A stretch of 64,000 nucleotides of DNA. Source: Candidatus Binatia bacterium. GTDB taxonomy: Bacteria; Desulfobacterota; Binatia; UBA9968; JAJDTQ01. Made by a program: the position numbers and the translations under genes. Shown here in pieces: positions 1-64,000 of the stretch; position 1 is the first letter of the stretch; each line of letters opens with the position of its first letter. The stretch spans positions 1,120,001 to 1,184,000 of the forward strand of contig OY762897.2 in assembly GCA_963666515.2 (NCBI GenBank), read 5' to 3'. The notes under the pieces are model-generated. The model ran no database searches and was not told the DNA's origin. It saw nothing but the letters and a program-made list of their open reading frames with translations.

Positions 1-1
1 C

Positions 2-154
2 GTCGATTTCGTTGAGAAGAACATTCGCGAGGACCAGGAGGCCCTGAAGGACCTGCTGGCGCGAGGGTTCCAGAGCACACCCGTGGTCATCATCGACGGG
101 GAGGCAGTGGTCGGCTTCGATCAGGAGCGGATCGACTCGCTACTCGGGCTCTGA
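2..154 (+). CDS. Glutaredoxin/NrdH-redoxin family protein, C-terminal part (5' end outside window)
   Basis: Frame 2 reads VDFVEKNIREDQEALKDLLARGFQSTPVVIIDGEAVVGFDQERIDSLLGL*; the STP cis-Pro loop and VVGFD are typical of Grx/NrdH-like proteins. Not in the ORF track. Confidence 0.8.
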   Translation, partial: VDFVEKNIREDQEALKDLLARGFQSTPVVIIDGEAVVGFDQERIDSLLGL

Positions 155-156
155 CA

Positions 157-180
157 CGGAGGCCGCGCCCGCGGCCTCCG
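157..180. terminator. GC hairpin between convergent genes, possible bidirectional terminator
   Basis: Perfect 10-bp stem CGGAGGCCGC-gccc-GCGGCCTCCG directly after the Grx stop; no clear U-tract. Confidence 0.5.
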
Positions 181-280
181 GACTCACAGACGACGTACTC
201 TCTTTCCGGCGCGTCCCCGGCGGCCATGCCTTGGTGCGCGCATGGCGCGGCGTCACCGCGGCGCGGGTTCCGGCTCGCCG

Positions 281-2509
281 CTACGGCCGTGGCCGGGCCT
301 TCAACGCCCGGACGATCTTCTCCGGCGTGATCGGGAGGTCGTGGATGCGGACTCCGACGGCGTCGGCGACCGCGTTGGCGACGACCGCGGGCGGCGGAAT
401 GATGGGCGGCTCGCCCACGCCCTTGGCGCCTAGCGGACCCGTTGCGCACGGATGCTGGATCAGGTGTACCTCCACCGGCGGCGCGTCCAGCGCGCTGAAG
501 ATCTTGTAGTCGAGCAGGTTGGGATTGTCCATCTTGCCGTCGGTGAAGGTGCAGGCCTCGCTCAGGGCCTGTCCGAGCCCCTGCATGACCCCTCCCTCGA
601 TCTGCCCCCGCACCGACAGGGGATTGACCGCGGTCCCCACGTCCTGCACCGCCACGTAGCGAAGGACGCGCACGCGGCCCGTCTCGGGATCCACGGCCAC
701 CTCGGCCGCGTGGGCCGCCACCGCGGGGTGGGGGATGAGCCGGGACACCGACTGCGTGCTCACGATGGGGCCGCGTTCATGCTCCAGGGCCTTGCTGCCC
801 ACCTCCCGCAGGGATACGGACCGGTCCGGGCTGCCCTTGACGAAGACCTTGTTGCCGTCCAGTTCGAGATCCGCGGGGTCGGCTTCGAGCGTGTCCGCGG
901 CCACCTGCTGGATCTGCTTCTTCACCTCCCGTGCCGCCAGCAGCACCGCGCCGCCCATGCTCTTCAGGGCCTGGCTGCCGGCGCTGATGGTGGAGTGGGG
1001 CGCGAAGTCGGTATCCGCGGTGCGCACGTGGACGTCGTCGAGAGACACTCCCAGCACTTCCGCGGCGATCTGCGCCAGCGAGGTGCTGGCCCCGCTCAGG
1101 TCCACGACGCCAGTGAGGATGGCGACGGTGCCGTCTTCGTTGAGCTTGACGCCGGCGCTGGACGCCTGGCCCCCGACGAGCCAGTGGGCCGCGGCCATCC
1201 CGCGCCCTACATGGTCTCCGGCCGCCCTGGGGACGGCCTCCATCGCCTCCGCCGCCTTGACCAGCGTCTCCCTGGCGTGAACGTCCTCCAGCCGGGCGCC
1301 GGCGGGCGTCTCGTCGCCTTCCTCCATGACGTTCCGCAGGCGCATCTCCACGGGGTCGATGCCCAGCTCCCGGGCGATGATGTCGATCTGCGACTCGGAG
1401 GCGAAGGTGAGCTGGGGTCCGGCGGGGCCCCGGTAGGCGCCGCAGGTGGAGGTGTTGGTGTAGACGCAGTAGCTGTCGATCTTGAGGTTGGGGATGCGGT
1501 AGGGGCCCGGCGCCCGTACCGCCGCACCCTGGCTGATCATCACGCCGGAGCCGGCGGAGAAACCCGTCCCCAGCACCACCTCGATCTCCCGCGCCGTGAT
1601 GGTGCCGTCGAGCTTGACGCCGGTCTTGTAGCGCAGGTGGAACGGGTGCCTGGGGTTGGTGGTCTGGAAGTCCTCGCCGCGGCTCATGACGATGCGCACC
1701 GGCCGGCGCGCCTTGCGCGCCAGCGCCACTGCCGCAGGCTCGATGGTCGGCGAGATCTTGCCGCCGAAACCTCCGCCGATCTCGGTGGGGATGACCCGCA
1801 CCTTGGTCATGGGCATTCGCAGTATCTGCGCGATGGCGGCGCGCAACGGGAACTGGGCCTGAGTCGGGACCCATACGGTGGCCTTGCCCGACGCGTCGAA
1901 GCGCGCCAGCGCGGTGTGGGGCTCGATATAGGTCTGGTGCACCATCGGCACGTGGAAGCGGTGCTCGAAGACTTGGTCCGCCTCCGCGAAGCCCTGCTCC
2001 AAGTCGCCGCGTACGATCTGCCGGTGGCCGCAAATGTTCCCGCGCCGGTTGAGATCCGGTTGCGACCAGTACTCGTCGGAGTCTTCATGGAGCAGAGGCG
2101 CGTCCGGCGCCATGGCTTCCAATCCCGACGTGACCGCGGGAAGCACCTCGTAGTCCACCTCGACGAGACGCGCCGCTTCCTCCGCGGTCTCCTCGTCCAC
2201 CGCGGCCACCGCAGCGACGCGGTCGCCCACGTAGCGTACCTTGCCGCTGGCGAAGTATTCCTCGTCGCGGACGAACCGCCCGTAGCGTACGGCCGGGAAG
2301 TCGGCCGCGGTGACCACGGCCCGGACGCCCGGAAGCCGCTCGGCCCGCTCGGTGCGGACGGCAACGATGCGGGCGTGGGCGTGGGGGCTCAGCACCATCT
2401 TGCCGCAGAGGACCCGGCCTCCCGGCTCGACGTCCGCGCCGAACACCGACTGCCCGGTGACCTTCTCGAGGATCTCGACCCGGGGTAGCTCCTGACCGAC
2501 GACTTTCAT
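281..2509 (-). CDS. Xanthine dehydrogenase family molybdopterin-binding (large) subunit
   Basis: Starts MKVVGQELPRVEILEKVTG; motifs SPHAHARI, IGGGFGGK, AYRGP, GQIEGG, GAKGVGEP; ATG overlaps the upstream stop (ATGA). Confidence 0.93.
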   Translation of the reverse strand: MKVVGQELPRVEILEKVTGQSVFGADVEPGGRVLCGKMVLSPHAHARIVAVRTERAERLPGVRAVVTAADFPAVRYGRFVRDEEYFASGKVRYVGDRVAAVAAVDEETAEEAARLVEVDYEVLPAVTSGLEAMAPDAPLLHEDSDEYWSQPDLNRRGNICGHRQIVRGDLEQGFAEADQVFEHRFHVPMVHQTYIEPHTALARFDASGKATVWVPTQAQFPLRAAIAQILRMPMTKVRVIPTEIGGGFGGKISPTIEPAAVALARKARRPVRIVMSRGEDFQTTNPRHPFHLRYKTGVKLDGTITAREIEVVLGTGFSAGSGVMISQGAAVRAPGPYRIPNLKIDSYCVYTNTSTCGAYRGPAGPQLTFASESQIDIIARELGIDPVEMRLRNVMEEGDETPAGARLEDVHARETLVKAAEAMEAVPRAAGDHVGRGMAAAHWLVGGQASSAGVKLNEDGTVAILTGVVDLSGASTSLAQIAAEVLGVSLDDVHVRTADTDFAPHSTISAGSQALKSMGGAVLLAAREVKKQIQQVAADTLEADPADLELDGNKVFVKGSPDRSVSLREVGSKALEHERGPIVSTQSVSRLIPHPAVAAHAAEVAVDPETGRVRVLRYVAVQDVGTAVNPLSVRGQIEGGVMQGLGQALSEACTFTDGKMDNPNLLDYKIFSALDAPPVEVHLIQHPCATGPLGAKGVGEPPIIPPPAVVANAVADAVGVRIHDLPITPEKIVRALKARPRP

Positions 2510-2979
2510 GATTCCTTCGCCGCCTCCATGACCGCCTGGATGATGGTGCCGTAGCCGGTGCAGCGGCACAGGTTGCCGGCAATGCCGTGGACGACCTCTT
2601 CGCGAGTGGGCGAGGGGTTCCGGTCCAGCAGGGACTTGCAGGCCATGAGCATGCCCGGGGTGCAGTAGCCGCACTGGGCCGCTCCGGTTGCGGCGAAGGT
2701 CCGCTGGAGCGGGTGCAGGTCTTCGCCGTCGGCCAGCCCCTCCACGGTCTCCACGCTTCGTCCGTCTGCCTCCGCGGCGAAGATCAGGCAGGCGTCCACC
2801 AGACGCCCGTCGAGGATCACCGCGCAGGCGCCGCACTCCCCTTCGCTGCATCCTTCCTTGGTGCCGGTGAGGCCCAGGTCGTCGCGCAGGAAATCGAGGA
2901 GGGAGCGCGTGGCCGGCACTTCCTCCCGGAAGGGTTCGCCGTTCACCGTCACCGTGATCGCGATGCGTTCTGCCGCCAT
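2506..2979 (-). CDS. (2Fe-2S)-binding small subunit, CoxS/XdhC type
   Basis: GTKEGCSEGECGAC, QCGYCTPG, GNLCRCTGY. Confidence 0.95.
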   Translation of the reverse strand: MAAERIAITVTVNGEPFREEVPATRSLLDFLRDDLGLTGTKEGCSEGECGACAVILDGRLVDACLIFAAEADGRSVETVEGLADGEDLHPLQRTFAATGAAQCGYCTPGMLMACKSLLDRNPSPTREEVVHGIAGNLCRCTGYGTIIQAVMEAAKES

Positions 2980-3854
2980 CAGGACTCGCCTCCCGCGCGC
3001 TGACACGCGTCTTCGATGGCCCGGCGTGTGAGCACACGGACCATCTCCGTCCGGTAATCGGCGCCGGCGCGCACGTCGTCGATGGGTTGCGCGTCATCCG
3101 CGGCGGCTTCCGCGGCCTCCGCGGCGAGGTCGGGGCCTGGCCGCCGGCCCACGAGGCGGCTTTCCGCGGAGGCCGCCCGTAGCGGCGTCGGCCCCACCGC
3201 GCCCAGGGCGATGCGCGCCTCCCCGATGAGGCCGTCTTCGTCCAGCCGCACGAAGGCCGCGCAGTTCACCACCGCGATGTCCATGGCGGTGCGCACACAA
3301 CGCTGAAAGGCGCTTGCGGCGCGGGCGGGCATGGCCGGGATGAGGATTGCCGTCAGGAGTTCGCCGTGCCGGAGCGCGGTCCTGCCGGGGCCCAGGAAGA
3401 GCTGGTCGACCGGCATCTCCCGGGTTCCGCTGGCGTCCGCGGCTTCCACCGAGGCGCCCAGCGCCAGCAATGGGGTCGCCGTGTCCGCGGCGGGGGAGGC
3501 GTTGGCCAGGTTGCCGCCGATGGTGGCGCGGTTCCGGGTCTGGGTCGAGCCCACCACCCGCGCGGACCGGGCCAGGGCGTCGTACTGGTTGGCGATCATC
3601 GAGGAGGCGCTCAGGCGGTCCATGAGAGCAAGCGCGCCGATGCGAACTCCGCCGTCCGCCGCCTCGATCCGGTCCAGTCCAGGAATCCGTTTCAGATCGA
3701 CCACCGTGTCCGGCTGCGTTTGCCGGCGCTCCATCTTGAGAAACAGATCCGTTCCTCCGGCCAGGGGAACGGCCTGGGGCGTCAGCAATGAAAGGGCTTC
3801 GTCGAGGCGGCGCGGAGCCAGGTAGTGGAAGGGCCTCATGGTTTCAGCGGCCAT
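2979..3854 (-). CDS. FAD-binding medium subunit, CoxM type
   Basis: LAGGTDL, RNRATIGGNLANASPAAD, ALGAVGPTP, PIDDVRA. Confidence 0.93.
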   Translation of the reverse strand: MAAETMRPFHYLAPRRLDEALSLLTPQAVPLAGGTDLFLKMERRQTQPDTVVDLKRIPGLDRIEAADGGVRIGALALMDRLSASSMIANQYDALARSARVVGSTQTRNRATIGGNLANASPAADTATPLLALGASVEAADASGTREMPVDQLFLGPGRTALRHGELLTAILIPAMPARAASAFQRCVRTAMDIAVVNCAAFVRLDEDGLIGEARIALGAVGPTPLRAASAESRLVGRRPGPDLAAEAAEAAADDAQPIDDVRAGADYRTEMVRVLTRRAIEDACQRAGGES

Positions 3855-4061
3855 TCATCGCACTTTTTGGCGGGTGATGCAATTCAGCCAAGGTTTCGGA
3901 AGCGGATGGGGAACCGGCGTCAGTCCAATAAGGAGAGCAAAGGGTGCTTGCGCGGCCCGTATCTTGGCGGGCGCCGGCCTTTCCTGATAGTTCTTGGGCT
4001 GTCGACGCGCGGGCCGCTGGATCGAGGGCGCTGTCTTGGCGCGTGAGGAAGAAAGGGGAAG

Positions 4062-4589
4062 ATGACCATGAACAAGGTATGCTTGCGGGCGGTTCTTCTG
4101 CTGCTGTTGATTCCGATGGCTGCCCATGCCGCGCCGCCGGACCTGAAGACGCCCGCGCCGGTGATCTACCTCGCCGACAACCTCGATGAAAAGGACAAGC
4201 TGGGTTGGTGCATCGACACGGTCGGACGGGGGTTCGGCGAGCGGTTGCATGCCCACTCGTGCAAGCCGCGGGGCGGCGACGTGCAGTTCCGCTATGACAA
4301 GGACGCGCGGCGGATCGCCTCGGCCACGTACGACGGCAAGTGCGCCACGCTGACGGCGCCGCCGGCGGCCGGCGGTTCGCTCGGGCTGGTGGATTGCTCG
4401 AAGGACTCGGCCGCGCAGGACTTCTACTACGACGGCGGGACCATGGAGTTCCGGCCCGGGGCCGACCGGACCCTCTGTCTCGCGGCGGGCGCCGCAAGCA
4501 GGAGCGCGGGTCCGTACATGTCCCGCAATCTCGAGCTGGCTCCATGCGCCTCCACCGACGCCGCGCTCAAGCAGTGGCGCATCAAGTGA
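4062..4589 (+). CDS. Secreted ricin-B (beta-trefoil) lectin-like protein
   Basis: Signal peptide ending AAHA; three Cys-containing repeats (WCIDT, KCATL, LCLAA) with Q-x-F/Q-W endings. Confidence 0.7.
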   Translation: MTMNKVCLRAVLLLLLIPMAAHAAPPDLKTPAPVIYLADNLDEKDKLGWCIDTVGRGFGERLHAHSCKPRGGDVQFRYDKDARRIASATYDGKCATLTAPPAAGGSLGLVDCSKDSAAQDFYYDGGTMEFRPGADRTLCLAAGAASRSAGPYMSRNLELAPCASTDAALKQWRIK

Positions 4590-5638
4590 AACGGGTGCCG
4601 AAGGCCGGCATCGGTGGGCGCGGGAGCAGCCGGAACCCCCATAACCGCTTCGAGCCCCTCGCCTTCGTCCCGGACGGCGCTCCCGTGGGGCCGGCCACCC
4701 GTTTCCTCAAGGATACCTCCCGGTCCATCATCGCCTACAATGACAGCCCCGACGTGGGCTTCGAGGCCAGCGTCAATCCGTACCGGGGCTGCGAGCACGG
4801 CTGCATCTACTGCTACGCCCGGCCCACCCACGAATACCTGGGCTTCTCCGCGGGCCTGGACTTCGAGTCCCGGATCCTGGTGAAGGAGGAAGCGCCGGAG
4901 CTTCTGAGAAAGGAGCTGGCGTCGCCCCGGTGGAAGCCGCAGGTGATCGCGCTGTGCGGCGTGACCGATCCCTATCAGCCCGTGGAACGGCGCCTGGAAC
5001 TGACGCGGGATTGCCTGAAGGTGCTGGCGGCATTTCGCAATCCGGTAGCTATCGTCACCAAGAACCACCTGGTGACGCGGGACGTGGACATCCTGAAGGA
5101 GTTGGCCGACCGGGACGCGGCCGTAGTGTTCATCTCGGTCACCACGCTGGACGGCGACCTGTGCGGCCGCATGGAGCCGCGGACCTCCCAGCCTCATCTG
5201 CGCCTCGACGCCATCCGCGCCCTGAGCGAGGCCGGCATACCCGTGGGGGTCCTGGTGGCGCCGGTGATCCCGGCGCTGACCGACCACGAGATGCCGGCGA
5301 TCCTGGCCGCCGCGGCCGAAGCGGGCGCGGGATGCGCCGGCTACGTGCTCATGCGGCTGCCGTTCGCCGTCAAGGAGCTGTTCGAGACATGGCTGGAGGA
5401 GCACTTCCCCGACCGCAAGGAGAAGGTGCTGAACCGCATCCGGGAGATCCGCGGCGGCAGGCTCAACGACCCCGGTTTCGGGACGCGGATGAAGGGGGAG
5501 GGGATCTTCGCCGAGCAGGTGGAGGCGATGTTTCGCGCCACCTGCCGGAAGCTCGGTCTGACGCGCAGAAGCTGGAGTCTTTCGACCGCTTCATTCCGCG
5601 CCGACCGCGATCAGCTTTCCCTGTTCGGGGACGCGTAG
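4586..5638 (+). CDS. Radical SAM protein, PA0069/Rv2578c (SPL-like) family
   Basis: NPYRGCEHGCIYCYARPTH (CxxxCxxC), TDPYQPVER, C-terminal QLSLF; GTG start overlaps the lectin stop. Confidence 0.9.
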   Translation: MKRVPKAGIGGRGSSRNPHNRFEPLAFVPDGAPVGPATRFLKDTSRSIIAYNDSPDVGFEASVNPYRGCEHGCIYCYARPTHEYLGFSAGLDFESRILVKEEAPELLRKELASPRWKPQVIALCGVTDPYQPVERRLELTRDCLKVLAAFRNPVAIVTKNHLVTRDVDILKELADRDAAVVFISVTTLDGDLCGRMEPRTSQPHLRLDAIRALSEAGIPVGVLVAPVIPALTDHEMPAILAAAAEAGAGCAGYVLMRLPFAVKELFETWLEEHFPDRKEKVLNRIREIRGGRLNDPGFGTRMKGEGIFAEQVEAMFRATCRKLGLTRRSWSLSTASFRADRDQLSLFGDA

Positions 5639-5706
5639 GGCCACCGCGGGTCGCCCCTACTGGGTTCATCGCTGGGTATGTGTAGGGGCGACCCGCGGTC
5701 GCCCCT
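5635..5706. repeat. GTAG-family REP doublet (REPIN-like), copy 1
   Basis: Two inverted GTAGGGGCGACCCGCGGT(C/G)GCCC units around a 21-bp spacer; near-identical copy at 37481-37554. Confidence 0.85.
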
Positions 5707-5716
5707 GCGATACTCC

Positions 5717-6481
5717 TCACGGCATCAACTCGCCGCCGTTCACTCCCACCACCTGCCCGGTCATGTAGCTGCTGGCAGGGCTCAGCAGGAAGACGGCCAG
5801 GTCGGCCACCTCGCTCGGCTCGCCCAGCCGCCCCATGGGGACGATCTTCGAACGGTCCGACTTGCGCTTCTCCAGCGCTTCGCCGGTGAGGCCGCGGCGC
5901 CACATGGGCGTGTCGATGGGTCCCGGCGCCAACGCGTTGATGCGGATGCCGTGCCCGGCCACCTCGCGGGCCACCGCCTTGGTGAGGGCCGCGATGCCGG
6001 CCTTGGCCGCGGAGTAGTGGGACGCCCATTCCTGGCCCTTGAGACCGTGCATGGAGGACAGGCTCGCGATGACGCCGAAGCCGGCTTCCATCATCAACGG
6101 CAGGGCCGCGCGTATGCAGTAGAAGGTTCCGTTCAGGTGCACGTCTATCATGCGCGCCCAGTCCGCGTCGCTGATTTCGTGCACGGGCTTCTGCTGGGAT
6201 ATCCCGGCTACGTTCATGAGGTAGGCGAGGCTGCCGAACTCGGCGCGGGTCCTGGCGATAGCGTCGTTCACCTGGTCCGAGCGGGTGACATCCAACTCCA
6301 GGGGCAGGGCGGCGCCTCCGTTGGCGCTGATGCGCGCGGCGGTCCCCTGGGCCTTGGCCGCGTCCACGTCGGCCACGGCCACCTTGACTCCCGCCTCGCC
6401 CAGCTTGAGCGCGATGGCCTGGCCGATGCCGCTGCCGCCGCCGGTTACGAATGCGCTGTCACGTTCCATGTCCCACTGCAT
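5717..6481 (-). CDS. SDR family NAD(P)-dependent oxidoreductase
   Basis: VTGGGSGIG, NVAG, YSAAK, PGPIDT. Confidence 0.93.
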   Translation of the reverse strand: MQWDMERDSAFVTGGGSGIGQAIALKLGEAGVKVAVADVDAAKAQGTAARISANGGAALPLELDVTRSDQVNDAIARTRAEFGSLAYLMNVAGISQQKPVHEISDADWARMIDVHLNGTFYCIRAALPLMMEAGFGVIASLSSMHGLKGQEWASHYSAAKAGIAALTKAVAREVAGHGIRINALAPGPIDTPMWRRGLTGEALEKRKSDRSKIVPMGRLGEPSEVADLAVFLLSPASSYMTGQVVGVNGGELMP

Positions 6482-6595
6482 GAGGGCCTCCGGTTTTCAT
6501 ATGGTTGAGGCGAGGACAGTAGCAGCCGCCCATCGGGCCGGTCAAACAATCAGACGGACGGGCCGCCTGCCTGTCGCGACCCGCTGCCTCCCGTC

Positions 6596-6624
6596 CTGGA
6601 TCCCGGGTCAAGCCCGGGATGACG
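6596..6624 (-). repeat. CGTC-family REP palindrome, single copy
   Basis: Reverse complement reads CGTCATCCCGGGCTTGACCCGGGATCCAG; same architecture as the copies at 22593 and 57667. Confidence 0.7.
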
Positions 6625-6699
6625 AAGAGGGGGTTCCTGTCGCGCCTCCCGGACCGATCTGGTAAACATCACGTCACCCAACGCAACGGGAGGTTCTCC

Positions 6700-7638
6700 G
6701 TGGAGTATCGTCAGCTTGGAACGTCCGGGGTCCGTGTTTCCGCCATCGGCCTCGGCACCAACCGGTTCGGCTCGGCGGCGTTGCCGCAGGACGGCGTGAC
6801 CGCCATCATCGACGCGGCCGTGGACCTCGGCATCAATTTCATCGACACGTCCAACAGCTACCAGGAAGGCCGCTCCGAGGAAACGCTGGGGAACGCATTG
6901 AAGGGACGGCGGGACCGTTTCGTGGTGGCCACCAAGTTCTTCTTTCCCACGGGTGACGGCGCCAACGACCGGGGCACGTCGCGCTACCATCTCATGAACG
7001 CGGTGGAGGGAAGTCTCCGGCGGCTGCAAAGCGATCACATCGACCTCTACTACATCCACCGGTGGGACGACGCCACTCCCATCCAGGAGACCCTGCGGGC
7101 GCTGGACGACCTCATCCGGCAGGGCAAGGTCCGCTACATCGGCGGCTCCGACTTTGCCTCGTGGCAACTGGCCCACGCCAACGTCCTGGCCGAGTTCCGC
7201 GGCTGGACCGCGTTCGCCGTGATGCAGTCCCACTACCACATGCTGGAAAGAGACGTGGAGCGCGAGATGCTGCCCTATTGCCGCGCCCACGGCGTTGGCT
7301 TCGTCCCCTATTTCCCGCTGGCCGGCGGGTTCCTCACCGGCAAGTACGTCAGGGGCGAGAAACCGCCGCCCGGGTCCCGCGGCGAGAGCGCTCCGTACGT
7401 GCAGAAGTACATGACCGACGCCAACTACGACGTGGTGGAGCGCCTGACGGCATGGGCCGCGGCGCGGGGACGGGGGCTGAACGAGCTTGCGCAATGCTGG
7501 CTGCTGGCGCAGCCGCGGGTCTGTTCGGTCATTTCGGGCGCGACCCGGCTTTCGCAGGTCCAGGACAATGCCGGGGCGGCGGAATGGGAGATGACGCCGT
7601 CGGAGTTGACGGAGGTCGGCGAGATGCTGGGCGTGTGA
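6700..7638 (+). CDS. Aldo/keto reductase
   Basis: GTG start after GGGAGG; YRQLGTSGVRVSAIGLG, IDTSNSY, VATKF, YIHRWD (catalytic tetrad D/Y/K/H). Confidence 0.93.
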   Translation: MEYRQLGTSGVRVSAIGLGTNRFGSAALPQDGVTAIIDAAVDLGINFIDTSNSYQEGRSEETLGNALKGRRDRFVVATKFFFPTGDGANDRGTSRYHLMNAVEGSLRRLQSDHIDLYYIHRWDDATPIQETLRALDDLIRQGKVRYIGGSDFASWQLAHANVLAEFRGWTAFAVMQSHYHMLERDVEREMLPYCRAHGVGFVPYFPLAGGFLTGKYVRGEKPPPGSRGESAPYVQKYMTDANYDVVERLTAWAAARGRGLNELAQCWLLAQPRVCSVISGATRLSQVQDNAGAAEWEMTPSELTEVGEMLGV

Positions 7639-7666
7639 CGCCGCGGTCGCGAAGAGGTTGGGCGGG

Positions 7667-8146
7667 TCAGTGCAGGACCCGTACGAAGGGCTTGATCTCG
7701 ATGATGTCCACGCCGCCGGCGTCCTCGGCCGCGGTTTCCCGCTTCCGTCTGTGCGAGGACTCGTTCAGCAGCAGCACCACCATGCGCCACAGTTCCTGTT
7801 TCTCCACCGGCAGGTGCAGGAACAGGTCGGCGCCGACAGCCAGACCCCTGCGATGGTCCGATATGAGATGACCCGAGAGCATCAGGATGATGGGGGTGTG
7901 CTGGTGGGCGTCCAGACGTCGGAGGGCTCGACAGAGGTCGAACCCGTTCAACGGTCCCTTGAGAAAACCGTTCACGAGGAACAGGTTCACTTCTCGCGCG
8001 GTGGTCTCGGACAATGCCTCTCGACCCTCCGCGGCCCTGAGCACCTCGATGGCAGGCGAGAGTTCCTTCAGATGTCCTGACAGCGTCTCGGTGTGGCTCC
8101 TGTAGCTTTCCGCGATCAGTATCCTGGGTTGTACGCTCTGTGCCAT
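7667..8146 (-). CDS. Stand-alone atypical (pseudo-)receiver domain protein
   Basis: CheY-like pattern (RILIAE, NGFDLCRALR, TPIILM, GADLFL), but the phospho-Asp and conserved Lys are replaced. Start could instead be 8173. Confidence 0.7.
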   Translation of the reverse strand: MAQSVQPRILIAESYRSHTETLSGHLKELSPAIEVLRAAEGREALSETTAREVNLFLVNGFLKGPLNGFDLCRALRRLDAHQHTPIILMLSGHLISDHRRGLAVGADLFLHLPVEKQELWRMVVLLLNESSHRRKRETAAEDAGGVDIIEIKPFVRVLH

Positions 8147-8313
8147 AACGCTTCCGTCACTAGCAAGTTTCATCGCCGCCGAGCCGGGGACGTGCCCCGT
8201 TTTCGAGCCCGGCTCAAGCCCTGCAAGGCTTTCTCCTCCCAAGGAGAAGAGCAAAGACCGCATTCAATAATGCCGATCAAGCGGAGTCAAGACCTGCCGG
8301 CGAAAAAATTTCG

Positions 8314-9126
8314 TCAGTCGACGCGCGCCAGGAAGCGCCGGACGGCGGCGTGTGCGGCCTCCGGATTGGCGAAGAAGTAGCTGTGCCGTTCGCCCGGCAG
8401 CACTACCAGTTCCGCGCCCGGTATGCCGTTTTCGAGGATCCCCGATGAGGTGCGATGGTTCATGTCGCTGGTGACGTTGCGGTCGTCCTCGCCGACGAGT
8501 ATCAGGGCAGGGACGCGGATCTCGCCCAGCCGGCCACTGGTGTCGTGTCCCTGCCGGGCCAGCAGGTGGCGGAAATAGAACTCCACCGGCCCCATGTTGG
8601 CCATGCGCACGCGCAGGTAGTTCTCAACCCGGTCGGGGTGTCGCGCCGCGAACTCGTCGGTGAAGCCCACCAGGATGGAGTGGTCGCGGACGTACTTCTC
8701 GTAGCCCCACTCCACCATCTCCGTGGCGATCTTGAGGGGGATGCCCTTGGTGTCGGGAAACGAGGCTCCCGTGGATGCCAGGACCAGGGCCTTGATCCGC
8801 GAGGGATGGTCCAGGGCCATGAGCTGAGCCACGCGGCCGCCCATGGAGTGGCCGCAGACGACGGCCTCGGGCGCGTCCAGATGGTCGAGCAGCGTCATGG
8901 CGTCGTCGGCGAACATCTGCGTGGTGTAGGGGATCGCCGGCTTGCCCGACCGGCCGGTGCCCCGGTAGTCCATGATGATGACCCGGTGGTCCCGGGAGAA
9001 CTCCGGCACCTGGTGGATCTTCCAGACCTCGCCGTCACAGTGGGTCTCGCTGAGGAACAGGAACGGGTCTCCCTGGCCGTGGACCTCGTAGTACAGTTCG
9101 GTGTCGTTGACCTTGAGCAGGGGCAT
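8314..9126 (-). CDS. Alpha/beta hydrolase (enol-lactone hydrolase-like)
   Basis: DYRGTGRS, GHSMGG nucleophile elbow, GEDD, GERH. Confidence 0.9.
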   Translation of the reverse strand: MPLLKVNDTELYYEVHGQGDPFLFLSETHCDGEVWKIHQVPEFSRDHRVIIMDYRGTGRSGKPAIPYTTQMFADDAMTLLDHLDAPEAVVCGHSMGGRVAQLMALDHPSRIKALVLASTGASFPDTKGIPLKIATEMVEWGYEKYVRDHSILVGFTDEFAARHPDRVENYLRVRMANMGPVEFYFRHLLARQGHDTSGRLGEIRVPALILVGEDDRNVTSDMNHRTSSGILENGIPGAELVVLPGERHSYFFANPEAAHAAVRRFLARVD

Positions 9127-9163
9127 GGAACCTCCGGGGGATGTCGGGTGCGGATGGCGGGCG

Positions 9164-10345
9164 CTAGTCGAAGTACCCGGTCTCCAGCGCCCACAGCCAA
9201 GCGTAGGCGATCTTCTCGTTGTAGAGCGCCCAGTGGCCCATGTGGGTGTACTTGGGCACCAGCCCCACGTGTATGTCCGACCCGGCCGCGGCGTACTTCC
9301 CCGCCATGAACATCTCGCGCTTGTCGCCCAGGCTCTCGCCGCCGATCCAGTGGCCGTGGTCGTTCTCGCCCACCATCAGCAGGACCTTGAGGCCGGCGAG
9401 CCATTCCGCGGGCGGGTCCTGCAGGTGGTCGAAGTACTCCTCCCGGGGCAGCCCGGTCACCCGGACGTATTCTTCCAGCCTTTCGGGGAAGACGTTGTGC
9501 TGGTTGTCCCGCAGTCCGATCTTGATCTGAGGCCGGGTCTTTTCGGTGAGTCGGAAGAAGTCCTCCATGCGGCCCCACGGCGTCAGCTCCGGCAGGTCCT
9601 CGTAGTGGGACCTCCGGTACGCCTCCACCGTGCGCCGGGAGATCTGCGTGAGCCCGTAGGGCTTGGGCGACTCCATCCCGGTGGCTTCCCGCCATTCCCT
9701 GCGCCAGCCGTCCGGCCCGCCGCTGCCCCAGCCGACGATGCCGATGACTTCCGCCTCCCGGGTGAAGCGGGTGATGTGGGCCGCCATGGGTCCGCCGGTG
9801 GAATGGCCGAAGGAGATCAGCCGCCGCCCTCGCAGCAGCCGGTCGGTGAGTTGCCCGGCGCCCTGGAGGATGACGTTGAAGGTGCACTTGAGCAGCCGGT
9901 CCTGAAGCTCCTCCTCGCCGGTCTCCACGTCGAGCAAGTAGACGGGCACGCGCTCCGCGATGGGCTTGTCCCATTCTCCGCCCGGCGGCCACAGCCCCGG
10001 GTAGCTCAGCGTCAGCACCGTGAAGCCCTGCGCGGCCAGCCGTCGGGCCAGTCCGGGGCGGCCGTCGGGGGTCACGTCCATGACCTTCTCGTTGGCGCCG
10101 CCGCCGTGGAACACGACGAAGGCCGGCCGGTCGTCCCGTTCCGTCGCGGGAGTGTAGAGGGAGCCGTGCATGTCCCACTCGTAGCCGTTGCGCCGGTAGC
10201 GCTCCACCACCTCGGTGACGGAGTAAGCGCCGTCGTCATGGGGCGGCGGCATGGCGAGCCAGTCGTCCCAACCGATGGGCACGAGGGTCTGGTCACCATC
10301 GAGGCCCCGGGTGAAGGCCCGGGTTCCGGCGGGTGCTTCGGGCAT
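9164..10345 (-). CDS. Hypothetical protein, divergent alpha/beta-hydrolase fold
   Basis: VVFHGGG oxyanion motif, GHSTGG, GEND, YTHMGH; AGGAG RBS. Confidence 0.7.
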   Translation of the reverse strand: MPEAPAGTRAFTRGLDGDQTLVPIGWDDWLAMPPPHDDGAYSVTEVVERYRRNGYEWDMHGSLYTPATERDDRPAFVVFHGGGANEKVMDVTPDGRPGLARRLAAQGFTVLTLSYPGLWPPGGEWDKPIAERVPVYLLDVETGEEELQDRLLKCTFNVILQGAGQLTDRLLRGRRLISFGHSTGGPMAAHITRFTREAEVIGIVGWGSGGPDGWRREWREATGMESPKPYGLTQISRRTVEAYRRSHYEDLPELTPWGRMEDFFRLTEKTRPQIKIGLRDNQHNVFPERLEEYVRVTGLPREEYFDHLQDPPAEWLAGLKVLLMVGENDHGHWIGGESLGDKREMFMAGKYAAAGSDIHVGLVPKYTHMGHWALYNEKIAYAWLWALETGYFD

Positions 10346-10507
10346 GTTATTCTCCTGTGACGCAATGGGGGTCCGCGCGGGCCCGTGGGGCCACGCCGGT
10401 CAGGCTGCGATATAGCGGTTACCGCAACGGAAGACAACGAACGTGGCGGCCTGCAACGTCCGGATTCCCGATCTGGACGGTACAGGCCACCTGAGGCGGA
10501 ATGCATC

Positions 10508-11380
10508 ATGGAGATGGGTCTTTCCCTGTTTTCGACGGAGCAGTCGGGTCCCGTAGGCGATATCGCCAGGGAGGCGGAGCGGCTGGGCTTCGAGTCCCTG
10601 TGGTTCCCGGAGCACATGCTGATCCCGGTGCACTACCAATCCCGCTACAAGCGCAGGGCGGACGGCAAGGTGCCCGAGTCCTTCGCGCACCTGCCGGATC
10701 CCTTCATCGCTGCGGCGATGGCGGCCCAGGCCACCGAGCGCCTGCGGGTGGCCACCGGCATCTGCATCCTGCCGCAGCGCGACATCATCGCCACCGCCAA
10801 GGCCGCGGCCACCCTGGACCTTCACAGCGGCGGCCGTTTCATCATGGGGGTGGGCGCCGGGTGGTTCCCGGAGGAGGCGGAGATCCTGGGAGTTCCGTTC
10901 AAACGCCGCTGGAAGATGCTGCGCGAGGGGGTCGAGGCCATGAAGCTGCTGTGGAGCGAGGACGAGGCCTCCTATGAGGGCGAGTTCGTCCACTTCCCGC
11001 CCGTTCGGGTCTTCCCCAAGCCGGTGCAGCAGCCCTACCCGCCGATCTATCTGGGCATACACGACCCCAAGTATGCCCCGGCGCGCGTGGCCCGCTACGC
11101 TGACGGCTGGTGTCCGGGCGACCTCGCGCCGGACGCCGCCGCCGATGCCGTGGCGAGCGTGCGGCGGGCGGCGCAGCAACAAGGGCGCGACCCCGACGAG
11201 ATAGAGTTTTCGGCGCTGCTGACTCCGAACGCGGGTTTTCCCGCCCTCGACGACATGGCACGGTACCGCGCCGCCGGTATGCGCCGCATCATCCTGCGGG
11301 TGACCGTCCTCCCCACCGAAAGCGGGATCGAGGCGGTCCGGCGGCTCGAACCGTTTCTCCGGCAGGCCGAACGCCTGTAG
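10508..11380 (+). CDS. LLM-class (probably F420-dependent, Rv2161c-like) oxidoreductase
   Basis: GFESLWFPEH, DPF, ATLDLHSGGRF, PKPVQQPYPPI. Confidence 0.88.
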   Translation: MEMGLSLFSTEQSGPVGDIAREAERLGFESLWFPEHMLIPVHYQSRYKRRADGKVPESFAHLPDPFIAAAMAAQATERLRVATGICILPQRDIIATAKAAATLDLHSGGRFIMGVGAGWFPEEAEILGVPFKRRWKMLREGVEAMKLLWSEDEASYEGEFVHFPPVRVFPKPVQQPYPPIYLGIHDPKYAPARVARYADGWCPGDLAPDAAADAVASVRRAAQQQGRDPDEIEFSALLTPNAGFPALDDMARYRAAGMRRIILRVTVLPTESGIEAVRRLEPFLRQAERL

Positions 11381-11406
11381 AGCTCAAGAAGAGTTAGCGG
11401 CGGCCC

Positions 11407-12228
11407 TTACCCGGACAGGCCGGTAACCGCCAGCACCGCGACCCCGAGACCCCAGCAATAGCAGGCGAACCACGTGAGCCGCCGCGACAGCAGCACCTTC
11501 AGCAGCACGCCGATGCTGAGGTAGCCGGTGGCGAAGGCGGCGAGAAAGGCCAGCCCGTAGCCGGCAATGTTCACCTCCCGCGCTCCGTCGAGGCCGTGGG
11601 TCGCCAACTGGAGCACGAATGCACCGAAGATGGCGGGTATGGAAAGCAGGAAGGAGTAGCGCAGGGCAAGCTCGCGTCCAATCCCCGAGAAGACCCCGGC
11701 GGCGACGGTGGCCCCCGATCGGGAGATGCCGGGGACGATGGCCAAGCCCTGGACGATGCCTATGAGGATGGCATGGGTTCCGCGCATTCGCTCAATCGCG
11801 CTGGTCCGTTCCCTCGCACGGTCGGTGGCGAAGAGCAGCGCCCCAGTGACCAGCAGCATGCCCGCCGCGGTGGAGACGCTGGAGAACAGGCTTTCGAGCG
11901 TGTCCCTGAAGAGCAGGCCGATCAGCGCCGTGGGAACGGTGCCGAGGGCCACGAGCCAGAGAAGACGGGCGGTGGCCGGGTCGGCCTTTCGAGGCATGAT
12001 CGCGGCGCGGGCGAGAGCCGCGACGTCGTGCCGGAAAAACAGAAGAACGGCGCCCATAGTCGCCAGATGCACGGTCACATGGAACAGCACGCCCGGCTCG
12101 TGGAACCCCGGGAGCAGGGCCTGGAGGATCACCAAGTGGCCGGAACTGCTGACCGGGAGGAACTCGGTGAGCCCCTGCAGAATTCCGAGCGCGGTGAGGG
12201 TCAGGGTGGGAGTCACGCCTGCCTGCAT
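11407..12228 (-). CDS. uppP: Undecaprenyl-diphosphate phosphatase
   Basis: QGLTEFLPVSSSGHL and PGISRSGAT motifs with multiple TM helices; start at 12228 or GTG 12216. Confidence 0.93.
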   Translation of the reverse strand: MQAGVTPTLTLTALGILQGLTEFLPVSSSGHLVILQALLPGFHEPGVLFHVTVHLATMGAVLLFFRHDVAALARAAIMPRKADPATARLLWLVALGTVPTALIGLLFRDTLESLFSSVSTAAGMLLVTGALLFATDRARERTSAIERMRGTHAILIGIVQGLAIVPGISRSGATVAAGVFSGIGRELALRYSFLLSIPAIFGAFVLQLATHGLDGAREVNIAGYGLAFLAAFATGYLSIGVLLKVLLSRRLTWFACYCWGLGVAVLAVTGLSG

Positions 12229-12364
12229 GACAGGTCCGGGTGAGAAGGTCCAGCGGTGCGGGCCTCGACCGTTTGTCTGACGTTGCATTCTGTCGCCCGG
12301 TTGACCTTCTCCGCGAACAGGTTCCACAATGGGTGTGTTCGAAACCTCGCGACGAGAAAGTATC

Positions 12365-13444
12365 ATGGCGGCATTCGACGGCAGGCTCAGCCTCCAGTTC
12401 GTCACCCATCTGGCGAACCACTACACGGTCAACCGGTTCGTGGAGCTGGCCGCGCTGGCCCATGAACGGGGGTTCCAACGGATATGGCTTAACGACAACG
12501 CGCGCTACCGGAGCCAGGTGGTGGTGCTCTCGGCCATCGCTGCGCGCGTCCCCATCGGAATCGGCACGGCCGTCCTGGTGCCCTATTTCCACCATCCCAT
12601 CGAGGTGGTGGACTCGCTGGCGGCCCTTTCCGAGCTGAGCGAAGGGCGTGAGGTGGGCTTCGGACTGGCGCGCGGCTCCCTCACCCAGACGCCGCAGCAC
12701 GTCATCATGCACAAGCCCCTCGCGCTGGTGCGGGAACTGGCCCTGTTCGTTTCCCGGGCGCTGGCCGGGGAGCGCGTGGCCTACCGGGATTTCCCGGTGC
12801 TGTGCGAGCACTACCACTTCAATCCGGAGGGCGCGTTCGAACTGGCGTTCACGCCCAAGTCCCCGGTGGTGGTCTATTCGGGCGGCAACGGCCCCCGGTC
12901 GCTGCGCATGGGCGGCGAGGTCATGGACGGCCTCATCAGCTCGGGGACGTTCATCCCCATGCTGCGCGCGGGCCGGCTCAAGGGGATGCTCGCCATGGCC
13001 GAGGCCGGCGCCCGCAGCGTCGACCCGAACAAGACCCTGCGCAAGATGGTCGAGTTGAACGTCTCGGTTTCCCGCGACCGGGATGCGGCCCTGGAGTTTC
13101 CCAGGCGCCAAGTGGCGCACTCGATCCCTCAGTGGGAGTCGCTCGGGTTCACCCCGGAGGAGTACGCCCGGCTCGGCGTGGAACGGCGGAAGGTGCTGGA
13201 CCTGAAAGACGCTTTCGCCCAGGGCGCCACCATCGAGGAGGCCGCGGCCCTGGTGGACGAGCGCATGGTCCTGTCCTATTACGTCGCCGGCACCCCGGCC
13301 GAGGTGGCCGACCAGGTCGTGGAACTGGCCGGCCAGGCTCAGGCGCTGGGCTATGACGAGATCGCTTTCGCCAAGCTCGGGCCGGACTACGAGGAAGCCA
13401 TCGAGATGCTGGCGGAAAGCGTGATGCCGCGGCTCACCGGGTAG
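12365..13444 (+). CDS. LLM-class (Mer-like) oxidoreductase, tandem paralog 1
   Basis: GFQRIWLNDN, IGIGTAVLVPY..HP, GGNGPRSLRMGGEVMDG. Confidence 0.85.
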   Translation: MAAFDGRLSLQFVTHLANHYTVNRFVELAALAHERGFQRIWLNDNARYRSQVVVLSAIAARVPIGIGTAVLVPYFHHPIEVVDSLAALSELSEGREVGFGLARGSLTQTPQHVIMHKPLALVRELALFVSRALAGERVAYRDFPVLCEHYHFNPEGAFELAFTPKSPVVVYSGGNGPRSLRMGGEVMDGLISSGTFIPMLRAGRLKGMLAMAEAGARSVDPNKTLRKMVELNVSVSRDRDAALEFPRRQVAHSIPQWESLGFTPEEYARLGVERRKVLDLKDAFAQGATIEEAAALVDERMVLSYYVAGTPAEVADQVVELAGQAQALGYDEIAFAKLGPDYEEAIEMLAESVMPRLTG

Positions 13445-13483
13445 GCCCGGGGTCCGGTTTCATTACAACGGAGAAACAATCTC

Positions 13484-14563
13484 ATGGCAGCATTCGACGG
13501 CACGCTCGGTCTCCAGTTCGTTATCCACTTGGCGAATCGCTACACGGTGAACCAGCTCGTGGAGCTGGCCGGGTTGGCGCACCGGCGCGGCTTCGAGCGC
13601 GTCTGGGTCAACGACAACGCCCGCTATCGGAGTCAGGTGGTGGTGCTGTCCGCCATCGCGGCGCGGGTGCCCGTCGGCATCGGCACCGCCATCCTGGTGC
13701 CGTATCTGCACCATCCCATCGAGGTGGTGGATTCCCTGGCGGCGCTGTCCGAGTTGAGCGAGGGGAAGGAGGTCGGCTTCGGGCTCGCCCGCGGCGACCT
13801 GGCGCAGACGCCGCAACACGTCGAGGTGCGCAAACCCATCGCGCTGGTGCGGCAGTTGGCCGTGTTCGCACGACGCGCGCTCGCTGGCGAGCGTGTCTCC
13901 TATGGCGATTTCCCCGTGCTCTGCGAATACTACCACCTGAACCCGGCCGGCAGCTTCCAGTTGGCCTTCGAGCCGAGGTCTCCCGTGGTGATGTATTCCG
14001 GCGGCAACGGCCCCCAGTCCCTGCGCATGGGAGGCCAAGTGATGGACGGGCTCATCAGCTCCGGCACCTTCATCCCCATGCTCCGGGCGGGCCGCCTGAA
14101 GGAAATGCACGAGATGATCGAGGCGGGCGCCCGCAGCGTCGATCCGAACAAGAGACTGCGCAAGATGGTGGAGTTGAACGTGTCGGTGTCGCGGGACCGT
14201 GACGCCGCCATCGAGTTCCCCAAGCGCCAGGTGTCCCATTCGATCCTGCAATGGGAAGCGCTCAAGTTCACGCCCGAGGAATATGACCGCCTCGGTGTGG
14301 AGCGGGATAAGGTTCTTCAGCTCAAGCAGGCGTTCGCCCGCGGCGCCACCGTCGAGGAAGCGGCGGAGATGGTGACCGAGGAGATGGTGTTGAACTACTA
14401 CGTCGCCGGGCGTCCGGAGGAGGTGGCGGACCAGATCGTCGATCTGGCGGTGCAGGCCCAGGAGATGGGCTACGACGAGATCGCGTTCGCCAAGCTCGGC
14501 CCCGATTACGAGGAGGCCATCAACATGCTGGCGGACAGCGTGGTGCCTCGGTTGAGGGGGTAG
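13484..14563 (+). CDS. LLM-class (Mer-like) oxidoreductase, tandem paralog 2
   Basis: Colinear with and highly similar to 12365-13444. Confidence 0.85.
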   Translation: MAAFDGTLGLQFVIHLANRYTVNQLVELAGLAHRRGFERVWVNDNARYRSQVVVLSAIAARVPVGIGTAILVPYLHHPIEVVDSLAALSELSEGKEVGFGLARGDLAQTPQHVEVRKPIALVRQLAVFARRALAGERVSYGDFPVLCEYYHLNPAGSFQLAFEPRSPVVMYSGGNGPQSLRMGGQVMDGLISSGTFIPMLRAGRLKEMHEMIEAGARSVDPNKRLRKMVELNVSVSRDRDAAIEFPKRQVSHSILQWEALKFTPEEYDRLGVERDKVLQLKQAFARGATVEEAAEMVTEEMVLNYYVAGRPEEVADQIVDLAVQAQEMGYDEIAFAKLGPDYEEAINMLADSVVPRLRG

Positions 14564-14566
14564 GGG

Positions 14567-15118
14567 TTACAACGAGCGCTTCTTCTGCTGCTCCCGCAAC
14601 GCCTCCAGGTTCTGCCGCGCCCCCTCGGCGAAGGGATGCACGGCCAGGGTCGCCTCGAAGGCGCTGATGGCGGCCTCTTCATTGCCCATGGCCGCCATGA
14701 TGAGCCCCAGGCCGGACAGCGCGCCGAAGTGGCGCGGTTCGAGTTCCAGGGTCTTGTCGATGTCCTTGACCGACGCGCGGTAGTCGCCCATCAGATAGTA
14801 GACCGTGGCGCGCTTGTTCCAGGCCTCGGCGAAACCGGGTTCGAGGTCGATGATTTCACCGAAGGTTTGGATTGCGGCCGGGTAGTCCCGGGCCGACATC
14901 TGCACCAAGCCCCGGCGCATCAACTCGTTGATCCGGTCGTCATCGGATCGATGCCAGATGGCCCAAATGAGATTCGTCACCCGGGCCGCGTCGTCGGTGT
15001 CGTCGGTGGTCTGCAGGCGGTTGAACAGGGCGTCCAGCCGCGGGTCTGTCTGATCGGCCATGGGGTTCAGCGGTGCGCTTAGCAGCAACGCGACGATAAC
15101 GGCAGCCACATTTCGCAC
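14567..15118 (-). CDS. Exported tetratricopeptide-repeat protein
   Basis: Signal-like N-terminus; TPR motifs (PGFAEAWNKRATVYY, PRHFGALSGLG); GTG start inferred. Confidence 0.8.
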   Translation of the reverse strand: MRNVAAVIVALLLSAPLNPMADQTDPRLDALFNRLQTTDDTDDAARVTNLIWAIWHRSDDDRINELMRRGLVQMSARDYPAAIQTFGEIIDLEPGFAEAWNKRATVYYLMGDYRASVKDIDKTLELEPRHFGALSGLGLIMAAMGNEEAAISAFEATLAVHPFAEGARQNLEALREQQKKRSL

Positions 15119-15185
15119 GGTTGCAGCATATAACGCGGTCGTCCTGATCGAGTCAAACTCCCCGTCTTGGCACGATGGGAAGAAT

Positions 15186-15227
15186 TTGCTAATTTTCCCG
15201 GAAACAAGGATATAGTGAATCCTTGTT
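15186..15227 (+). promoter_or_regulatory. TA operon promoter with palindromic operator
   Basis: TTGCTA...TATAGT in an AT-rich patch (19-bp spacer); perfect inverted repeat AACAAGGAT-N7-ATCCTTGTT (15203-15227) straddles the -10 box. Confidence 0.65.
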
Positions 15228-15284
15228 CCCTTGTTTTCTTGGCTTATTTTCGTTGGCTTGCTTTGTTTCCGTGGGGAGTGGCCG

Positions 15285-15509
15285 ATGCTCGCAAAACTTA
15301 CCTCCAAGAATCAGTTGACGTTGCCGAAAGCCATGTTGGCCGGTCTCCAGGGCTGCGAGTACTTCGACGTCACCAGGGAGACGGGCCGCATCGTCCTGAC
15401 ACCGGTGCGGGTGACCCGCGCTGACGCCGTACGCGCCAAGTTGGCCGAACTGGGCGTGGAGGAAGACGATGTGGCCGAGGCGGTGGCGTGGGCGCGCCGG
15501 CCCGGATGA
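15285..15509 (+). CDS. AbrB/MazE/SpoVT-family antitoxin
   Basis: MLAKLTSKNQLTLPK...GRIVLTPV swapped-hairpin signature. Confidence 0.88.
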   Translation: MLAKLTSKNQLTLPKAMLAGLQGCEYFDVTRETGRIVLTPVRVTRADAVRAKLAELGVEEDDVAEAVAWARRPG

Positions 15510-15928
15510 CCGCCCCGCGTCTCGTGCTCGACAGCAACGTCGTGTTGTCGGCCTTGCTGTTTCCTGACGGATCGCTTTCCTGGCTGCGCCGCCGGTGGCA
15601 GGCCGGGGAAGTCGTGCCGCTGGCGGGCCGGGATACCACACTGGAGCTGATCCGAGTGCTGTCATACCCGAAATTTGCTCTGACCTCCGTTGAGCAGGAA
15701 GATCTGCTGGCCGACTACCTCCCCTGGTGCGAGACGGTCGTCGTGTCGAAGCAGCCTTCGGTGCCGCATTGCCGCGACCCCTTCGATCGTCCGTTTCTTG
15801 AGTTGGCGCTGGCAGCGCGGGCCGACGCGCTGGTCACCGGCGATGCTGATCTGCTGGCGTTGGCGCCGGCGTTCTCCGTTCCCATCATCACGCCCAAGGC
15901 CCTGAGAGATCAACTGGACGCGCGATGA
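15506..15928 (+). CDS. PIN-domain (VapC-like, PIN_3) toxin
   Basis: VLDSNV, CRDPFD..FLELA, LVTGDADLL; ATGA overlap with the antitoxin. Confidence 0.9.
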   Translation: MTAPRLVLDSNVVLSALLFPDGSLSWLRRRWQAGEVVPLAGRDTTLELIRVLSYPKFALTSVEQEDLLADYLPWCETVVVSKQPSVPHCRDPFDRPFLELALAARADALVTGDADLLALAPAFSVPIITPKALRDQLDAR

Positions 15929-16093
15929 GACCGCGCCACCGCTGTAGCGGCCGGTGTCCGGCCTCTGGTTCGGTTGCGGTCCGCGAATGCCCGGGTTGCA
16001 AATCGGTTTGATGTATCTCATATCAAGCGCAATAGACGGCAGTTGACCGGGATGGTGCCCGGTGACCCTCAAACCGAAGGGAGCCAAGCGATC

Positions 16094-17041
16094 ATGGGAA
16101 CCACACTGATCACGGGAGTGGGCCTTGTCGGCACGTCTTTCGCCCAATGCGCCCTCAAGCGGAACGAGAAGCTGGTCTTCTACGACTTCATGCCGCGCAC
16201 GGAGTACCTGCACCGTAAGCTCGGCACCGCGGACGTGGCGGTGGTGCAGAAGGACATCCGCGACCTGCCGGCGCTCACCGAGACGATGCAGCGCTACCGC
16301 CCCGAGACCGTCGTCCACACCGCCGGACTCATCGGCGGACGGGTGCAGGAGTCGCTCTACAACGGGCTCCAGATCAACGTCATGGGGACCATCAACGTGC
16401 TGGAGGCGGCGCGGCTCACCGGGGTAAAGCGTTTCGTGCTGATCAGCACCTTCGGCGCCTATGACCGGCGGCGCCAGGGGGACAAGCCCACCCACGAGGA
16501 CATGCCCCGTGGTCCGGGAGCCGGCTACGGCAACTCCAAGGCCACCAAGGAGCTGATGGCCGAGGCGTACCAGCGGCTGTACGGCTTCGAGCTGTTGACG
16601 CTGCGGCTGGCCAACGCCTACGGGCTCGGGCACTTCTGGGGCGGCTCCGGCGGCGGCGAGAAGGTGCAGATGCTGCTGGAGGCGGGCATCCGCGGCGAGG
16701 TCGCCCGGATCCCCCAGGCCCAGACCATGACCTTCGAGTACGTCTACGCCAAGGACGTGGGGCGCGCCGTGGACCTGGCAACCACGGTCCCGGTGCCCGA
16801 GAAGACCACCTTCAACATCGGCGTGGGCGAGGTGACGACCTTCGACGACCTCGTGGCCGCGGTGGAACGGCAGTTTCCCAAGCTGGAGGTGGAGGTGATT
16901 CCCGGCAAGCCGCCGGACGTGGCCGTCAGCGTGCCGCTGGACATATCGCGGGCGAAGCAATACCTGGGCTGGGAGCCGGAATACACCATGGACGCCGCGT
17001 TCGAGGACTACGTCAGGGACCTCCGGGCGGTCATGGAGTGA
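16094..17041 (+). CDS. NAD-dependent epimerase/dehydratase (extended SDR)
   Basis: LITGVGLVG, VHTAG, YGNSK, YLGWEP. Confidence 0.88.
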   Translation: MGTTLITGVGLVGTSFAQCALKRNEKLVFYDFMPRTEYLHRKLGTADVAVVQKDIRDLPALTETMQRYRPETVVHTAGLIGGRVQESLYNGLQINVMGTINVLEAARLTGVKRFVLISTFGAYDRRRQGDKPTHEDMPRGPGAGYGNSKATKELMAEAYQRLYGFELLTLRLANAYGLGHFWGGSGGGEKVQMLLEAGIRGEVARIPQAQTMTFEYVYAKDVGRAVDLATTVPVPEKTTFNIGVGEVTTFDDLVAAVERQFPKLEVEVIPGKPPDVAVSVPLDISRAKQYLGWEPEYTMDAAFEDYVRDLRAVME

Positions 17042-17043
17042 GC

Positions 17044-17709
17044 ATGGAACTGCTTCACTGCGTGTACGAGCCCGAGGGCGAGGGTCCTCATCCGACCATC
17101 CTGGCGCTGCACGGCCGGGGCGCCAACGCCATGGACCTGCTGGGCCTGGCGCCGCACCTGTGCGCCGGTGCGTTCCGGGTCATCTGCCCCCAGGCGCCGC
17201 TTGAGGTGGCCGTCGGCCCGGGCATGATGGGCTACGCTTGGTTCCCCATGTCCACGGGCGGCGACATCGACACCGCGGCCTTCCTTTCCGCGCGTGACCG
17301 GCTGCGCACGTTCGTGGACCAGTGCGCCGGACGGTACCCCCTGGGAGGCCGCAAGCTCGTCCTGCTGGGCTTCAGCCAGGGCGGCGGCATGGCCTACAGC
17401 CTGGGATTGTCCGAGCCGGACCGTTTCGCCGGCATGTGCGTCCTGAGTTCCTGGCTGCGGGAGGGGACGTTGAGCGCTCTCGGCGTGGCCGACCGCGTGG
17501 ATTCCCTGCCGACCCTCGTGCACCACGGCAGGCGCGACGAGCTGATCGAGCTGGAGCGGGCCAAGCACTCCATAACCCTGCTCAAGAAGCTGCACGTCCC
17601 GGTGGACTACACCGAGTACGACATGGGCCACGAGATCACCTCCCAGAGCCTCGCCGACCTGTCCAAGTGGCTCCAGGAGAAAGTGCTGCCGGAGCCGATC
17701 CTGCTGTAG
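17044..17709 (+). CDS. Phospholipase/carboxylesterase
   Basis: LHGRG, YAWF, GFSQGG, HGRRD, MGHEI; GTG at 17038 is an alternative start. Confidence 0.9.
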   Translation: MELLHCVYEPEGEGPHPTILALHGRGANAMDLLGLAPHLCAGAFRVICPQAPLEVAVGPGMMGYAWFPMSTGGDIDTAAFLSARDRLRTFVDQCAGRYPLGGRKLVLLGFSQGGGMAYSLGLSEPDRFAGMCVLSSWLREGTLSALGVADRVDSLPTLVHHGRRDELIELERAKHSITLLKKLHVPVDYTEYDMGHEITSQSLADLSKWLQEKVLPEPILL

Positions 17710-17747
17710 GGCCGCCTCGCCCATCCGTCATTGTAAAACTCTTCTCG

Positions 17748-17777
17748 TTGTCGGGGGGTTCGGCCAAGGGCTATACT
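17748..17777 (+). promoter_or_regulatory. Sigma70-like promoter of the AAA ATPase gene (probably leaderless transcript)
   Basis: TTGTCG-N18-TATACT, with the ATG 6 nt after the -10 box. Confidence 0.5.
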
Positions 17778-17783
17778 GGGGCC

Positions 17784-19364
17784 ATGCGCTTCTTCAACAC
17801 GACCGGCCCCGTCGTTCCCGCGGACCACTACTGCATCCCGCCCCTGGAGCGGCTGGATCTCGACGACGTGCTGGGCTTGATTCGCGACAAGCGCTATTTC
17901 GTGCTGCATGCGCCCCGGCAGACCGGCAAGACCTCGACGCTGCTGGCGTTGCGAGACCTGCTGAACAGCGGCGCCGCGGGCGGTTACCGTTGCGTGTACG
18001 TCAACGTCGAGGCCGGACAGGCGGCGCGCGAAGATGTGGGGCAGGCCATGCGCGCCATTCTGAGCGCGCTGGCCACCTGGGCGCGCTCGACTTTGCACGA
18101 CGAGTTCCCGGGCAAGGCTTGGCGCGGCATTCTGAGCGAGTCCGGTCCGCACGGTGCTCTGGGCGAGGCTCTGACCCGCTGGTCCGAGGCTGACCCGAAG
18201 CCGCTGGTGCTGCTGATCGACGAGATCGACGCGCTGGTGGGCGACACCCTGCTGTCGGTGCTGCGCCAGCTCCGGGCGGGATACGTCCTGCGCCCGCAGG
18301 GCTTTCCACAGAGCGTCATCCTGTGCGGCGTGCGCGACGTGCGCGACTACCGCATCCATTCCAGCGCCGAGAAGCAGGTCGTTTCAGGCGGGAGCGCGTT
18401 CAACGTCAAGGCTCGCTCGCTGCGCCTTGGGGATTTCTCCGGCGAGGAGGTTCCCTCGCTGCTCGCGCAGCACACCGCGGAGACGGGGCAGGCGTTCATG
18501 GAAGAGGCTCTGGAGGCGGTGTGGACGCAAACCCAGGGGCAACCGTGGCTGGTCAATGCGCTGGCTGACGAGATATGTTTCCGCCACAGACCGGGCCGTG
18601 ACCGCAGCCGGCCCGTCAGTGCGGACGCGGTGATCGAAGCCCGGGAACGGCTGATCGGGCGCCGGGAGACCCACCTGGACCAGTTGGCCGACAAGCTCCA
18701 GGAGGACCGCGTGCGCCGGGTGGTGGAGCCGTTGCTGAGCGGCGGCGACGAGCGCGAGTTCTCGGCGCGGGACCTCGAATACGTCCGCGACCTTGGACTG
18801 GTGGCGGGGGATGCCCCGCTACGCATCGCCAATCCCATCTACGCCGAGGTGGTGCCGCGGGAGCTGACCTTTGCGGCCCAGGCCGGGCTGGTGCAGGACG
18901 TGGCCTGGTACGTGGACGCGGTCGGCGGACTGGAGGTGGGCAGGCTGCTCAGAGCCTTCCAGGAGTTCTTCCGTGAACACTCCGAGCACTGGGTGGCGCG
19001 ATTCGACTACCAGGAGGCCGGGCCGCAACTCCTGTTGCAGGCGTTCCTGCAACGGGTGGTGAACGGCGGCGGCCGCATCGAGCGGGAATACGGCCTGGGG
19101 CGGGGCCGTACCGACCTGCTCATCGTCTGGCCCCAGGGGGAGCGGACGCGCAAGTTCGTGATCGAGTGCAAGGTGCTGCGCAGGACCCTGAACCGCACCA
19201 TCACCGACGGCCTTGAGCAGACCGCGGCCTACATGGACTGTTGCGCCGCGGAGGCGGGCCACCTGGTCATCTTCGACCGGGACGCGGGCAAGACCTGGGA
19301 GGAGAAGGTGTTTCACCGCCGGGAGCCGGTCGGGAGCGTCGAGATCGACGTGTGGGGCATGTGA
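17784..19364 (+). CDS. AAA-like ATPase with C-terminal PD-(D/E)XK nuclease-like domain
   Basis: MRFFNTTGP, Walker A APRQTGKT, Walker B LLIDEID, C-terminal GRTDLLI...FVIECK. Confidence 0.85.
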   Translation: MRFFNTTGPVVPADHYCIPPLERLDLDDVLGLIRDKRYFVLHAPRQTGKTSTLLALRDLLNSGAAGGYRCVYVNVEAGQAAREDVGQAMRAILSALATWARSTLHDEFPGKAWRGILSESGPHGALGEALTRWSEADPKPLVLLIDEIDALVGDTLLSVLRQLRAGYVLRPQGFPQSVILCGVRDVRDYRIHSSAEKQVVSGGSAFNVKARSLRLGDFSGEEVPSLLAQHTAETGQAFMEEALEAVWTQTQGQPWLVNALADEICFRHRPGRDRSRPVSADAVIEARERLIGRRETHLDQLADKLQEDRVRRVVEPLLSGGDEREFSARDLEYVRDLGLVAGDAPLRIANPIYAEVVPRELTFAAQAGLVQDVAWYVDAVGGLEVGRLLRAFQEFFREHSEHWVARFDYQEAGPQLLLQAFLQRVVNGGGRIEREYGLGRGRTDLLIVWPQGERTRKFVIECKVLRRTLNRTITDGLEQTAAYMDCCAAEAGHLVIFDRDAGKTWEEKVFHRREPVGSVEIDVWGM

Positions 19365-19365
19365 C

Positions 19366-20223
19366 TCACGCCAGGTAGATGGCGACGATCCCCGTGATCA
19401 CGAACAGCGTGGCGACGCCGGTGCGGAGGTTCACCTGCTCGATGTCGCGGGAGAAGAGCAGGGTGCCCAGCAGCACCCACAGCGGCGCCACGCACACGAT
19501 GGGTCCCACCACCACCACGTTGCCGATGCCCAGCGCCTTCACCAGCGACCAGATCCCCACTGCCTCGAAGACGCCGGTGACCAGGAAATAGGGCATGGCG
19601 CGCCGGTCGAACACGATGTTCGCCCTGGCGCGCGGGTTCATCAGGTTGAACACCATGGGGCTTAACGCCGATATCCCCATGACCGCGCTCAGGAACAGCG
19701 GCTCGTTGGCGAGGGTCAGCCCGTAGCGGCGGATGGGGTGGTTCACGCCGGCGGTGAGGGCGGCCGCCAACGGGAAGATGAGTTCCCAGGTGCGGTAGGT
19801 CGTCTGCTGCTGGGGTTTCCACGAAAGCTGCACGATGCCGAACACCACCGAGCCGGTGCCGAACAGCAGCAGCGGGGTCACCGTCTCGTGCAGGAAGATC
19901 ACCGCCAGCGCGGTGCCGAACAGGGGGTTGGTGGCCTGGACCGTGCTGGTGACACTGGCGCCGAGGCGCGCCACGCCGTGATAGGCGAACATCCGCGTGC
20001 CGAGCTGGATCCATCCGCCGGCCACGAAGCAGGCGGTGGCCAGCAGCGGAATGGCCGGGATGCCGCCGGTCATGAAGACGATGGCCCACAGGATGGCGCT
20101 GTTGACGGTCAACGCCACGTAGGCCGCGGTCGCCGGCGTGGAGTACACCAGCCCCCGCCGGGTGGCCAGAAAACAGCCGGCGTAGAAGAACGAGGTTACC
20201 AGGGCGAGGAACTGTGGCGACAT
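19366..20223 (-). CDS. EamA/DMT family transporter
   Basis: About ten TM helices in two repeats; PLFGTALAVIFLHE. Confidence 0.85.
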   Translation of the reverse strand: MSPQFLALVTSFFYAGCFLATRRGLVYSTPATAAYVALTVNSAILWAIVFMTGGIPAIPLLATACFVAGGWIQLGTRMFAYHGVARLGASVTSTVQATNPLFGTALAVIFLHETVTPLLLFGTGSVVFGIVQLSWKPQQQTTYRTWELIFPLAAALTAGVNHPIRRYGLTLANEPLFLSAVMGISALSPMVFNLMNPRARANIVFDRRAMPYFLVTGVFEAVGIWSLVKALGIGNVVVVGPIVCVAPLWVLLGTLLFSRDIEQVNLRTGVATLFVITGIVAIYLA

Positions 20224-20341
20224 GGACGGCCCGTCATCCTTCTTGACACCCAATCCAAGGGTTCGTTAACTAGTGCTGGTGTGCGGGGTAAAGGAAGATA
20301 CCGGTTTCGAGTCTAGGTGAATTCTGCCGAGGAGACAAATC

Positions 20342-21430
20342 ATGGCACGGAACGGACACCCTCTGGTGGTGGATGCCGACGCCCACGTCATCGAGACGGA
20401 GCGGACCTGGGACTACCTTGAAGGCTCCGACAAGAAGCACCGGCCCGCGCTGTTCGGCGGTCCGGACGTGGACCGGCAGTACTGGGTCATGGACGGAAAG
20501 ATCCGCGGGGTGCGGTTGCCCACCCTGAACGAACAGCAGCTCGAGGAGTTGTCGGAAAAGACCGGCCGCAGGCTCACCACCCCGCAGGCGTCCCGCGAGC
20601 TTGACGACGTGGACCTGCGCGTGGCCCAGCTCGACGAGCTGGGAGTGGACGTCCAGGTCATGCACAACACGCTCTGGATCGAGCGCGTGGCGGACCGGGA
20701 GGACGCCGAAACCGCGCTGTGCCAGGCGTGGAACCGCTGGATGGCCGACGTCTGGAAGGCCGGGAAGGGAAGGCTGCGGTGGTCCTGCGTCATCCCGGCC
20801 ATGACCCTGAGCGAGGCGCTGCCGCAGATCCGCTTCGCGCGCGAGCACGGCGCGGTGGCGGTGTGCCTGCGTCCGTTCGAGGGCGACCGGCACCTGGTGG
20901 ACCCGTACTTCTACCCCGTGTTCGAGTTGGCGCAGGAACTGGACATGGCCATCGGCGTGCACATCGCCAACGGCAGCGCCGGGCTGATCTCCCACTTCCG
21001 GCCCCGCTACGACCGGACCGGCGGCTTCGCGCCGTTCCGCGTGCCCACGGTGCTCACCTGCCTCCAGCTCATCATGAGCGAGGTGCCGCAGGTCTTTCCG
21101 AAGCTCCGCTGGGGTTTCATCGAGTCCTCGGCCCAGTGGGTCCCCTGGATCGTCAACGAGGCGAGGCGGCGCGCAGGCGCTGCCGACTACCCCGACAATC
21201 CCCTGAAGGCGTTCAACATCTATGTCACGGCGCAGACCGACGACGACTTCCCGTTCGTCCTGAAATACGCGGGCGAGGACAACCTCGTCATCGGCACGGA
21301 CTACGGCCACATGGACGCCTCCAGCGAGGTGGACGCCATCACCCGGTTCAGGGCGGATACGACGGTGGAAGACGAATCCAAGCGCAAGATCCTGAGCGAC
21401 AATCCCATGGCGCTCTACGGCATCGAATAG
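20342..21430 (+). CDS. Amidohydrolase_2 family protein, tandem paralog 1
   Basis: DADAHVIE, AWNRWMAD, GVHIA, GTDYGH. Confidence 0.88.
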   Translation: MARNGHPLVVDADAHVIETERTWDYLEGSDKKHRPALFGGPDVDRQYWVMDGKIRGVRLPTLNEQQLEELSEKTGRRLTTPQASRELDDVDLRVAQLDELGVDVQVMHNTLWIERVADREDAETALCQAWNRWMADVWKAGKGRLRWSCVIPAMTLSEALPQIRFAREHGAVAVCLRPFEGDRHLVDPYFYPVFELAQELDMAIGVHIANGSAGLISHFRPRYDRTGGFAPFRVPTVLTCLQLIMSEVPQVFPKLRWGFIESSAQWVPWIVNEARRRAGAADYPDNPLKAFNIYVTAQTDDDFPFVLKYAGEDNLVIGTDYGHMDASSEVDAITRFRADTTVEDESKRKILSDNPMALYGIE

Positions 21431-21459
21431 CGGCGGGCAGGGACGAAAGGAGAACGGCA

Positions 21460-22548
21460 ATGTCCGGCAACGGAACGCACATGGTAGTGGACTCGGACGC
21501 CCACGTGGTGGAGACCGAGCGCACGTGGGACTATCTGGATGCTTCGGAGAAGAAATTTCGCCCGCAGCTCTTCGGCGCCCCGGAGGATTTGACCACGCAG
21601 TACTGGGTGCTGGACGGCAGGGTGCTGGGATTCCGTTTCCAGAGCCTGAGCGAGAAGCAGCTCGACGAGGTGTCGGCCAAGGCCGGGAGGCAGATGCAGA
21701 CGCCGCAGGACGCCCGGGAACTGCGCGACGTGCAGTTGCGTCTCGATCACCTCGACGAACTCGGCATCGATGTCCAGATACTCTACAACACCATGTGGAT
21801 CGAGCAGGTGACGGACCACGCCGACGCCGAGATCGCCCTGTGCGGGAGCTGGAACCGCTGGATGGCGGACGTGTGGAAGCAGGGCGGCGGACGCCTCCGG
21901 TGGGTCTGCGTAGTGCCGGCCATGACCATGAGCGAGGCCCTGGAGCAGATCCGCTTCTCCAGGGAGAACGGCGCCGTGGGCGTCTGCCTTCGCCCCTTCG
22001 AAGGCGACCGGCACCTGGTGGACCCGTACTTCTACCCCATCTTCGACGAGGCCCAGCGTCTCGACATGATGATGGGCATCCACATCGCCATCGGCAGCCC
22101 CAGGATGGCGACGCAGTTCCGGCCCCGCTACGACAGCGGCGGCGGATTGCCGGTGTTCCGCATCCCCACCGTCTCCCAGTGCTTCACGGTGATGATGAGC
22201 GAGGTGCCCAAGGTATTTCCGGACCTGCGCTGGGGCTTCATCGAGTCCTCCGCCCAGTGGGTGCCGTGGGTGGTGAACGAGACCATCCGGCGGTCGGGGA
22301 CCGCGGAATACCCCGACAACCCCATGAAGGCGTTCAACATCTACGTGTCGGCCCAGACCGACGACGACTTCCCCTACGTTCTCAAGTACGCGGGCGACGA
22401 CAACATCGTCATCGGCACCGACTACGGCCACACCGACGCCTCCAGCGAGGTGGACGCGTTCACGATCTTCAACGGCAACGACACCATTTCGGCCGAACAG
22501 AAGCGGAAGATACTGAGCGACAACGCCAAGACGCTTTACGGGCTGTAG
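21460..22548 (+). CDS. Amidohydrolase_2 family protein, tandem paralog 2
   Basis: DSDAHVVE, GIHIA, GTDYGH; AAGGAG RBS; colinear with paralog 1. Confidence 0.88.
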   Translation: MSGNGTHMVVDSDAHVVETERTWDYLDASEKKFRPQLFGAPEDLTTQYWVLDGRVLGFRFQSLSEKQLDEVSAKAGRQMQTPQDARELRDVQLRLDHLDELGIDVQILYNTMWIEQVTDHADAEIALCGSWNRWMADVWKQGGGRLRWVCVVPAMTMSEALEQIRFSRENGAVGVCLRPFEGDRHLVDPYFYPIFDEAQRLDMMMGIHIAIGSPRMATQFRPRYDSGGGLPVFRIPTVSQCFTVMMSEVPKVFPDLRWGFIESSAQWVPWVVNETIRRSGTAEYPDNPMKAFNIYVSAQTDDDFPYVLKYAGDDNIVIGTDYGHTDASSEVDAFTIFNGNDTISAEQKRKILSDNAKTLYGL

Positions 22549-22592
22549 GGCGTGTCGAGACCCCGCTCAGCCAAGGTAAAGGACACCGCACC

Positions 22593-22620
22593 CGTCATTC
22601 CGGCGGAAGCCGGAATCCAG
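22593..22620 (+). repeat. CGTC-family REP palindrome
   Basis: CGTCATTCCGGCGGAAGCCGGAATCCAG, one mismatch to the arm at 57667. Confidence 0.8.
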
Positions 22621-22654
22621 AGGTGGGGAAGGGGGGTGTCGGCGTTTTACATCA

Positions 22655-23218
22655 TCAGCCCTTGAACGGGCTCGTCACTTGGTAGCAGAAGCTGCTGAAA
22701 AGCGGGCTCGTGCTCAGTCCTGTCCAGACGAACAGCTTGCCTTCGGCGAAGAAGATGTGCATGCCGCAGTCGAACACCAGCACGACCCCGGCCAGCACGG
22801 CTACGGTGATGCCGATGACCGCCGACCACCTCTCGCCGGCGCACTTGAGATAGAGCAGCGTCACCAACCCGATTCCGAACTGGAAACCCACCAGCCAGAT
22901 GGACGCGGCGAAACCCAGGATCCAGCCGATGATGCTGGCCGTCCGGCGCCGTTCCTCGGCCGGGTCCATGGCTTCGGCAGCCTGCTGGTTCAACAGCGCG
23001 GCCCCGAAAGGGTCTTCGTCGCCATCGCGGGCGGCCGCGTCCGTTCGTCCGAGGATCTCCCGAACGAGTTGCAGCGCCAGCAGCGTCGCGGTGGGCAGGC
23101 CGATGAGCCAGGCCATGAGGCTTGCCTGGATGTCCCAGGCGCTGGCTTCCCACAGCGCCCAGGCCATGAGCAGGAACAGCGCGCCGGTGAAGACGGCGGA
23201 ATAGCCGCGAAAGCTCAT
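22655..23218 (-). CDS. tctB: Tripartite tricarboxylate transporter small membrane subunit
   Basis: Small polytopic membrane protein directly downstream of tctA. Confidence 0.75.
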   Translation of the reverse strand: MSFRGYSAVFTGALFLLMAWALWEASAWDIQASLMAWLIGLPTATLLALQLVREILGRTDAAARDGDEDPFGAALLNQQAAEAMDPAEERRRTASIIGWILGFAASIWLVGFQFGIGLVTLLYLKCAGERWSAVIGITVAVLAGVVLVFDCGMHIFFAEGKLFVWTGLSTSPLFSSFCYQVTSPFKG

Positions 23219-23249
23219 GGGATCGTCTCCAAGGCGCGGTCGTGGAAGC

Positions 23250-24851
23250 TCATGAGCCTCCCTCCGAAGCCCGGCGGCGCAAGCGGGCGCTCACCGCCGG
23301 GTAGAAGATGCTGGCCAGGATGACGCACAGGATGATGAGCACCCCGGGGCGCGTGAGGAAGCCGAAGTCGTAGCGCGAGTAGGTGATCCACAGGTAGTTG
23401 TCGGCCAGCCGGCCCAGCACCAGGCCCAGCAGCAGCGCCGGCCGGGACCAGTCGAACACCACCATGAGCCAGCCCAGGGCGCCGAAGACCAGCGTGACGA
23501 GGATGTCGCCGAAGCTGTTGGTGTGGGTGTAGGAGCCCAGGTAGATGAACAGCAGCAGCGGCGGTATCAGCAGCGTTCCCTTGATGCGCGTGAGGCGGGC
23601 CAACTGGTTCAGGAACAGGAAGCACACCGAAACGGTGATGACGTTGGACACCACCAGCACCCACACCAGCGAGAAGGTCACGTCCAGGTCCTTGGTCAGC
23701 ATGGAGGTGCCGGGGCGCAAGCCCAGGATCAGGAACGCCCCCAGCAGGATGGCGGTGGTGACGTTGCCCGGGATGCCGAAGGCGATGGTGGGGATGAGCG
23801 CGCCGCCCAGCGTGGAGTTGTTGGCCGCGCCCGGCCCCACCACGCCCTCGATGACGCCGGTGCCGACCTTGTCCTGCTTGCCCGATGATTGCATGGCCAA
23901 GGCGTAGGCCACCCACTGGGACACCGGCCCGCCCATGCCCGGGATGATGCCGATGTAGGTGCCCACGGCGCTGCACCGCGCCACCAGCCACCAGTGCCGA
24001 AACGCGTCCTTGACGCCCTGGAACACACCCCCGAGCCGGCCCACCTGGGCCTGGGCGATGCTGCCTCCCTTGGTGGCGAGGTCGATGATCTCGGGGATGG
24101 CGAAAAGCCCCACCGTGGCCGGCACCAGCCCGATGCCGGCGCCGCCGGTCTCGCCTCCGCCCCAGAGGTACATGGTGCCGAAGGTGTAGCGTTCGGTGGC
24201 GGTCTGCATGTCCATGCCCACCAGCGAGAAGATGAAGCCGAGTCCGCCCGCGGCCAGCCCCTTGACCACGCTGCCGCCGCTCAGGGCGCCGACGAAGGTG
24301 ACCCCGGCGACGGTGAGCATGAAGAATTCCGGCGTGCCCAGGGCCAGCACCAGCGGCGTGACGATGGGGATGGCCACGGCGATGGCGCCGGCGCCGATGA
24401 TGGCGCCCATGAGCGAACTCATGAGCGAGGCGCCCAAAGCCCGGCCAGCCTCCCCCTTCTTGGCCATGGGGTGGCCTTCGACGATGGTGGAGGCCGTGGA
24501 CCCTTCGCCCGGGATGCCGAACAGGATGGAGGTGATGTCGCCGGTGGTGGCGGTGACGGCCATCATGCCCAGCAGGAAGGAAAAGGCCTCCACCGCGTCC
24601 ATCTTGAGCTGGAACGCGAAGCCGAGCATGAGGGCCATGGTGACGGGGCCGCCCAGGCCCGGCAGCATGCCCACGGCGAAGCCGATGGCGTTGCCCAGCA
24701 GCAGGTAGCCGAAGGCCGGCCAGGAGAAGACCCGCACCAGCCCCTCCACCGAGGCGGCGCCGATCTTCCCGGCCATCCCCTGGGCCAGGAAGATCCACAC
24801 CGCCAGGACCGTGAGCAGGGCGAGCCAGCCCAGGCTTCGTTTGAGGGTCAC
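23250..24851 (-). CDS. tctA: Tripartite tricarboxylate transporter permease
   Basis: GMLPGLGG, ILFGIPG, EGHPMAKKGEAGRAL, GIIPGMGG, AANN, GIPGN. Confidence 0.93.
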   Translation of the reverse strand: MTLKRSLGWLALLTVLAVWIFLAQGMAGKIGAASVEGLVRVFSWPAFGYLLLGNAIGFAVGMLPGLGGPVTMALMLGFAFQLKMDAVEAFSFLLGMMAVTATTGDITSILFGIPGEGSTASTIVEGHPMAKKGEAGRALGASLMSSLMGAIIGAGAIAVAIPIVTPLVLALGTPEFFMLTVAGVTFVGALSGGSVVKGLAAGGLGFIFSLVGMDMQTATERYTFGTMYLWGGGETGGAGIGLVPATVGLFAIPEIIDLATKGGSIAQAQVGRLGGVFQGVKDAFRHWWLVARCSAVGTYIGIIPGMGGPVSQWVAYALAMQSSGKQDKVGTGVIEGVVGPGAANNSTLGGALIPTIAFGIPGNVTTAILLGAFLILGLRPGTSMLTKDLDVTFSLVWVLVVSNVITVSVCFLFLNQLARLTRIKGTLLIPPLLLFIYLGSYTHTNSFGDILVTLVFGALGWLMVVFDWSRPALLLGLVLGRLADNYLWITYSRYDFGFLTRPGVLIILCVILASIFYPAVSARLRRRASEGGS

Positions 24852-24864
24852 GATTCAGGCGCGG

Positions 24865-25944
24865 TCACGGCTTCTGCGCCATGCCCTTGAGGATCTCCAG
24901 GGCTTCGGGGTCGCGCTTCTGGATCTCCACCACCTTGTCGATGATGGCCTGGGCCGCGGGCGCGTTCAGTGACACGAGCTGGAAGCCGATGGCCTTCTTG
25001 AAATGGGCGATCATCTCCTTGTCCTTCAGGAACCGGTCGAAGCTCGCCGCCATGGTGTTGAAGACGTCCTTGGGGACCCGCGCCGCGTAGACCCAGCCGC
25101 GGCGGACGCCGCCCAAGTAGGCCAGCAGTTCCATGGCGCGGTAGTTGGGGTCCTTCCGGATGGATTCGCCCTTGAGCTCCAGGACGATCTCGTAATAGGT
25201 GGGCAGGTCCGGCAGCCGCGGGTCGCGGACGATCTTGCCGTCCTGGACGGTGCCTTCCTGGGCGATGGGCACCACAGCGCCTTCCTCCACCATGGGCAGC
25301 ACCGCGGCGAAGTAGCCGCTCTGGCTGTCGTTGGTCATGTTCAGTTCGCCCCGGCGGATGGCCGCGCGCATGTCGCCGCTGCTGCCGTAGCCGGTCACCA
25401 GCTTGTGGTCCTTGCCCAGGATCTTCAGCAGCAGCCGCGGGATCATGGAGCGCGGGCTCTGGATCGACGTGGTGCCGAAGAAGAGCTTCTTCTTGACGGC
25501 GCCCAGCTCGGTGCCCTTGGTGATGCCCAGGTCCTTGCTGACGAACGTGACGGTGGTCTCGCGCACGCCCCCCAGCCACTGGAGCTTGGCCAGCTCGAAC
25601 TTGACCTTCTTGGGCTTGAAGATGGTGTCCGTCACCGAAGTGGAGAACTGTCCGATGATGGTGCCGTCCGCGGGCGCGGAGTTGTACACCCAGTTCTCGC
25701 CCACGATGCCGCCGCCGCCGGGCATGTTCTTGATGATGGTGGTGGGGTTGCCGGGGATCTGCTTGCCGATGAACGGCAGCATCTGCCGCGCCATGATGTC
25801 GGCGGCGCCGCCCACGGAGTAGGGGATCAGGATGGCGACGGTCTTGCCCTTGAAGGAGACGTCGGCGGCCCCCGCGGTTGCGGCTCCGAAGGCGAGGCAC
25901 AGGGTAACGACTGCGGCTGCGAAAGTTGCGGAACGTCGGTTCAT
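24865..25944 (-). CDS. tctC: Tripartite tricarboxylate transporter substrate-binding protein
   Basis: Signal peptide; PYSVGGAAD..AR, NMPGGGG, ADGTII; AAGGAG RBS. Confidence 0.9.
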   Translation of the reverse strand: MNRRSATFAAAVVTLCLAFGAATAGAADVSFKGKTVAILIPYSVGGAADIMARQMLPFIGKQIPGNPTTIIKNMPGGGGIVGENWVYNSAPADGTIIGQFSTSVTDTIFKPKKVKFELAKLQWLGGVRETTVTFVSKDLGITKGTELGAVKKKLFFGTTSIQSPRSMIPRLLLKILGKDHKLVTGYGSSGDMRAAIRRGELNMTNDSQSGYFAAVLPMVEEGAVVPIAQEGTVQDGKIVRDPRLPDLPTYYEIVLELKGESIRKDPNYRAMELLAYLGGVRRGWVYAARVPKDVFNTMAASFDRFLKDKEMIAHFKKAIGFQLVSLNAPAAQAIIDKVVEIQKRDPEALEILKGMAQKP

Positions 25945-26010
25945 GGCGTGCTCCTTCCTGGGTTGGTCCAATGTTCGGGTGTCGTGTTCGGTATCGACCG
26001 TAGGCCCACT

Positions 26011-26094
26011 ACTTATTGCGGGCGGACTCCGCCTGTCAACCGCAAATGCCCGCGCCCGCGCCGGTTTGACAACCTCCGGTGCTTCGGCTAAGAA
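26011..26094. promoter_or_regulatory. Back-to-back sigma70-like promoters for tctCAB and ubiD
   Basis: + strand TTGACA-N17-TAAGAA; - strand TTGACA-N17-ATAAGT. Confidence 0.55.
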
Positions 26095-26151
26095 CCCGGA
26101 AACTTCAGAGAATCCCGCAGACAACCCAACACATCGCGAGAGAGGTGACAC

Positions 26152-27597
26152 ATGCCCAAGAGCCTGGGATCGTTTCTGGAAGACTGCCGCCGGGAGATTC
26201 CCAACGAGGTGGTCCACGTGACCAAGCAGGTGGACCCGGCCCACTACGACGTGAGCGCGCTCATCAAGCACCTGGATGAGCTGCGGAAGTTCCCCATCCT
26301 GGTCTTCGACAACCCGCTGAACCTTCACGGACAGCCGTCCGACATCAAGCTGACCATGAACTGCGAGATCTCCCAGGGCAAGACCCAGGTGGCCCTCGGC
26401 CTGGACAAGGACACGAGCCGGGAGGTCATGACCGACATCTGCCTGGAGCGCGAGGAGCACCGCATCGAGCCGGTGGTCATCGAGCGCGACCAGGCGCCGG
26501 TGATGCAGAACGTCCAGACCGGCAAGGACGTGGACATCTATCAGATCCCGGTGATGCGGCACCACTACATGGACGGCGGCCCCTACATCGTCATGTCCAC
26601 CGTCACCAAGGAGCGGACCTCCGGCATCTACAACTGCTCGTACCACCGGATGGAGGTCAAGTCGCCGCAGAGCACCGCGCTCTACGCCTCGCCGCGCCAC
26701 CTGTGGAAGATCTTCAGGGACTACGAAGACAACAACATGGAGTGTCCCGTGGCCACCGTGCTGGGACACCACCCGGCCTACCACATGGGCGCGTGCTACA
26801 GCGGCGCGTTCGAGGTGAGCGAATTCGACATCATCGGCGGCTACATGCAGGAGCCGCTACGGCTCACGCCGTCCTCCACCTGGGGCGACAACTTCCTCAT
26901 CCCGGCGGACGCCGAGGTGGTCATCGAGGGGTTGCTCCAGCCCAACAAGCGGGTGGTGGAAGGCCCCTTCGGCGAGGCCCCCGGCTACCTCGGGCCGCAG
27001 CGCTACACCACCTGCGTAGAGTACAAGGTCACCGCCATGAACTGGCGCAAGGGCGCCATGTTCCAGTCCATCATCACGCCGGAAGGCGACAAGCCGTGGA
27101 TGGACCTGCCGCGGGAAGGCGCCTACCTCCGGCGCTGCCGCGAGGCCGTGCCCGGCGTGACCGCGGTGTGCAAGATGGGCCGCCACGCCCACTACAACGT
27201 GTTCATCGCCATGAAGAAGCTGTCCGAGGGCGATCCCGGCCGGGCGGCGGCCGCGGCCCTCACTTTCGACCACACCAAGAACGTCTTCGTCTTCGACGAC
27301 GACATCAACGTGTACAATCCCACGGACATCCTGTGGGCGCTGGCCACGCGCGTGCAGCCGCACCGCCAAGTGTCGATCCTGAAGCCGCTCTTCCGCGGCA
27401 ACTTCCTGGATCCCTCGCTGGTGGACGAGATCAAGACCTCCGGGATGATCGTGGACGCCACGCGTCCGCTGGACCGGCCGTTCTCGCCGGTTTCCAAGGT
27501 GCCCGACGAGGCCATGGAACGGATCAAGGTCGAGGATTTCATCCCTGGAGAGATTCTCTCGCACATTCCCATCGACCGGACCACGTACTGGTCGTAG
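26152..27597 (+). CDS. UbiD family (prFMN-dependent) decarboxylase #1
   Basis: DGGPY, YNCSYHRM, EGPFGEAPGY, VFDDDI, WALATR. Confidence 0.92.
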   Translation: MPKSLGSFLEDCRREIPNEVVHVTKQVDPAHYDVSALIKHLDELRKFPILVFDNPLNLHGQPSDIKLTMNCEISQGKTQVALGLDKDTSREVMTDICLEREEHRIEPVVIERDQAPVMQNVQTGKDVDIYQIPVMRHHYMDGGPYIVMSTVTKERTSGIYNCSYHRMEVKSPQSTALYASPRHLWKIFRDYEDNNMECPVATVLGHHPAYHMGACYSGAFEVSEFDIIGGYMQEPLRLTPSSTWGDNFLIPADAEVVIEGLLQPNKRVVEGPFGEAPGYLGPQRYTTCVEYKVTAMNWRKGAMFQSIITPEGDKPWMDLPREGAYLRRCREAVPGVTAVCKMGRHAHYNVFIAMKKLSEGDPGRAAAAALTFDHTKNVFVFDDDINVYNPTDILWALATRVQPHRQVSILKPLFRGNFLDPSLVDEIKTSGMIVDATRPLDRPFSPVSKVPDEAMERIKVEDFIPGEILSHIPIDRTTYWS

Positions 27598-27621
27598 CCG
27601 TCGTAGTGAAAGGAGGCATCC

Positions 27622-27768
27622 ATGGGTCAGGCTGTTGAAGTGACGTGTCCGAAATGCCCTGAGAAGTTCGTGGTGAACCCGCACATGCTGGGTTCCGGCA
27701 TGCTGTTCCACTGTCCCTTCTGTGACGTTTATTTCCCCGAGGAAGAAAGCCCCAGGATCTGGAAATAG
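27622..27768 (+). CDS. Small zinc-ribbon protein (48 aa), probable UbiD partner
   Basis: AAGGAGG RBS; MGQAVEVTCPKCPEKFVVNPHMLGSGMLFHCPFCDVYFPEEESPRIWK*, CxxC-X18-CxxC. Below the ORF-track length cutoff. Confidence 0.8.
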   Translation: MGQAVEVTCPKCPEKFVVNPHMLGSGMLFHCPFCDVYFPEEESPRIWK

Positions 27769-27870
27769 GAGGCCTCGTCGCGGCACGACTTTTTCGACCT
27801 TGGGCGCCTCTTCGGTTTCCGTGAGGCGCTGGAGCGCGTTGAGGCCGCGGCGGCGCCCGAGGCCGTCCTC

Positions 27871-28737
27871 GTGGCCGGTCCGGACCGCATCGGAGGCGGC
27901 CGGGTAGGCATTCTTCCGGGCTCCTTCAATCCGCCCACCATCGCCCACACCGACCTGGCCGCCGCCGCCAAGCGCCGGTTCGAGTTGGACTGCGTCGTAT
28001 ATTCCCTGAGCAGCGTCATCGTCGACAAGGAGCGGGTGGAAGGCCTCTGCCGCGAGGACCGGCTGCTCTTGCTGTCGCTGCTCGCCCGCGACCACCCGTG
28101 GCTGGAGGTGGCGGTGGTGAACCGCGGGCTGTACTCCGAACAGGCGCCGGGGTTTCGCGCGAGATTCGGCGGCGACCCGGACCTCCGGTTCATCGTCGGC
28201 ATGGACAAGGTGCTGCAGATCTTCGATCCGAAATACTACGATGACCGTGAGCGGGCGCTGGACGCCCTGTTCGCCCACGTGCGGCTCGTGGCCGCCAACC
28301 GCGAGGATTGGGGCGCCGCCGAGCTGCGGGCGCTGCTGGACCAACCCGCCAACACACCCTACCGCGACTGCGTCGAACCCTTGACGCTTGCCGCCCACCT
28401 GAAGGACCAGTCCTCGAGCGCGGTGCGGCGCGGCGTCGAGGGGGGGGCGTCCTGGGACGGCGACGTTCCCGAGGTGGTCCAGGCATTCGTCGCCGCCACG
28501 GGCGCGTTCCGGGACCCCTATGACCTGCGGGTGGCGGCCATCGATACGCTGTATCCCGTGCGGCAATGGGCGGGAACGGAGGTCTCGCTTGAGACCTTGC
28601 TGGCCCGGGCGGCGGAACCAGGTGAGGTCGGGGAGCCGGTGCGCAGTCTGTTGCACACCCGGATGGCCCCGCAGGCTCTCAAGGACCGCCTCCGAGACCT
28701 CGGTCTGACGCGCTCGGGTGGGCTCAGAAGGCCGTGA
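27871..28737 (+). CDS. Nucleotidyltransferase, NadD/NMNAT-like (start uncertain)
   Basis: LPGSFNPPTIAH, FIVGMDK...PKYY, SSSAVR; the frame is open back to 27769. Confidence 0.75.
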   Translation: MAGPDRIGGGRVGILPGSFNPPTIAHTDLAAAAKRRFELDCVVYSLSSVIVDKERVEGLCREDRLLLLSLLARDHPWLEVAVVNRGLYSEQAPGFRARFGGDPDLRFIVGMDKVLQIFDPKYYDDRERALDALFAHVRLVAANREDWGAAELRALLDQPANTPYRDCVEPLTLAAHLKDQSSSAVRRGVEGGASWDGDVPEVVQAFVAATGAFRDPYDLRVAAIDTLYPVRQWAGTEVSLETLLARAAEPGEVGEPVRSLLHTRMAPQALKDRLRDLGLTRSGGLRRP

Positions 28738-29578
28738 TCGGCTGTTCCCCCTCCATGATGTAGCAGACGGGCATCTCCTCGGCGTTGTGGGCGTATCCGA
28801 CCGCGCCGGACCGGTCCGCCAGGATGACACCGCCCCGGCCGCCGGTTTCGCGCGCCAGCAGCGCCACGGCCTGACGGGCCGCTTCCCCGGGCCCGATTCC
28901 CGACTCCAGCAGATCCAGCGACGTCCTGGCCAGCAATACCTTGATGATGGCCTCGCCCTCTCCGGTGCACGAAGCGGCGCCCGCGGGATTGGCGTAGGTG
29001 CCGCAGCCGATGAGCGGGCTGTCGCCGACGCGGCCGGGAAGCTTGCCCATGATCCCGCCGGTGGAGGTGCCGGCGGCGATGCGGCCTTGCCGGTCCACCG
29101 CCACGCAACCCACCGTGCCGTGGCTCTCTTCCCAGCGTTCCTGTTGGTCAGCGGTGACGAGGGTTTCGGGAGGGACCGGAGGAATTTCCGCCTGCCGGGC
29201 GAAATCGCGGGCTCCCGGTCCCGCCAGCAACACGTGGCGGCCGTCCTCCAGCACCTTTCGCGCGAGCCGGATGGGATTGCGGATCCCCGAGACCGCGGCT
29301 ACCGCCCCGGCCTGAAGGTCGCCGGACATCAGCGCGGCGTCCATCTCCACCTTCCCGTCCCGATTCAGCGACGATCCGGTGCCGGCGTTGAAGAGCGGGT
29401 CGTCCTCCAGCGCCGCCACCGCGGCTTCCACGGCGTCCAGCGCCGGCCCCCCGGCCTGAACGACCTTCCATCCGACAAGGGCGGCCTCCCTGCATCCGGC
29501 GAGCCGCGCCTCCCGCCGCTCTCCGGAGCCGCGGCCGGCGCCGCCGTGGACGATGATGGCGGGTCGATGACTCACCAT
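28724..29578 (-). CDS. iaaA: Isoaspartyl peptidase/L-asparaginase (Ntn hydrolase)
   Basis: IIVHGGAG, FNAG, GTVGCVA, TSTGG, GRVGDSP, TGEGE. Confidence 0.9.
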   Translation of the reverse strand: MVSHRPAIIVHGGAGRGSGERREARLAGCREAALVGWKVVQAGGPALDAVEAAVAALEDDPLFNAGTGSSLNRDGKVEMDAALMSGDLQAGAVAAVSGIRNPIRLARKVLEDGRHVLLAGPGARDFARQAEIPPVPPETLVTADQQERWEESHGTVGCVAVDRQGRIAAGTSTGGIMGKLPGRVGDSPLIGCGTYANPAGAASCTGEGEAIIKVLLARTSLDLLESGIGPGEAARQAVALLARETGGRGGVILADRSGAVGYAHNAEEMPVCYIMEGEQPITAF

Positions 29579-30645
29579 GCCGCCAGCTCCCCGCCGTGGC
29601 CGGCGGTGATGTGTCCCAGGTCGTAGCGCGGGCCGTCCGCGGTATACCCGCCGAGCACCGGGTCCTCCGCGAGCAGCATGGGGGTGTCGAGGTCGATCCA
29701 CCGGAAGGCGCCGGTGCCCGCGGCCAGATGCGCGCTGAACCCCATGGCCAGACGCGTCTCCACCATGCCGCCGATCATGAGGCCGAGGCCGGAGGCGCGG
29801 GCGATGGCGATGATCTCCAGGGCCTGCGCCACGCCGCACTTGGCCACCTTGATGTTGATGACGTGGGCGAGGCGGTCCCGGGCGATGTGCGCGGCGTCCG
29901 CGGAAGAGCGGCAGGATTCATCGGCGGCCACGGGCACGCCTGCTTCGCGCACCAAGCGGGCCTGTCCGTCCCAGTCTTCGCGCGGGAGCGGCTGCTCCAG
30001 AAGAGCCGGTTCCAGCGCCTTGCGGCGAAGGGTCTGCAGCACCTCGATGGTCTGCGGCACGTCATAGCCCTCGTTGGCGTCGAGGATGAGGTCGCTCGTG
30101 GGGTGGCCTTCACGGATGGCCTTGATGCGCTCGATGTCGGCGTCCACGTCCGCGCCGACCTTGGTCTTGAGGGTGACGAAACCCCGGCCCCGATACTCGG
30201 CGGCGAGCCGGCGGGCTTCTTCAGCCGCGCAGATGGGGATCGTGATGTCGGTGACGACGCGGTCGGCGGCGCCGCCGAAGAATGTGAGGAGGGGGATGTT
30301 CCAGTTGCGCGCGAGGGCGTCGAACAATGCCATCTCCATGCCGGCACGCACCGTCGGCGTCGCCGGCAGGCTGCCGGCCAGCTCTTCCACCAGCGGCCGC
30401 CACCGCCCCGCGTCCCGCCCGGTCCATGCCTCCGCCGCCTGCCGCGTTGCCTCCAGCGCCGTGTCCTGGTCCTCCGGCGTCACCGTGGGCAGGGTCGGGA
30501 TCTCGCCCCAGCCGCTGGCGCCGCCGTCGAGGTCGAGCCGCACGGCGACGTTGCGCACCGCATCCAGCCGGGTTCCGGCGATGGTGAAGGGAGCCTTGAG
30601 CGACGCGTTCAGGACGCGTGCTTCGATGCGGGTGATCTGCGGCAA
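29572..30645 (-). CDS. Dipeptide (L-Ala-D/L-Glu) epimerase, enolase superfamily
   Basis: KTKVG, DANEG, EQP, ADES, NIKVAKCG, DLD. Confidence 0.88.
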   Translation of the reverse strand: MPQITRIEARVLNASLKAPFTIAGTRLDAVRNVAVRLDLDGGASGWGEIPTLPTVTPEDQDTALEATRQAAEAWTGRDAGRWRPLVEELAGSLPATPTVRAGMEMALFDALARNWNIPLLTFFGGAADRVVTDITIPICAAEEARRLAAEYRGRGFVTLKTKVGADVDADIERIKAIREGHPTSDLILDANEGYDVPQTIEVLQTLRRKALEPALLEQPLPREDWDGQARLVREAGVPVAADESCRSSADAAHIARDRLAHVINIKVAKCGVAQALEIIAIARASGLGLMIGGMVETRLAMGFSAHLAAGTGAFRWIDLDTPMLLAEDPVLGGYTADGPRYDLGHITAGHGGELAAW

Positions 30646-30821
30646 GGTCGGTTTTCCCGGAAGACGACGCGCTTGCGAATGGATTACGACAGGACACTAG
30701 CGCGAATGCGCGAAATAGACCAGCGGGGCGCGTCTGTCGTCGCTTCATCCGGTTCGATCTGCTACGTTTCCGGCAAGGTGCGCCGGGCGCGCGCCGTCAA
30801 GGTCCTGAAGGAGGGTTGGAC

Positions 30822-31619
30822 ATGATATCCGAAGTCGAGTTCGCTCCGGGCAAGAAGGGCTTTCTGGCAAGAGCGGGGGAGAACGGCCGCGCACCGGTCG
30901 TGGTCCAGCTCCACGAGCGCTACGGCATCGTCCAGCACACCACGGACATCGCCGAACGGCTGGCCGCGAACGGCTACGTGACCCTGGCCCCCGACATGTT
31001 CTCGCGGTTCACCGGGGATCGGGAGGCTCTCGCCGCAGGCGACGTGGGCGTGGGTATCCGCGACGACGAGGCGCTGGTGGACCTGGACGAGTGCATCACC
31101 TACCTGCGGGGCCTGGACTACGTGGACGGCGACCGCATCGCGGTGATGGGGGTGTGCCAGACCGGGCGCCAGCCGCTGCTGGCCGCGGCCCACCGGGACG
31201 ACCTGCGCTGCGCCGTGGTGTTCTACGGCGGCATCTACCAGCGGGACTGGGAGCCTCACGAGGAACGCCCGACCCCGGTGGGCGAGTTCATCAGGCGGTT
31301 GTCCTGCCCGGTGCTGGGGGTGTTCGGCGACAACGACCACATCATCTCGGTGGACGACGTGCTGCGCTTCCGGCGCGCGCTGGAGGAGTCCTGGAAGAGC
31401 TACTCCATCCGCATCTTCCGGGACGCCCCTCACGGCTGGCTCAACGACACCATGCCCGGCCGCTACCGGCCCGAGGCCTCCGAAGCGGCCTGGACGCTGC
31501 TGTTCCGGTTCCTCAAGGAGCACCTCGACGGGGACGGAAACGGGCCGCGGGTAGCATGGGAATTCGAGGGCGACGTCCCGCGGGACTACGACTTCTCGAA
31601 GATGGTGAGGCTCGCCTGA
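30822..31619 (+). CDS. Dienelactone hydrolase family protein
   Basis: HERYG, GVCQTG (Cys nucleophile), GDND, APHGW. Confidence 0.85.
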   Translation: MISEVEFAPGKKGFLARAGENGRAPVVVQLHERYGIVQHTTDIAERLAANGYVTLAPDMFSRFTGDREALAAGDVGVGIRDDEALVDLDECITYLRGLDYVDGDRIAVMGVCQTGRQPLLAAAHRDDLRCAVVFYGGIYQRDWEPHEERPTPVGEFIRRLSCPVLGVFGDNDHIISVDDVLRFRRALEESWKSYSIRIFRDAPHGWLNDTMPGRYRPEASEAAWTLLFRFLKEHLDGDGNGPRVAWEFEGDVPRDYDFSKMVRLA

Positions 31620-31693
31620 CGCGGCGCCGCGCCCGGATGCTCGTGGATTGGATTCACAAGGATTATCACTTACATTGGCGGTGTCGGGGAGTC

Positions 31694-32311
31694 ATGGGGC
31701 AAACACTTGCGGAGAAGAAGGGGGCGCGCGGAAGTTCCACGCGCCGGTGGCTCTCCACGGTCCTGGTGGCGGCGGCTTGCCTCGCGTCGACGGCAGCGGC
31801 GGCCGAGGGTCCCCGGCGCGAGATCGAGAAGGCATTGCGGCTCGGCGTCTCGATCCTCGGCGATCCGAAGCTGGGAGAGGAGGCCAGATTCGACCGCCTT
31901 CGGGCCGCGGTCCTGCCGCTCTTCGACTTTCCCGAGATGGCCCGCCGGTCGCTGGGCGCCCACTGGCGCCGCCGGACCCCGGAGCAGCGCGAAGAGTTCA
32001 CCCGGATCTTCACCCGGTTGCTGGAACGGACCTACGCGAGCCGCATCGCCTCGTACAACGGCCAGCGGATGCACTTCGTCCGCGAAGAGGTCGACGGCCG
32101 TTTCGCCCAGGTCGATACCAGGATCGTGGACCGGGCGGGACGCCGGTTCGACGTCGCCTACCGCCTGCACCGCGTCGGCGGCCGGGGCGAATGGCGTATC
32201 TATGACATCGTCATCGAGAACATCAGCCTGGTCAACAACTATCGTGCGCAGTTCAGCCGGGTGATCAGCCGAACCTCCTACGAAGCCCTGCTGGCGAAGC
32301 TGCGAGGCTGA
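31694..32311 (+). CDS. mlaC: MlaC/Ttg2D phospholipid-binding protein
   Basis: FDFPEMARRSLG..W, WRIYDIVIENISLVNNYRAQF. Confidence 0.88.
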   Translation: MGQTLAEKKGARGSSTRRWLSTVLVAAACLASTAAAAEGPRREIEKALRLGVSILGDPKLGEEARFDRLRAAVLPLFDFPEMARRSLGAHWRRRTPEQREEFTRIFTRLLERTYASRIASYNGQRMHFVREEVDGRFAQVDTRIVDRAGRRFDVAYRLHRVGGRGEWRIYDIVIENISLVNNYRAQFSRVISRTSYEALLAKLRG

Positions 32312-32342
32312 CCCGCCGCGCGCCGAGGTGCACCGAGGGTAC

Positions 32343-33083
32343 ATGCAGGAAAAGCGAACTCCCAGAAGAGCCTCCACCATCGTCCTCGCGCGACCCGCGG
32401 CAGACGGCGCCTTCGAGATCTTCATGACCCGCCGGCCCCAGGAGATGCGTTTCCTGGGAGGGTTCTTCGTGTTCCCCGGCGGCAGCGTCAAGCGTTCGGA
32501 CGCCGCTCCCGCCATGCTGGCGCTGTGCCGCGGTCTTTCGCCCGAGGACGCCCGCGCCCGGCTGGGAGACGAGTTGGGCGCCGAGGACGCCATCGGTCAC
32601 TGGGTGGCCGCGGTCCGGGAGCTGTACGAGGAGGTCGGCGTGCTCCTGTGCCTGAACCGGGACGGCGGCGCGGTGATGGCGGAGGAGACGCGGGAACGCT
32701 TGGCCGCCAAGCGCGCGTCCCTGTTGAGCGGTGACGTGAGTTTTCCGGACCTGCTGGCGTCCGAGGAGCTTTTCTGCGACCTCGGCAGTCCGGTCTACTT
32801 CTACCACCGGGTCACCCCGGAGCGGTACGCCATGCGGTTCGACACCAGGTTCTTCCTGGCCGCGCTGCCGGAGGGGCAGGCGCCGCTGGCGGTATCGGAA
32901 GAGGTGACCGAGAGCCTCTGGCTCACTCCCGAGGAGGGACTGAAACGGGCCGAGCGCGGACGGATGGCCATCATCCCGCCGACCCTGAACACCCTGCGCA
33001 CCCTGGCGGACCTCGGTACGTGGGAGGCTCTGTGCCGCGGCTTCGCGTTGCCCGGCGGACGGAAGGAGCAATCGACATCATGA
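32343..33083 (+). CDS. NUDIX hydrolase (NUDT19-like)
   Basis: VFPGG, AAVRELYEEVGV, RFDTRFF, PPT. Confidence 0.85.
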   Translation: MQEKRTPRRASTIVLARPAADGAFEIFMTRRPQEMRFLGGFFVFPGGSVKRSDAAPAMLALCRGLSPEDARARLGDELGAEDAIGHWVAAVRELYEEVGVLLCLNRDGGAVMAEETRERLAAKRASLLSGDVSFPDLLASEELFCDLGSPVYFYHRVTPERYAMRFDTRFFLAALPEGQAPLAVSEEVTESLWLTPEEGLKRAERGRMAIIPPTLNTLRTLADLGTWEALCRGFALPGGRKEQSTS

Positions 33084-34726
33084 GAACGGTGGACGTGATC
33101 GCCCATATCCTGAAGCGTGAGGGGATCCCGTACCTGAGCGCGTTCCCGACCTCGACGTTGATCGAGGCGGCCGCGGAGGTCGGCATTCGTCCCATCATCT
33201 GCCGGCAGGAACGGGTGGGGGTGGGGATCGCCGACGGCTACAGCCGGGTCAACAACGGCAGGCCGCCGGGGGTGTTCGCCATGCAGTTCGGCCCCGGCGC
33301 CGAGAACGCCTACGCCGGCGTCGCCACGGCCTTCTCCGACGCCGTGCCGATGCTGCTGCTGCCGCTGGGACACACCCGTGACCGGGACGGTGTGTTCCCC
33401 CAGTTCAGCTCGCTACGGAACTACGCGCCCGTCACCAAGTTCATCGAGCAGGTCACCACCGCGGACCGGGTGGTCGATACCATGCGGCGGGCCTTCGCGA
33501 GGCTCAAGATGGGCCGTCCGGGCCCGGTGATGGTGGAGATACCAGCCGACGTGGCGGGAGAGCAACTCGACGCGGGCGTGATCGAAGCCTACCGGCCGGT
33601 GAAGACGGCGGTGGCCGCGGCGGACCCCGCCGCGGTCATGGCCGCGGCCAGGGCCCTGCTCGACGCCCGGGATCCCGTGATCCACGCCGGCCAGGGCGTG
33701 CTTTACGCCGGGGCCGCGCCCGAGCTGCTGGAGCTGGCGGAACTCGCCTGCGTCCCGGTGGCCACCACCATGGGAGGCAAGAGCGCGTTTCCCGAGGCGC
33801 ATCCGCTGTCGCTGGGCAGCGCCTCCGGGGTCATGAACCGGCCCGTGTACCATTTCCTGAAGAAGGCCGACTTGGTCTTCGCGGTGGGCACGAGCCTCAC
33901 CCGCCATCCCATGACCACGCCCATTCCCCGGGACAAGACGTTCGTGCAGGTTACCGACGATCCCATCGACATCGGCAAGAACTATGATGTCGACCATCCC
34001 GTCATCGGTGACGCCAGGCTGGTGCTGCGGCAGTTCGTCGAGGCGGTCCGGGAGCTGTTGAACGGCGCCTCCCGGAGCGAGCGCTCGCCGGCCGCGGAGA
34101 TCGCCTCCTTGCGGGCGGCGTGGCTGCAGGAGTGGAACGCGAAGCTCGCGTCCGACGAGGTGCCGATCAACCCCTACCGGGTGATCTCGGAGTTCATGAA
34201 GGCCGTGGATCCGGCCGAGGCCATCGTGACCCACGATTCCGGCAGTCCCCGGGACCAGATCATGCCGTTCTACCGGTCCGCGGGACCGCGTTCCTACCTG
34301 GGCTGGGGCAAGTCCCACGGCCTGGGTACCGGCCTGGGGTTGAACCTGGGGGCCAAGCTGGCGGCGCCCGACAAGTTCGTGGTCAACTTCATGGGAGACG
34401 CCGCCTTCGGCATGACCGGCCTGGACTTCGAGACCGCGGTGCGGTCGGATCTCCCCATTCTGACCATCGTGCTCAACAATTCCACCATGGCGGTGGAGAC
34501 TCGCCACATGGCGCTGTCGCACGAACGCTACGGCACCCGGGACCTCGGCGGCCACTACGCCGACATGGCCCGGGCCATGGGAGGCTGGGCCGAGCGGGTG
34601 GAGGACCCCGCGGCCGTGGGCGACGCCATCCTCAGGGCGCGGCGGGCAACGGAGGAGGGCAAGGCGGCCCTGCTGGAGTTCATCACCAGTTCGGAGATCG
34701 AGTATTCCCACAAGGGCGCTTTCTAG
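33080..34726 (+). CDS. Thiamine-diphosphate-dependent enzyme, acetolactate-synthase-like family
   Basis: RQERVG, GPGAEN, GRPGPV, GDAAFG...NNS ThDP motif. Confidence 0.9.
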   Translation: MRTVDVIAHILKREGIPYLSAFPTSTLIEAAAEVGIRPIICRQERVGVGIADGYSRVNNGRPPGVFAMQFGPGAENAYAGVATAFSDAVPMLLLPLGHTRDRDGVFPQFSSLRNYAPVTKFIEQVTTADRVVDTMRRAFARLKMGRPGPVMVEIPADVAGEQLDAGVIEAYRPVKTAVAAADPAAVMAAARALLDARDPVIHAGQGVLYAGAAPELLELAELACVPVATTMGGKSAFPEAHPLSLGSASGVMNRPVYHFLKKADLVFAVGTSLTRHPMTTPIPRDKTFVQVTDDPIDIGKNYDVDHPVIGDARLVLRQFVEAVRELLNGASRSERSPAAEIASLRAAWLQEWNAKLASDEVPINPYRVISEFMKAVDPAEAIVTHDSGSPRDQIMPFYRSAGPRSYLGWGKSHGLGTGLGLNLGAKLAAPDKFVVNFMGDAAFGMTGLDFETAVRSDLPILTIVLNNSTMAVETRHMALSHERYGTRDLGGHYADMARAMGGWAERVEDPAAVGDAILRARRATEEGKAALLEFITSSEIEYSHKGAF

Positions 34727-34792
34727 TGTCCCGTATCAAGGCCGGAGGCTCGCGCGCGGGCGCGGGGGCCTCCGGGACGTGAAGAGGATTCC

Positions 34793-37483
34793 ATGCGAAA
34801 ATCCATCGGTCTGATCCTGCTCGGCGCTTTTCTGCTGTTCTCGCTCCTGGGCGAGGCCATCTATCTCTACACGGACTATCTCTGGTTCGGCGAGATCGGC
34901 TATGCCGGCGTGTTCACCAAGACGCTGTGGATCAAGGTCCTGCTGGGCGTGATCTCGGGCGTGCTGTTCTTTGCGCTCTTCTACGTCAACATCAAGCTCG
35001 CGGCCCGGCTCCGTGAGGGCGTCGTCCCGCTCAAGAGCACGAATCCGGAGGTTCCGGGACCCGAGGAGCTGGACCCGCTGATCAGGCGGCTGCTGCTGCC
35101 GGTGGCCCTGGTCCTGGGATTCCTGGCCGCGCCTCAGGCGGCCATGCACTGGGAGTCGGCGCTGCTGTACTTCAACGGCTCGCCGTTCGGCATCCAGGAC
35201 CCGCTGCTGGGCAAGGACATCGGCTTCTACCTCTTCCGCCTTCCGGCTTTCGACGCGATCTACCGCTGGTTCCTGGTGTCGCTGGGTCTCATGCTCGTGG
35301 CCACGGCCTTCGTTTACCTGCTGTACGGCGGCATCCAGTACGGCGAGGACGGGCTGTCCGTCCACGCCGCCGCAAAGGTCCATCTGTCGATCCTGCTGGC
35401 GCTGCTGCTCCTGGTGCAGAGCGGAGGCTACCTGCTGGACGCCTACAAGCTGCTGTACTCGCACAACGGGGTGGTGTTCGGCGCCGGCTACACCGACATC
35501 CACGCCCGGCTTCCCGCGCTGCGGGTGCTGGCGGTTCTGGCCGTGGTCGCCGCCGGGCTCTGCCTGTGGCAGATGCGCCGTCCCGGACTCAGGCTTCTCT
35601 TCATCGGGGTCGGGGGGCTGGCGGCCGTTCACGCCATCGGCATGTTCGCCTACCCGTCCTTCCTGCAGCAGTTCCACGTGGTTCCCAACGAGCTGGTGGC
35701 CGAGACGCCCTACATCGAGCGCAACATCCGCTCCACCCGCCACGCCTACGGCCTCGACCGGGTGGAGGCCCAGGAGTTCCCGGTCAGCGAAATGCTGACT
35801 GCCGCCGACCTCCAGGAGAACGACGCCACGGTCAAGAACATCCGGCTGTGGAACTATCTGCCGCTGCTGTCCACCTATGCCCAGTTGCAGCAGATACGCA
35901 CCTACTACGAGTTCGTGGACGTGGACACGGCCCGCTACAAGATCGGCGATTCCTACCGGCAGGTGATGCTCTCGGCCAGGGAGCTGTCCCACGAGCAGCT
36001 TCCCAGCCGCATCTGGATCAACGAGCACCTGGTGTACACCCATGGCTACGGGGTGGTCTTCAGCCCCGTGAACCAGATCAGCAAGGAGGGCCTGCCCGAG
36101 TTCTTCGTCAAGGACATCCCGCCGGTGTCCGACGGCTTCGTCAAGGTGACCCGGCCGGAGATCTACTTCGGCGAGGTGGCCAACGACTACGTGTTCGTCA
36201 AGACGCAAGCGCAGGAGCTGGACTATCCGGCCGGCGACCAGAACATCTACACCACCTACGAGGGTGAGGGCGGCGTGCCGTTGCGGTCGTTCTGGCGCAA
36301 GCTGCTGTATTCGGCCCGTTTCGCGACCTTGCGGATATCCCTCTCCAACGACATCACGCCGGAGAGCCGCATTCTCTACTACCGCAAGATACAGGACCGG
36401 GTGCAGAAGCTGGCGCCGTTCCTGGACTTCGACGAGGACCCGTACCTGGTGGTCACTCCGGAGGGCCGGATCTTCTGGATCATCGACGGCTACACCACCT
36501 CCGACCGCTATCCGTACTCCGAGCCCACTGAAGGGGTCGGCAACTACATCCGCAACTCGGTCAAGACGGTGGTGGACGCCTACAACGGCACCGTGGACTT
36601 CTACATCGCCGATGCCGGCGACCCGGTGGTGAGGGCCTATGCCAACGGTTTCCCGGGCCTGTTCAAGCCGATGGAGGCCATGCCGGAAGCGTTGCGCACG
36701 CACGTGCGCTATCCCCAGGACCTGTTCAAGGTGCAGGCGCGGATGTACGCCACCTACCACATGCGGGACCCGCAGGTCTTCTACAACAAGGAGGACCTGC
36801 TGAGCATTCCCATGCGCAAGGTGGGCGAGGAAGAGCTGGAGATGGAACCCTACTACACCATCATGCGCCTGCCCGGAGAGGATAGCGAGGAGTTCGTCCT
36901 GCTGCTGCCCTTCACTCCCAACAACCGCGACAACATGAGGGCATGGCTCGCCGCCCGGAGCGACGGCACCCACTACGGCAAGCTGCTGGCGCTCAACTTC
37001 CCCAAGGCCCGGCTCGTCTACGGCCCCAAACAGGTCGACGCCCGCATCGACCAGGATGCGTTCATCTCGCAGCAGTTGAGCCTGTGGGGCCAGCGGGGCT
37101 CCCAGGTGATCCGCGGCAGCCTGCTGGCGATTCCCATCCAGGACTCGCTGCTCTACGTCCAGTCCCTCTACCTGGCCGCGGAGCAGGGCTCTTTGCCGGA
37201 GCTCAAGCGGGTGGTGGCGGTGTTCGGCAACCGCATCGCCATGCGTGAGAACCTCGATGACGCGTTGCGCGAGCTGTTCGGCGACACCGTGGAGGGCACG
37301 GTGGCGGCGGCGCCGGCGGTTCAGGCCGCGGCCTCGAAGGAAGACGCCGGCGATCCGGCCGCGCGCGCCCTGGAACACTACCGGCGTTCGGTGGAGATGC
37401 TCCGGGCGGGAGACTGGGCCGGGTTCGGGGACGCGCTACGCCGGCTCGAGCAGTCGCTGCAGGCCCTGCAGGCGACGCCCTAG
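34793..37483 (+). CDS. UPF0182 family membrane protein
   Basis: TDYLWF, DIGFYLF, NIRLW, YTHGYG, PEIYFGE, NYIRNSVK, RYPQDLF. Confidence 0.93.
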   Translation: MRKSIGLILLGAFLLFSLLGEAIYLYTDYLWFGEIGYAGVFTKTLWIKVLLGVISGVLFFALFYVNIKLAARLREGVVPLKSTNPEVPGPEELDPLIRRLLLPVALVLGFLAAPQAAMHWESALLYFNGSPFGIQDPLLGKDIGFYLFRLPAFDAIYRWFLVSLGLMLVATAFVYLLYGGIQYGEDGLSVHAAAKVHLSILLALLLLVQSGGYLLDAYKLLYSHNGVVFGAGYTDIHARLPALRVLAVLAVVAAGLCLWQMRRPGLRLLFIGVGGLAAVHAIGMFAYPSFLQQFHVVPNELVAETPYIERNIRSTRHAYGLDRVEAQEFPVSEMLTAADLQENDATVKNIRLWNYLPLLSTYAQLQQIRTYYEFVDVDTARYKIGDSYRQVMLSARELSHEQLPSRIWINEHLVYTHGYGVVFSPVNQISKEGLPEFFVKDIPPVSDGFVKVTRPEIYFGEVANDYVFVKTQAQELDYPAGDQNIYTTYEGEGGVPLRSFWRKLLYSARFATLRISLSNDITPESRILYYRKIQDRVQKLAPFLDFDEDPYLVVTPEGRIFWIIDGYTTSDRYPYSEPTEGVGNYIRNSVKTVVDAYNGTVDFYIADAGDPVVRAYANGFPGLFKPMEAMPEALRTHVRYPQDLFKVQARMYATYHMRDPQVFYNKEDLLSIPMRKVGEEELEMEPYYTIMRLPGEDSEEFVLLLPFTPNNRDNMRAWLAARSDGTHYGKLLALNFPKARLVYGPKQVDARIDQDAFISQQLSLWGQRGSQVIRGSLLAIPIQDSLLYVQSLYLAAEQGSLPELKRVVAVFGNRIAMRENLDDALRELFGDTVEGTVAAAPAVQAAASKEDAGDPAARALEHYRRSVEMLRAGDWAGFGDALRRLEQSLQALQATP

Positions 37484-37554
37484 GGGCGACCGCGGGTCGC
37501 CCCTACAGGGGGTTCATCGCTGGGGCATGTGTAGGGGCGACCCGCGGTCGCCCC
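37481..37554. repeat. GTAG-family REP doublet (REPIN-like), copy 2
   Basis: Same arms and near-identical spacer (GGGTTCATCGCTGGG..ATGT) as 5635-5706. Confidence 0.85.
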
Positions 37555-37571
37555 AGGGCGAAGGGGGGCTT

Positions 37572-38405
37572 ATGAGAAGCATGACCGGTTTTGGTCAGGC
37601 GATCCTCCAGGACCGGCAGGTCAAGGTTTCCGTGCAGATCCGCAGCGTCAACCACCGGCACGCGGACGTCCACCTGCGCGTGCCGAAGCTCTACCTGAGC
37701 CTCGAAGACGAGTTGCGCGAGCAGGCCCGCGCGAGGATCCACCGGGGGCGCGCGGACATCTTCGTCGACCGGACCGCGCTCAAGGGGCGCGGCTATCGGC
37801 TGGAGGTGGACGACGCCCTCATGGAGCAGTACTGCGAAGCGCTGCGGCGCATCAAGCAGCGGTTCCACCTCCAGGGCGACATCGATCTCCAGTTGGTGCC
37901 GCGGCTCCCCGACCTGTTCCAGTTCAAGGAGCCGGACCACGTCGAGGGAAGCGAGAAGCGCCTGGTGCTGCGGGCGCTGGACAACGCCCTGAAGAACCTC
38001 ACCCGCTCCCGCGACCGCGAGGGGCGCAATCTCAAGCGCGACATGACCGCGGAGGCGCGCCGGCTGAGCCGCGCGTCCAGGCAGTTGGGGCGTTGCGCCG
38101 AGGCCATCGACCAGCGCCTTCAGGAACAGGGCGCCGCAGCCGCGCCCGGCGAAGCCGGCAGCGGGACCTTCAAGGGCAGCATCAACGAGGAGGTGGTCCG
38201 GCTGGGTAGCCACGTGGAGATGCTCGCGGGCCTCATGCGGGAGCGTGAGCCGGTGGGCAAGAAGATCGATTTCCTGCTCCAGGAGGTGCAGCGCGAGCTG
38301 ACCACCATCGGCGCCAAGGCGCCGCAGCTCGACGTGGTCCGCCTGGTGCTGGGCGGCAAGGAAAGCGTGGAGAAGATTCGCGAACAGGTCCAGAACGTGG
38401 AATGA
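37572..38405 (+). CDS. yicC: YicC/YloC family endoribonuclease
   Basis: MRSMTGFG, RSVNHR, EEVVRL.SH, GKKIDFLLQE, REQVQNVE. Confidence 0.92.
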   Translation: MRSMTGFGQAILQDRQVKVSVQIRSVNHRHADVHLRVPKLYLSLEDELREQARARIHRGRADIFVDRTALKGRGYRLEVDDALMEQYCEALRRIKQRFHLQGDIDLQLVPRLPDLFQFKEPDHVEGSEKRLVLRALDNALKNLTRSRDREGRNLKRDMTAEARRLSRASRQLGRCAEAIDQRLQEQGAAAAPGEAGSGTFKGSINEEVVRLGSHVEMLAGLMREREPVGKKIDFLLQEVQRELTTIGAKAPQLDVVRLVLGGKESVEKIREQVQNVE

Positions 38406-39022
38406 CGGTCTCGATTCGAAGCTTTGCCGGGCGCCGTCCGGGGATCGTGTTCATCGTCTCGGCGCCCTCCGGCGCGGGCAAGACGACGTTGACCCGGAAA
38501 GTCCTCAGCGTCTATCCGGAGATGAGCCTGTCGGTGTCCTGCACGACCCGGCGTCCAAGGGAAGGGGAGACGCCGGGCGAGGACTACCACTTCGTCTCGG
38601 AGAAACGTTTCAGGCAGATGCTCTCGGCGGGCGATTTCGCCGAGTGGGCGGAGGTTCACGGCAGTCTTTACGGGACGCCGCGCCGGGTGCTCGAACGGCA
38701 ACTCGGGCGCGGCCGGGACGTGCTGCTGGACATCGACGTGCAGGGCGCCCGCCAGATCAAGCGGCACTTCCTCAGCGCCGTGGCCATATTCGTGCTGCCG
38801 CCGTCGCTGGACGAACTGCGCCGCCGCCTTTCGGCCCGGGGGACCGATGCGCGCAAGACGATCCAGCAGCGTTGGCGCAACGCGCGGCATGAAATTCAGG
38901 AAATTCAGGGGTATGATTACTTCATCGTCAACCGGGACGTGGATGAGGCGGTAACCAGGCTTGCCGCCATCATCGCGGCCGAAAGGCTCAAGGTGTGCAG
39001 GTACATTCCGAAACAGAACTAA
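38402..39022 (+). CDS. gmk: Guanylate kinase
   Basis: SAPSGAGKTT, TTRRPREGE, YGT, DIDVQG. Confidence 0.96.
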   Translation: MTVSIRSFAGRRPGIVFIVSAPSGAGKTTLTRKVLSVYPEMSLSVSCTTRRPREGETPGEDYHFVSEKRFRQMLSAGDFAEWAEVHGSLYGTPRRVLERQLGRGRDVLLDIDVQGARQIKRHFLSAVAIFVLPPSLDELRRRLSARGTDARKTIQQRWRNARHEIQEIQGYDYFIVNRDVDEAVTRLAAIIAAERLKVCRYIPKQN

Positions 39023-41199
39023 GGCCCCGGCAACGGTCGAAACGCGTCGCCGCCAAAAGCGCCATCGGCGAGCTGGTCGACAAGGTCCTGCGATATCAGC
39101 CCGAGGCCGAAATCGAGCAGTTGCGCGAAGCCTACGAGTTCTCCTCGCGCGTGCACGAAGGACAGAAGCGCCTGTCCGGCGAGCCCTACGTGACCCATCC
39201 CCTGGCTGTGGCCGCCCTGCTCGCGGACCTGAAGCTCGACCTTCCCAGCATCATCGGCGGGATGCTCCACGACACGGTGGAGGACACGCTGGCCACGCTG
39301 CCCGAGATCGAGGCGGAGTTCGGCAAGGAGATAGCCACTCTGGTGGACGGAGTGACCAATCTGAGCCGCGTGGATTTCACGAGCCACGAGGAGAAGCAGG
39401 CGGAGAACTTCCGCAAGATGATCATGGCCATGGCCGCGGACATACGCGTGGTCCTCATCAAGCTGGCCGACCGCACCCACAACATGCGCACGCTCCAGCA
39501 TCTTCCCGTGGAGAAGCAGCGGCGCATCGCCCAGGAAACCCTGGACATCTACGCTCCCATCGCGCACCGGCTGGGCATCTACTGGATCAAGAGCGAACTG
39601 GAGGACTTGGCGCTCAAGCACGTCCGGCCGGAGATCTACACGCAGTTGAAACGGGACGTGGCGCAGAAGAAGAAGCACCGGGAGAAGTACACCAACGAGG
39701 TCATCTCGCGCATGGGCAAGGCGCTGGCGGAAGAAGGCATCGACGCGGAGGTCAGCGGCAGGCCAAAGCACTTCTACAGCATCTTCAAGAAAATGGAGAA
39801 CCAGAGCCTGGACTTCGGCCAGGTCTACGACCTGGTGGCGTTCCGCATCGTCGTGGACACCGTGCGCGAGTGCTACGAGTCCATGGGCGTGGTCCACGCC
39901 AAGTGGCGGCCGGTGCCGGGCCGGTTCAAGGACTACATCGCGCTGGCCAAGCCCAACATGTACCAGTCCCTGCACACCACCGTCATCGGTCCCAACGCCC
40001 AGCGCATCGAGATCCAGATCCGCACCCACGAGATGCATCGGGTGGCCGAGGAGGGCATCGCTTCCCACTGGCGCTACAAGAAGGGCAAGGACCTGCCGGT
40101 GACGGACATCCAGCGGTTCGCGTGGCTCCGGCAACTGCTCGAATGGCAGCAGAACCTTTCGGACCCGCAGGAGTTCCTCCACAGCATCAAGGAGGATCTG
40201 TTCCCGGACGAAGTCTACGTGTTCACGCCCAACGGCGACCTGCAGAGCTTCCCGAAAGGGGCCACCGTCGTCGATTTCGCCTACCGCATCCACTCCGATA
40301 TCGGCCAGCACTGCTCCGGGGCCCGAGTGAACGGCCGGCTCGTGCCGTTCAAGTACATCCTCAGGAGCGGCGACACCGTGGAGATCATCACGACGCAAGA
40401 GCAGACGCCCAGCCGGGACTGGCTGAAGGTGGCCAAGACCCCCCGCGCCAAGTCCCGCATCCGCGCCTGGATGGCGTCGCAGCAGCGGGAACGGAGCGTG
40501 GCCCTGGGACGCGAGCTCCTGGAAGGAGACTTCAGCCGTCACGGGCTGGAGTTCCACGACCTCCACAGCCGCGGCGCCGTCGATACCCTGGGAAGGGAAC
40601 TCGGCGTCAAGAACGAGGAGGGACTCCTGGCGAGCGTCGGCTACGGCAAGATCATGCCGCGCCAGGTTCTCGCCAAGCTGCTTCCGGCGGAGCAGCTCAA
40701 GGGCGACAGGAAGCAGCTCGAGGGCGGGCTCGAACGGCTCTTCCGGCTGGTGGGCTCACGGGACCGGGGGGTCCGCGTCAAGGGCATCGAGGACGTGCTG
40801 GTGCGTTTCGCGCGCTGCTGCCACCCGCTTCCGGGCGAGGATATCGCCGGCATCATCACCCGCGGGCGGGGCGTGACCGTGCACGTGGCCAGTTGCCCCA
40901 CGGGACTCGAGGCGGACCCCGAGAGGAGGGTCGAGGTGAGCTGGTCGGAGGACGCTCCGATGCCCCGCGCGGTGAAGATCGAGGTGAGCTGCGCAGACAA
41001 GCCCGGTCTGCTGGCGGCCATCAGCTCGGCCATCTCCGAGGCCGGCGTGAACATCGCCCGCGCTCACATACGCACGTTCGACGACAGGGCCATCAACACG
41101 TTCGAGATCATGATCGGAAGCTCCGATCAGTTGCGGAACGTGCTGCAGGACATCTCCAGGGTGAAGGGGGTGTACCGGGCGAACCGGGTCCAGGGGTAG
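38995..41199 (+). CDS. spoT: Bifunctional (p)ppGpp synthetase/hydrolase (long RSH)
   Basis: HD motif LHDTVED, RFKD synthetase motif, YQSLHT, TGS, CC and ACT domains. Confidence 0.95.
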   Translation: MQVHSETELRPRQRSKRVAAKSAIGELVDKVLRYQPEAEIEQLREAYEFSSRVHEGQKRLSGEPYVTHPLAVAALLADLKLDLPSIIGGMLHDTVEDTLATLPEIEAEFGKEIATLVDGVTNLSRVDFTSHEEKQAENFRKMIMAMAADIRVVLIKLADRTHNMRTLQHLPVEKQRRIAQETLDIYAPIAHRLGIYWIKSELEDLALKHVRPEIYTQLKRDVAQKKKHREKYTNEVISRMGKALAEEGIDAEVSGRPKHFYSIFKKMENQSLDFGQVYDLVAFRIVVDTVRECYESMGVVHAKWRPVPGRFKDYIALAKPNMYQSLHTTVIGPNAQRIEIQIRTHEMHRVAEEGIASHWRYKKGKDLPVTDIQRFAWLRQLLEWQQNLSDPQEFLHSIKEDLFPDEVYVFTPNGDLQSFPKGATVVDFAYRIHSDIGQHCSGARVNGRLVPFKYILRSGDTVEIITTQEQTPSRDWLKVAKTPRAKSRIRAWMASQQRERSVALGRELLEGDFSRHGLEFHDLHSRGAVDTLGRELGVKNEEGLLASVGYGKIMPRQVLAKLLPAEQLKGDRKQLEGGLERLFRLVGSRDRGVRVKGIEDVLVRFARCCHPLPGEDIAGIITRGRGVTVHVASCPTGLEADPERRVEVSWSEDAPMPRAVKIEVSCADKPGLLAAISSAISEAGVNIARAHIRTFDDRAINTFEIMIGSSDQLRNVLQDISRVKGVYRANRVQG

Positions 41200-41212
41200 G
41201 ACCTCCCCGGCG

Positions 41213-41404
41213 TCAGGCGACCTTCTCGACCTTCCCCGAGCGCAGGCACCGCGTGCACACGCGGATGCGTTGAACGGCGCCGTTCAACCTCGCGCGTACC
41301 TGCTGCAGGTTGGGGAGCCAGCGGCGCCGGGTCTTGTTGTTGGCGTGGCTGACGTTGTTTCCGACCGAGGGTCCCTTGCCGCAGATGGAGCATCTTCTTG
41401 CCAT
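41213..41404 (-). CDS. rpmB: 50S ribosomal protein L28 (zinc-binding form)
   Basis: [34 protein letters not shown]...[10 protein letters not shown]. Confidence 0.97.
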
Positions 41405-41523
41405 GGCTGTTTTTTCGAATCCTTTCCGTCCGTTCAGTAGCAGTTCGGATGATATCACAGCGACGCCCGTTTGCGAAGCGTCGGCGATCCCGCACTCCTC
41501 TGTCACGCACCTGACGTATGTAA

Positions 41524-41552
41524 TTGTCTTTTGAATCACGTCATGCTAGTCA
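41524..41552 (+). promoter_or_regulatory. Sigma70-like promoter of the 41581 gene
   Basis: TTGTCT-N17-TAGTCA with extended TG, in AT-rich DNA. Confidence 0.45.
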
Positions 41553-41580
41553 TGAACGCATTCTTGAACAAGGGGGAAGT

Positions 41581-42009
41581 ATGGCTCTGGATTTGAAGGT
41601 CACCATAAGGCGAGAGATCGACCGTTTGAAGAAGGACTTGGCCGCCGCCAACGCGCGAACCGCCACGTTGCAGGACGAGATCAAGCAGCACGAACAGATC
41701 TACGACATGCTGGAGGGCAAGCCGAAGCCGGCCAAGCGGCCCGGGCGGCCCCGCGGTCCGAGAGCCGAAACGCAGAAGCGCGCTCCCCGTGGTCCGAGAG
41801 CCGGGACGCAGAAGCGCGGTCCCCGCGGTTCCATGATCGATTGGAACGCCGTTTTCGCAACCTTGCCCGGCGAGTTCACGCTCGATACCATCGAGGCCAA
41901 CAAGACCGCGAACGAGAAGCCGCGCGCGTACCTGAGGCAGGTGGTCGTCCGCTGGTCGAAAGAGGGGCGCATCAAGCGCACCGGCCGCGGCGTGTACCAG
42001 AAGACCTGA
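41581..42009 (+). CDS. Basic hypothetical protein: coiled coil, AT-hook-like linker, winged helix
   Basis: N-terminal heptads, KRPGRPRG, 12-aa repeats, C-terminal RWSKEGRIKRTGRGVY; AAGGGGG RBS. Confidence 0.7.
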   Translation: MALDLKVTIRREIDRLKKDLAAANARTATLQDEIKQHEQIYDMLEGKPKPAKRPGRPRGPRAETQKRAPRGPRAGTQKRGPRGSMIDWNAVFATLPGEFTLDTIEANKTANEKPRAYLRQVVVRWSKEGRIKRTGRGVYQKT

Positions 42010-42084
42010 CGCGATCGGATACGGGGCGGCTTCGGCCGGAACGAATGACTTTCAGACGGAACACTGCAGCGAGTGGAGGTAACG

Positions 42085-43527
42085 ATGCAATTCAATGACT
42101 GTCGCGAGTGGATCGACAAAGCGGATGCGATGGGAGAGCTCAAGACCCTGAAGGGCTGCGACTGGGATCTCGAGATCGGCGCCATCACCGAGATGGTGAT
42201 GCGCAGGGAAGACGGCCCGGCGGTGCTGTTCGACGAGATCAAGGACCACCCCAAGGGCTACCGCGTGCTGTCCAACTCGCTCAGCTCGCGCAAGCGTATC
42301 GGCTTGACGCTGAACCTGCCGCCGGGCGACAGCAAGATGGAGTTCGTCAACACGTGGCGCGAGCACTACAAGAACATCAAGCCCATCCCCGCCAAGGTGC
42401 TGAAGGACGGTCCGGTGTTCGAGAACGTCTTCGAGGACGGCAACATCGATCTGCTCAAATTCCCCACGCCCCGCTGGCACGAGCGGGACGGCGGCCGATA
42501 CATCGGCACCGGAAGCATCGACATCACCGCGGACCGGGACGAGGGCTGGACCAACTGGGGCACGTACCGGGTCATGGTCCACGACTCCGATACCGTGGGC
42601 TTCTACATCTCTCCGGGCAAGCACGGCCGCATACACCGGGACAAGTACCAGCAGACCGGCGAGTCCTTCAAGATGGCCATGTCCTTCGGCCACGACCCGC
42701 TGGTCTTCCTGGGCGGGAGCATCGAGGTGCCCTACGGGGTGCCCGAGTACGACTTCATCGGGGGTATCCGCGGAGAGCCCCTGGAAGTCGTCAAGGCGCC
42801 GTACTCGGGGCTGATGGTCCCCGCCAACGCCGAGATCGTCGTCGAAGGCGACGTCATCTTCGGCGAGGACCGGGTGGAGGGCCCGTTCGGCGAGTGGACC
42901 GGCTACTACGCCAGCGCCGAGCGGAACGAGCCCATCGTCAAGATCAAGCGCATGTACCACCGGAACGATCCCATCATCCTCGGCTCGCCTCCGGGAAGGC
43001 CCCCGGCCGAGCTGGGCTGGTACCGTTCGTATCTGCGCTCGGCGCTGATCTGGGACGAGATGGAAAAGGCCGGGGTGCCGGACGTGAAGGGCGTGTGGTT
43101 GATGGTGGCCGGCGGGAGCCGCCTGGTCATGGTCGTGTCCATCAAACAGCGTTATCCGGGCCATGCGCGCCAGGCCGCGGTGGTGGCCTCACAGTGCCAC
43201 GCCGGCGCCTACCTGGGCCGCTACGTCATCGTGGTGGACGACGACATCGACCCCTCCAACACGGACGACGTGATCTGGGCTATGGCGACGCGTTCGGACC
43301 CGGACGCCGACATCGACATCATCCGCCGCGCCTGGAGCGGACCCCTCGATCCCATTGTTCACCCCACGAAGAAGGGCTTCAATTCCCGCGCCATCATCGA
43401 CGCGTGCCGCCCGTACGAGTGGATGAGCGAGTTCCCGCCGGTGGCGGAATCGAGCCCGGAAGTGCTCGACGCCACCGCGAAGAAATGGGGCAAGGTGCTG
43501 TTCAGCAGCAACGGAGCCGGTTCGTAG
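42085..43527 (+). CDS. UbiD family decarboxylase #2
   Basis: DGGRYIGT, NWGTYR, PGKHG, EGPFGEWTGY, VVDDDID. Confidence 0.92.
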   Translation: MQFNDCREWIDKADAMGELKTLKGCDWDLEIGAITEMVMRREDGPAVLFDEIKDHPKGYRVLSNSLSSRKRIGLTLNLPPGDSKMEFVNTWREHYKNIKPIPAKVLKDGPVFENVFEDGNIDLLKFPTPRWHERDGGRYIGTGSIDITADRDEGWTNWGTYRVMVHDSDTVGFYISPGKHGRIHRDKYQQTGESFKMAMSFGHDPLVFLGGSIEVPYGVPEYDFIGGIRGEPLEVVKAPYSGLMVPANAEIVVEGDVIFGEDRVEGPFGEWTGYYASAERNEPIVKIKRMYHRNDPIILGSPPGRPPAELGWYRSYLRSALIWDEMEKAGVPDVKGVWLMVAGGSRLVMVVSIKQRYPGHARQAAVVASQCHAGAYLGRYVIVVDDDIDPSNTDDVIWAMATRSDPDADIDIIRRAWSGPLDPIVHPTKKGFNSRAIIDACRPYEWMSEFPPVAESSPEVLDATAKKWGKVLFSSNGAGS

Positions 43528-43541
43528 CCGCGGGCGTCGTC

Positions 43542-44390
43542 CTACGGCTTCTCTCGAGGCGGCGGGTCCACCACGACGGTGCGGGGCCCGCCGCCTCTCT
43601 GTATGCGGAAGGTGTGCCGGCGCCCTTCCGGGGCGGCGAGAGCTTCTCCCAACTCGCCGGTGTTGCGGACGGGCCGGCCGTTCACGCCGGTGATCACGTC
43701 GCCGCGCCGGAACCCGTGCTCCGAAGCGGCGCTTTCGGGTTCCACGTGGGCCACCAGCACGCCCTCCCGCAGTTTCGTGTCGAAAAGCTTTCCCAGTTCG
43801 GCGGTGAGGTCCTGCACGTGCATTCCCATGAGGCGCGTGACGCCGCGGCGTTGCCGGAACGCCCGGCTGTGGAACTCGGCGCTCTTCCGCAGCACTTGGG
43901 GCGTGGCGTAGATGGGCGCGCCCGTGCGCAACGCAACGGCGATGGCGTCGCTGGGGCGCGAATCGACCGTGATCCGCCGCGGTCCCGCCCTGATGGCGAT
44001 GGCCGCGAAATAGGTGTTCTCCTTCAGTTCCGTAATGGTGACCCGTTCCGGCGCCGCGCCGAGACCGTCCAGGAGGTTGCGGATCAGGTCGTGCGTATTG
44101 GGCCGGGAGGAGTGTTTCCCCTCCAGCGCGCGGGCGATGGAGGATGCCTCGGCCGCGCCGATCCAGATGGGCAGCAGCTTTCCGGTGCCTTCGAGGATCA
44201 CCACCGGCGTCCGGCTGAAGGGATCGACCACGACCTGCCTCACCTTCATGAGGACGTCCTCGCCGGTCGCGGCGGCGCCGTGGAGGGGCAGCAGCAGGCA
44301 GGCTCCGAGCAGGAGGGCCGGGAGGGCCGGTCCGCGCGCGGCCGGAAAGCGGCCTCGCGGGACCGGGGGCGCCGGTCGCGCATCTTCCAT
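43542..44390 (-). CDS. Bifunctional nuclease (DUF151) domain fused to a PDZ domain
   Basis: LPIWIG..EA, RP.THDL, DSRPSDAIA.A, followed by GVLV..V...S.A...G...GDVI..VNG. Start may be 44249. Confidence 0.82.
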   Translation of the reverse strand: MEDARPAPPVPRGRFPAARGPALPALLLGACLLLPLHGAAATGEDVLMKVRQVVVDPFSRTPVVILEGTGKLLPIWIGAAEASSIARALEGKHSSRPNTHDLIRNLLDGLGAAPERVTITELKENTYFAAIAIRAGPRRITVDSRPSDAIAVALRTGAPIYATPQVLRKSAEFHSRAFRQRRGVTRLMGMHVQDLTAELGKLFDTKLREGVLVAHVEPESAASEHGFRRGDVITGVNGRPVRNTGELGEALAAPEGRRHTFRIQRGGGPRTVVVDPPPREKP

Positions 44391-44497
44391 GGCGCCGACC
44401 TTATCCAGCGCGGGTTCGGGGTGTCAACAGGCCGCGCGTTGACCCGGAGGAAACCCGCGGGTTAGTCTCCGGGAATGGTTCCGGGAACGAGGACGCC

Positions 44498-46249
44498 ATG
44501 AAGATCGCGATGCTGCCGGACAACCTGATCGACCGCATCGCCGCCGGCGAAGTGGTGGAGCGGCCGGCGTCGGTGGTGAAGGAGCTGGTGGACAACGCGC
44601 TCGACGCCGGCGCCTCCGAGATCTCCGTCCTGGTGGAGGGCAACGGCACGTCTCTCATCAGGGTCAGCGACGACGGCGAGGGCGTGGCCGGCGAGGACGT
44701 CTCGCTGGCCTTCGAGCGGCACACCACCAGCAAGATCCGCAGCGAGGCGGATCTGGCGGAGATCGCCACCATGGGTTTCCGGGGGGAGGCCTTGCCCAGC
44801 ATCGCCTCGGTCGCGGCCGTGGAGATGGTGTCGCGTCCGGCGGCGCAGGAAACCGGCTGCCGTTACCGCGTCGAGAACGGACGCAAGGGCACTCCCGCGG
44901 CCGCTGGTTGTCCGGCCGGGACCACCGTGGAGGTGCGGGACCTGTTCTACCACGTTCCCGCCAGGCTCAAGTTCATGAAGTCTCCGCGCACGGAGATCCA
45001 GTACGTCAGCGACGTCGTCAACCGCACCGCGCTGGCCCATCCGTCCGTGCATTTCCGCCTGCATCACGGCGGCAAGAGGCTTGCGGACTACCCCGCCGCC
45101 AAGCAGCTCCGGGATCGGGTGCGGCAGGTCCTCGGCGACGCCGGCAGCGACCTGACGCCGTTCTCCCTCGACCGGGAGCACCTGCGCTGTGAGGGCTTCG
45201 CCAGCCAAGCGCCCAAGTCCTTCGGCAACTCCCGGTACATGACCACTTTCGTCAACGGCCGTTTCGTCCGGGACAAGTTGCTGAACCACGCCGTGCTGAA
45301 GGCTTACGAGACGTTGCTGATGAAGGGGCGCTACCCCGCGGTCGTCCTCTACCTGGAACTGCCTTACGGCCACGTGGACGTGAACGTCCACCCGGCCAAG
45401 ACCGAGGTGCGGTTCCGCCGGCAGTCCGATCTCTACGAGACGGTCCTGTCCGCGGTGCGGGGCGGTTTGAGGGCGGCGGCCCAGGGAAGCCCGCCGCCGA
45501 GCGGCCTGCCGGCGCCGCCGGAAGCCTGGCGCGGCGCCGGCGTCAGCGAACCCGCGGCGGAGTACCGCGCTTCGGCCGTCCACCCGGACCTGCCCCTGGA
45601 ACCGGTCCGCGCTCCTGCCGGCGCCGGATTCCGGGCCGGCGCGGAAGCGGCGCCGGCGGAGAGAGCGACTTTCGGGTCGTTGACCGTGGTCGGACAGGTG
45701 CTGGGCTGCTACATCCTTTGCCACGGCGACCCGGGCATGGTCCTCATCGACCAGCACGCGGCGCACGAGCGCATTGCGTTCCAGCGCATGCGCCAGGACC
45801 TCGAACGGGGCCGCATCGAAAGACAGGAGTTGTTGATGCCGCAGATCCTGGAGCTGCCCGTCACCGAGGCGGTGGTCCTGGAGGAGCGGCTCGGCGCCCT
45901 GGAGCGGGCCGGGTTCACCCTGGAGTCCTTCGGCCGGAACACCTTCTCGCTCAGGGCGGTGCCGGCCCTCCTCGCCGAAGGCGACTACCGCGACGCGGTG
46001 CGCGCCATGATCGGCGAGTTCGCCGAGACCGGCCGGTCCGCGGAGCTGCACCAGGGCTTTCAGGAGCGTCTCATGACCATCGCGTGCCACAGCGTGATCC
46101 GGGCCAGCCGCGTGCTCCAGAGGGAGGAGATGGAAGCGCTTCTCCGCCAGCTCGACGAGACCGAGTTCGCCACCCAGTGCCCCCACGGACGGCCGGTGAT
46201 GGTCCAGTTCAGCCGCGGCCAGTTGGAACGCATGTTCCGGCGCGCCTGA
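44498..46249 (+). CDS. mutL: DNA mismatch repair endonuclease MutL
   Basis: IAAGEVVERPASVVKEL, GFRGEAL, DQHAAHERIAFQ, ACH, CPHGRP. Confidence 0.97.
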   Translation: MKIAMLPDNLIDRIAAGEVVERPASVVKELVDNALDAGASEISVLVEGNGTSLIRVSDDGEGVAGEDVSLAFERHTTSKIRSEADLAEIATMGFRGEALPSIASVAAVEMVSRPAAQETGCRYRVENGRKGTPAAAGCPAGTTVEVRDLFYHVPARLKFMKSPRTEIQYVSDVVNRTALAHPSVHFRLHHGGKRLADYPAAKQLRDRVRQVLGDAGSDLTPFSLDREHLRCEGFASQAPKSFGNSRYMTTFVNGRFVRDKLLNHAVLKAYETLLMKGRYPAVVLYLELPYGHVDVNVHPAKTEVRFRRQSDLYETVLSAVRGGLRAAAQGSPPPSGLPAPPEAWRGAGVSEPAAEYRASAVHPDLPLEPVRAPAGAGFRAGAEAAPAERATFGSLTVVGQVLGCYILCHGDPGMVLIDQHAAHERIAFQRMRQDLERGRIERQELLMPQILELPVTEAVVLEERLGALERAGFTLESFGRNTFSLRAVPALLAEGDYRDAVRAMIGEFAETGRSAELHQGFQERLMTIACHSVIRASRVLQREEMEALLRQLDETEFATQCPHGRPVMVQFSRGQLERMFRRA

Positions 46250-46268
46250 CGGACCCCGGATCGGGATC

Positions 46269-47204
46269 ATGGCGGCCAGACCCAGGGTCATCCTGATGGT
46301 GGGCCCCACCGGCGTCGGCAAGACCGAAGCCGCGCTGGCCCTGGCGGAGCGGCTCGGCGCGGAGATCGTGAGCGCCGACTCGATGCAGGTGTACCGCTAC
46401 ATGGACATCGGCACCGCCAAGCCCACCGCGGCCCAACGGCGGCGCCGCCCGCACCACCTGCTCGACGTGGTGGATCCGGATCAGGACTTCAACGCCGCGC
46501 TGTACCGGGCGTGCGCCCTGGAAGCCCTGGAGGGGGTGTGGGCGCGGGGCCGCGCCGCGCTGGTGGCGGGCGGCACCGGCCTGTACGTGAAGGCGCTCAC
46601 TCGGGGCCTTTTCGCCGGCCCGGCGCGCGACCCGGCCCTGCGGGCCGATCTCGAGTGCGCCGCCGTCGATCACGGCCTGGGACACCTCTTCGAGCGCCTG
46701 AGACGGGTGGACCCGGAGGCCGCGGAGCGGATTCATCGCCGTGACCGCGTCCGCATCGTCCGGGCGCTGGAAGTGTTTCAGGGCACCGGAAAGCCGCTGA
46801 GCCGGTGGCAGCGTGAGCACGGGTTCGGCGACCGCTCCTTCGACGTGCTGGGGGTGGCGTTGGATCGGCCGCGCGCGGACCTGTACGAGCGCATCGACCG
46901 CCGTTGCCAGCGCATGATGACCGAGGGGTTGCTGGACGAGGTCCGGGACCTTCTCAGCCGGGGCTACGCACCGGCTCTGCGCAGCATGCAGAGCGTCGGC
47001 TACCGCCAGGCGGTTCAATGCCTCACGGGCCGCGTGAGCGAGAGGGAGGCGCTGTCGTCGATGCAGCAGGCCACGCGCCGGTTGGCAAAGCGTCAGCTCA
47101 CCTGGTTCCGGGCCGACCCGAGCCTCCGCTGGATGCACCCCGCCGGCATCGACGCCATCGACGAGCTGTGCCGCCGCTTTCTCGACGGCGCTTCAGTTGA
47201 CTAG
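46269..47204 (+). CDS. miaA: tRNA dimethylallyltransferase
   Basis: GPTGVGKT, DSMQVYRYMDIGTAKP, GGTGLY, AKRQLTWFR. Confidence 0.97.
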   Translation: MAARPRVILMVGPTGVGKTEAALALAERLGAEIVSADSMQVYRYMDIGTAKPTAAQRRRRPHHLLDVVDPDQDFNAALYRACALEALEGVWARGRAALVAGGTGLYVKALTRGLFAGPARDPALRADLECAAVDHGLGHLFERLRRVDPEAAERIHRRDRVRIVRALEVFQGTGKPLSRWQREHGFGDRSFDVLGVALDRPRADLYERIDRRCQRMMTEGLLDEVRDLLSRGYAPALRSMQSVGYRQAVQCLTGRVSEREALSSMQQATRRLAKRQLTWFRADPSLRWMHPAGIDAIDELCRRFLDGASVD

Positions 47205-47234
47205 CCTCAGGTTTGATGTTAGCAGCCTGTGGAC

Positions 47235-48194
47235 ATGATGAAATCGGCCGATTTCGTCGAGGCCCGGCGGAGGCTCGAGGCCAAGCCCCAGTCCACCGGT
47301 GAAAAGCTCACCACCCTGTCCCATGCCGTCGAGAGGGTTCGGGACGGCGACCATATCGCCATAGGAGGGTGCCTCTTCTCGCGCAGCCCGTGGGCGGCCC
47401 TACTGGAGGTGTTGCGCCAGCAGAGACGCGGGCTGACCTTGTCACGCAACCTCATGTGCTACGAGGGCGAGCTGTTCATGGCGGCCAAGGCCGTGGACGG
47501 GCTGATGACGAGCTGGTTCGACATCGCCCTCCCCTGGGGCCTCTCCCTCAAGCTCCGCGAGGAGGTTGAAGCCGGACGGATACGTTTCGAGGAGTGGAGC
47601 CATCTGGGACTTGGACTTCGTTACCGCGCCGGGGCCATGGGCGTCCCGTTCCTGCCCACCCTGACCATGCTGGGGTCGGACCTGATGGGCGTGACCGATA
47701 CGAAGACCATGCAGTGCCCGTTCACGGGAGAGACGCTGTGCCTGGTGCCGGGCCTTTTCCCCGAGGTGGCGCTGCTCCACGTGCACCGGGCCGACCGCTT
47801 CGGCAATTGCCAGATCGACGGCTACCCGCACATGGACACGGACATCGCCAAGGCCGCGGCCACCGTGATCGTCACCGCGGAGGAGATCATCGACGAGGAG
47901 GAGGTCCGCCGACGGCCCGACCGCACCGTGATACCCGGGCTCGTGGTGGACGCGGTGGTGGAGGCCCCCTACGGGTCTTTCCCGCACGAATGCTACGGCC
48001 TGTACGAAGCCGACTTCGCCCACTTCGAGGCCTACACCGATGCCGTCAAGGCCCGCGGCACCGGCGCCGTCAACGACTATCTCGACCGCTACGTCTACGG
48101 CGTCTCCGGTCACGAGGAGTACCTGGCGTTGTTCGGCGACGAGGCGCTGGCGCGGCAGCGGCGGTGCGCCGAGGAGTTGCTGGGGCCGAGATGA
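47235..48194 (+). CDS. Family I CoA-transferase subunit A (GctA/PcaI-like)
   Basis: VRDGD.IAIGG, AGAMGVPFLP, HVHRADRFGN, VDAVVEAPYGSFP. Confidence 0.88.
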   Translation: MMKSADFVEARRRLEAKPQSTGEKLTTLSHAVERVRDGDHIAIGGCLFSRSPWAALLEVLRQQRRGLTLSRNLMCYEGELFMAAKAVDGLMTSWFDIALPWGLSLKLREEVEAGRIRFEEWSHLGLGLRYRAGAMGVPFLPTLTMLGSDLMGVTDTKTMQCPFTGETLCLVPGLFPEVALLHVHRADRFGNCQIDGYPHMDTDIAKAAATVIVTAEEIIDEEEVRRRPDRTVIPGLVVDAVVEAPYGSFPHECYGLYEADFAHFEAYTDAVKARGTGAVNDYLDRYVYGVSGHEEYLALFGDEALARQRRCAEELLGPR

Positions 48195-48952
48195 ACTACT
48201 CCGCCACCGAGTTGCTGGCCGTGGTGGCCGCCCGCCAGCTCGCGGGCGTGAGTTCGGTGTTCGCCGGCGTGGGCGTGCCGCTCGTGTCCGCGGTGCTGGC
48301 GCAGAAAACCCGCGCGCCCCAGCTCGTCATCGTGGTGGAAGGCGGCAGCATGGGGCCGCAGATGGTGCCGGGGCGGTTGCCGTACTCCACCAACGAGATG
48401 CGCACGGCGCCCAGGGCGCAGATGCTGCCGGGCATCACCGACACGTTCCTGTTCGCCCAGAGAGGGTTCCTCGACGTGGGGTTCGTGGGCGGCGCGCAGA
48501 TCGACTGCCACGGCAACCTCAACTCCAGCGTCATCGGCAGCTACGAGCGCCCCAAGGTGCGGCTGCCGGGCAGCGGCGGCGCCAACGACATCATCTCGCT
48601 GTGCCGCAAGGTGATGGTGGTGACCATGCACGAGCGGCGCCGGTTCGTGCCCCGGGTGGACTTCATCACCAGTCCGGGATTCCTCGAGGGCGGGGACTCG
48701 CGCCGCAAGGCGGGCCTCGTGTTCGGCACCGTCAGCCGCATCGTGACCCATCTGGGCACGCTCGCGTTCGACGACGAGACCAGGCGGCTGCGGCTGGAGA
48801 GCCTCCATCCTGGCGTCACCGTTCAGGAAGTGCTGGACAATACGGGGTTCGAGCTGCCCGTGCCCGATGACGTGCCTGTGACCGAGCCGCCCAGCGAGGA
48901 AGAGTTGGAAACCCTGCGGAGCATCGACCCGGAGAGGAATTTTCTCGGTTAG
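48191..48952 (+). CDS. Family I CoA-transferase subunit B (GctB/PcaJ-like)
   Basis: FAGVGVP, VVEGG (catalytic Glu), GGAQID.HGNLN, RLPGSGG.ND; ATGA overlap with subunit A. Confidence 0.88.
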   Translation: MNYSATELLAVVAARQLAGVSSVFAGVGVPLVSAVLAQKTRAPQLVIVVEGGSMGPQMVPGRLPYSTNEMRTAPRAQMLPGITDTFLFAQRGFLDVGFVGGAQIDCHGNLNSSVIGSYERPKVRLPGSGGANDIISLCRKVMVVTMHERRRFVPRVDFITSPGFLEGGDSRRKAGLVFGTVSRIVTHLGTLAFDDETRRLRLESLHPGVTVQEVLDNTGFELPVPDDVPVTEPPSEEELETLRSIDPERNFLG

Positions 48953-48980
48953 AGGGAAGAACACAAGGGAGCCTCATTTC

Positions 48981-49922
48981 ATGCCGGTACAGTTTGGAGT
49001 CGCCATTCGCAATTTCGTCGGTCCGGGCGAGACCCCGGACGTGGACGGGTTGATACGTTATTCCCGCCGCGCCGAGGAGCTGGGCTTCGAGTCGCTCTGG
49101 GCCTGGGACCACGTCCTCCTGGGGGTGGAACCGAGCTTCCCGGTGCTGGACTCGCTGACCATCCTCACGGCCATCGCCGCGCGCACCGAGCGCATCCGGC
49201 TGGGCACCGGGGTGATGGTGCTGCCGTTGCGCAACCCGGTGGTGACCGCCAAGGTGCTGGCCAGCCTGGACCAGATATCCAACGGGCGCCTGCTGCTGGG
49301 GGCGGCCTCGGGCTGGTACGCGCGGGAGTTCGACGCCGTCGGCATCTCCTTCAAGGACCGCGGCCGCATCTTCGAGCGCAACCTCGACCTGCTGGTGCGG
49401 CTGTGGACCGAGGACATGGTGACCGAGCAGGTGGACGAGCTGAACCTGCGGTCCGCGGTGCTCCTGCCCAAGCCGGTGCAGAAGCCCCATCCGCCCATCC
49501 TGATCGGAGGCTACATCAACCGCGTGCTGCGCCGCGCGGGTCAGAAGGGCGACGGCTGGCTCACTTACTTCTACACGCCGGAGGGTTTCTCCAAGAGCTG
49601 GGCCAGGGTCCTGGAGGCGGCGGAGAAGGCCGGGCGGGACCCGTCGAAGCTGACCGCCACCAACCAGCTCGCCATCTACGTGGGGCCCTCGAAAGAAGCG
49701 GCGGACGAGCCCATGCGCCACTGGCTGACCACCGAGTGGGACATCGCCAAGTGGAGCGACTCCACCATCGAGCACGCCATTCGCGGCACCGCGGACGAGT
49801 GCGTGGAGCAGCTCCAGGCCCACGTCGACGCCGGCGTCCACCGGATCATCCTGATCCCCTACCGGTACGAGCCGGAGCAGTTGGAGCTGATCGCCTCGGA
49901 GGTGATCCCCAGGCTGACCTGA
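48981..49922 (+). CDS. LLM-class (probably F420-dependent) oxidoreductase
   Basis: GFESLWAWDH, LDQISNGRL, PKPVQKPHPPILIGG. Confidence 0.88.
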   Translation: MPVQFGVAIRNFVGPGETPDVDGLIRYSRRAEELGFESLWAWDHVLLGVEPSFPVLDSLTILTAIAARTERIRLGTGVMVLPLRNPVVTAKVLASLDQISNGRLLLGAASGWYAREFDAVGISFKDRGRIFERNLDLLVRLWTEDMVTEQVDELNLRSAVLLPKPVQKPHPPILIGGYINRVLRRAGQKGDGWLTYFYTPEGFSKSWARVLEAAEKAGRDPSKLTATNQLAIYVGPSKEAADEPMRHWLTTEWDIAKWSDSTIEHAIRGTADECVEQLQAHVDAGVHRIILIPYRYEPEQLELIASEVIPRLT

Positions 49923-49935
49923 GGGGCGCGACGAC

Positions 49936-50835
49936 ATGCGGTTTGACTATTTCGAGCCGACGACGCTGGAGGAAGCCAGCGACCTGCTGCGGGAAGGGAA
50001 GGGCGCCCGCAAACCGCTTGCCGGCGGCACCGACATCGTCATACAGTTGCGCCGTCGCGCGGCCGGGGCCGAGGGTCTGGTGAACCTGAAGCGGATACCG
50101 GAGCTGTCAGGCTGGACCTGCGAACCCGGCGGCGGGCTTAGGCTCGGAGCCTGCACGCCCATGCGGGATCTGGAGACCTCGGCCGCGGTGGGCGAGCGGT
50201 TCCCCTCCATCGTCGAGGCGCTCCGGGTGGTGGGGTCGCTGCAGTTGAGGAACATCGCCAGCGTGGGCGGCAACCTGTGCAATGCCTCGCCGTCCGCGGA
50301 CACGGCGCCGCCGCTCATGGTCCTGGGGGCCGCGGCGAGCCTGCGGACCCCCGAAGCCCGGCGCGAGACCGTGCCGGTGGAGGGTTTCTTCGCAGGGCCG
50401 GGCGCGTCGGTGCTGGGCACGGGCGGGCTGCTGCTGGCGGTGGAGGTGCCGGAGCCGGCGCCGCGCTCGGGCGACGCCTTCGAGCGGTTCACGCCGCGCT
50501 CCGCCATGGACATCGCCATCGCCAGCGCCGCGGCCGCGGTGACGCTGGACGCGGCCGGTGGAAGGATCGAGGCGGTGCGCATCGCCCTGGGCGCGGTGGC
50601 GCCCACGCCGGTCCGGGCGTCCAAGGCCGAGGAGATGGTGCTGGGGAAGGAACCGGCCCCGAAACTCCTGGAGTGGGCCGGGGCCGCGGCCATGGAAGAA
50701 TGCCGCCCCATCGACGACATCCGCGGGTCCGCGGCCTACCGCAAGGAGCTGGTGCGGATCCTCGTTCAACGGGTATTGCGGCAGGCGGTGGAACGGGCCC
50801 GCGCCCGGGCAAACGGCGGGACGGAAACGGTATGA
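49936..50835 (+). CDS. Mo-hydroxylase FAD subunit (NdhF-like)
   Basis: LAGGTD, RNIASVGGNLCNASPSAD, PIDDIRGSA.YR. Confidence 0.92.
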   Translation: MRFDYFEPTTLEEASDLLREGKGARKPLAGGTDIVIQLRRRAAGAEGLVNLKRIPELSGWTCEPGGGLRLGACTPMRDLETSAAVGERFPSIVEALRVVGSLQLRNIASVGGNLCNASPSADTAPPLMVLGAAASLRTPEARRETVPVEGFFAGPGASVLGTGGLLLAVEVPEPAPRSGDAFERFTPRSAMDIAIASAAAAVTLDAAGGRIEAVRIALGAVAPTPVRASKAEEMVLGKEPAPKLLEWAGAAAMEECRPIDDIRGSAAYRKELVRILVQRVLRQAVERARARANGGTETV

Positions 50836-51311
50836 AACAGCGTTACGCTCTGCGGGTGAACGGCGGCGTGAGGGAAACGGAGGCGGAGCCCCACGAGTCC
50901 CTGCTGGACGTGCTGCGGGAGAACCTTCGGCTGACCGGCAGCAAGAAGGGCTGCAACGAGGCCGAGTGCGGCTCGTGCACGGTGTTGCTCGACGGCCGGC
51001 CGGTGGTGTCGTGCCTGGTGCTGGTTCCGGATGCCGTGGACCGGGAGATCGTCACCATCGAAGCCCTGGCCGGGGACGGCACACCGCATCCGGTGCAGCG
51101 GCAGATGGTGGAGCAGGGGGGCGTGCAGTGCGGCTACTGCACGCCGGGCATGATCATGAGCGCCTACGCGCTTCTCCAGGAAAACCCGGATCCCACGGAC
51201 GAGGAGATCCGCTTCGCCATTTCCGGCAACATCTGCCGCTGCACGGGCTACGGCAAGATCGTGAAGGCCGTGCGCGCGGCCGCGGAAGAGATGGGGAACG
51301 AGGGAACATGA
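50832..51311 (+). CDS. Mo-hydroxylase (2Fe-2S) subunit (NdhS-like)
   Basis: GCNEAECGSC, QCGYCTPG, NICRCTGY. Confidence 0.94.
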   Translation: MKQRYALRVNGGVRETEAEPHESLLDVLRENLRLTGSKKGCNEAECGSCTVLLDGRPVVSCLVLVPDAVDREIVTIEALAGDGTPHPVQRQMVEQGGVQCGYCTPGMIMSAYALLQENPDPTDEEIRFAISGNICRCTGYGKIVKAVRAAAEEMGNEGT

Positions 51312-52621
51312 GCGAGGATGCCTCTCAAGAGACGGCCGGCCCGTATCACTGGATCGGCAGGAACGTCACCAAGCCCGACGCGCTGGAGAAGGCCCTGGGC
51401 GCCACCGAGTACGTGGGCGACATGGTGGCGCCGGGCATGCTCCACGCCAAGATCCTGTGGGCCGGTATGCCCCACGCGGTGATCCGCAACATCGACACCC
51501 GGGAGGCCGCCCGGGTGCCGGGCGTGGCCGCGGTGCTCACGGCCGCGGACGTGCCCGGCACCAACCGCTACGGCCTCGCGGTGCTCGACCAGCGGGCGCT
51601 GGCGGACGACAAGGTGCGCTCCGCGGGCGACGCCCTGGCGCTGGTGGCCGCGGAAGACGAGGAGGCGGCCGAGGAGGCGGTGTCGAAGATCAAGGTGGAC
51701 CTGGAGCCGTTGCGCCCCATTCTCACCTACGAGGACGCCCTGGACCCCGACGCGCCTTCGGTCCACGACGGCGGCAACGTGTTCCAGCACACCACGGTGC
51801 GGAAGGGCGACCTGGAGAAAGGCATCCAGGAGTCCGACGTGATCGTGGAGAACGCCTACCACACCCACCGCATGGACCACGTGCCCATGGAGCCGGAGGC
51901 GGGGCTGGCCTACGTCGATCCCTCCGGGGTGCTCAACATCCTGGTGGGGACCCAGTACCCCTACCGGGACCGCCGGCAGATCGCGCCCGCCCTGGACCTG
52001 GCCATGAACAAGGTGCGGGTGATCCAGGCGCCCATCGGCGGCGGCTTCGGCCGCAAGGACGACATCACCGCGGAGATCCACGTGGGCCTGCTGGCCTTGA
52101 AGACGCGCCGGCCCGTGCGCTTGGTCTACACGCGTGAAGAGTCCCTCATCGCCAACACCAAGCGCCATCCCATGGCCATGAAGTTCCGCACCGGCGCCCG
52201 CTCGGACGGACGGCTGACCTTCCTGGACGGCGACATCTACGGCGACACCGGCGCGGGAATCTCCCTGGGGGCTTACGTGATCAAGAAGGCGGGCATCCAC
52301 GCCACCGGACCCTACGACGTGCCCAACATCCGGGTGGACACCTACACGCTCTACACCAACAACCTGGTCTCCGGGGCCATGCGCGGCTTCGGGGTGATGC
52401 AGGCGGCGGTGGCCCACGAATCGCAGATGGACCAGTTGGCCCATAAGCTCGGCATGTCGCCGCTGGAGTTCCGCATCAAGAACTGCCTCAAGCCGGGGCT
52501 GGCGTCCTCCACCGGGCAGTTGATGAACGAGGGTTGCGGCATCGAGGCGACGCTGCAGCGGATCAAGGAATACATGAGCGCGCACGACCTGCGCTTCAAG
52601 CGGTCTCAAGCGGCTTCGTGA
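51308..52621 (+). CDS. Mo-hydroxylase large molybdopterin subunit, N-terminal half (NdhL-like)
   Basis: GTQYP, IGGGFGRK, KRHP, TNN...AMRGFG; ends shortly after STGQ. Confidence 0.9.
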   Translation: MSEDASQETAGPYHWIGRNVTKPDALEKALGATEYVGDMVAPGMLHAKILWAGMPHAVIRNIDTREAARVPGVAAVLTAADVPGTNRYGLAVLDQRALADDKVRSAGDALALVAAEDEEAAEEAVSKIKVDLEPLRPILTYEDALDPDAPSVHDGGNVFQHTTVRKGDLEKGIQESDVIVENAYHTHRMDHVPMEPEAGLAYVDPSGVLNILVGTQYPYRDRRQIAPALDLAMNKVRVIQAPIGGGFGRKDDITAEIHVGLLALKTRRPVRLVYTREESLIANTKRHPMAMKFRTGARSDGRLTFLDGDIYGDTGAGISLGAYVIKKAGIHATGPYDVPNIRVDTYTLYTNNLVSGAMRGFGVMQAAVAHESQMDQLAHKLGMSPLEFRIKNCLKPGLASSTGQLMNEGCGIEATLQRIKEYMSAHDLRFKRSQAAS

Positions 52622-52641
52622 GTTCCGCGGGCTGGACGGCC

Positions 52642-53655
52642 ATGGCGATAAGAAAAGGCTTGGGCATCGGCTCCATGTACTACGGCATCGGCTACGGCTT
52701 CAGCCGGGCCGACATCGGCTCGGCCGAAATCGAGATGGCCGAGGACGGCACCACCACGGTCTACTCGGGGGCGTGCGACATGGGCCAGGGGGTCATGACC
52801 GTGGTGACCCAGGTGGCCGCAGAAGAGCTGGGCATCGAGCCCGAGCAGATACGGGTGGTGGCGGCCGATACCGGCAGTACGCCCGACGCCGGCCCCACCT
52901 CCGGGAGCCGCGCCACCTTCGTCCAGGGCGTTGCGGTGCAGAACGCGGCCCGGGAGCTGCGGGAGCAGATCCTGGACATGGCCTCGCGGATGCTGGAGTG
53001 TCCCAGGGAGAACCTCCACGTGCGGCGCGGCGAGGTCTGCGAGGTCGGCACCGACCGGCCCATGGTGTCGGTGGGCAAGGTGGCGCACCAGCTCCACTTC
53101 CACGGGCGGCGGGCCGCGGCCTGGGGCTGGCACGACAACACCACCGCGGACGTGGACCCGGAGACCTCCCAGGGCGACGCCTACGCTACCTACGGCTGGG
53201 CCACCCAGTTGGCGGAGGTGGAGGTGGACACCGAGACCGGACGCATCCGTCTCACCAAGCTGGTCTCCGCCACCGACGCCGGCAAGGCCATCAACCCGGT
53301 GGCGGTAGAGGGCCAGATCGAGGGCGGCGCCGCCATGGGCCTGGGCTACGGCCTCTACGAGCAGCACATCCTGGAGAACGGCGTGCCGCGCACCGCGTCG
53401 CTGGCGTTCTACCTGGTGCCCACGTCCATGGACGTGCCGGACATTGAGTGCGAGATCGTGGAGGTGCCCGATCCCAGGGGGCCGTTCGGCGCCAAGGGGG
53501 TGGCGGAGCCGGCCACCATCCCCACCACGCCGGCGATCCTGAACGCCATCTACGACGCCATCGGCATCCGCATCACCGAGACGCCCATCACCCCGGAGCG
53601 GGTCTTCTTCGCCATCCAGGAAGCCAAGGCCAGGGGCGAGTTCACCGACGACTGA
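52642..53655 (+). CDS. Mo-hydroxylase medium molybdopterin subunit, C-terminal half (NdhM-like)
   Basis: KGLGIGSMYYGIG, DMGQG, TSGSR, GQIEGG, GAKGVAEP; in-frame GTG at 52618 overlaps the upstream stop. Confidence 0.9.
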   Translation: MAIRKGLGIGSMYYGIGYGFSRADIGSAEIEMAEDGTTTVYSGACDMGQGVMTVVTQVAAEELGIEPEQIRVVAADTGSTPDAGPTSGSRATFVQGVAVQNAARELREQILDMASRMLECPRENLHVRRGEVCEVGTDRPMVSVGKVAHQLHFHGRRAAAWGWHDNTTADVDPETSQGDAYATYGWATQLAEVEVDTETGRIRLTKLVSATDAGKAINPVAVEGQIEGGAAMGLGYGLYEQHILENGVPRTASLAFYLVPTSMDVPDIECEIVEVPDPRGPFGAKGVAEPATIPTTPAILNAIYDAIGIRITETPITPERVFFAIQEAKARGEFTDD

Positions 53656-53680
53656 TTCGCTAAGCCAGGAGGCAGCCAAA

Positions 53681-54370
53681 TTGGGTAAACGGGTCGGACT
53701 GCTCATCCCCTCATCGAACACCGTCATGGAGGTGGACTTCTACCGCCACCTGCCGGACTCGGCCACGGTCCACACCGGGCGCATGTACATGGAGGCCACC
53801 ACGGTCAAGGGCGAGGAGGAGATGCTCGACGACCATTGCCTGCCCACCGCCGGCGATGTGGCCACGGCCAAGCCCGACCTGGTGGTGTTCGGCTGCACCA
53901 GCGCCGGGGCGCTCCGGGGCAACGCCTACGACGCGGATCTGTGCCGCCGCATCTCCGACGTGACCGGCAAGCCCACCGTCAGCGTCATCGAGTCGGTGCG
54001 GCGCAAGCTGATGTCTTTGGAGGTACAGCGGGTGGCGGTGCTGACGCCCTACATCGAGGACTTGAACGTCCGCATCAAGGCCAGCGTGGAGGACGACGGC
54101 ATCGAGGTGGTCTCGATCCACGGCATGGGCATCGACATAAACTTCAATCTCGCGCTGGTGGAGCCGCCGGAGATACTGGCCTTCGCCCGGGAGAAGCTGG
54201 GCCCGGACCCGCGGGCGGACGCGCTGTTCATCTCCTGCACCAACTACCAGGCCGTGGCGACGCTGCCGCGCCTGAAGGAGACCTACGACCTGCCCATCGT
54301 CACCAGCAACCAGGCCGCCCTCGAAGCCGTGGGCCGGGCGCTGGACCTGGAGCTGGTGGGCATGGGATGA
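53681..54370 (+). CDS. Maleate cis-trans isomerase / Asp-Glu racemase family protein
   Basis: GLLIPSSNTVME, FGCTS and ISCTN (both catalytic Cys), VTSNQA; TTG start after AGGAGG. Confidence 0.85.
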   Translation: MGKRVGLLIPSSNTVMEVDFYRHLPDSATVHTGRMYMEATTVKGEEEMLDDHCLPTAGDVATAKPDLVVFGCTSAGALRGNAYDADLCRRISDVTGKPTVSVIESVRRKLMSLEVQRVAVLTPYIEDLNVRIKASVEDDGIEVVSIHGMGIDINFNLALVEPPEILAFAREKLGPDPRADALFISCTNYQAVATLPRLKETYDLPIVTSNQAALEAVGRALDLELVGMG

Positions 54371-54383
54371 GGGAGGAACCCCC

Positions 54384-55256
54384 ATGGAATTCATGAAGCT
54401 CGACGGCGCCGTGGACCTGCACGTGCACTCCTACCCGTGCGTGTTCCAGCGGCGGGTGGATGACCGCGAAGCCGTCAAGGCGGCCTCGGAGGCCGGGATG
54501 GCCGCCATCGTGCTGAAGTGCCACCACGAGAGCACGGTGAGCCGCGCCTACCTGATCCAGAAGGAGTTTCCCGACATCAAGGTGTTCGGCGGCGTGGTGA
54601 TGAACCAGTTCGTGGGCGGCATCAACCCCGCCGCGGCCGAGGTGGCCCTCCGGCTCGGCGCCAAGGAGGTCTGGATGCCCACCATCGACGCCGCCCATCA
54701 CGTGGATATCCATGGCGCCCGGGGCAGCTACGACACCCAGACCAGCGGCTCGGACTTCGTCTGGGGCGAGCCCATCTCCGCTGTGAAGGACGGCAAGGTG
54801 GTGGACGAGGCCCTGGTGGTGCTGGAGCTGATCGCCAAGCACGACGCCATCCTCGGCACCGCTCACCTCTCCCTCGGCGAGATCGAGCTGCTGGTGAAGG
54901 CGGCCCACGAGCGCGGGGTCAAGAAGATCCTCATCACCCATCCCTACTTCCGCGTGCCCGCGGGCATGAACCTCGACTTCCTCAAGCAGATGATGCGCTA
55001 CGGCGCCATCGGCGAGTTCGGCTACTGCACCATCTCGCCCATGTGGGCCTACGTGAACCTGGAGTTCACCAAGGGCATCATGGACTCCATGGGCTTCGAC
55101 AACTGCCTGGTCATGAGCGACACCGGCCAGTCCCACAACCCGCTGCCGCCCGAGGCGCTGTGGCTCTATGCCCAGGGCCTGTACGAGAAGGGGGTCTCGC
55201 CCCGCAACGTCGAGAAGCTCATCATCGACAACCCCCGGGCGATGCTCGGCCTCTGA
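54384..55256 (+). CDS. Amidohydrolase-fold protein (DUF6282-like)
   Basis: DLHVH, LKCH, VWMPT, TAHLS, ITHP, SDTGQ, NP..ML. Confidence 0.78.
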   Translation: MEFMKLDGAVDLHVHSYPCVFQRRVDDREAVKAASEAGMAAIVLKCHHESTVSRAYLIQKEFPDIKVFGGVVMNQFVGGINPAAAEVALRLGAKEVWMPTIDAAHHVDIHGARGSYDTQTSGSDFVWGEPISAVKDGKVVDEALVVLELIAKHDAILGTAHLSLGEIELLVKAAHERGVKKILITHPYFRVPAGMNLDFLKQMMRYGAIGEFGYCTISPMWAYVNLEFTKGIMDSMGFDNCLVMSDTGQSHNPLPPEALWLYAQGLYEKGVSPRNVEKLIIDNPRAMLGL

Positions 55257-55275
55257 GGAAGGTGCTGGCGGCGCC

Positions 55276-55350
55276 GGACGAACGGAAACATGGCTTCACC
55301 CACCGTTCGTCCTGAGCGTAGCGAGGGCCACCGAGCGAAGTCGAAGGGCG
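55276..55350. repeat. CCGTTCGTCCTGAGC...GTCGAAGG palindromic element, partial
   Basis: 55303-55350 matches the right arm of 63257-63382; an inverted remnant GGACGAACGG lies at 55276-55285. Confidence 0.75.
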
Positions 55351-55370
55351 CAAGCTTGGAGAGGACAACC

Positions 55371-56405
55371 ATGACCGATTGGGCATCGCGAGGACGGATC
55401 GCGGAGGACATTACCGAGGCCGCGGGACTGACGCCGCTGCTGCGGCTCCGCAAGGTGGGAGCGGGGCCGCAGACGCTGTGCGGCAAGCTCGAATTCATGA
55501 ACCCATCGTCGAGCCTCAAGGACCGCATCCTGCGGCGCATGGTCCGGAGCGCGGAGGAGCGGGGCGATCTCAAGCCCGGCATGACCATCCTGGAGGCTTC
55601 CACCGGCAGCACCGGCATCGCCACTTCCATGATCGGCGCGGTGTGCGGCTACCCGGTGGTGGTGGTGATGCCCGAGGGCATGAGCGAGGAGCGCAAGGCC
55701 TCCATGCGGGCCTACGGCGCCGAGTTGGTGCTCACCCCCGGGGCCGAGAGCGACGTGGACCTGTGCCTGGAAAAGGTCGAGGAGTTGAAGCGCGCCGAGC
55801 CGGACCGCTACTGGGAGCCCGGCCAGTTCTCCAACCGGGACAACATCGCAGCCCACTACGAGACCACCGGGCCGGAGATCTGGCAGCAGACCGGCGGCCA
55901 AGTGGACGTGTTCGTGGCCTCCCAGGGCAGCGGCGGCACCGTGTCCGGCGTCGGCAAGTACCTGAAGGAGCAGAACCCCGACGCGAAAATCTACGCCGTG
56001 GAACCGGAAGAGTGTCCGATTCTGTCCGGCGGCACCTGGGGCCCCCACGCCATCGAGGGCATCGGCGACGGCTTCATCCCCGAGAACCTGGACCTGGACT
56101 ACGTGGACGGCGTGGTGACGGTCTCCTCCGAGGACTCCATCGCCATGGCCCGCCGCCTGGCACGCGAAGAGGGCGTCCTGTGCGGCATCTCGTCCGGCTG
56201 CAACGTAGTGGCGGCCAACAAGCTCTCCGCGGCGTTGCCCTCCACCAAGATGATCGTGACCATGATCAACGACACCGGCATGCGCTACTTCTCCACCCCG
56301 CTCTTCGGCAACGACGAGGCCGTGGATATCCCCGACCGCGAGCACCCCATCCGCGAAGAGGACAAGGCCAACCTGGCGCGGCGGAACCTGCACATCGTGC
56401 GGTAG
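55371..56405 (+). CDS. Cysteine synthase family PLP enzyme
   Basis: KLEFMNPSSSLKDR, QFSN..N...HYETTGPEI, GSGGT, HAIEGIG, GISSG. Confidence 0.85.
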   Translation: MTDWASRGRIAEDITEAAGLTPLLRLRKVGAGPQTLCGKLEFMNPSSSLKDRILRRMVRSAEERGDLKPGMTILEASTGSTGIATSMIGAVCGYPVVVVMPEGMSEERKASMRAYGAELVLTPGAESDVDLCLEKVEELKRAEPDRYWEPGQFSNRDNIAAHYETTGPEIWQQTGGQVDVFVASQGSGGTVSGVGKYLKEQNPDAKIYAVEPEECPILSGGTWGPHAIEGIGDGFIPENLDLDYVDGVVTVSSEDSIAMARRLAREEGVLCGISSGCNVVAANKLSAALPSTKMIVTMINDTGMRYFSTPLFGNDEAVDIPDREHPIREEDKANLARRNLHIVR

Positions 56406-56415
56406 CCTCCACAGC

Positions 56416-57645
56416 ATGCCCGTTCCCGCAAGCCTCACCTGCGTTCTGTGCAGCGGCGTGTACCCGGAGGGTGCGGATCAGTACAGTTGCCCGAACTGCG
56501 GCGAACTGGGCACCCTGCGGGTTTCCTACGACTATGACCGGATCGGGGCGTCGGTGAGCCGGGACGGCGTGGCCGCGGCGCCTTTCCGGGATCACTGGCG
56601 CTATCTGCCGCTGCTCCCGCTGGCGGCGGACGAGGTGGCATTCCCGTTGTCAGTGGGAGGAACGCCGCTCTATCCGGTCCCCGGTCTTAGGAAGGCATTG
56701 GGCTTGCACAGTCTCTGGATCAAGGACGATACCGCCAACCCCTCCGCTTCCCTCAAGGACCGGGCCAGCTCCGTGGTGCTGCTGAAGGGGCAGGAACTGG
56801 GCCGCCGGGAGTTCGCTACCGCCTCCACCGGAAACGCCGGCGCGTCGCTGGCGTGCCTTTCGGCGTCGCTGGGGCTGCCCTGCCACATCTTCGTGCCCGA
56901 GTCGGCTCCCCGGGCCAAGGTAGCGCAGCTTCTCATCTTCGGCGCGGACGTGCTTGCCATTCGCGGCAGCTACTCGGAGGCCTTCAGCTTGTGCGTCGAG
57001 GCCAGCGACCGTTTCGGCTGGTACAACCGCAACACCGGATACAACCCCTACACCGTGGAGGGTAAGAAGACCGTAGCGCTGGAGATCGCCGAGCAACTCG
57101 GCTGGGATCCGCCCGACACGGTCATTGTCGCCACCGGGGACGGCTGCATCCTGAGCGGAGTCTGGAAAGGGTTCACGGACCTTCATCGGCTGGGGTGGAT
57201 ATCCCGCTTGCCGCGGCTGGTTGCGGCCCAGGCCGAGGGCTCGCAGGCCATCAAGAATGCCTTCGAGGGCGACGGGACCATTCGTGCAGTGGTGGAAGAT
57301 ACGCTGGCCGACAGCATCAGCGTGGCGTTGCCGCGCAACGGGGTCATGGCGGTGCAGGACCTTCGGGCCTCCGGCGGCAGTGCCGTCAGCGTGGCGGACG
57401 GCGAGATCCTCGAAGCCATGGCGCTGTTGGGCAGGACCGCCGGGCTCTTCGCCGAGCCCGCAGCCGCCGCGGCCGTCGCCGCCCTGGTAAAGCTCGTGGA
57501 CAGGGGCGATATCGCATCCGGCGAGCGCGTCGTCGTGCTTTCCACGGGCCACGGCCTCAAGGACGTCGATGCCGCGTTGCAGGCGGTTGATCCGCCGGAG
57601 CCCTTCGACTGTTCCATCGACGCGGTGGAAGGGAGGATTCGGTAA
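56416..57645 (+). CDS. Threonine synthase-like PLP enzyme with N-terminal Zn ribbon
   Basis: CVLC..CPNC, NPSASLKDR, ASTGNAG, EGKKT, FAEP, TGHGLKD. Confidence 0.85.
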   Translation: MPVPASLTCVLCSGVYPEGADQYSCPNCGELGTLRVSYDYDRIGASVSRDGVAAAPFRDHWRYLPLLPLAADEVAFPLSVGGTPLYPVPGLRKALGLHSLWIKDDTANPSASLKDRASSVVLLKGQELGRREFATASTGNAGASLACLSASLGLPCHIFVPESAPRAKVAQLLIFGADVLAIRGSYSEAFSLCVEASDRFGWYNRNTGYNPYTVEGKKTVALEIAEQLGWDPPDTVIVATGDGCILSGVWKGFTDLHRLGWISRLPRLVAAQAEGSQAIKNAFEGDGTIRAVVEDTLADSISVALPRNGVMAVQDLRASGGSAVSVADGEILEAMALLGRTAGLFAEPAAAAAVAALVKLVDRGDIASGERVVVLSTGHGLKDVDAALQAVDPPEPFDCSIDAVEGRIR

Positions 57646-57664
57646 AGCGGTGAGCCGCTACGTA

Positions 57665-57765
57665 TCCGTCATTCCGGCGAAAGCCGGAATCCAGGAGCGG
57701 TGGGGATGGCCCCGCTGTGCTTCTCCGTCAATCCCCTGGATTCCGGCTTTCGCCGGAATGACGGA
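57665..57765. repeat. CGTC-family REP doublet with 31-bp inverted arms
   Basis: TCCGTCATTCCGGCGAAAGCCGGAATCCAGG ... CCTGGATTCCGGCTTTCGCCGGAATGACGGA. Confidence 0.88.
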
Positions 57766-57833
57766 TTCCGACTGTCCGGGTACGGTGCGACATGTCGCAC
57801 CGAGACCGATGACGGAAAGGTAAGGAGATTCGA

Positions 57834-59201
57834 GTGCCACAGGACTTGCAAAGTTTCTTGAAGCGATTGAAGGATGAGTGCCCGGAGCAGTTCCTCGACG
57901 TGAACGAGCCCGTGTCGCGGGAGTTCGAGGCCACGGCTCTGGTCATGGAGGCCGAGCGGCTGGCGTCGTGTCCGGCGGTGATGTTCCGAAACGTCTCCGG
58001 CAGCCAGTTCCCCATGGCGGCCAACGTGCTGGCCCACCGGCCGCGGCTGGCCTGGGCTTTCGGCGCATCGGAAGAACGACTGGTGCACGAGTTCAAGGAG
58101 CGTATCCAGCAGCCCGTGCCGCCCAAGGTATTCAAGGACGCACCCTTCCAGGAAAACAGCCTGCTGAACGAATCGGTGGACTTGGGGCAACTTCCGATCC
58201 TGACCCATTTCGAGCAGGACGGCGGCCCCTACGTGACCGCCGGGCTGGTGGTGGCGCGGGACCCGCAGTCCGGCATGAGCACGGTGGGCTTCCACCGGAT
58301 GCAGCTCAAGGGGCCGCGCAAGCTGGGAGTCAGCCTCCATTCCCGGCGCCGCATGTTCGAATATTTCCGCCGCGCCGAGGAAAAGGGCGAGTCCCTGGAG
58401 GCAGCGGTCTGCATCGGCGTGCACCCGCTGGTCTCCTTGGGGGCGTTGACGCTGCCGCCGGCCGGAATCGAGAAGTTCGCGCTCCAGGGCGGGCTTTTGG
58501 GAGAGCCGCTGGAGTTGGCGCACTGCGCCACCGTGGACGTCGACGTGCCGCGGTGGTCGGAGATCGTCATCGAAGGACGGATTCTCAAGGACGTGCGCGA
58601 GAAGGAGGGGCCGTTCGGCGAGTTCACCGGTTACGCCTCCAGCCGCAGCACCGAGAACGTCTTCGAGGCCACCGCGCTGCACTACCGCAACGGCGCCGTC
58701 TACCAGGACATCAACGGCGGCGACAGCATGGAGCATTGCCGCTGCCTGTCCATGCCCCGTGAAGTGGAGTTCACCAACGTGCTGGGCAAGACCATTCCCA
58801 ACCTCAAGGCGGTGCACGTGCCGGTGCGGTCGGGCATCGGCAGCTTCCACTGCTATGTCTCCATGCGCAAGACCGCGGAGGGGCAGGGGAAGCAGGCCAT
58901 CTTCAGCGTGCTGGGGGCCGACCACTACGTCAAGCTGGTGGTGGTGGTGGACAACGACGTCGACATCTTCGACGAGGAGCAGGTGTTGTGGGCCATCGCC
59001 ACCCGGATGCAGGCCAACCGGGACGTCATCATCGTGGACGAGGCCATGGGGACGCTGCTGGACCCGTCGGCCACCGACGCCATCACCGCGAAGATGGGCA
59101 TCGACGCCACCAAACCTTTGGGCGAGTTCGCTTCTACCCTTTCTATCGAGCCGGGCGCGGTGGAGCGCGCGCGTCGGCTCATGAGCAAGCTGACCGGATA
59201 G
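57834..59201 (+). CDS. UbiD family decarboxylase #3
   Basis: DGGPYVTAG, GFHRM, EGPFGEFTGY, WAIATRMQ, KMGIDAT; GTG start after AAGGAG. Confidence 0.92.
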   Translation: MPQDLQSFLKRLKDECPEQFLDVNEPVSREFEATALVMEAERLASCPAVMFRNVSGSQFPMAANVLAHRPRLAWAFGASEERLVHEFKERIQQPVPPKVFKDAPFQENSLLNESVDLGQLPILTHFEQDGGPYVTAGLVVARDPQSGMSTVGFHRMQLKGPRKLGVSLHSRRRMFEYFRRAEEKGESLEAAVCIGVHPLVSLGALTLPPAGIEKFALQGGLLGEPLELAHCATVDVDVPRWSEIVIEGRILKDVREKEGPFGEFTGYASSRSTENVFEATALHYRNGAVYQDINGGDSMEHCRCLSMPREVEFTNVLGKTIPNLKAVHVPVRSGIGSFHCYVSMRKTAEGQGKQAIFSVLGADHYVKLVVVVDNDVDIFDEEQVLWAIATRMQANRDVIIVDEAMGTLLDPSATDAITAKMGIDATKPLGEFASTLSIEPGAVERARRLMSKLTG

Positions 59202-59205
59202 CGGG

Positions 59206-60783
59206 ATGGAGAGCTTCCGGACTTTTCTGGACGATCTGCGGAACGCCGGCCAACTGGTTGACATACGCAAACCGGTCGATGTCCGGCATATCGCGGCGCT
59301 GGTGGACCAAGCTTCGACCGCGCTGCTGTTTCACAGGGTGCGCGGCTACGACTTGCCGGTCGTGTCGGGTCTGTTGAACGACCGGACGCGGATCGCGCTG
59401 TCGGCGGGCTGTGACTACTCGCAGATGGAGCAACGGCTCAGCCATGCCCTCGACCATCCCATTAATCCTGTTGAAGTCAGCGATGACGGTGCGCGGAGCT
59501 GGTATCGGGAAGGGGCCGCCGTGGACCTCTTCGACCTGCCGGTGCCGGTCTTCTCCGAGTTCGATGGCGGTCCTACCATTACCGCGGGCGTTACCCTTGC
59601 CCTCGACCCGGAGCACGGCCTCAACGCCGGCACCTATCGCTTCCAGGTCAAGGAAAGGGCGCTCACCGGCATCGACATCGTCACGCCCAACAACCTGCGC
59701 AGGCTGGCGGAGAAGGCACTGGCGGCCAACGCGCGGCTGCCCATCTCCATCAATATCGGCACGCACCCGCTGGAGTTGATGGCGTCGCTCTACAAGGCGC
59801 CCCTGGGCCGGAACGAGCTGGGGATCGCCGGCGGCATGATGGGGCGGCCGGTACGCCTCGGCGCTTGCAGGACAATCGACGTGCCCTGTCTGGCGGACGC
59901 CGAGATCGTACTGGAGGCGGAGATCCTGCCCACGGGCTGGACCCGCCAGGAGGGACGGTTCGGGGAGATGACGCGCCTCATGGGCGACGTGCACTACAAC
60001 CCGCATGTGCGGGTCAAGGCGATCTCGCGCCGCGAAGACGCCGTCTACTACGCGCTGCACATGCCTTGGGAGAACATCTGGATCAAGGAGCACGGCTTCC
60101 AGGCGGTGCTCAAGCGGGTGCTGGACGCAGCCGGGGTAACCGCGACCGCGGTGAACGTCACGCCCGGAGGCTGCTGCCATTGGCACGCGATCATCGCCAT
60201 CCGAAAGCAGCCGGGCGACCCCCAGAACGCCATCATGGCGGCGTTGTCGGTGGCGGACCTCAAGCACGTGGTGATCGTGGACGACGACATCGACGTCTAC
60301 GACGCCATGGAGGTGGAATGGGCCATGGCCACCCGGGTGCAGGCCGACCGGGACATCACCATCCTCTCTGATGCCCGCTCCAAGCCGCTGGACCCCAGCC
60401 TGCCCCTGTCGGACGGCATTCCCACCACGGCCAAGTGCGGTATCGACGCGACGATTCCCGACGGCGTCCCGAAGGCACGTTATCAGCGCATCACCTACCC
60501 CTACGCGGATGAGCTGGACCTTGCCAGTTATCTCGGCGCGACGAGCGCCGGCGAGGAGACCCACGGCATGGACGGCAGCGGAGAAGCCGCCGACCTTGGC
60601 GTCACCGTAACGCGGGTTCGCGATTTGCTGGCGGTGCGGGCGATGTACTTCAGCGAGATCGCACAAGGCGTCCCCGGGGCCGATTTCCAGTCCGTCGCTC
60701 GTGCCATGGGCGAACTCCACGCGGCTGAGGAGATCGATCAGGACGCCGAGGGGCGATACCGGCTCGCCGCTGGCGTCCCGTAG
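59206..60783 (+). CDS. UbiD family decarboxylase #4 with C-terminal extension
   Basis: DGGP.ITAG, GTYRF, EGRFGEM, VDDDID, LDPS, GIDAT, plus an extra C-terminal domain of about 60 aa. Confidence 0.9.
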   Translation: MESFRTFLDDLRNAGQLVDIRKPVDVRHIAALVDQASTALLFHRVRGYDLPVVSGLLNDRTRIALSAGCDYSQMEQRLSHALDHPINPVEVSDDGARSWYREGAAVDLFDLPVPVFSEFDGGPTITAGVTLALDPEHGLNAGTYRFQVKERALTGIDIVTPNNLRRLAEKALAANARLPISINIGTHPLELMASLYKAPLGRNELGIAGGMMGRPVRLGACRTIDVPCLADAEIVLEAEILPTGWTRQEGRFGEMTRLMGDVHYNPHVRVKAISRREDAVYYALHMPWENIWIKEHGFQAVLKRVLDAAGVTATAVNVTPGGCCHWHAIIAIRKQPGDPQNAIMAALSVADLKHVVIVDDDIDVYDAMEVEWAMATRVQADRDITILSDARSKPLDPSLPLSDGIPTTAKCGIDATIPDGVPKARYQRITYPYADELDLASYLGATSAGEETHGMDGSGEAADLGVTVTRVRDLLAVRAMYFSEIAQGVPGADFQSVARAMGELHAAEEIDQDAEGRYRLAAGVP

Positions 60784-61018
60784 CGCAATGCGAGTAACGT
60801 CAGTGCCCCCCTTGACTTGAGGTGGTTCAATAGATAATCCGTCCATTGGAGGCTCGGCCCAGGGGCTGCTTTCGGGTGGCTCCGACGGCGTTGCCTCCTT
60901 TCGTTATCCTGCCTCGCGGTGTACGGATCCGGGCGACTGAGCCCCAGCGACTTTTCTTCGTTTCTGTCCATTCCGCCTCATCCCCCTGTTTCGTACTTCA
61001 TGGGTCCGCAAACACAAG

Positions 61019-61047
61019 TTGACAGCGTTCATGGGCTGGGATAACAG
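61019..61047 (+). promoter_or_regulatory. Sigma70-like promoter upstream of the amidohydrolase-OCD genes
   Basis: TTGACA-N17-TAACAG, followed by an AAGGAG RBS. Confidence 0.45.
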
Positions 61048-61076
61048 CCTGTGAGTCGAAAGGAGAGGGATTGTCC

Positions 61077-62165
61077 ATGCCCACCATCAACGACGCGGAC
61101 GGCCACATCAACGACTACTTCTTTGGCGAAGAGATCGCCAAATACATGCCCCAAGGGAACCAGTTCAGCCAGTTGTTCCCGGTGTTCGACCACCTCCATT
61201 TTCGTTACCTGATGAAGAACCGCGTGCCCAAGTACGTGGGTGGCAGCATGAAGACCGCTCCGGGACCGGAGGAATGGCTGGAGTTCATCGACGAGACCGG
61301 CATCGCCTGGAGCGTGCTCTACCCCAGCGCCGGCCTGGGGGTAGGCCGCATCGTCTCGGTGGAGTGGGCCATCGCCGCCTGCCGGGCCTACAACAACTGG
61401 CTGCACGACCGATTCACCAGTACCACCCCTCGCCTCAAGGGCGTGGGGCTCATCCCGATACAGGACGAGGAGGAGGCGGTGGTGGAGTTGCGGCGTTGCG
61501 TCCGGGAACTGGGCATGGTGGGCGCCATGCTGCCGTCCAACGGCGAGGGCATCAAGGGCCACCTGGGAGCCAAGGCGTACTGGCCCATCTACGAGGAGGC
61601 GGAGAAGCTCGGCTGCTGCCTCACCGTGCACGGCGGCGCGCACCATCATCTCGGTCTCGATGGCTTCAGTGTCTACTACCCGGTGCACGCGCTGGGCCAT
61701 CCTTTCGGGATCATGGTGCAGGCCGCGGCGATGCTGAGCCACGGCATCTTCGAGCGCTTCCCCGGGCTGCGGGTGGCCTTCCTCGAAGGGGGCGCCACCT
61801 GGGTGCCGTTCTTCATGGACCGGCTGGACCGCTCCTACAATGAAGGGCACCTGCAGATCGACCTGTCGGGCAATCCGGTGCCCGGTCCCGGGCCGGGCGA
61901 GAAGGCCAGCGAGCACTTCAAACGCCACGTGCGAGAGGGAAGGCTCTTCGTGGGTTTCGATTGCGACGACGCCGGGCTCGCCTTCGCGGTGCAGCAGGCT
62001 GGCGCCGAGCCTTTCCTCTTCGCCAGTGACTTTCCTCACGAGGTTTTCGACGCGGCGTCGTGCCGGCACGAGATCGACGAACTGCTACAGCGGGACGACC
62101 TGACCCGGGAGCAGAAGGAGGCGGTGCTGGGCGGTAACGCGGCGCGGCTGTACGGGCTCGGTTAG
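61077..62165 (+). CDS. Amidohydrolase_2 family protein
   Basis: DADGH, RAYNNWL, TVHGG, FLEGG, ASDFPH, GGNAARLYG. Confidence 0.88.
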   Translation: MPTINDADGHINDYFFGEEIAKYMPQGNQFSQLFPVFDHLHFRYLMKNRVPKYVGGSMKTAPGPEEWLEFIDETGIAWSVLYPSAGLGVGRIVSVEWAIAACRAYNNWLHDRFTSTTPRLKGVGLIPIQDEEEAVVELRRCVRELGMVGAMLPSNGEGIKGHLGAKAYWPIYEEAEKLGCCLTVHGGAHHHLGLDGFSVYYPVHALGHPFGIMVQAAAMLSHGIFERFPGLRVAFLEGGATWVPFFMDRLDRSYNEGHLQIDLSGNPVPGPGPGEKASEHFKRHVREGRLFVGFDCDDAGLAFAVQQAGAEPFLFASDFPHEVFDAASCRHEIDELLQRDDLTREQKEAVLGGNAARLYGLG

Positions 62166-62181
62166 GAGAATCACGGCAAGG

Positions 62182-62208
62182 GTAGGGGCGACCGCCGGTC
62201 GCCCCTAC
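62182..62208. repeat. GTAG-family REP, single copy
   Basis: GTAGGGGCGACCGCCGGTCGCCCCTAC. Confidence 0.8.
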
Positions 62209-62250
62209 GGCGAACCACCACAACATGGACTGCCAGGGAATTCGGGTATC

Positions 62251-63243
62251 ATGCTCTTTCTGACTGAAGCAGACGTTCTCCAGGCCATCGAAGGCCGTAG
62301 CGCCTACGCGGAAGCGGTGGCGGTCATCGAGGAGGTGCTGCGCCAGCAGTCCGAGGGCAGCACGTTCCACCTCAAGCGCCTCACCATGGAGCATCCCGAC
62401 CACCCGGGACACCTCTGGCACAACATCCGCATCCTGCCGGGCATGGCGCCGGAGCTGGGGTACGCGGCGGTGCGGGTCTATTCGGGATACCAGGGGACGA
62501 ACCGCTCGGAAGTCATCTGCCTGTTCAACTGGGAAGACATGGAGATGTCGGCGATCATCTCCGACTACCATCTGCACGCCATCCGCACCGCGTCTCCCTA
62601 CGGCGTGGCGGCCAAGTACCTGGCGCGGGAGAACGCGCAGACCCTGGGGGTCATCGGCACCGGACGGTACGCCAAGGGTTTCGTGCAGGCGTGCTGCGCG
62701 GTGCGCGACATCCGGCACATCAAGGCCTACAGCCGGAGCGCGGACAACCGTCGCCGTTTCCGCGAGGAGATGACCGCGGTCCTGGGCATCGAGGTGGTGA
62801 CGGTGGAGTCCGGCCGGGAAGCCGTCGAAGGCACGGACATCATGCTGCTGGCCACCTCCGGCAACACCATCGTGTTCGAGGGGGACTGGCTGGAGCCCGG
62901 AGCGCTGGTCATGTCGCTGGCCCCCGGCGAGTTCGACGAGGCCACAGTGCTGGGGTCACGGGTTTTTCTGTCCGGAACCGACCAAGTGCTGGGTGATTCG
63001 CCGCCCCGGAAACCCTTCCCGTCGCTGCTGGCCGGCGGCAGGTTCTCGAAGGACGACGTGGCGGCCGAGTTCTGTGACGTAGTTTCGGGAAAGAAGCCCG
63101 GACGCTTGAGCGACGACGAGGTGATCCTCTACGAGTCCCCGGGCATGGGCATCCTGGACGTGGGGGTAGCGAGTTGGGTCTACCGGCTGGCCGGGGAAAA
63201 GGGTCTGGGAACCGAGCTGCCCTTCGGAGAAGAAGCAACTTAG
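62251..63243 (+). CDS. Ornithine cyclodeaminase / mu-crystallin family protein
   Basis: IRTA, GVIGTGRYA, YSRS, LATS, YESPGMGILD, GLGTEL. Confidence 0.88.
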   Translation: MLFLTEADVLQAIEGRSAYAEAVAVIEEVLRQQSEGSTFHLKRLTMEHPDHPGHLWHNIRILPGMAPELGYAAVRVYSGYQGTNRSEVICLFNWEDMEMSAIISDYHLHAIRTASPYGVAAKYLARENAQTLGVIGTGRYAKGFVQACCAVRDIRHIKAYSRSADNRRRFREEMTAVLGIEVVTVESGREAVEGTDIMLLATSGNTIVFEGDWLEPGALVMSLAPGEFDEATVLGSRVFLSGTDQVLGDSPPRKPFPSLLAGGRFSKDDVAAEFCDVVSGKKPGRLSDDEVILYESPGMGILDVGVASWVYRLAGEKGLGTELPFGEEAT

Positions 63244-63256
63244 GGGATCTCTGGTC

Positions 63257-63382
63257 AATGGCGTCCTTCGACTTCGCTTCGCTACGCTCAGGACGAACGG
63301 TTGGCTGCAACTCCGATGAACCCATATCCGTTCGTCCTGAGCGTAGCGGAGCGCCAGCGAAGCGAAGTCGAAGGACGCCATT
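63257..63382. repeat. Long inverted-repeat element (CCGTTCGTCCTGAGC family doublet)
   Basis: Left arm 63257-63300 is the reverse complement of 63328-63382 apart from a short insertion in the right arm. Confidence 0.85.
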
Positions 63383-63400
63383 TTTAGGCGGAGGCGTGAC

Positions 63401-64000
63401 ATGCGTACGTTGATTCGCGGCGGTTGGGTCGTCGGCTATCAGGGGGAGAATCATGCGCTCCTGCGGGACGGGGTGGTGGTGTTCGAGGACGGGCGCATCC
63501 TGCACGTGGGAACGGGCTTCGACGGCAACGTGGACAGCGAGATCGACGCCCGCGGGATGCTGGTGGCGCCGGGCTTCATCGACATGCACGTTCACGGCGG
63601 CCACCGGGCGTCGCACCGGCTGATCACCGACATCGGCCGGCCGGACTACTTCGGCCAGCCGTTCCTGGAGATCAGCGTGCCGCGGGAGGGCAAGCGCCCG
63701 ACCGGCGATCCCCGCTACACCAGGCCCGACCAGGCCGGCGCCAGCGAAGGCACCGACCTGCACGCCACCTTCACGGTGGCCGACCTGTTGCGGAACGGCG
63801 TCACCACGTTCATGGAGATCGGCAGCCAGCTCCGGGTCCAGGAGGGACTGCTCAAGGAAGTGGACCGGCTCGGCGCCCGGGCCTACCTGGGACCGGGGTT
63901 CGATTCGGGCCGCTGGGTGGCGGACGACAAGGGCCGGCTCAAGCGGGCTCTGGACGAGGCCGCGGGGTGGCGCGAGTTCGAGGGCGCCGTCGGCTTCATC
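63401..64000 (+). CDS. Metal-dependent amidohydrolase (chlorohydrolase/deaminase-like), 3' end outside window
   Basis: GGAGG RBS; MRTLIRGGWVV...APGFIDMHVH...LRNGVTT. Not in the ORF track because it has no stop in the window. Confidence 0.85.
   Translation, partial: MRTLIRGGWVVGYQGENHALLRDGVVVFEDGRILHVGTGFDGNVDSEIDARGMLVAPGFIDMHVHGGHRASHRLITDIGRPDYFGQPFLEISVPREGKRPTGDPRYTRPDQAGASEGTDLHATFTVADLLRNGVTTFMEIGSQLRVQEGLLKEVDRLGARAYLGPGFDSGRWVADDKGRLKRALDEAAGWREFEGAVGFI

Follow-up and report, generated by a model that had tools for sequence, protein, structure and literature searches.

The reductive uric-acid (urate) pathway described in 2025 employs a Mo enzyme, a flavin reductase (YgfK or the PydA-like UacX), ring amidohydrolases and decarbamoylases, followed by DAP lyase, and according to its authors PF00296 luciferase-family (F420) enzymes replace the reductase in Chloroflexota variants (PMC12507026). 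Together with nicotinate fermentation, this pathway is closest in published logic to a 17.7-kb run of sixteen genes, all on the + strand, located between miaA and pheA in an uncultured sponge-associated Binatia bacterium; neither matches the cluster. The original prediction did not recognise the combination of families from a described pathway. A parallel is thus now published, with the step order proposed below for the cluster, but its marker enzymes are missing here: no obvious decarbamoylase, DAP lyase or SsnA was found in the window, i.e., the whole 64,000-nt stretch of DNA analysed. The last amidohydrolase of the cluster was rejected as SsnA, reaching only 85 bits with the SsnA models (cut-offs 444 and 455.5).

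Gene content and borders of the cluster

Pfam and NCBIfam profile searches of the cluster proteins recovered each of the sixteen predicted families on the + strand (Table 1). The left border is mutL-miaA; on the right, the cluster runs about 888 bases beyond the window and is followed by pheA-hisC-tyrA-aroA-cmk-rpsA. ATGA start/stop overlaps at three junctions (CoA-transferase A/B, Mo-hydroxylase FAD/FeS and FeS/large subunit) indicate that these gene pairs are translationally coupled. Neither a transporter nor a regulator gene was found within the window's cluster. The starts of the CysK-like and Amidohydro_2 genes were corrected to ATG 55371 and ATG 61077, respectively; in the former, the 27 extra N-terminal codons coincide with a repeat element. 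The ORF at 48040-48870, considered for CoA-transferase B, is a wrong-frame artefact. An alternative start (GTG 47229) was noted for subunit A.

Table 1. Features of the cluster in window coordinates
Feature	Coordinates	Strand	Evidence
CoA-transferase subunit A, glutaconate-CoA-transferase (GctA) type	47235..48194	+	Pfam CoA_trans 92.6 bits
CoA-transferase subunit B	48191..48952	+	Pfam CoA_trans 89.8 bits; ATGA overlap with subunit A stop
F420-type luciferase-like (LLM) oxidoreductase, proposed ring C=C reductase	48981..49922	+	Bac_luciferase; TIGR03619 208.2 bits (cut-off 166.9)
Mo-hydroxylase FAD subunit (NdhF/XdhB-like)	49936..50835	+	FAD_binding_5, CO_deh_flav_C
Mo-hydroxylase 2x[2Fe-2S] subunit	50832..51311	+	Fer2, Fer2_2; ATG 50832 overlaps preceding stop
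Mo-hydroxylase large subunit, N-terminal half (NdhL-like)	51308..52621	+	Ald_Xan_dh_C, MoCoBD_1
Mo-hydroxylase large subunit, C-terminal half (size, position of NdhM)	52642..53655	+	MoCoBD_2 258.8 bits
Two-Cys Asp/Glu/hydantoin-racemase-superfamily protein (Amdase/maleate isomerase family)	53681..54370	+	Pfam Amdase 88 bits
DUF6282, amidohydrolase-superfamily metal hydrolase, proposed ring-opening enzyme	54384..55256	+	Pfam DUF6282 226 bits
CysK-like PLP enzyme	55371..56405	+	PALP; TIGR01139 356.5 bits (cut-off 350.95)
ThrC-like PLP enzyme, N-terminal Cys-rich stretch	56416..57645	+	PALP 260 bits; TIGR00260 176.6 bits (cut-off 167.1)
Perfect 32-nt-arm palindrome, ThrC-UbiD1 spacer, high-copy repeat	57664..57766	.	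Depth spike 31,700 (run X1) vs ~80 in adjacent bins
UbiD-family decarboxylase 1 (UbiD1)	57834..59201	+	UbiD_N, UbiD, UbiD_C
UbiD-family decarboxylase 2 (UbiD2), accessory	59206..60783	+	UbiD; best PDB match 6H6V, 277 bits
TTGACA-17 nt-TAACAG, putative promoter, 293-nt UbiD2-Amidohydro_2 spacer	61019..61053	+	Sequence only
Amidohydro_2 protein (decarboxylase/hydratase-type amidohydrolase), accessory	61077..62165	+	Pfam Amidohydro_2 98.7 bits
Ornithine cyclodeaminase/mu-crystallin (OCD) family protein, accessory	62251..63243	+	Pfam OCD_Mu_crystall 152 bits
~125-bp palindromic repeat, OCD-amidohydrolase spacer	63257..63382	.	Genome matches, 67-100% identity
Amidohydrolase, 'chlorohydrolase' family PRK06151, 495 aa, accessory	63401..64000, on to window-equivalent 64888	+	Amidohydro_1/3; NF004801 559 bits (cut-off 416)

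The full-length last amidohydrolase corresponds to L009:401-1888. The repeat preceding it occurs at about 50 other places in the genome, most of them matched on both strands (83 matches listed). The predicted promoter motif in the UbiD2-Amidohydro_2 spacer is present, but a sigma-70 consensus scan of 46000-64000 missed it, returning 0 sites (shuffle mean 1.5). The promoter is unproven, and so is the claim of two transcription units based on it. The UbiD2-Amidohydro_2 junction differs between species, also in a contig from one relative.

Conservation of the cluster and its core

The gene order was the same in 16 of 16 same-genus regions, which places the arrangement beyond chance. Synonymous divergence (dS) of the cluster genes was 0.33-0.63, compared with 0.43-0.54 for mutL, miaA and pheA, and dN/dS was 0.05-0.17 in 15 of the 16 genes and 0.22 in the Mo-hydroxylase FAD subunit (flanks 0.14-0.28). 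Synonymous divergence like that of the flanks and low dN/dS therefore support the sixteen-gene run as an old functional unit under strong purifying selection.

A set of 80 DUF6282 loci, 23 from the genus and 57 from outside it, was compared. At least four phyla share a core that consists of the CoA-transferase pair, the LLM, the four-subunit Mo-hydroxylase, the two-Cys racemase-like protein and DUF6282; outside Binatia, it was found in Chloroflexota, Actinomycetota and Bacillota. A PLP (PALP-fold) enzyme usually accompanies it. The racemase-like gene was present in 62 loci and the Mo large subunit in 61 (both in 57); among the 32 non-genus loci of full 20 kb, the racemase-like gene was found in 28, the Mo enzyme in 26, a PALP enzyme in 21 and a reductase in 20. 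The predicted single pathway of sixteen conserved genes does not hold for UbiD2, Amidohydro_2, OCD and the last amidohydrolase, which vary within the genus and are accessory. UbiD2 was missing from 5 and Amidohydro_2 partial or absent in 6 of the 16 genus regions, OCD was present in 14, and all four were absent from the 57 non-genus loci, except for UbiD2 in 3 and two weak Amidohydro_2 matches.

A metatranscriptome gave a hint of expression. Contigs with about 87-95% identity to the genes for CoA-transferase A, FeS/large subunit, the C-terminal large-subunit half (alone and joined to the racemase-like gene), CysK, ThrC, UbiD1 and Amidohydro_2 were found, all of them assembled from relatives in one sponge library, with DNA carry-over possible.

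Candidate functions of the encoded proteins

For the N-terminal half of the Mo large subunit, the best PDB match was the nicotinate dehydrogenase large subunit (3HRD_A, 425 aa, 384.6 bits; runner-up 201 bits), making the Eubacterium barkeri enzyme the nearest relative. The predicted four-subunit form is genuine, as the stop at 52621 is followed by a separate ORF 21 nt on, at ATG 52642, and the same split occurs in genus loci and Moorella. In the 45-58% group (mostly Actinomycetota), the Mo subunits were 28-57% identical to those of the window vs 43-67% for CoA-transferase, LLM, racemase-like protein and DUF6282; the Mo-hydroxylase may therefore have been recruited separately from these proteins.

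CoA-transferase A was best matched by glutaconate CoA-transferase (1POI_A, 146 bits) and was 89-97% identical in 20 of the 23 genus loci and 64-65% in three Dehalococcoidia loci; across 22 loci from the 45-58% group, the median was 54%. Subunit B reached 88-96% identity in 21 of the 23 genus loci, and 21 of the 42 loci in the latter group had it at 54-61%. Its Glu50, within VVEGG, presumably occupies the site of the GctB catalytic Glu. The Gct family also includes non-transferases, such as the decarboxylase AibAB and the ring hydrolase IpdAB, whose structures are among the PDB matches listed for subunit A, which leaves the predicted role in CoA activation uncertain. CofD and CofH, both over their cut-offs, and UbiX are encoded in the genome.

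PDB matches of the racemase-like protein included arylmalonate decarboxylase (59 bits) and maleate isomerase (54 bits). The two cysteines claimed earlier were confirmed: all 12 aligned homologues retained (F/Y)(G/A)CTSAG around residue 72 and SCTN(F/Y) around residue 186. The protein is unlikely to act as the maleate isomerase of an aerobic nicotinate pathway, because it always adjoins a ring reductase and DUF6282, and no NicC-/NicX-type oxygenase is present. Its position next to DUF6282 resembles that of hydantoin racemase next to hydantoinase.

DUF6282 had no match among PDB sequences at E<=0.1. Its AlphaFold model (pLDDT 95.1) retrieved only distant TIM-barrel hydrolases in Foldseek (TM 0.44-0.64, 10-17% identity), i.e., dipeptidase-like 2I5G, PTE-like lactonases, dihydroorotase and a putative 2-pyrone-4,6-dicarboxylate hydrolase. 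With D11, H13, H15, K45, H47, H161, H186 and D246 invariant in 25 homologues, the protein is predicted to combine an amidohydrolase fold with the residue set HxH...H...H...D. Of 24 other species in the genus, 23 have an orthologue at 94-99% identity; dN/dS was 0.055. We know of no study of this family.

UbiD1 (motif EGPFGE, residue 258) also had 6H6V as the best PDB match (302 bits), which we take to be the structure of an HmfF-type heteroaromatic dicarboxylate decarboxylase; the motif in UbiD2 is EGRFGE (residue 249). UbiD1 orthologues (74-76% identity) follow ThrC in L076, L078 and L079. No NCBIfam equivalog matched OCD above its cut-off, and Amidohydro_2 was closest in the PDB to PtmU3 and ACMSD (74-80 bits).

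Proposed pathway and substrate

We infer catalytic assignments and a step order from gene content and synteny, together with selection, fold and nearest relatives. On this reading, the operon probably breaks down a heteroaromatic carboxylic acid with N (possibly S) in the ring, independently of O2. The chemical logic originally predicted fits the families, the UbiDs being nearest to 6H6V and the Mo enzyme to nicotinate dehydrogenase. In an accessory step, one or both HmfF-like UbiDs would remove one carboxyl of a precursor dicarboxylate. The Mo-hydroxylase would then add, with water, an oxo group beside the ring heteroatom, yielding a lactam-type ring. Once the Gct-like transferase had formed the CoA thioester, the LLM could reduce the C=C bond of the ring that is in conjugation with the carboxyl group; Bacillota would use a PreA-like (dihydropyrimidine/dihydroorotate dehydrogenase-like) Fe-S flavoenzyme for this step, acting on the free acid. 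The racemase-like enzyme may set or invert the new stereocentre beside the carboxyl group, like hydantoin racemase, after which the ring would be opened by DUF6282 as a metal-dependent hydrolase of the TIM-barrel type. Finally, PLP enzymes would release the heteroatom (N or S) from the beta- or gamma-substituted amino acid thus formed. This role is assigned here to the CysK-like and ThrC-like proteins; diaminopropionate ammonia-lyase would fill it in a Tissierellales MAG and several Actinomycetota.

The PreA-like reductase stands in for LLM and CoA-transferase in Bacillota: LLM was found in 42 of the 80 loci and CoA-transferase in 46 (40 of them with LLM), whereas the 8 loci with the PreA-like gene had neither. 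This split may reflect ancestry rather than mechanism, because it follows lineage, with Actinomycetota, Chloroflexota and Binatia on one side and Bacillota on the other. The CysK-like and ThrC-like proteins could be sulfur-amino-acid paralogues carried along with the cluster, since both exceed NCBIfam cut-offs for biosynthetic enzymes; a ThiF-ThrC-ThiS-CysM module is located elsewhere in the same genome. The CysK-like protein is itself a paralogue, a stronger cysK match (437 bits) lying elsewhere, and the ThrC-like protein, best matched in the PDB by threonine synthases (195 bits), ranks only fifth among the thrC-model matches of the genome. All 23 genus loci show the CysK-like gene linked to the core, as do L086 and all 7 loci in the 79-82% group.

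Variant loci point to N-heterocycles that would yield substituted alanines. Diaminopropionate ammonia-lyase exceeded its cut-off in L092 (597 vs 532), where RidA is also present, and L116 (349 vs 276), with homologues (56-61%) in 6 further loci. PucR-type regulators were found in 22 and NCS1 nucleobase permeases in 7 of the 80 loci, and the Moorella locus encodes a Bmp-type binding protein, an ABC ATPase and two permeases. As the substrate we tentatively favour an azole or azine carboxylate of the imidazole-, thiazole- or pyrazine-carboxylate type, in which an N-C(COOH)-C-N(S) unit occurs. A nicotinate-type pyridine carboxylate is unlikely, and a furan/pyrrole/thiophene-2-carboxylate type equally so; some other compound is less likely still, and a purine is improbable. 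If the proposed reading is true, DUF6282 would represent a ring-opening enzyme family without prior study.

Organization and borders of the cluster

Pfam and NCBIfam searches recovered all families named in the original prediction, encoded by sixteen plus-strand genes running from position 47229/47235 to the end of the window. The window has a G+C content of 64–71% and sits at positions 1,120,001–1,184,000 of a 4.66-Mb contig. The genes code for the two subunits of a CoA-transferase (CoAT_A and CoAT_B), a luciferase-like (LLM) oxidoreductase, a four-subunit Mo-hydroxylase (MoFAD, MoFeS, MoL_N and MoL_C), a two-Cys racemase-like protein, a DUF6282 protein, CysK-like and ThrC-like enzymes, two UbiD proteins, an Amidohydro_2 protein, an OCD protein and a last amidohydrolase (PRK06151). 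The ORF 48040–48870 was rejected as the CoA-transferase B gene, being in the wrong frame; its Pfam result was empty and its 68–82% "conservation" was artefactual.

Gene starts and ends assigned in the cluster (window coordinates)
Feature	Position	Strand	Remark
CoA-transferase B	48191–48952	+	corrected frame
MoFeS	start ATG 50832	+	overlaps the stop of the preceding gene
N-terminal large-subunit gene	start ATG 51308	+	overlaps the stop of the preceding gene
C-terminal large-subunit gene	start ATG 52642	+	about 20 nt beyond the stop at 52621
CysK-like	start 55371	+	repeat element covers 55299–55324
Amidohydro_2	start 61077	+	
Last amidohydrolase	ends at window-equivalent 64888	+	beyond the window end

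The cluster is preceded by mutL and miaA, and its last gene is followed by pheA, an aminotransferase gene, tyrA, aroA, cmk, rpsA and later mutS. With its borders mapped, the cluster is therefore a unit of about 17.7 kb set between housekeeping genes. Several ORFs without a Pfam match were noticed around it. Such ORFs were present on both strands of a stretch of about 1.2 kb that separates the last amidohydrolase from the pheA chorismate-mutase domain (1889–3100 of L009, the stretch right of the window; window-equivalent 64889–66100). Two long plus-strand ORFs of 770 and 785 aa, located at 38961–41273 and 42108–44465, may be high-GC artefacts, and the second overlapped a gene for a bifunctional-nuclease-domain and PDZ protein (43542–44390, minus strand).

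Neither a regulator nor a transporter was detected inside the cluster when it and its flanks were analyzed with Pfam and NCBIfam. A promoter had been proposed at position 61019, implying at least two transcription units, but the perfect -35 hexamer found there was accompanied by a weak -10 element only, and the sigma-70 scan of 46000–64000 returned 0 sites. Four spacers of the operon contained palindromic REP/MITE-like repeats (63257–63382, 57664–57766, 55299–55324 and around 62190). The first of these elements matched about 50 other places in the genome, mostly on both strands, with 67–100% identity, while the second had perfect 32-nt arms and coincided with a spike of assembly depth about 400-fold over its neighbors. 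The start of the CysK-like gene was set at 55371 because 55299–55324 belongs to a repeat element.

Conservation within the genus and occurrence in sponges

When the DUF6282 protein was searched against 40 relatives, an orthologue with 94–99% identity was found in 23 of 24 further congeneric species, the remaining one having a 31% paralogue only. In 16 genomes of the same order that belong to other genera, no match exceeded 38%. The 20-kb regions of 16 of those 23 species were then compared together with four out-of-genus matches. Gene order was kept in all 16 genus regions, 12 of which also spanned miaA, and all four out-of-genus regions were devoid of the cluster context. In three regions (L034, L045 and L047), the left half was partly or wholly missing within the stretch fetched. 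UbiD2 and the last amidohydrolase were each missing in 5/16 regions and Amidohydro_2 was missing in five and partial in one, whereas OCD was missing in two, in one of them beyond the end of the fetched stretch.

The cluster proteins were better conserved than the flanking ones, with a median identity of 96% for DUF6282 and 94% for both CoAT_A and MoL_C versus 75% for MiaA. According to the Nei–Gojobori calculations for up to 16 species, the median dS of the cluster genes (0.33–0.63) was like that of mutL, miaA and pheA (0.43–0.54), which rules out recent spread inside the genus as the cause of the high protein identity. The dN/dS values were 0.05–0.17 for the cluster genes (0.22 for MoFAD) and 0.14–0.28 for the flanks. 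The dS as in the flanks combined with the low dN/dS indicates that the genus inherited the cluster from its ancestor and keeps it under exceptionally strong purifying selection. It ranks with the most tightly constrained gene sets in this genus of sponge symbionts.

Near-identical DNA was present in four sequencing runs of one study, and smaller shares were detected mostly in runs labelled sponge metagenome. Four runs were compared with the window at no less than 85% likeness. In one of these, a sponge metagenome (X5), contigs of a close relative with about 93–97% identity showed the same gene order over 46000–62631 minus three short gaps, and differed from the window in the spacer between UbiD2 and Amidohydro_2. 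A sponge metatranscriptome assembly (X19) contained pieces with about 87–95% identity to CoAT_A, FeS/L, M, CysK, ThrC, UbiD1 and Amidohydro_2, and one further piece spanning the M/racemase junction. As contigs from an RNA library are no proof of transcription, these pieces were taken as a weak hint that the cluster genes of relatives are transcribed in the sponge.

Predicted properties of the encoded proteins

The N-terminal half of the Mo large subunit scored 384.6 bits against NdhL of the Eubacterium barkeri nicotinate dehydrogenase (3HRD_A, 425 aa), with the next PDB structure at 201 bits. The large subunit is split into two ORFs of 437 and 337 aa and the subunit order is F-S-L-M; we take the sizes, the split and the order to agree with those of the E. 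barkeri enzyme. Such a best match leaves the substrate unfixed, since 2,8-dioxopurine dehydrogenase is reported to cluster nearest the Se-dependent nicotinate dehydrogenases (bioRxiv 10.1101/2025.04.24.650524). The selD gene (genome 4,043,412–4,044,335, minus strand) contains one in-frame TGA and, judged by its reading frame, probably encodes a selenocysteine-containing selenophosphate synthetase. The model of YqeB, a marker of Se-dependent Mo-hydroxylases, had no match in the 98%-complete genome.

The nearest PDB structure to CoAT_A was glutaconate CoA-transferase (146 bits). The LLM protein passed the TIGR03619 F420 model, and CofD and CofH are encoded in the genome. The racemase-like protein matched arylmalonate decarboxylase and maleate isomerase structures about equally (59 and 54 bits, respectively), and both its catalytic-type cysteines were kept in 12 of 12 homologues, which gives it the look of a racemase or isomerase rather than a decarboxylase.

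For DUF6282, no PDB sequence match was obtained at E ≤ 0.1. Its predicted structure (pLDDT 95.1, pTM 0.93) adopts the amidohydrolase-superfamily barrel and distantly resembles renal-dipeptidase-type, PTE-like lactonase, dihydroorotase and 2-pyrone-4,6-dicarboxylate-hydrolase-type structures (TM 0.44–0.64, 10–17% identity), and the HxH, K, H, H and D positions were invariant in 25 homologues. The ESM Atlas look-up with DUF6282 returned other DUF6282 clusters only. At E ≤ 0.001, a set of 1.84 billion proteins yielded 2,819 cluster representatives of the family. Two long members were encountered, one (883 aa) joined to a complete thiamine-diphosphate enzyme and one (723 aa) being a tandem duplication, but a Rosetta-stone argument built on these two proteins was rejected as too thin. 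In locus L097, a separate TPP enzyme was encoded 3.5 kb from DUF6282.

Both UbiD1 and UbiD2 carry the EG(P/R)FGE motif and had 6H6V, presumably the furan-2,5-dicarboxylate decarboxylase HmfF, as the nearest PDB structure (302 and 277 bits, respectively). The single UbiX of the genome is encoded outside the cluster, at 2.22 Mb. The CysK-like protein narrowly passed the cysK model (356.5 bits versus a cut-off of 350.95) and the ThrC-like protein passed TIGR00260 (176.6 versus 167.1). A housekeeping role was rejected for both, as better copies exist elsewhere (a 437-bit cysK and four better matches to the thrC model). For the last amidohydrolase, a PDB search with its first 200 residues gave uninformative matches, to dihydroorotase and AtzC-type chains only.

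A ThiF, ThrC-like, ThiS-like and CysM-like module located at genome 906,212–909,690 (L136:6212–9690) holds the best thrC-model match of the genome (282 bits) and, by its gene content, resembles a pathway that makes cysteine or homocysteine by means of a sulfur-carrier protein. About 50 kb upstream of the cluster, a second neighborhood (genome 1,107,217–1,123,825, i.e., L135:3217–14732 and window 281–3825) encodes OCD, PrpF, a ThrC-like PALP enzyme, DUF72, UbiD, an AMP-ligase and a Mo-hydroxylase large subunit. The co-occurrence of UbiD, ThrC-like, OCD and Mo-hydroxylase genes suggests a recurring theme in the source organism. Genome tblastn with the Mo-hydroxylase subunits, UbiD, Amidohydro_2, OCD and LLM as queries gave at least 12 matches each. 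For a symbiont with a 4.7-Mb genome, so many paralogues represent an uncommon commitment to the chemistry of heteroaromatic/aromatic acids.

Distribution of the core across phyla and its variants

A pattern scan of 185,579 species genomes with a four-sequence DUF6282 alignment was performed, and the best 80 of 104 confirmed loci were analyzed by tblastn with proteins of the window and of the variant loci, the results being combined in one count. The 23 loci with at least 94% DUF6282 identity had record titles "Candidatus Binatia" or older labels, e.g., Deltaproteobacteria. The racemase-like gene was present in 62/80 loci, the Mo large subunit in 61 and both in 57; any PALP enzyme was encoded in 55. 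The LLM gene was found in 42 loci and a PreA-like reductase gene in eight, never together. The CoA-transferase, detected in 46 loci, accompanied LLM in 40 of them and the PreA-like reductase in none. When the 32 non-genus loci available at the full 20 kb were considered, the racemase-like gene was present in 28, Mo in 26, a reductase in 20, a PALP enzyme in 21 and the CoA-transferase in 17; those without the racemase-like gene were L117 and the three loci with DUF6282 below 45% identity.

Judged by record titles, the core (CoA-transferase pair, F420-type LLM, Mo-hydroxylase, racemase-like protein and DUF6282, usually with a PALP enzyme) occurs in Chloroflexota (Dehalococcoidia, Anaerolineae and Chloroflexia; DUF6282 65–82% identical), in Actinomycetota (many Streptosporangiaceae MAGs, Acidimicrobiales and the cultured Saccharopolyspora elongata) and in Bacillota (Moorella naiadis, a Moorellaceae isolate and Peptococcaceae MAGs). 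Genes for both CysK-like and ThrC-like enzymes accompanied the core in all seven loci of the 79–82% identity group and also in L086, a locus with a different gene order. UbiD1 followed ThrC in three loci (L076, L078 and L079). Among the 80 loci, OCD and the PRK06151 amidohydrolase were confined to the genus, and Amidohydro_2 had two weak matches (27–28%) outside it. The core proteins of L072–L079, belonging to Chloroflexota and a groundwater "Deltaproteobacteria" MAG, were 61–82% identical to those of Binatia, which is far closer than expected between phyla. Such likeness at the protein level suggests that the cluster may have been transferred laterally.

The Bacillota-type loci encode, between the racemase-like protein and DUF6282, a DHO_dh protein with two 4Fe-4S motifs, for which PreA was the best NCBIfam name, below the cut-off (287 versus 335 bits). 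This PreA-like gene occupies the place held by the CoA-transferase and LLM genes nearby in Binatia, Chloroflexota and Actinomycetota. In L092 (Tissierellales), the gene order was D-aminoacylase-like amidohydrolase, diaminopropionate (DAP) ammonia-lyase (597 bits versus a cut-off of 532), racemase-like, PreA-like, RidA and DUF6282. In S. elongata (L116), a DAP-lyase-type enzyme (349 versus 276 bits) was encoded between the Mo genes and DUF6282, and its homologues with 56–61% identity were found in six further loci. A PucR-family regulator matched in 22/80 loci; its gene started no more than about 350 bases from the DUF6282 end in 18 of the 19 loci not of the Moorella type, and about 6 kb downstream in the remaining one (L093). 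NCS1 nucleobase-type permeases were encoded in 7/80 loci, and in Moorella a Bmp-type binding protein was encoded along with an ABC ATPase and two permeases of the BPD_transp_2 type. The DAP lyase, PucR and uptake genes of these variants point to a substrate resembling a nucleobase, an N-heterocycle that would give a beta-substituted alanine once its ring is opened. No DAP lyase or SsnA exceeded the cut-offs in the genome of the window, so if the chemistry is the same, the CysK-like and ThrC-like proteins must perform the lyase role there.

Comparison with described pathways

The nicotinate fermentation of E. barkeri employs NdhFSLM, 6-hydroxynicotinate reductase and enamidase, followed by a B12-dependent branch. 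The cluster shares with it the four-subunit Mo-hydroxylase with a split large subunit, NdhL being the best structure match. It also shares the logic of water-dependent hydroxylation, partial ring saturation (to tetrahydro-6-oxonicotinate in E. barkeri and Azorhizobium) and hydrolytic C-N opening, as outlined in a paper on A. nidulans nicotinate metabolism (PMC9304392). Unlike in E. barkeri, the reductase is an F420-type LLM with a CoA-transferase, or is PreA-like, the ring hydrolase is DUF6282, and the two-Cys racemase-like protein and PLP enzymes are added. No enamidase homologue was found with DUF6282 against the PDB at E ≤ 0.1 or with the first 200 residues of the last amidohydrolase. No Pfam family of the B12-dependent 2-methyleneglutarate mutase or the downstream isomerase, dehydratase and lyase occurred in the sixteen genes or their flanks.

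The reductive urate route of gut anaerobes (Li et al. 2025) comprises XdhD-YgfM, YgfK or the PydA-like UacX, and SsnA, HyuA, UacY or YgeW, YgeY and YgeX; in Chloroflexota neighborhoods near SsnA, the place of the reductase is taken by a putative F420-dependent enzyme of the luciferase family (PMC12507026). The route follows the logic predicted for the cluster, with a Mo enzyme acting first, then a flavin ring reductase and a cyclic amidohydrolase, and a PLP lyase last. The combination of an XDH-family Mo enzyme with a ring reductase, luciferase-family as in Chloroflexota, is present in the cluster, and the variants additionally encode a PreA/PydA-like reductase, a D-aminoacylase-like hydrolase and DAP ammonia-lyase. 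SsnA, HyuA, YgeW/YqeA, YgeY and YgeX are absent from the window, SsnA and YgeX also from the genome. For SsnA (TIGR03314/IPR017700, the marker used by the urate authors), the best genome match reached 180 bits versus a cut-off of 455.5, the last amidohydrolase scoring 83–85. No YgeX exceeded the cut-off in the genome (it is present in L092 and L116), and OTCase (YgeW), carbamate kinase and M20 (YgeY) had no Pfam match among the sixteen genes. DUF6282, the racemase-like protein, the CoA-transferase and the UbiDs do not belong to the urate pathway as described in the abstract and opening Results of that paper, although its Chloroflexota clusters may overlap with the loci analyzed here. The cluster thus shares the order of reaction types and several families with the nicotinate and urate pathways, yet lacks the defining markers of both.

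The HMF/furoate pathway reportedly consists of the HmfFG decarboxylase, HmfD ligase, HmfABC furoyl-CoA dehydrogenase and HmfE, as ascribed to Koopman et al. in 2010. UbiD decarboxylation with enzymes nearest 6H6V, CoA ester formation and Mo-hydroxylation are shared with it. Unlike in the Hmf system, a CoA-transferase takes the place of the AMP-forming ligase, the Mo enzyme is NDH-like and split, and a reductase, racemase, DUF6282 and PLP enzymes are added. The partners of Hmf, i.e., an adjacent UbiX (HmfG), AMP-forming furoyl-CoA synthetase (HmfD) and crotonase/enoyl-CoA-hydratase-type HmfE, were not found in the cluster. The aerobic nic cluster (NicAB, NicC, NicX, NicD, NicF and NicE) combines a maleate isomerase with 6-hydroxynicotinate monooxygenase and 2,5-dihydroxypyridine dioxygenase; the cluster here encodes a two-Cys isomerase/racemase-family protein, but no oxygenase family was detected in it. 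The placement of a racemase-superfamily enzyme beside a cyclic amidohydrolase recalls the hydantoin-utilization modules (racemase, hydantoinase and carbamoylase), but the hydrolase comes from another family. EutA, EutB and EutC of the ectoine/hydroxyectoine set were among the best NCBIfam names of three cluster proteins, all below the equivalog level (88 versus 318, <64 versus 413 and 104 versus 472 bits, respectively), as were SbnA (203 versus 350) and SbnB (103 versus 327) of L-2,3-diaminopropionate synthesis.

DUF6282 was unmentioned in the literature searched, and targeted searches (e.g., tetrahydro-6-oxonicotinate, 2-formylglutarate and thiophene-2-carboxylate) revealed no matching cluster. 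The search for DAP ammonia-lyase with hydantoin racemase and molybdenum returned the urate papers and Haft 2008 only, and the Binatota genome paper contained none of the terms UbiD, molybd, xanthine, heterocycl and furoate.

Discussion

The best-supported reading of the cluster is an O2-independent catabolic route for a heteroaromatic carboxylic acid. In such a route, an optional UbiD decarboxylation and Mo hydroxylation would be followed either by CoA activation with F420-dependent ring reduction or by PreA-like reduction of the free acid; racemization would then lead to ring opening by DUF6282, and the heteroatom would be removed in a PLP-dependent step. UbiD2, Amidohydro_2, OCD and the PRK06151 amidohydrolase are genus-specific additions, which may broaden the range of substrates or deal with by-products. 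The outline drawn in the original prediction is thereby largely retained. Exceptions are the promoter, the role given to the "maleate isomerase" and the notion that all sixteen genes form one unit.

Several more definite or contrary explanations were weighed. A nicotinate-type route appears unlikely. In it, a pyridine dicarboxylate such as quinolinate would be decarboxylated by UbiD to nicotinate, which the Mo enzyme would convert to 6-hydroxynicotinate; the CoA-transferase and LLM would give the tetrahydro-6-oxonicotinate level, and DUF6282, as a non-homologous enamidase, would release ammonia and 2-formylglutarate. A Gct-like transferase would finally channel glutarate, a C5 dicarboxylate, to beta-oxidation in the manner of Azorhizobium caulinodans, the steps of which, attributed to Kitts in 1992, are said to be decarboxylation, glutarate formation and succinyl-CoA transfer. 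The NdhL match, the common L/M split, subunit sizes and F-S-L-M order, the suitability of a glutaconate-type CoA-transferase for C5 dicarboxylates and the hydroxylation, partial reduction and C-N opening logic published for E. barkeri and Azorhizobium argue for it. It leaves unexplained the PLP enzymes (DAP ammonia-lyase alone occurs in 8/80 loci), NCS1 permeases and PucR regulators, no B12 mutase or enamidase homologue was found, and the reported clustering of 2,8-dioxopurine dehydrogenase nearby keeps the NDH match from fixing the substrate. The acid might instead be a furan, pyrrole or thiophene 2-carboxylate, which we consider rather improbable. Here a 2,5-dicarboxylate would undergo HmfF-like decarboxylation, CoA ester formation, C5 hydroxylation, reduction, C2 racemization and opening to 2-hydroxy-, 2-amino- or 2-mercaptoglutarate, with any sulfide released being fixed by the CysK-like and ThrC-like enzymes. 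Gct-type transferases act on 2-hydroxyglutarate and glutaconate, which fits, as do the relation of both UbiDs to 6H6V, the CysK-like protein passing the cysteine synthase cut-off and the likeness of the modelled DUF6282 fold to lactonases and a putative 2-pyrone-4,6-dicarboxylate hydrolase. Locus L052 moreover combines three UbiDs, Mo-hydroxylase and DUF6282 with an aspartate-aminotransferase-like enzyme and a TAXI-type binding protein, but it is an 11.5-kb contig, so absences there are uninformative; UbiD occurs in only 4/57 non-genus loci, and the DAP lyase, NCS1 and PucR of other variants point to diaza rings. A reductive purine variant for uric acid or 2,8-dioxopurine, with LLM replacing YgfK/UacX, DUF6282 and the racemase replacing HyuA or SsnA, and the PRK06151 amidohydrolase as an SsnA analogue, is improbable to a still greater degree. 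The same order of enzyme types, the frequent PucR regulators, the UacX-like, UacY-like (Amidohydro_3) and YgeX-type genes around DUF6282 in L092 and the luciferase-family enzymes beside SsnA in Chloroflexota, noted in PMC12507026, favor such a variant. Against it stand the SsnA scores, the lack of DAP lyase in the genome and of carbamoyltransferase, carbamate kinase and M20 enzyme in the window, and the fact that a purine without a carboxyl group gives no role to the CoA-transferase and UbiD.

The unity of the locus and its catabolic character may also be questioned. The genes from the CoA-transferase to DUF6282 alone could form one pathway, with the CysK-like and ThrC-like genes being sulfur-amino-acid paralogues and UbiD1/2, Amidohydro_2, OCD and the amidohydrolase belonging to another pathway or pathways parked in a conserved housekeeping region, a view we regard as fairly improbable. 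The right-hand genes are indeed variable within the genus (Amidohydro_2 absent or partial in 6/16 regions) and absent outside it, the longest spacers and the repeat elements lie exactly at their junctions, and at least 12 genome matches each for UbiD, Amidohydro_2, OCD and Mo-hydroxylase make chance adjacency easier. The neighborhood 50 kb upstream, with a second UbiD, ThrC-like, OCD and Mo-hydroxylase, can be read in both ways, since repetition of the family combination argues for a functional link. That the CysK-like and ThrC-like genes stay with the core in other phyla and in the reordered L086, that UbiD1 follows ThrC in three non-genus loci and that the accessory genes have a dN/dS of 0.05–0.12, as low as the core, speaks against a composite locus. 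A biosynthetic cluster for a diaminopropionate-type amino acid, cofactor or pigment precursor is highly improbable. The CysK-like protein with OCD resembles the SbnA/SbnB pair, no transporter or regulator is present, and the extreme conservation and the site among housekeeping genes would suit such a function. The SbnA and SbnB scores fall far short of their cut-offs, the variants carry the catabolic markers DAP ammonia-lyase, RidA, PucR and uptake systems, and the Mo-hydroxylases of this family are, to our knowledge, catabolic.

Beyond the catabolic route itself, a wider proposal may be put forward tentatively, as a doubtful yet possible one. DUF6282, the two-Cys racemase-like protein and a ring reductase could form an unrecognized, widespread ring-opening module for reduced heterocyclic carboxylates, tuned to the heteroatom by lineage, with DAP lyase variants serving diaza rings and CysK/ThrC variants recovering ring S or N directly as amino acids. 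For sponge-associated Binatia and Chloroflexota, feeding on heteroaromatic acids that derive from the host or the community (e.g., azole/pyrrole carboxylates of sponge natural products) could then be a constitutively kept core trait, working via F420-dependent heteroaroyl-CoA reduction. We know of no described reaction of the latter type.

The O2-independent degradation of N-heterocycles has been worked out at the molecular level for a very small number of compounds, to which nicotinate belongs and urate was added in 2025. If the reading of the cluster as a catabolic route for a heteroaromatic carboxylic acid is true, it would represent a third solution, built on the unstudied hydrolase family DUF6282, and the F420-type LLM and Gct-type CoA-transferase would gain a defined job in ring reduction. 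The mutual exclusion of LLM/CoA-transferase and the PreA-like reductase amounts to a natural experiment on activating a poor hydride acceptor, and the cultured carriers S. elongata and M. naiadis make the question directly testable. Given how strongly the cluster is constrained among these sponge symbionts, the compound it acts on is probably an important currency of sponge holobionts that has yet to be named.
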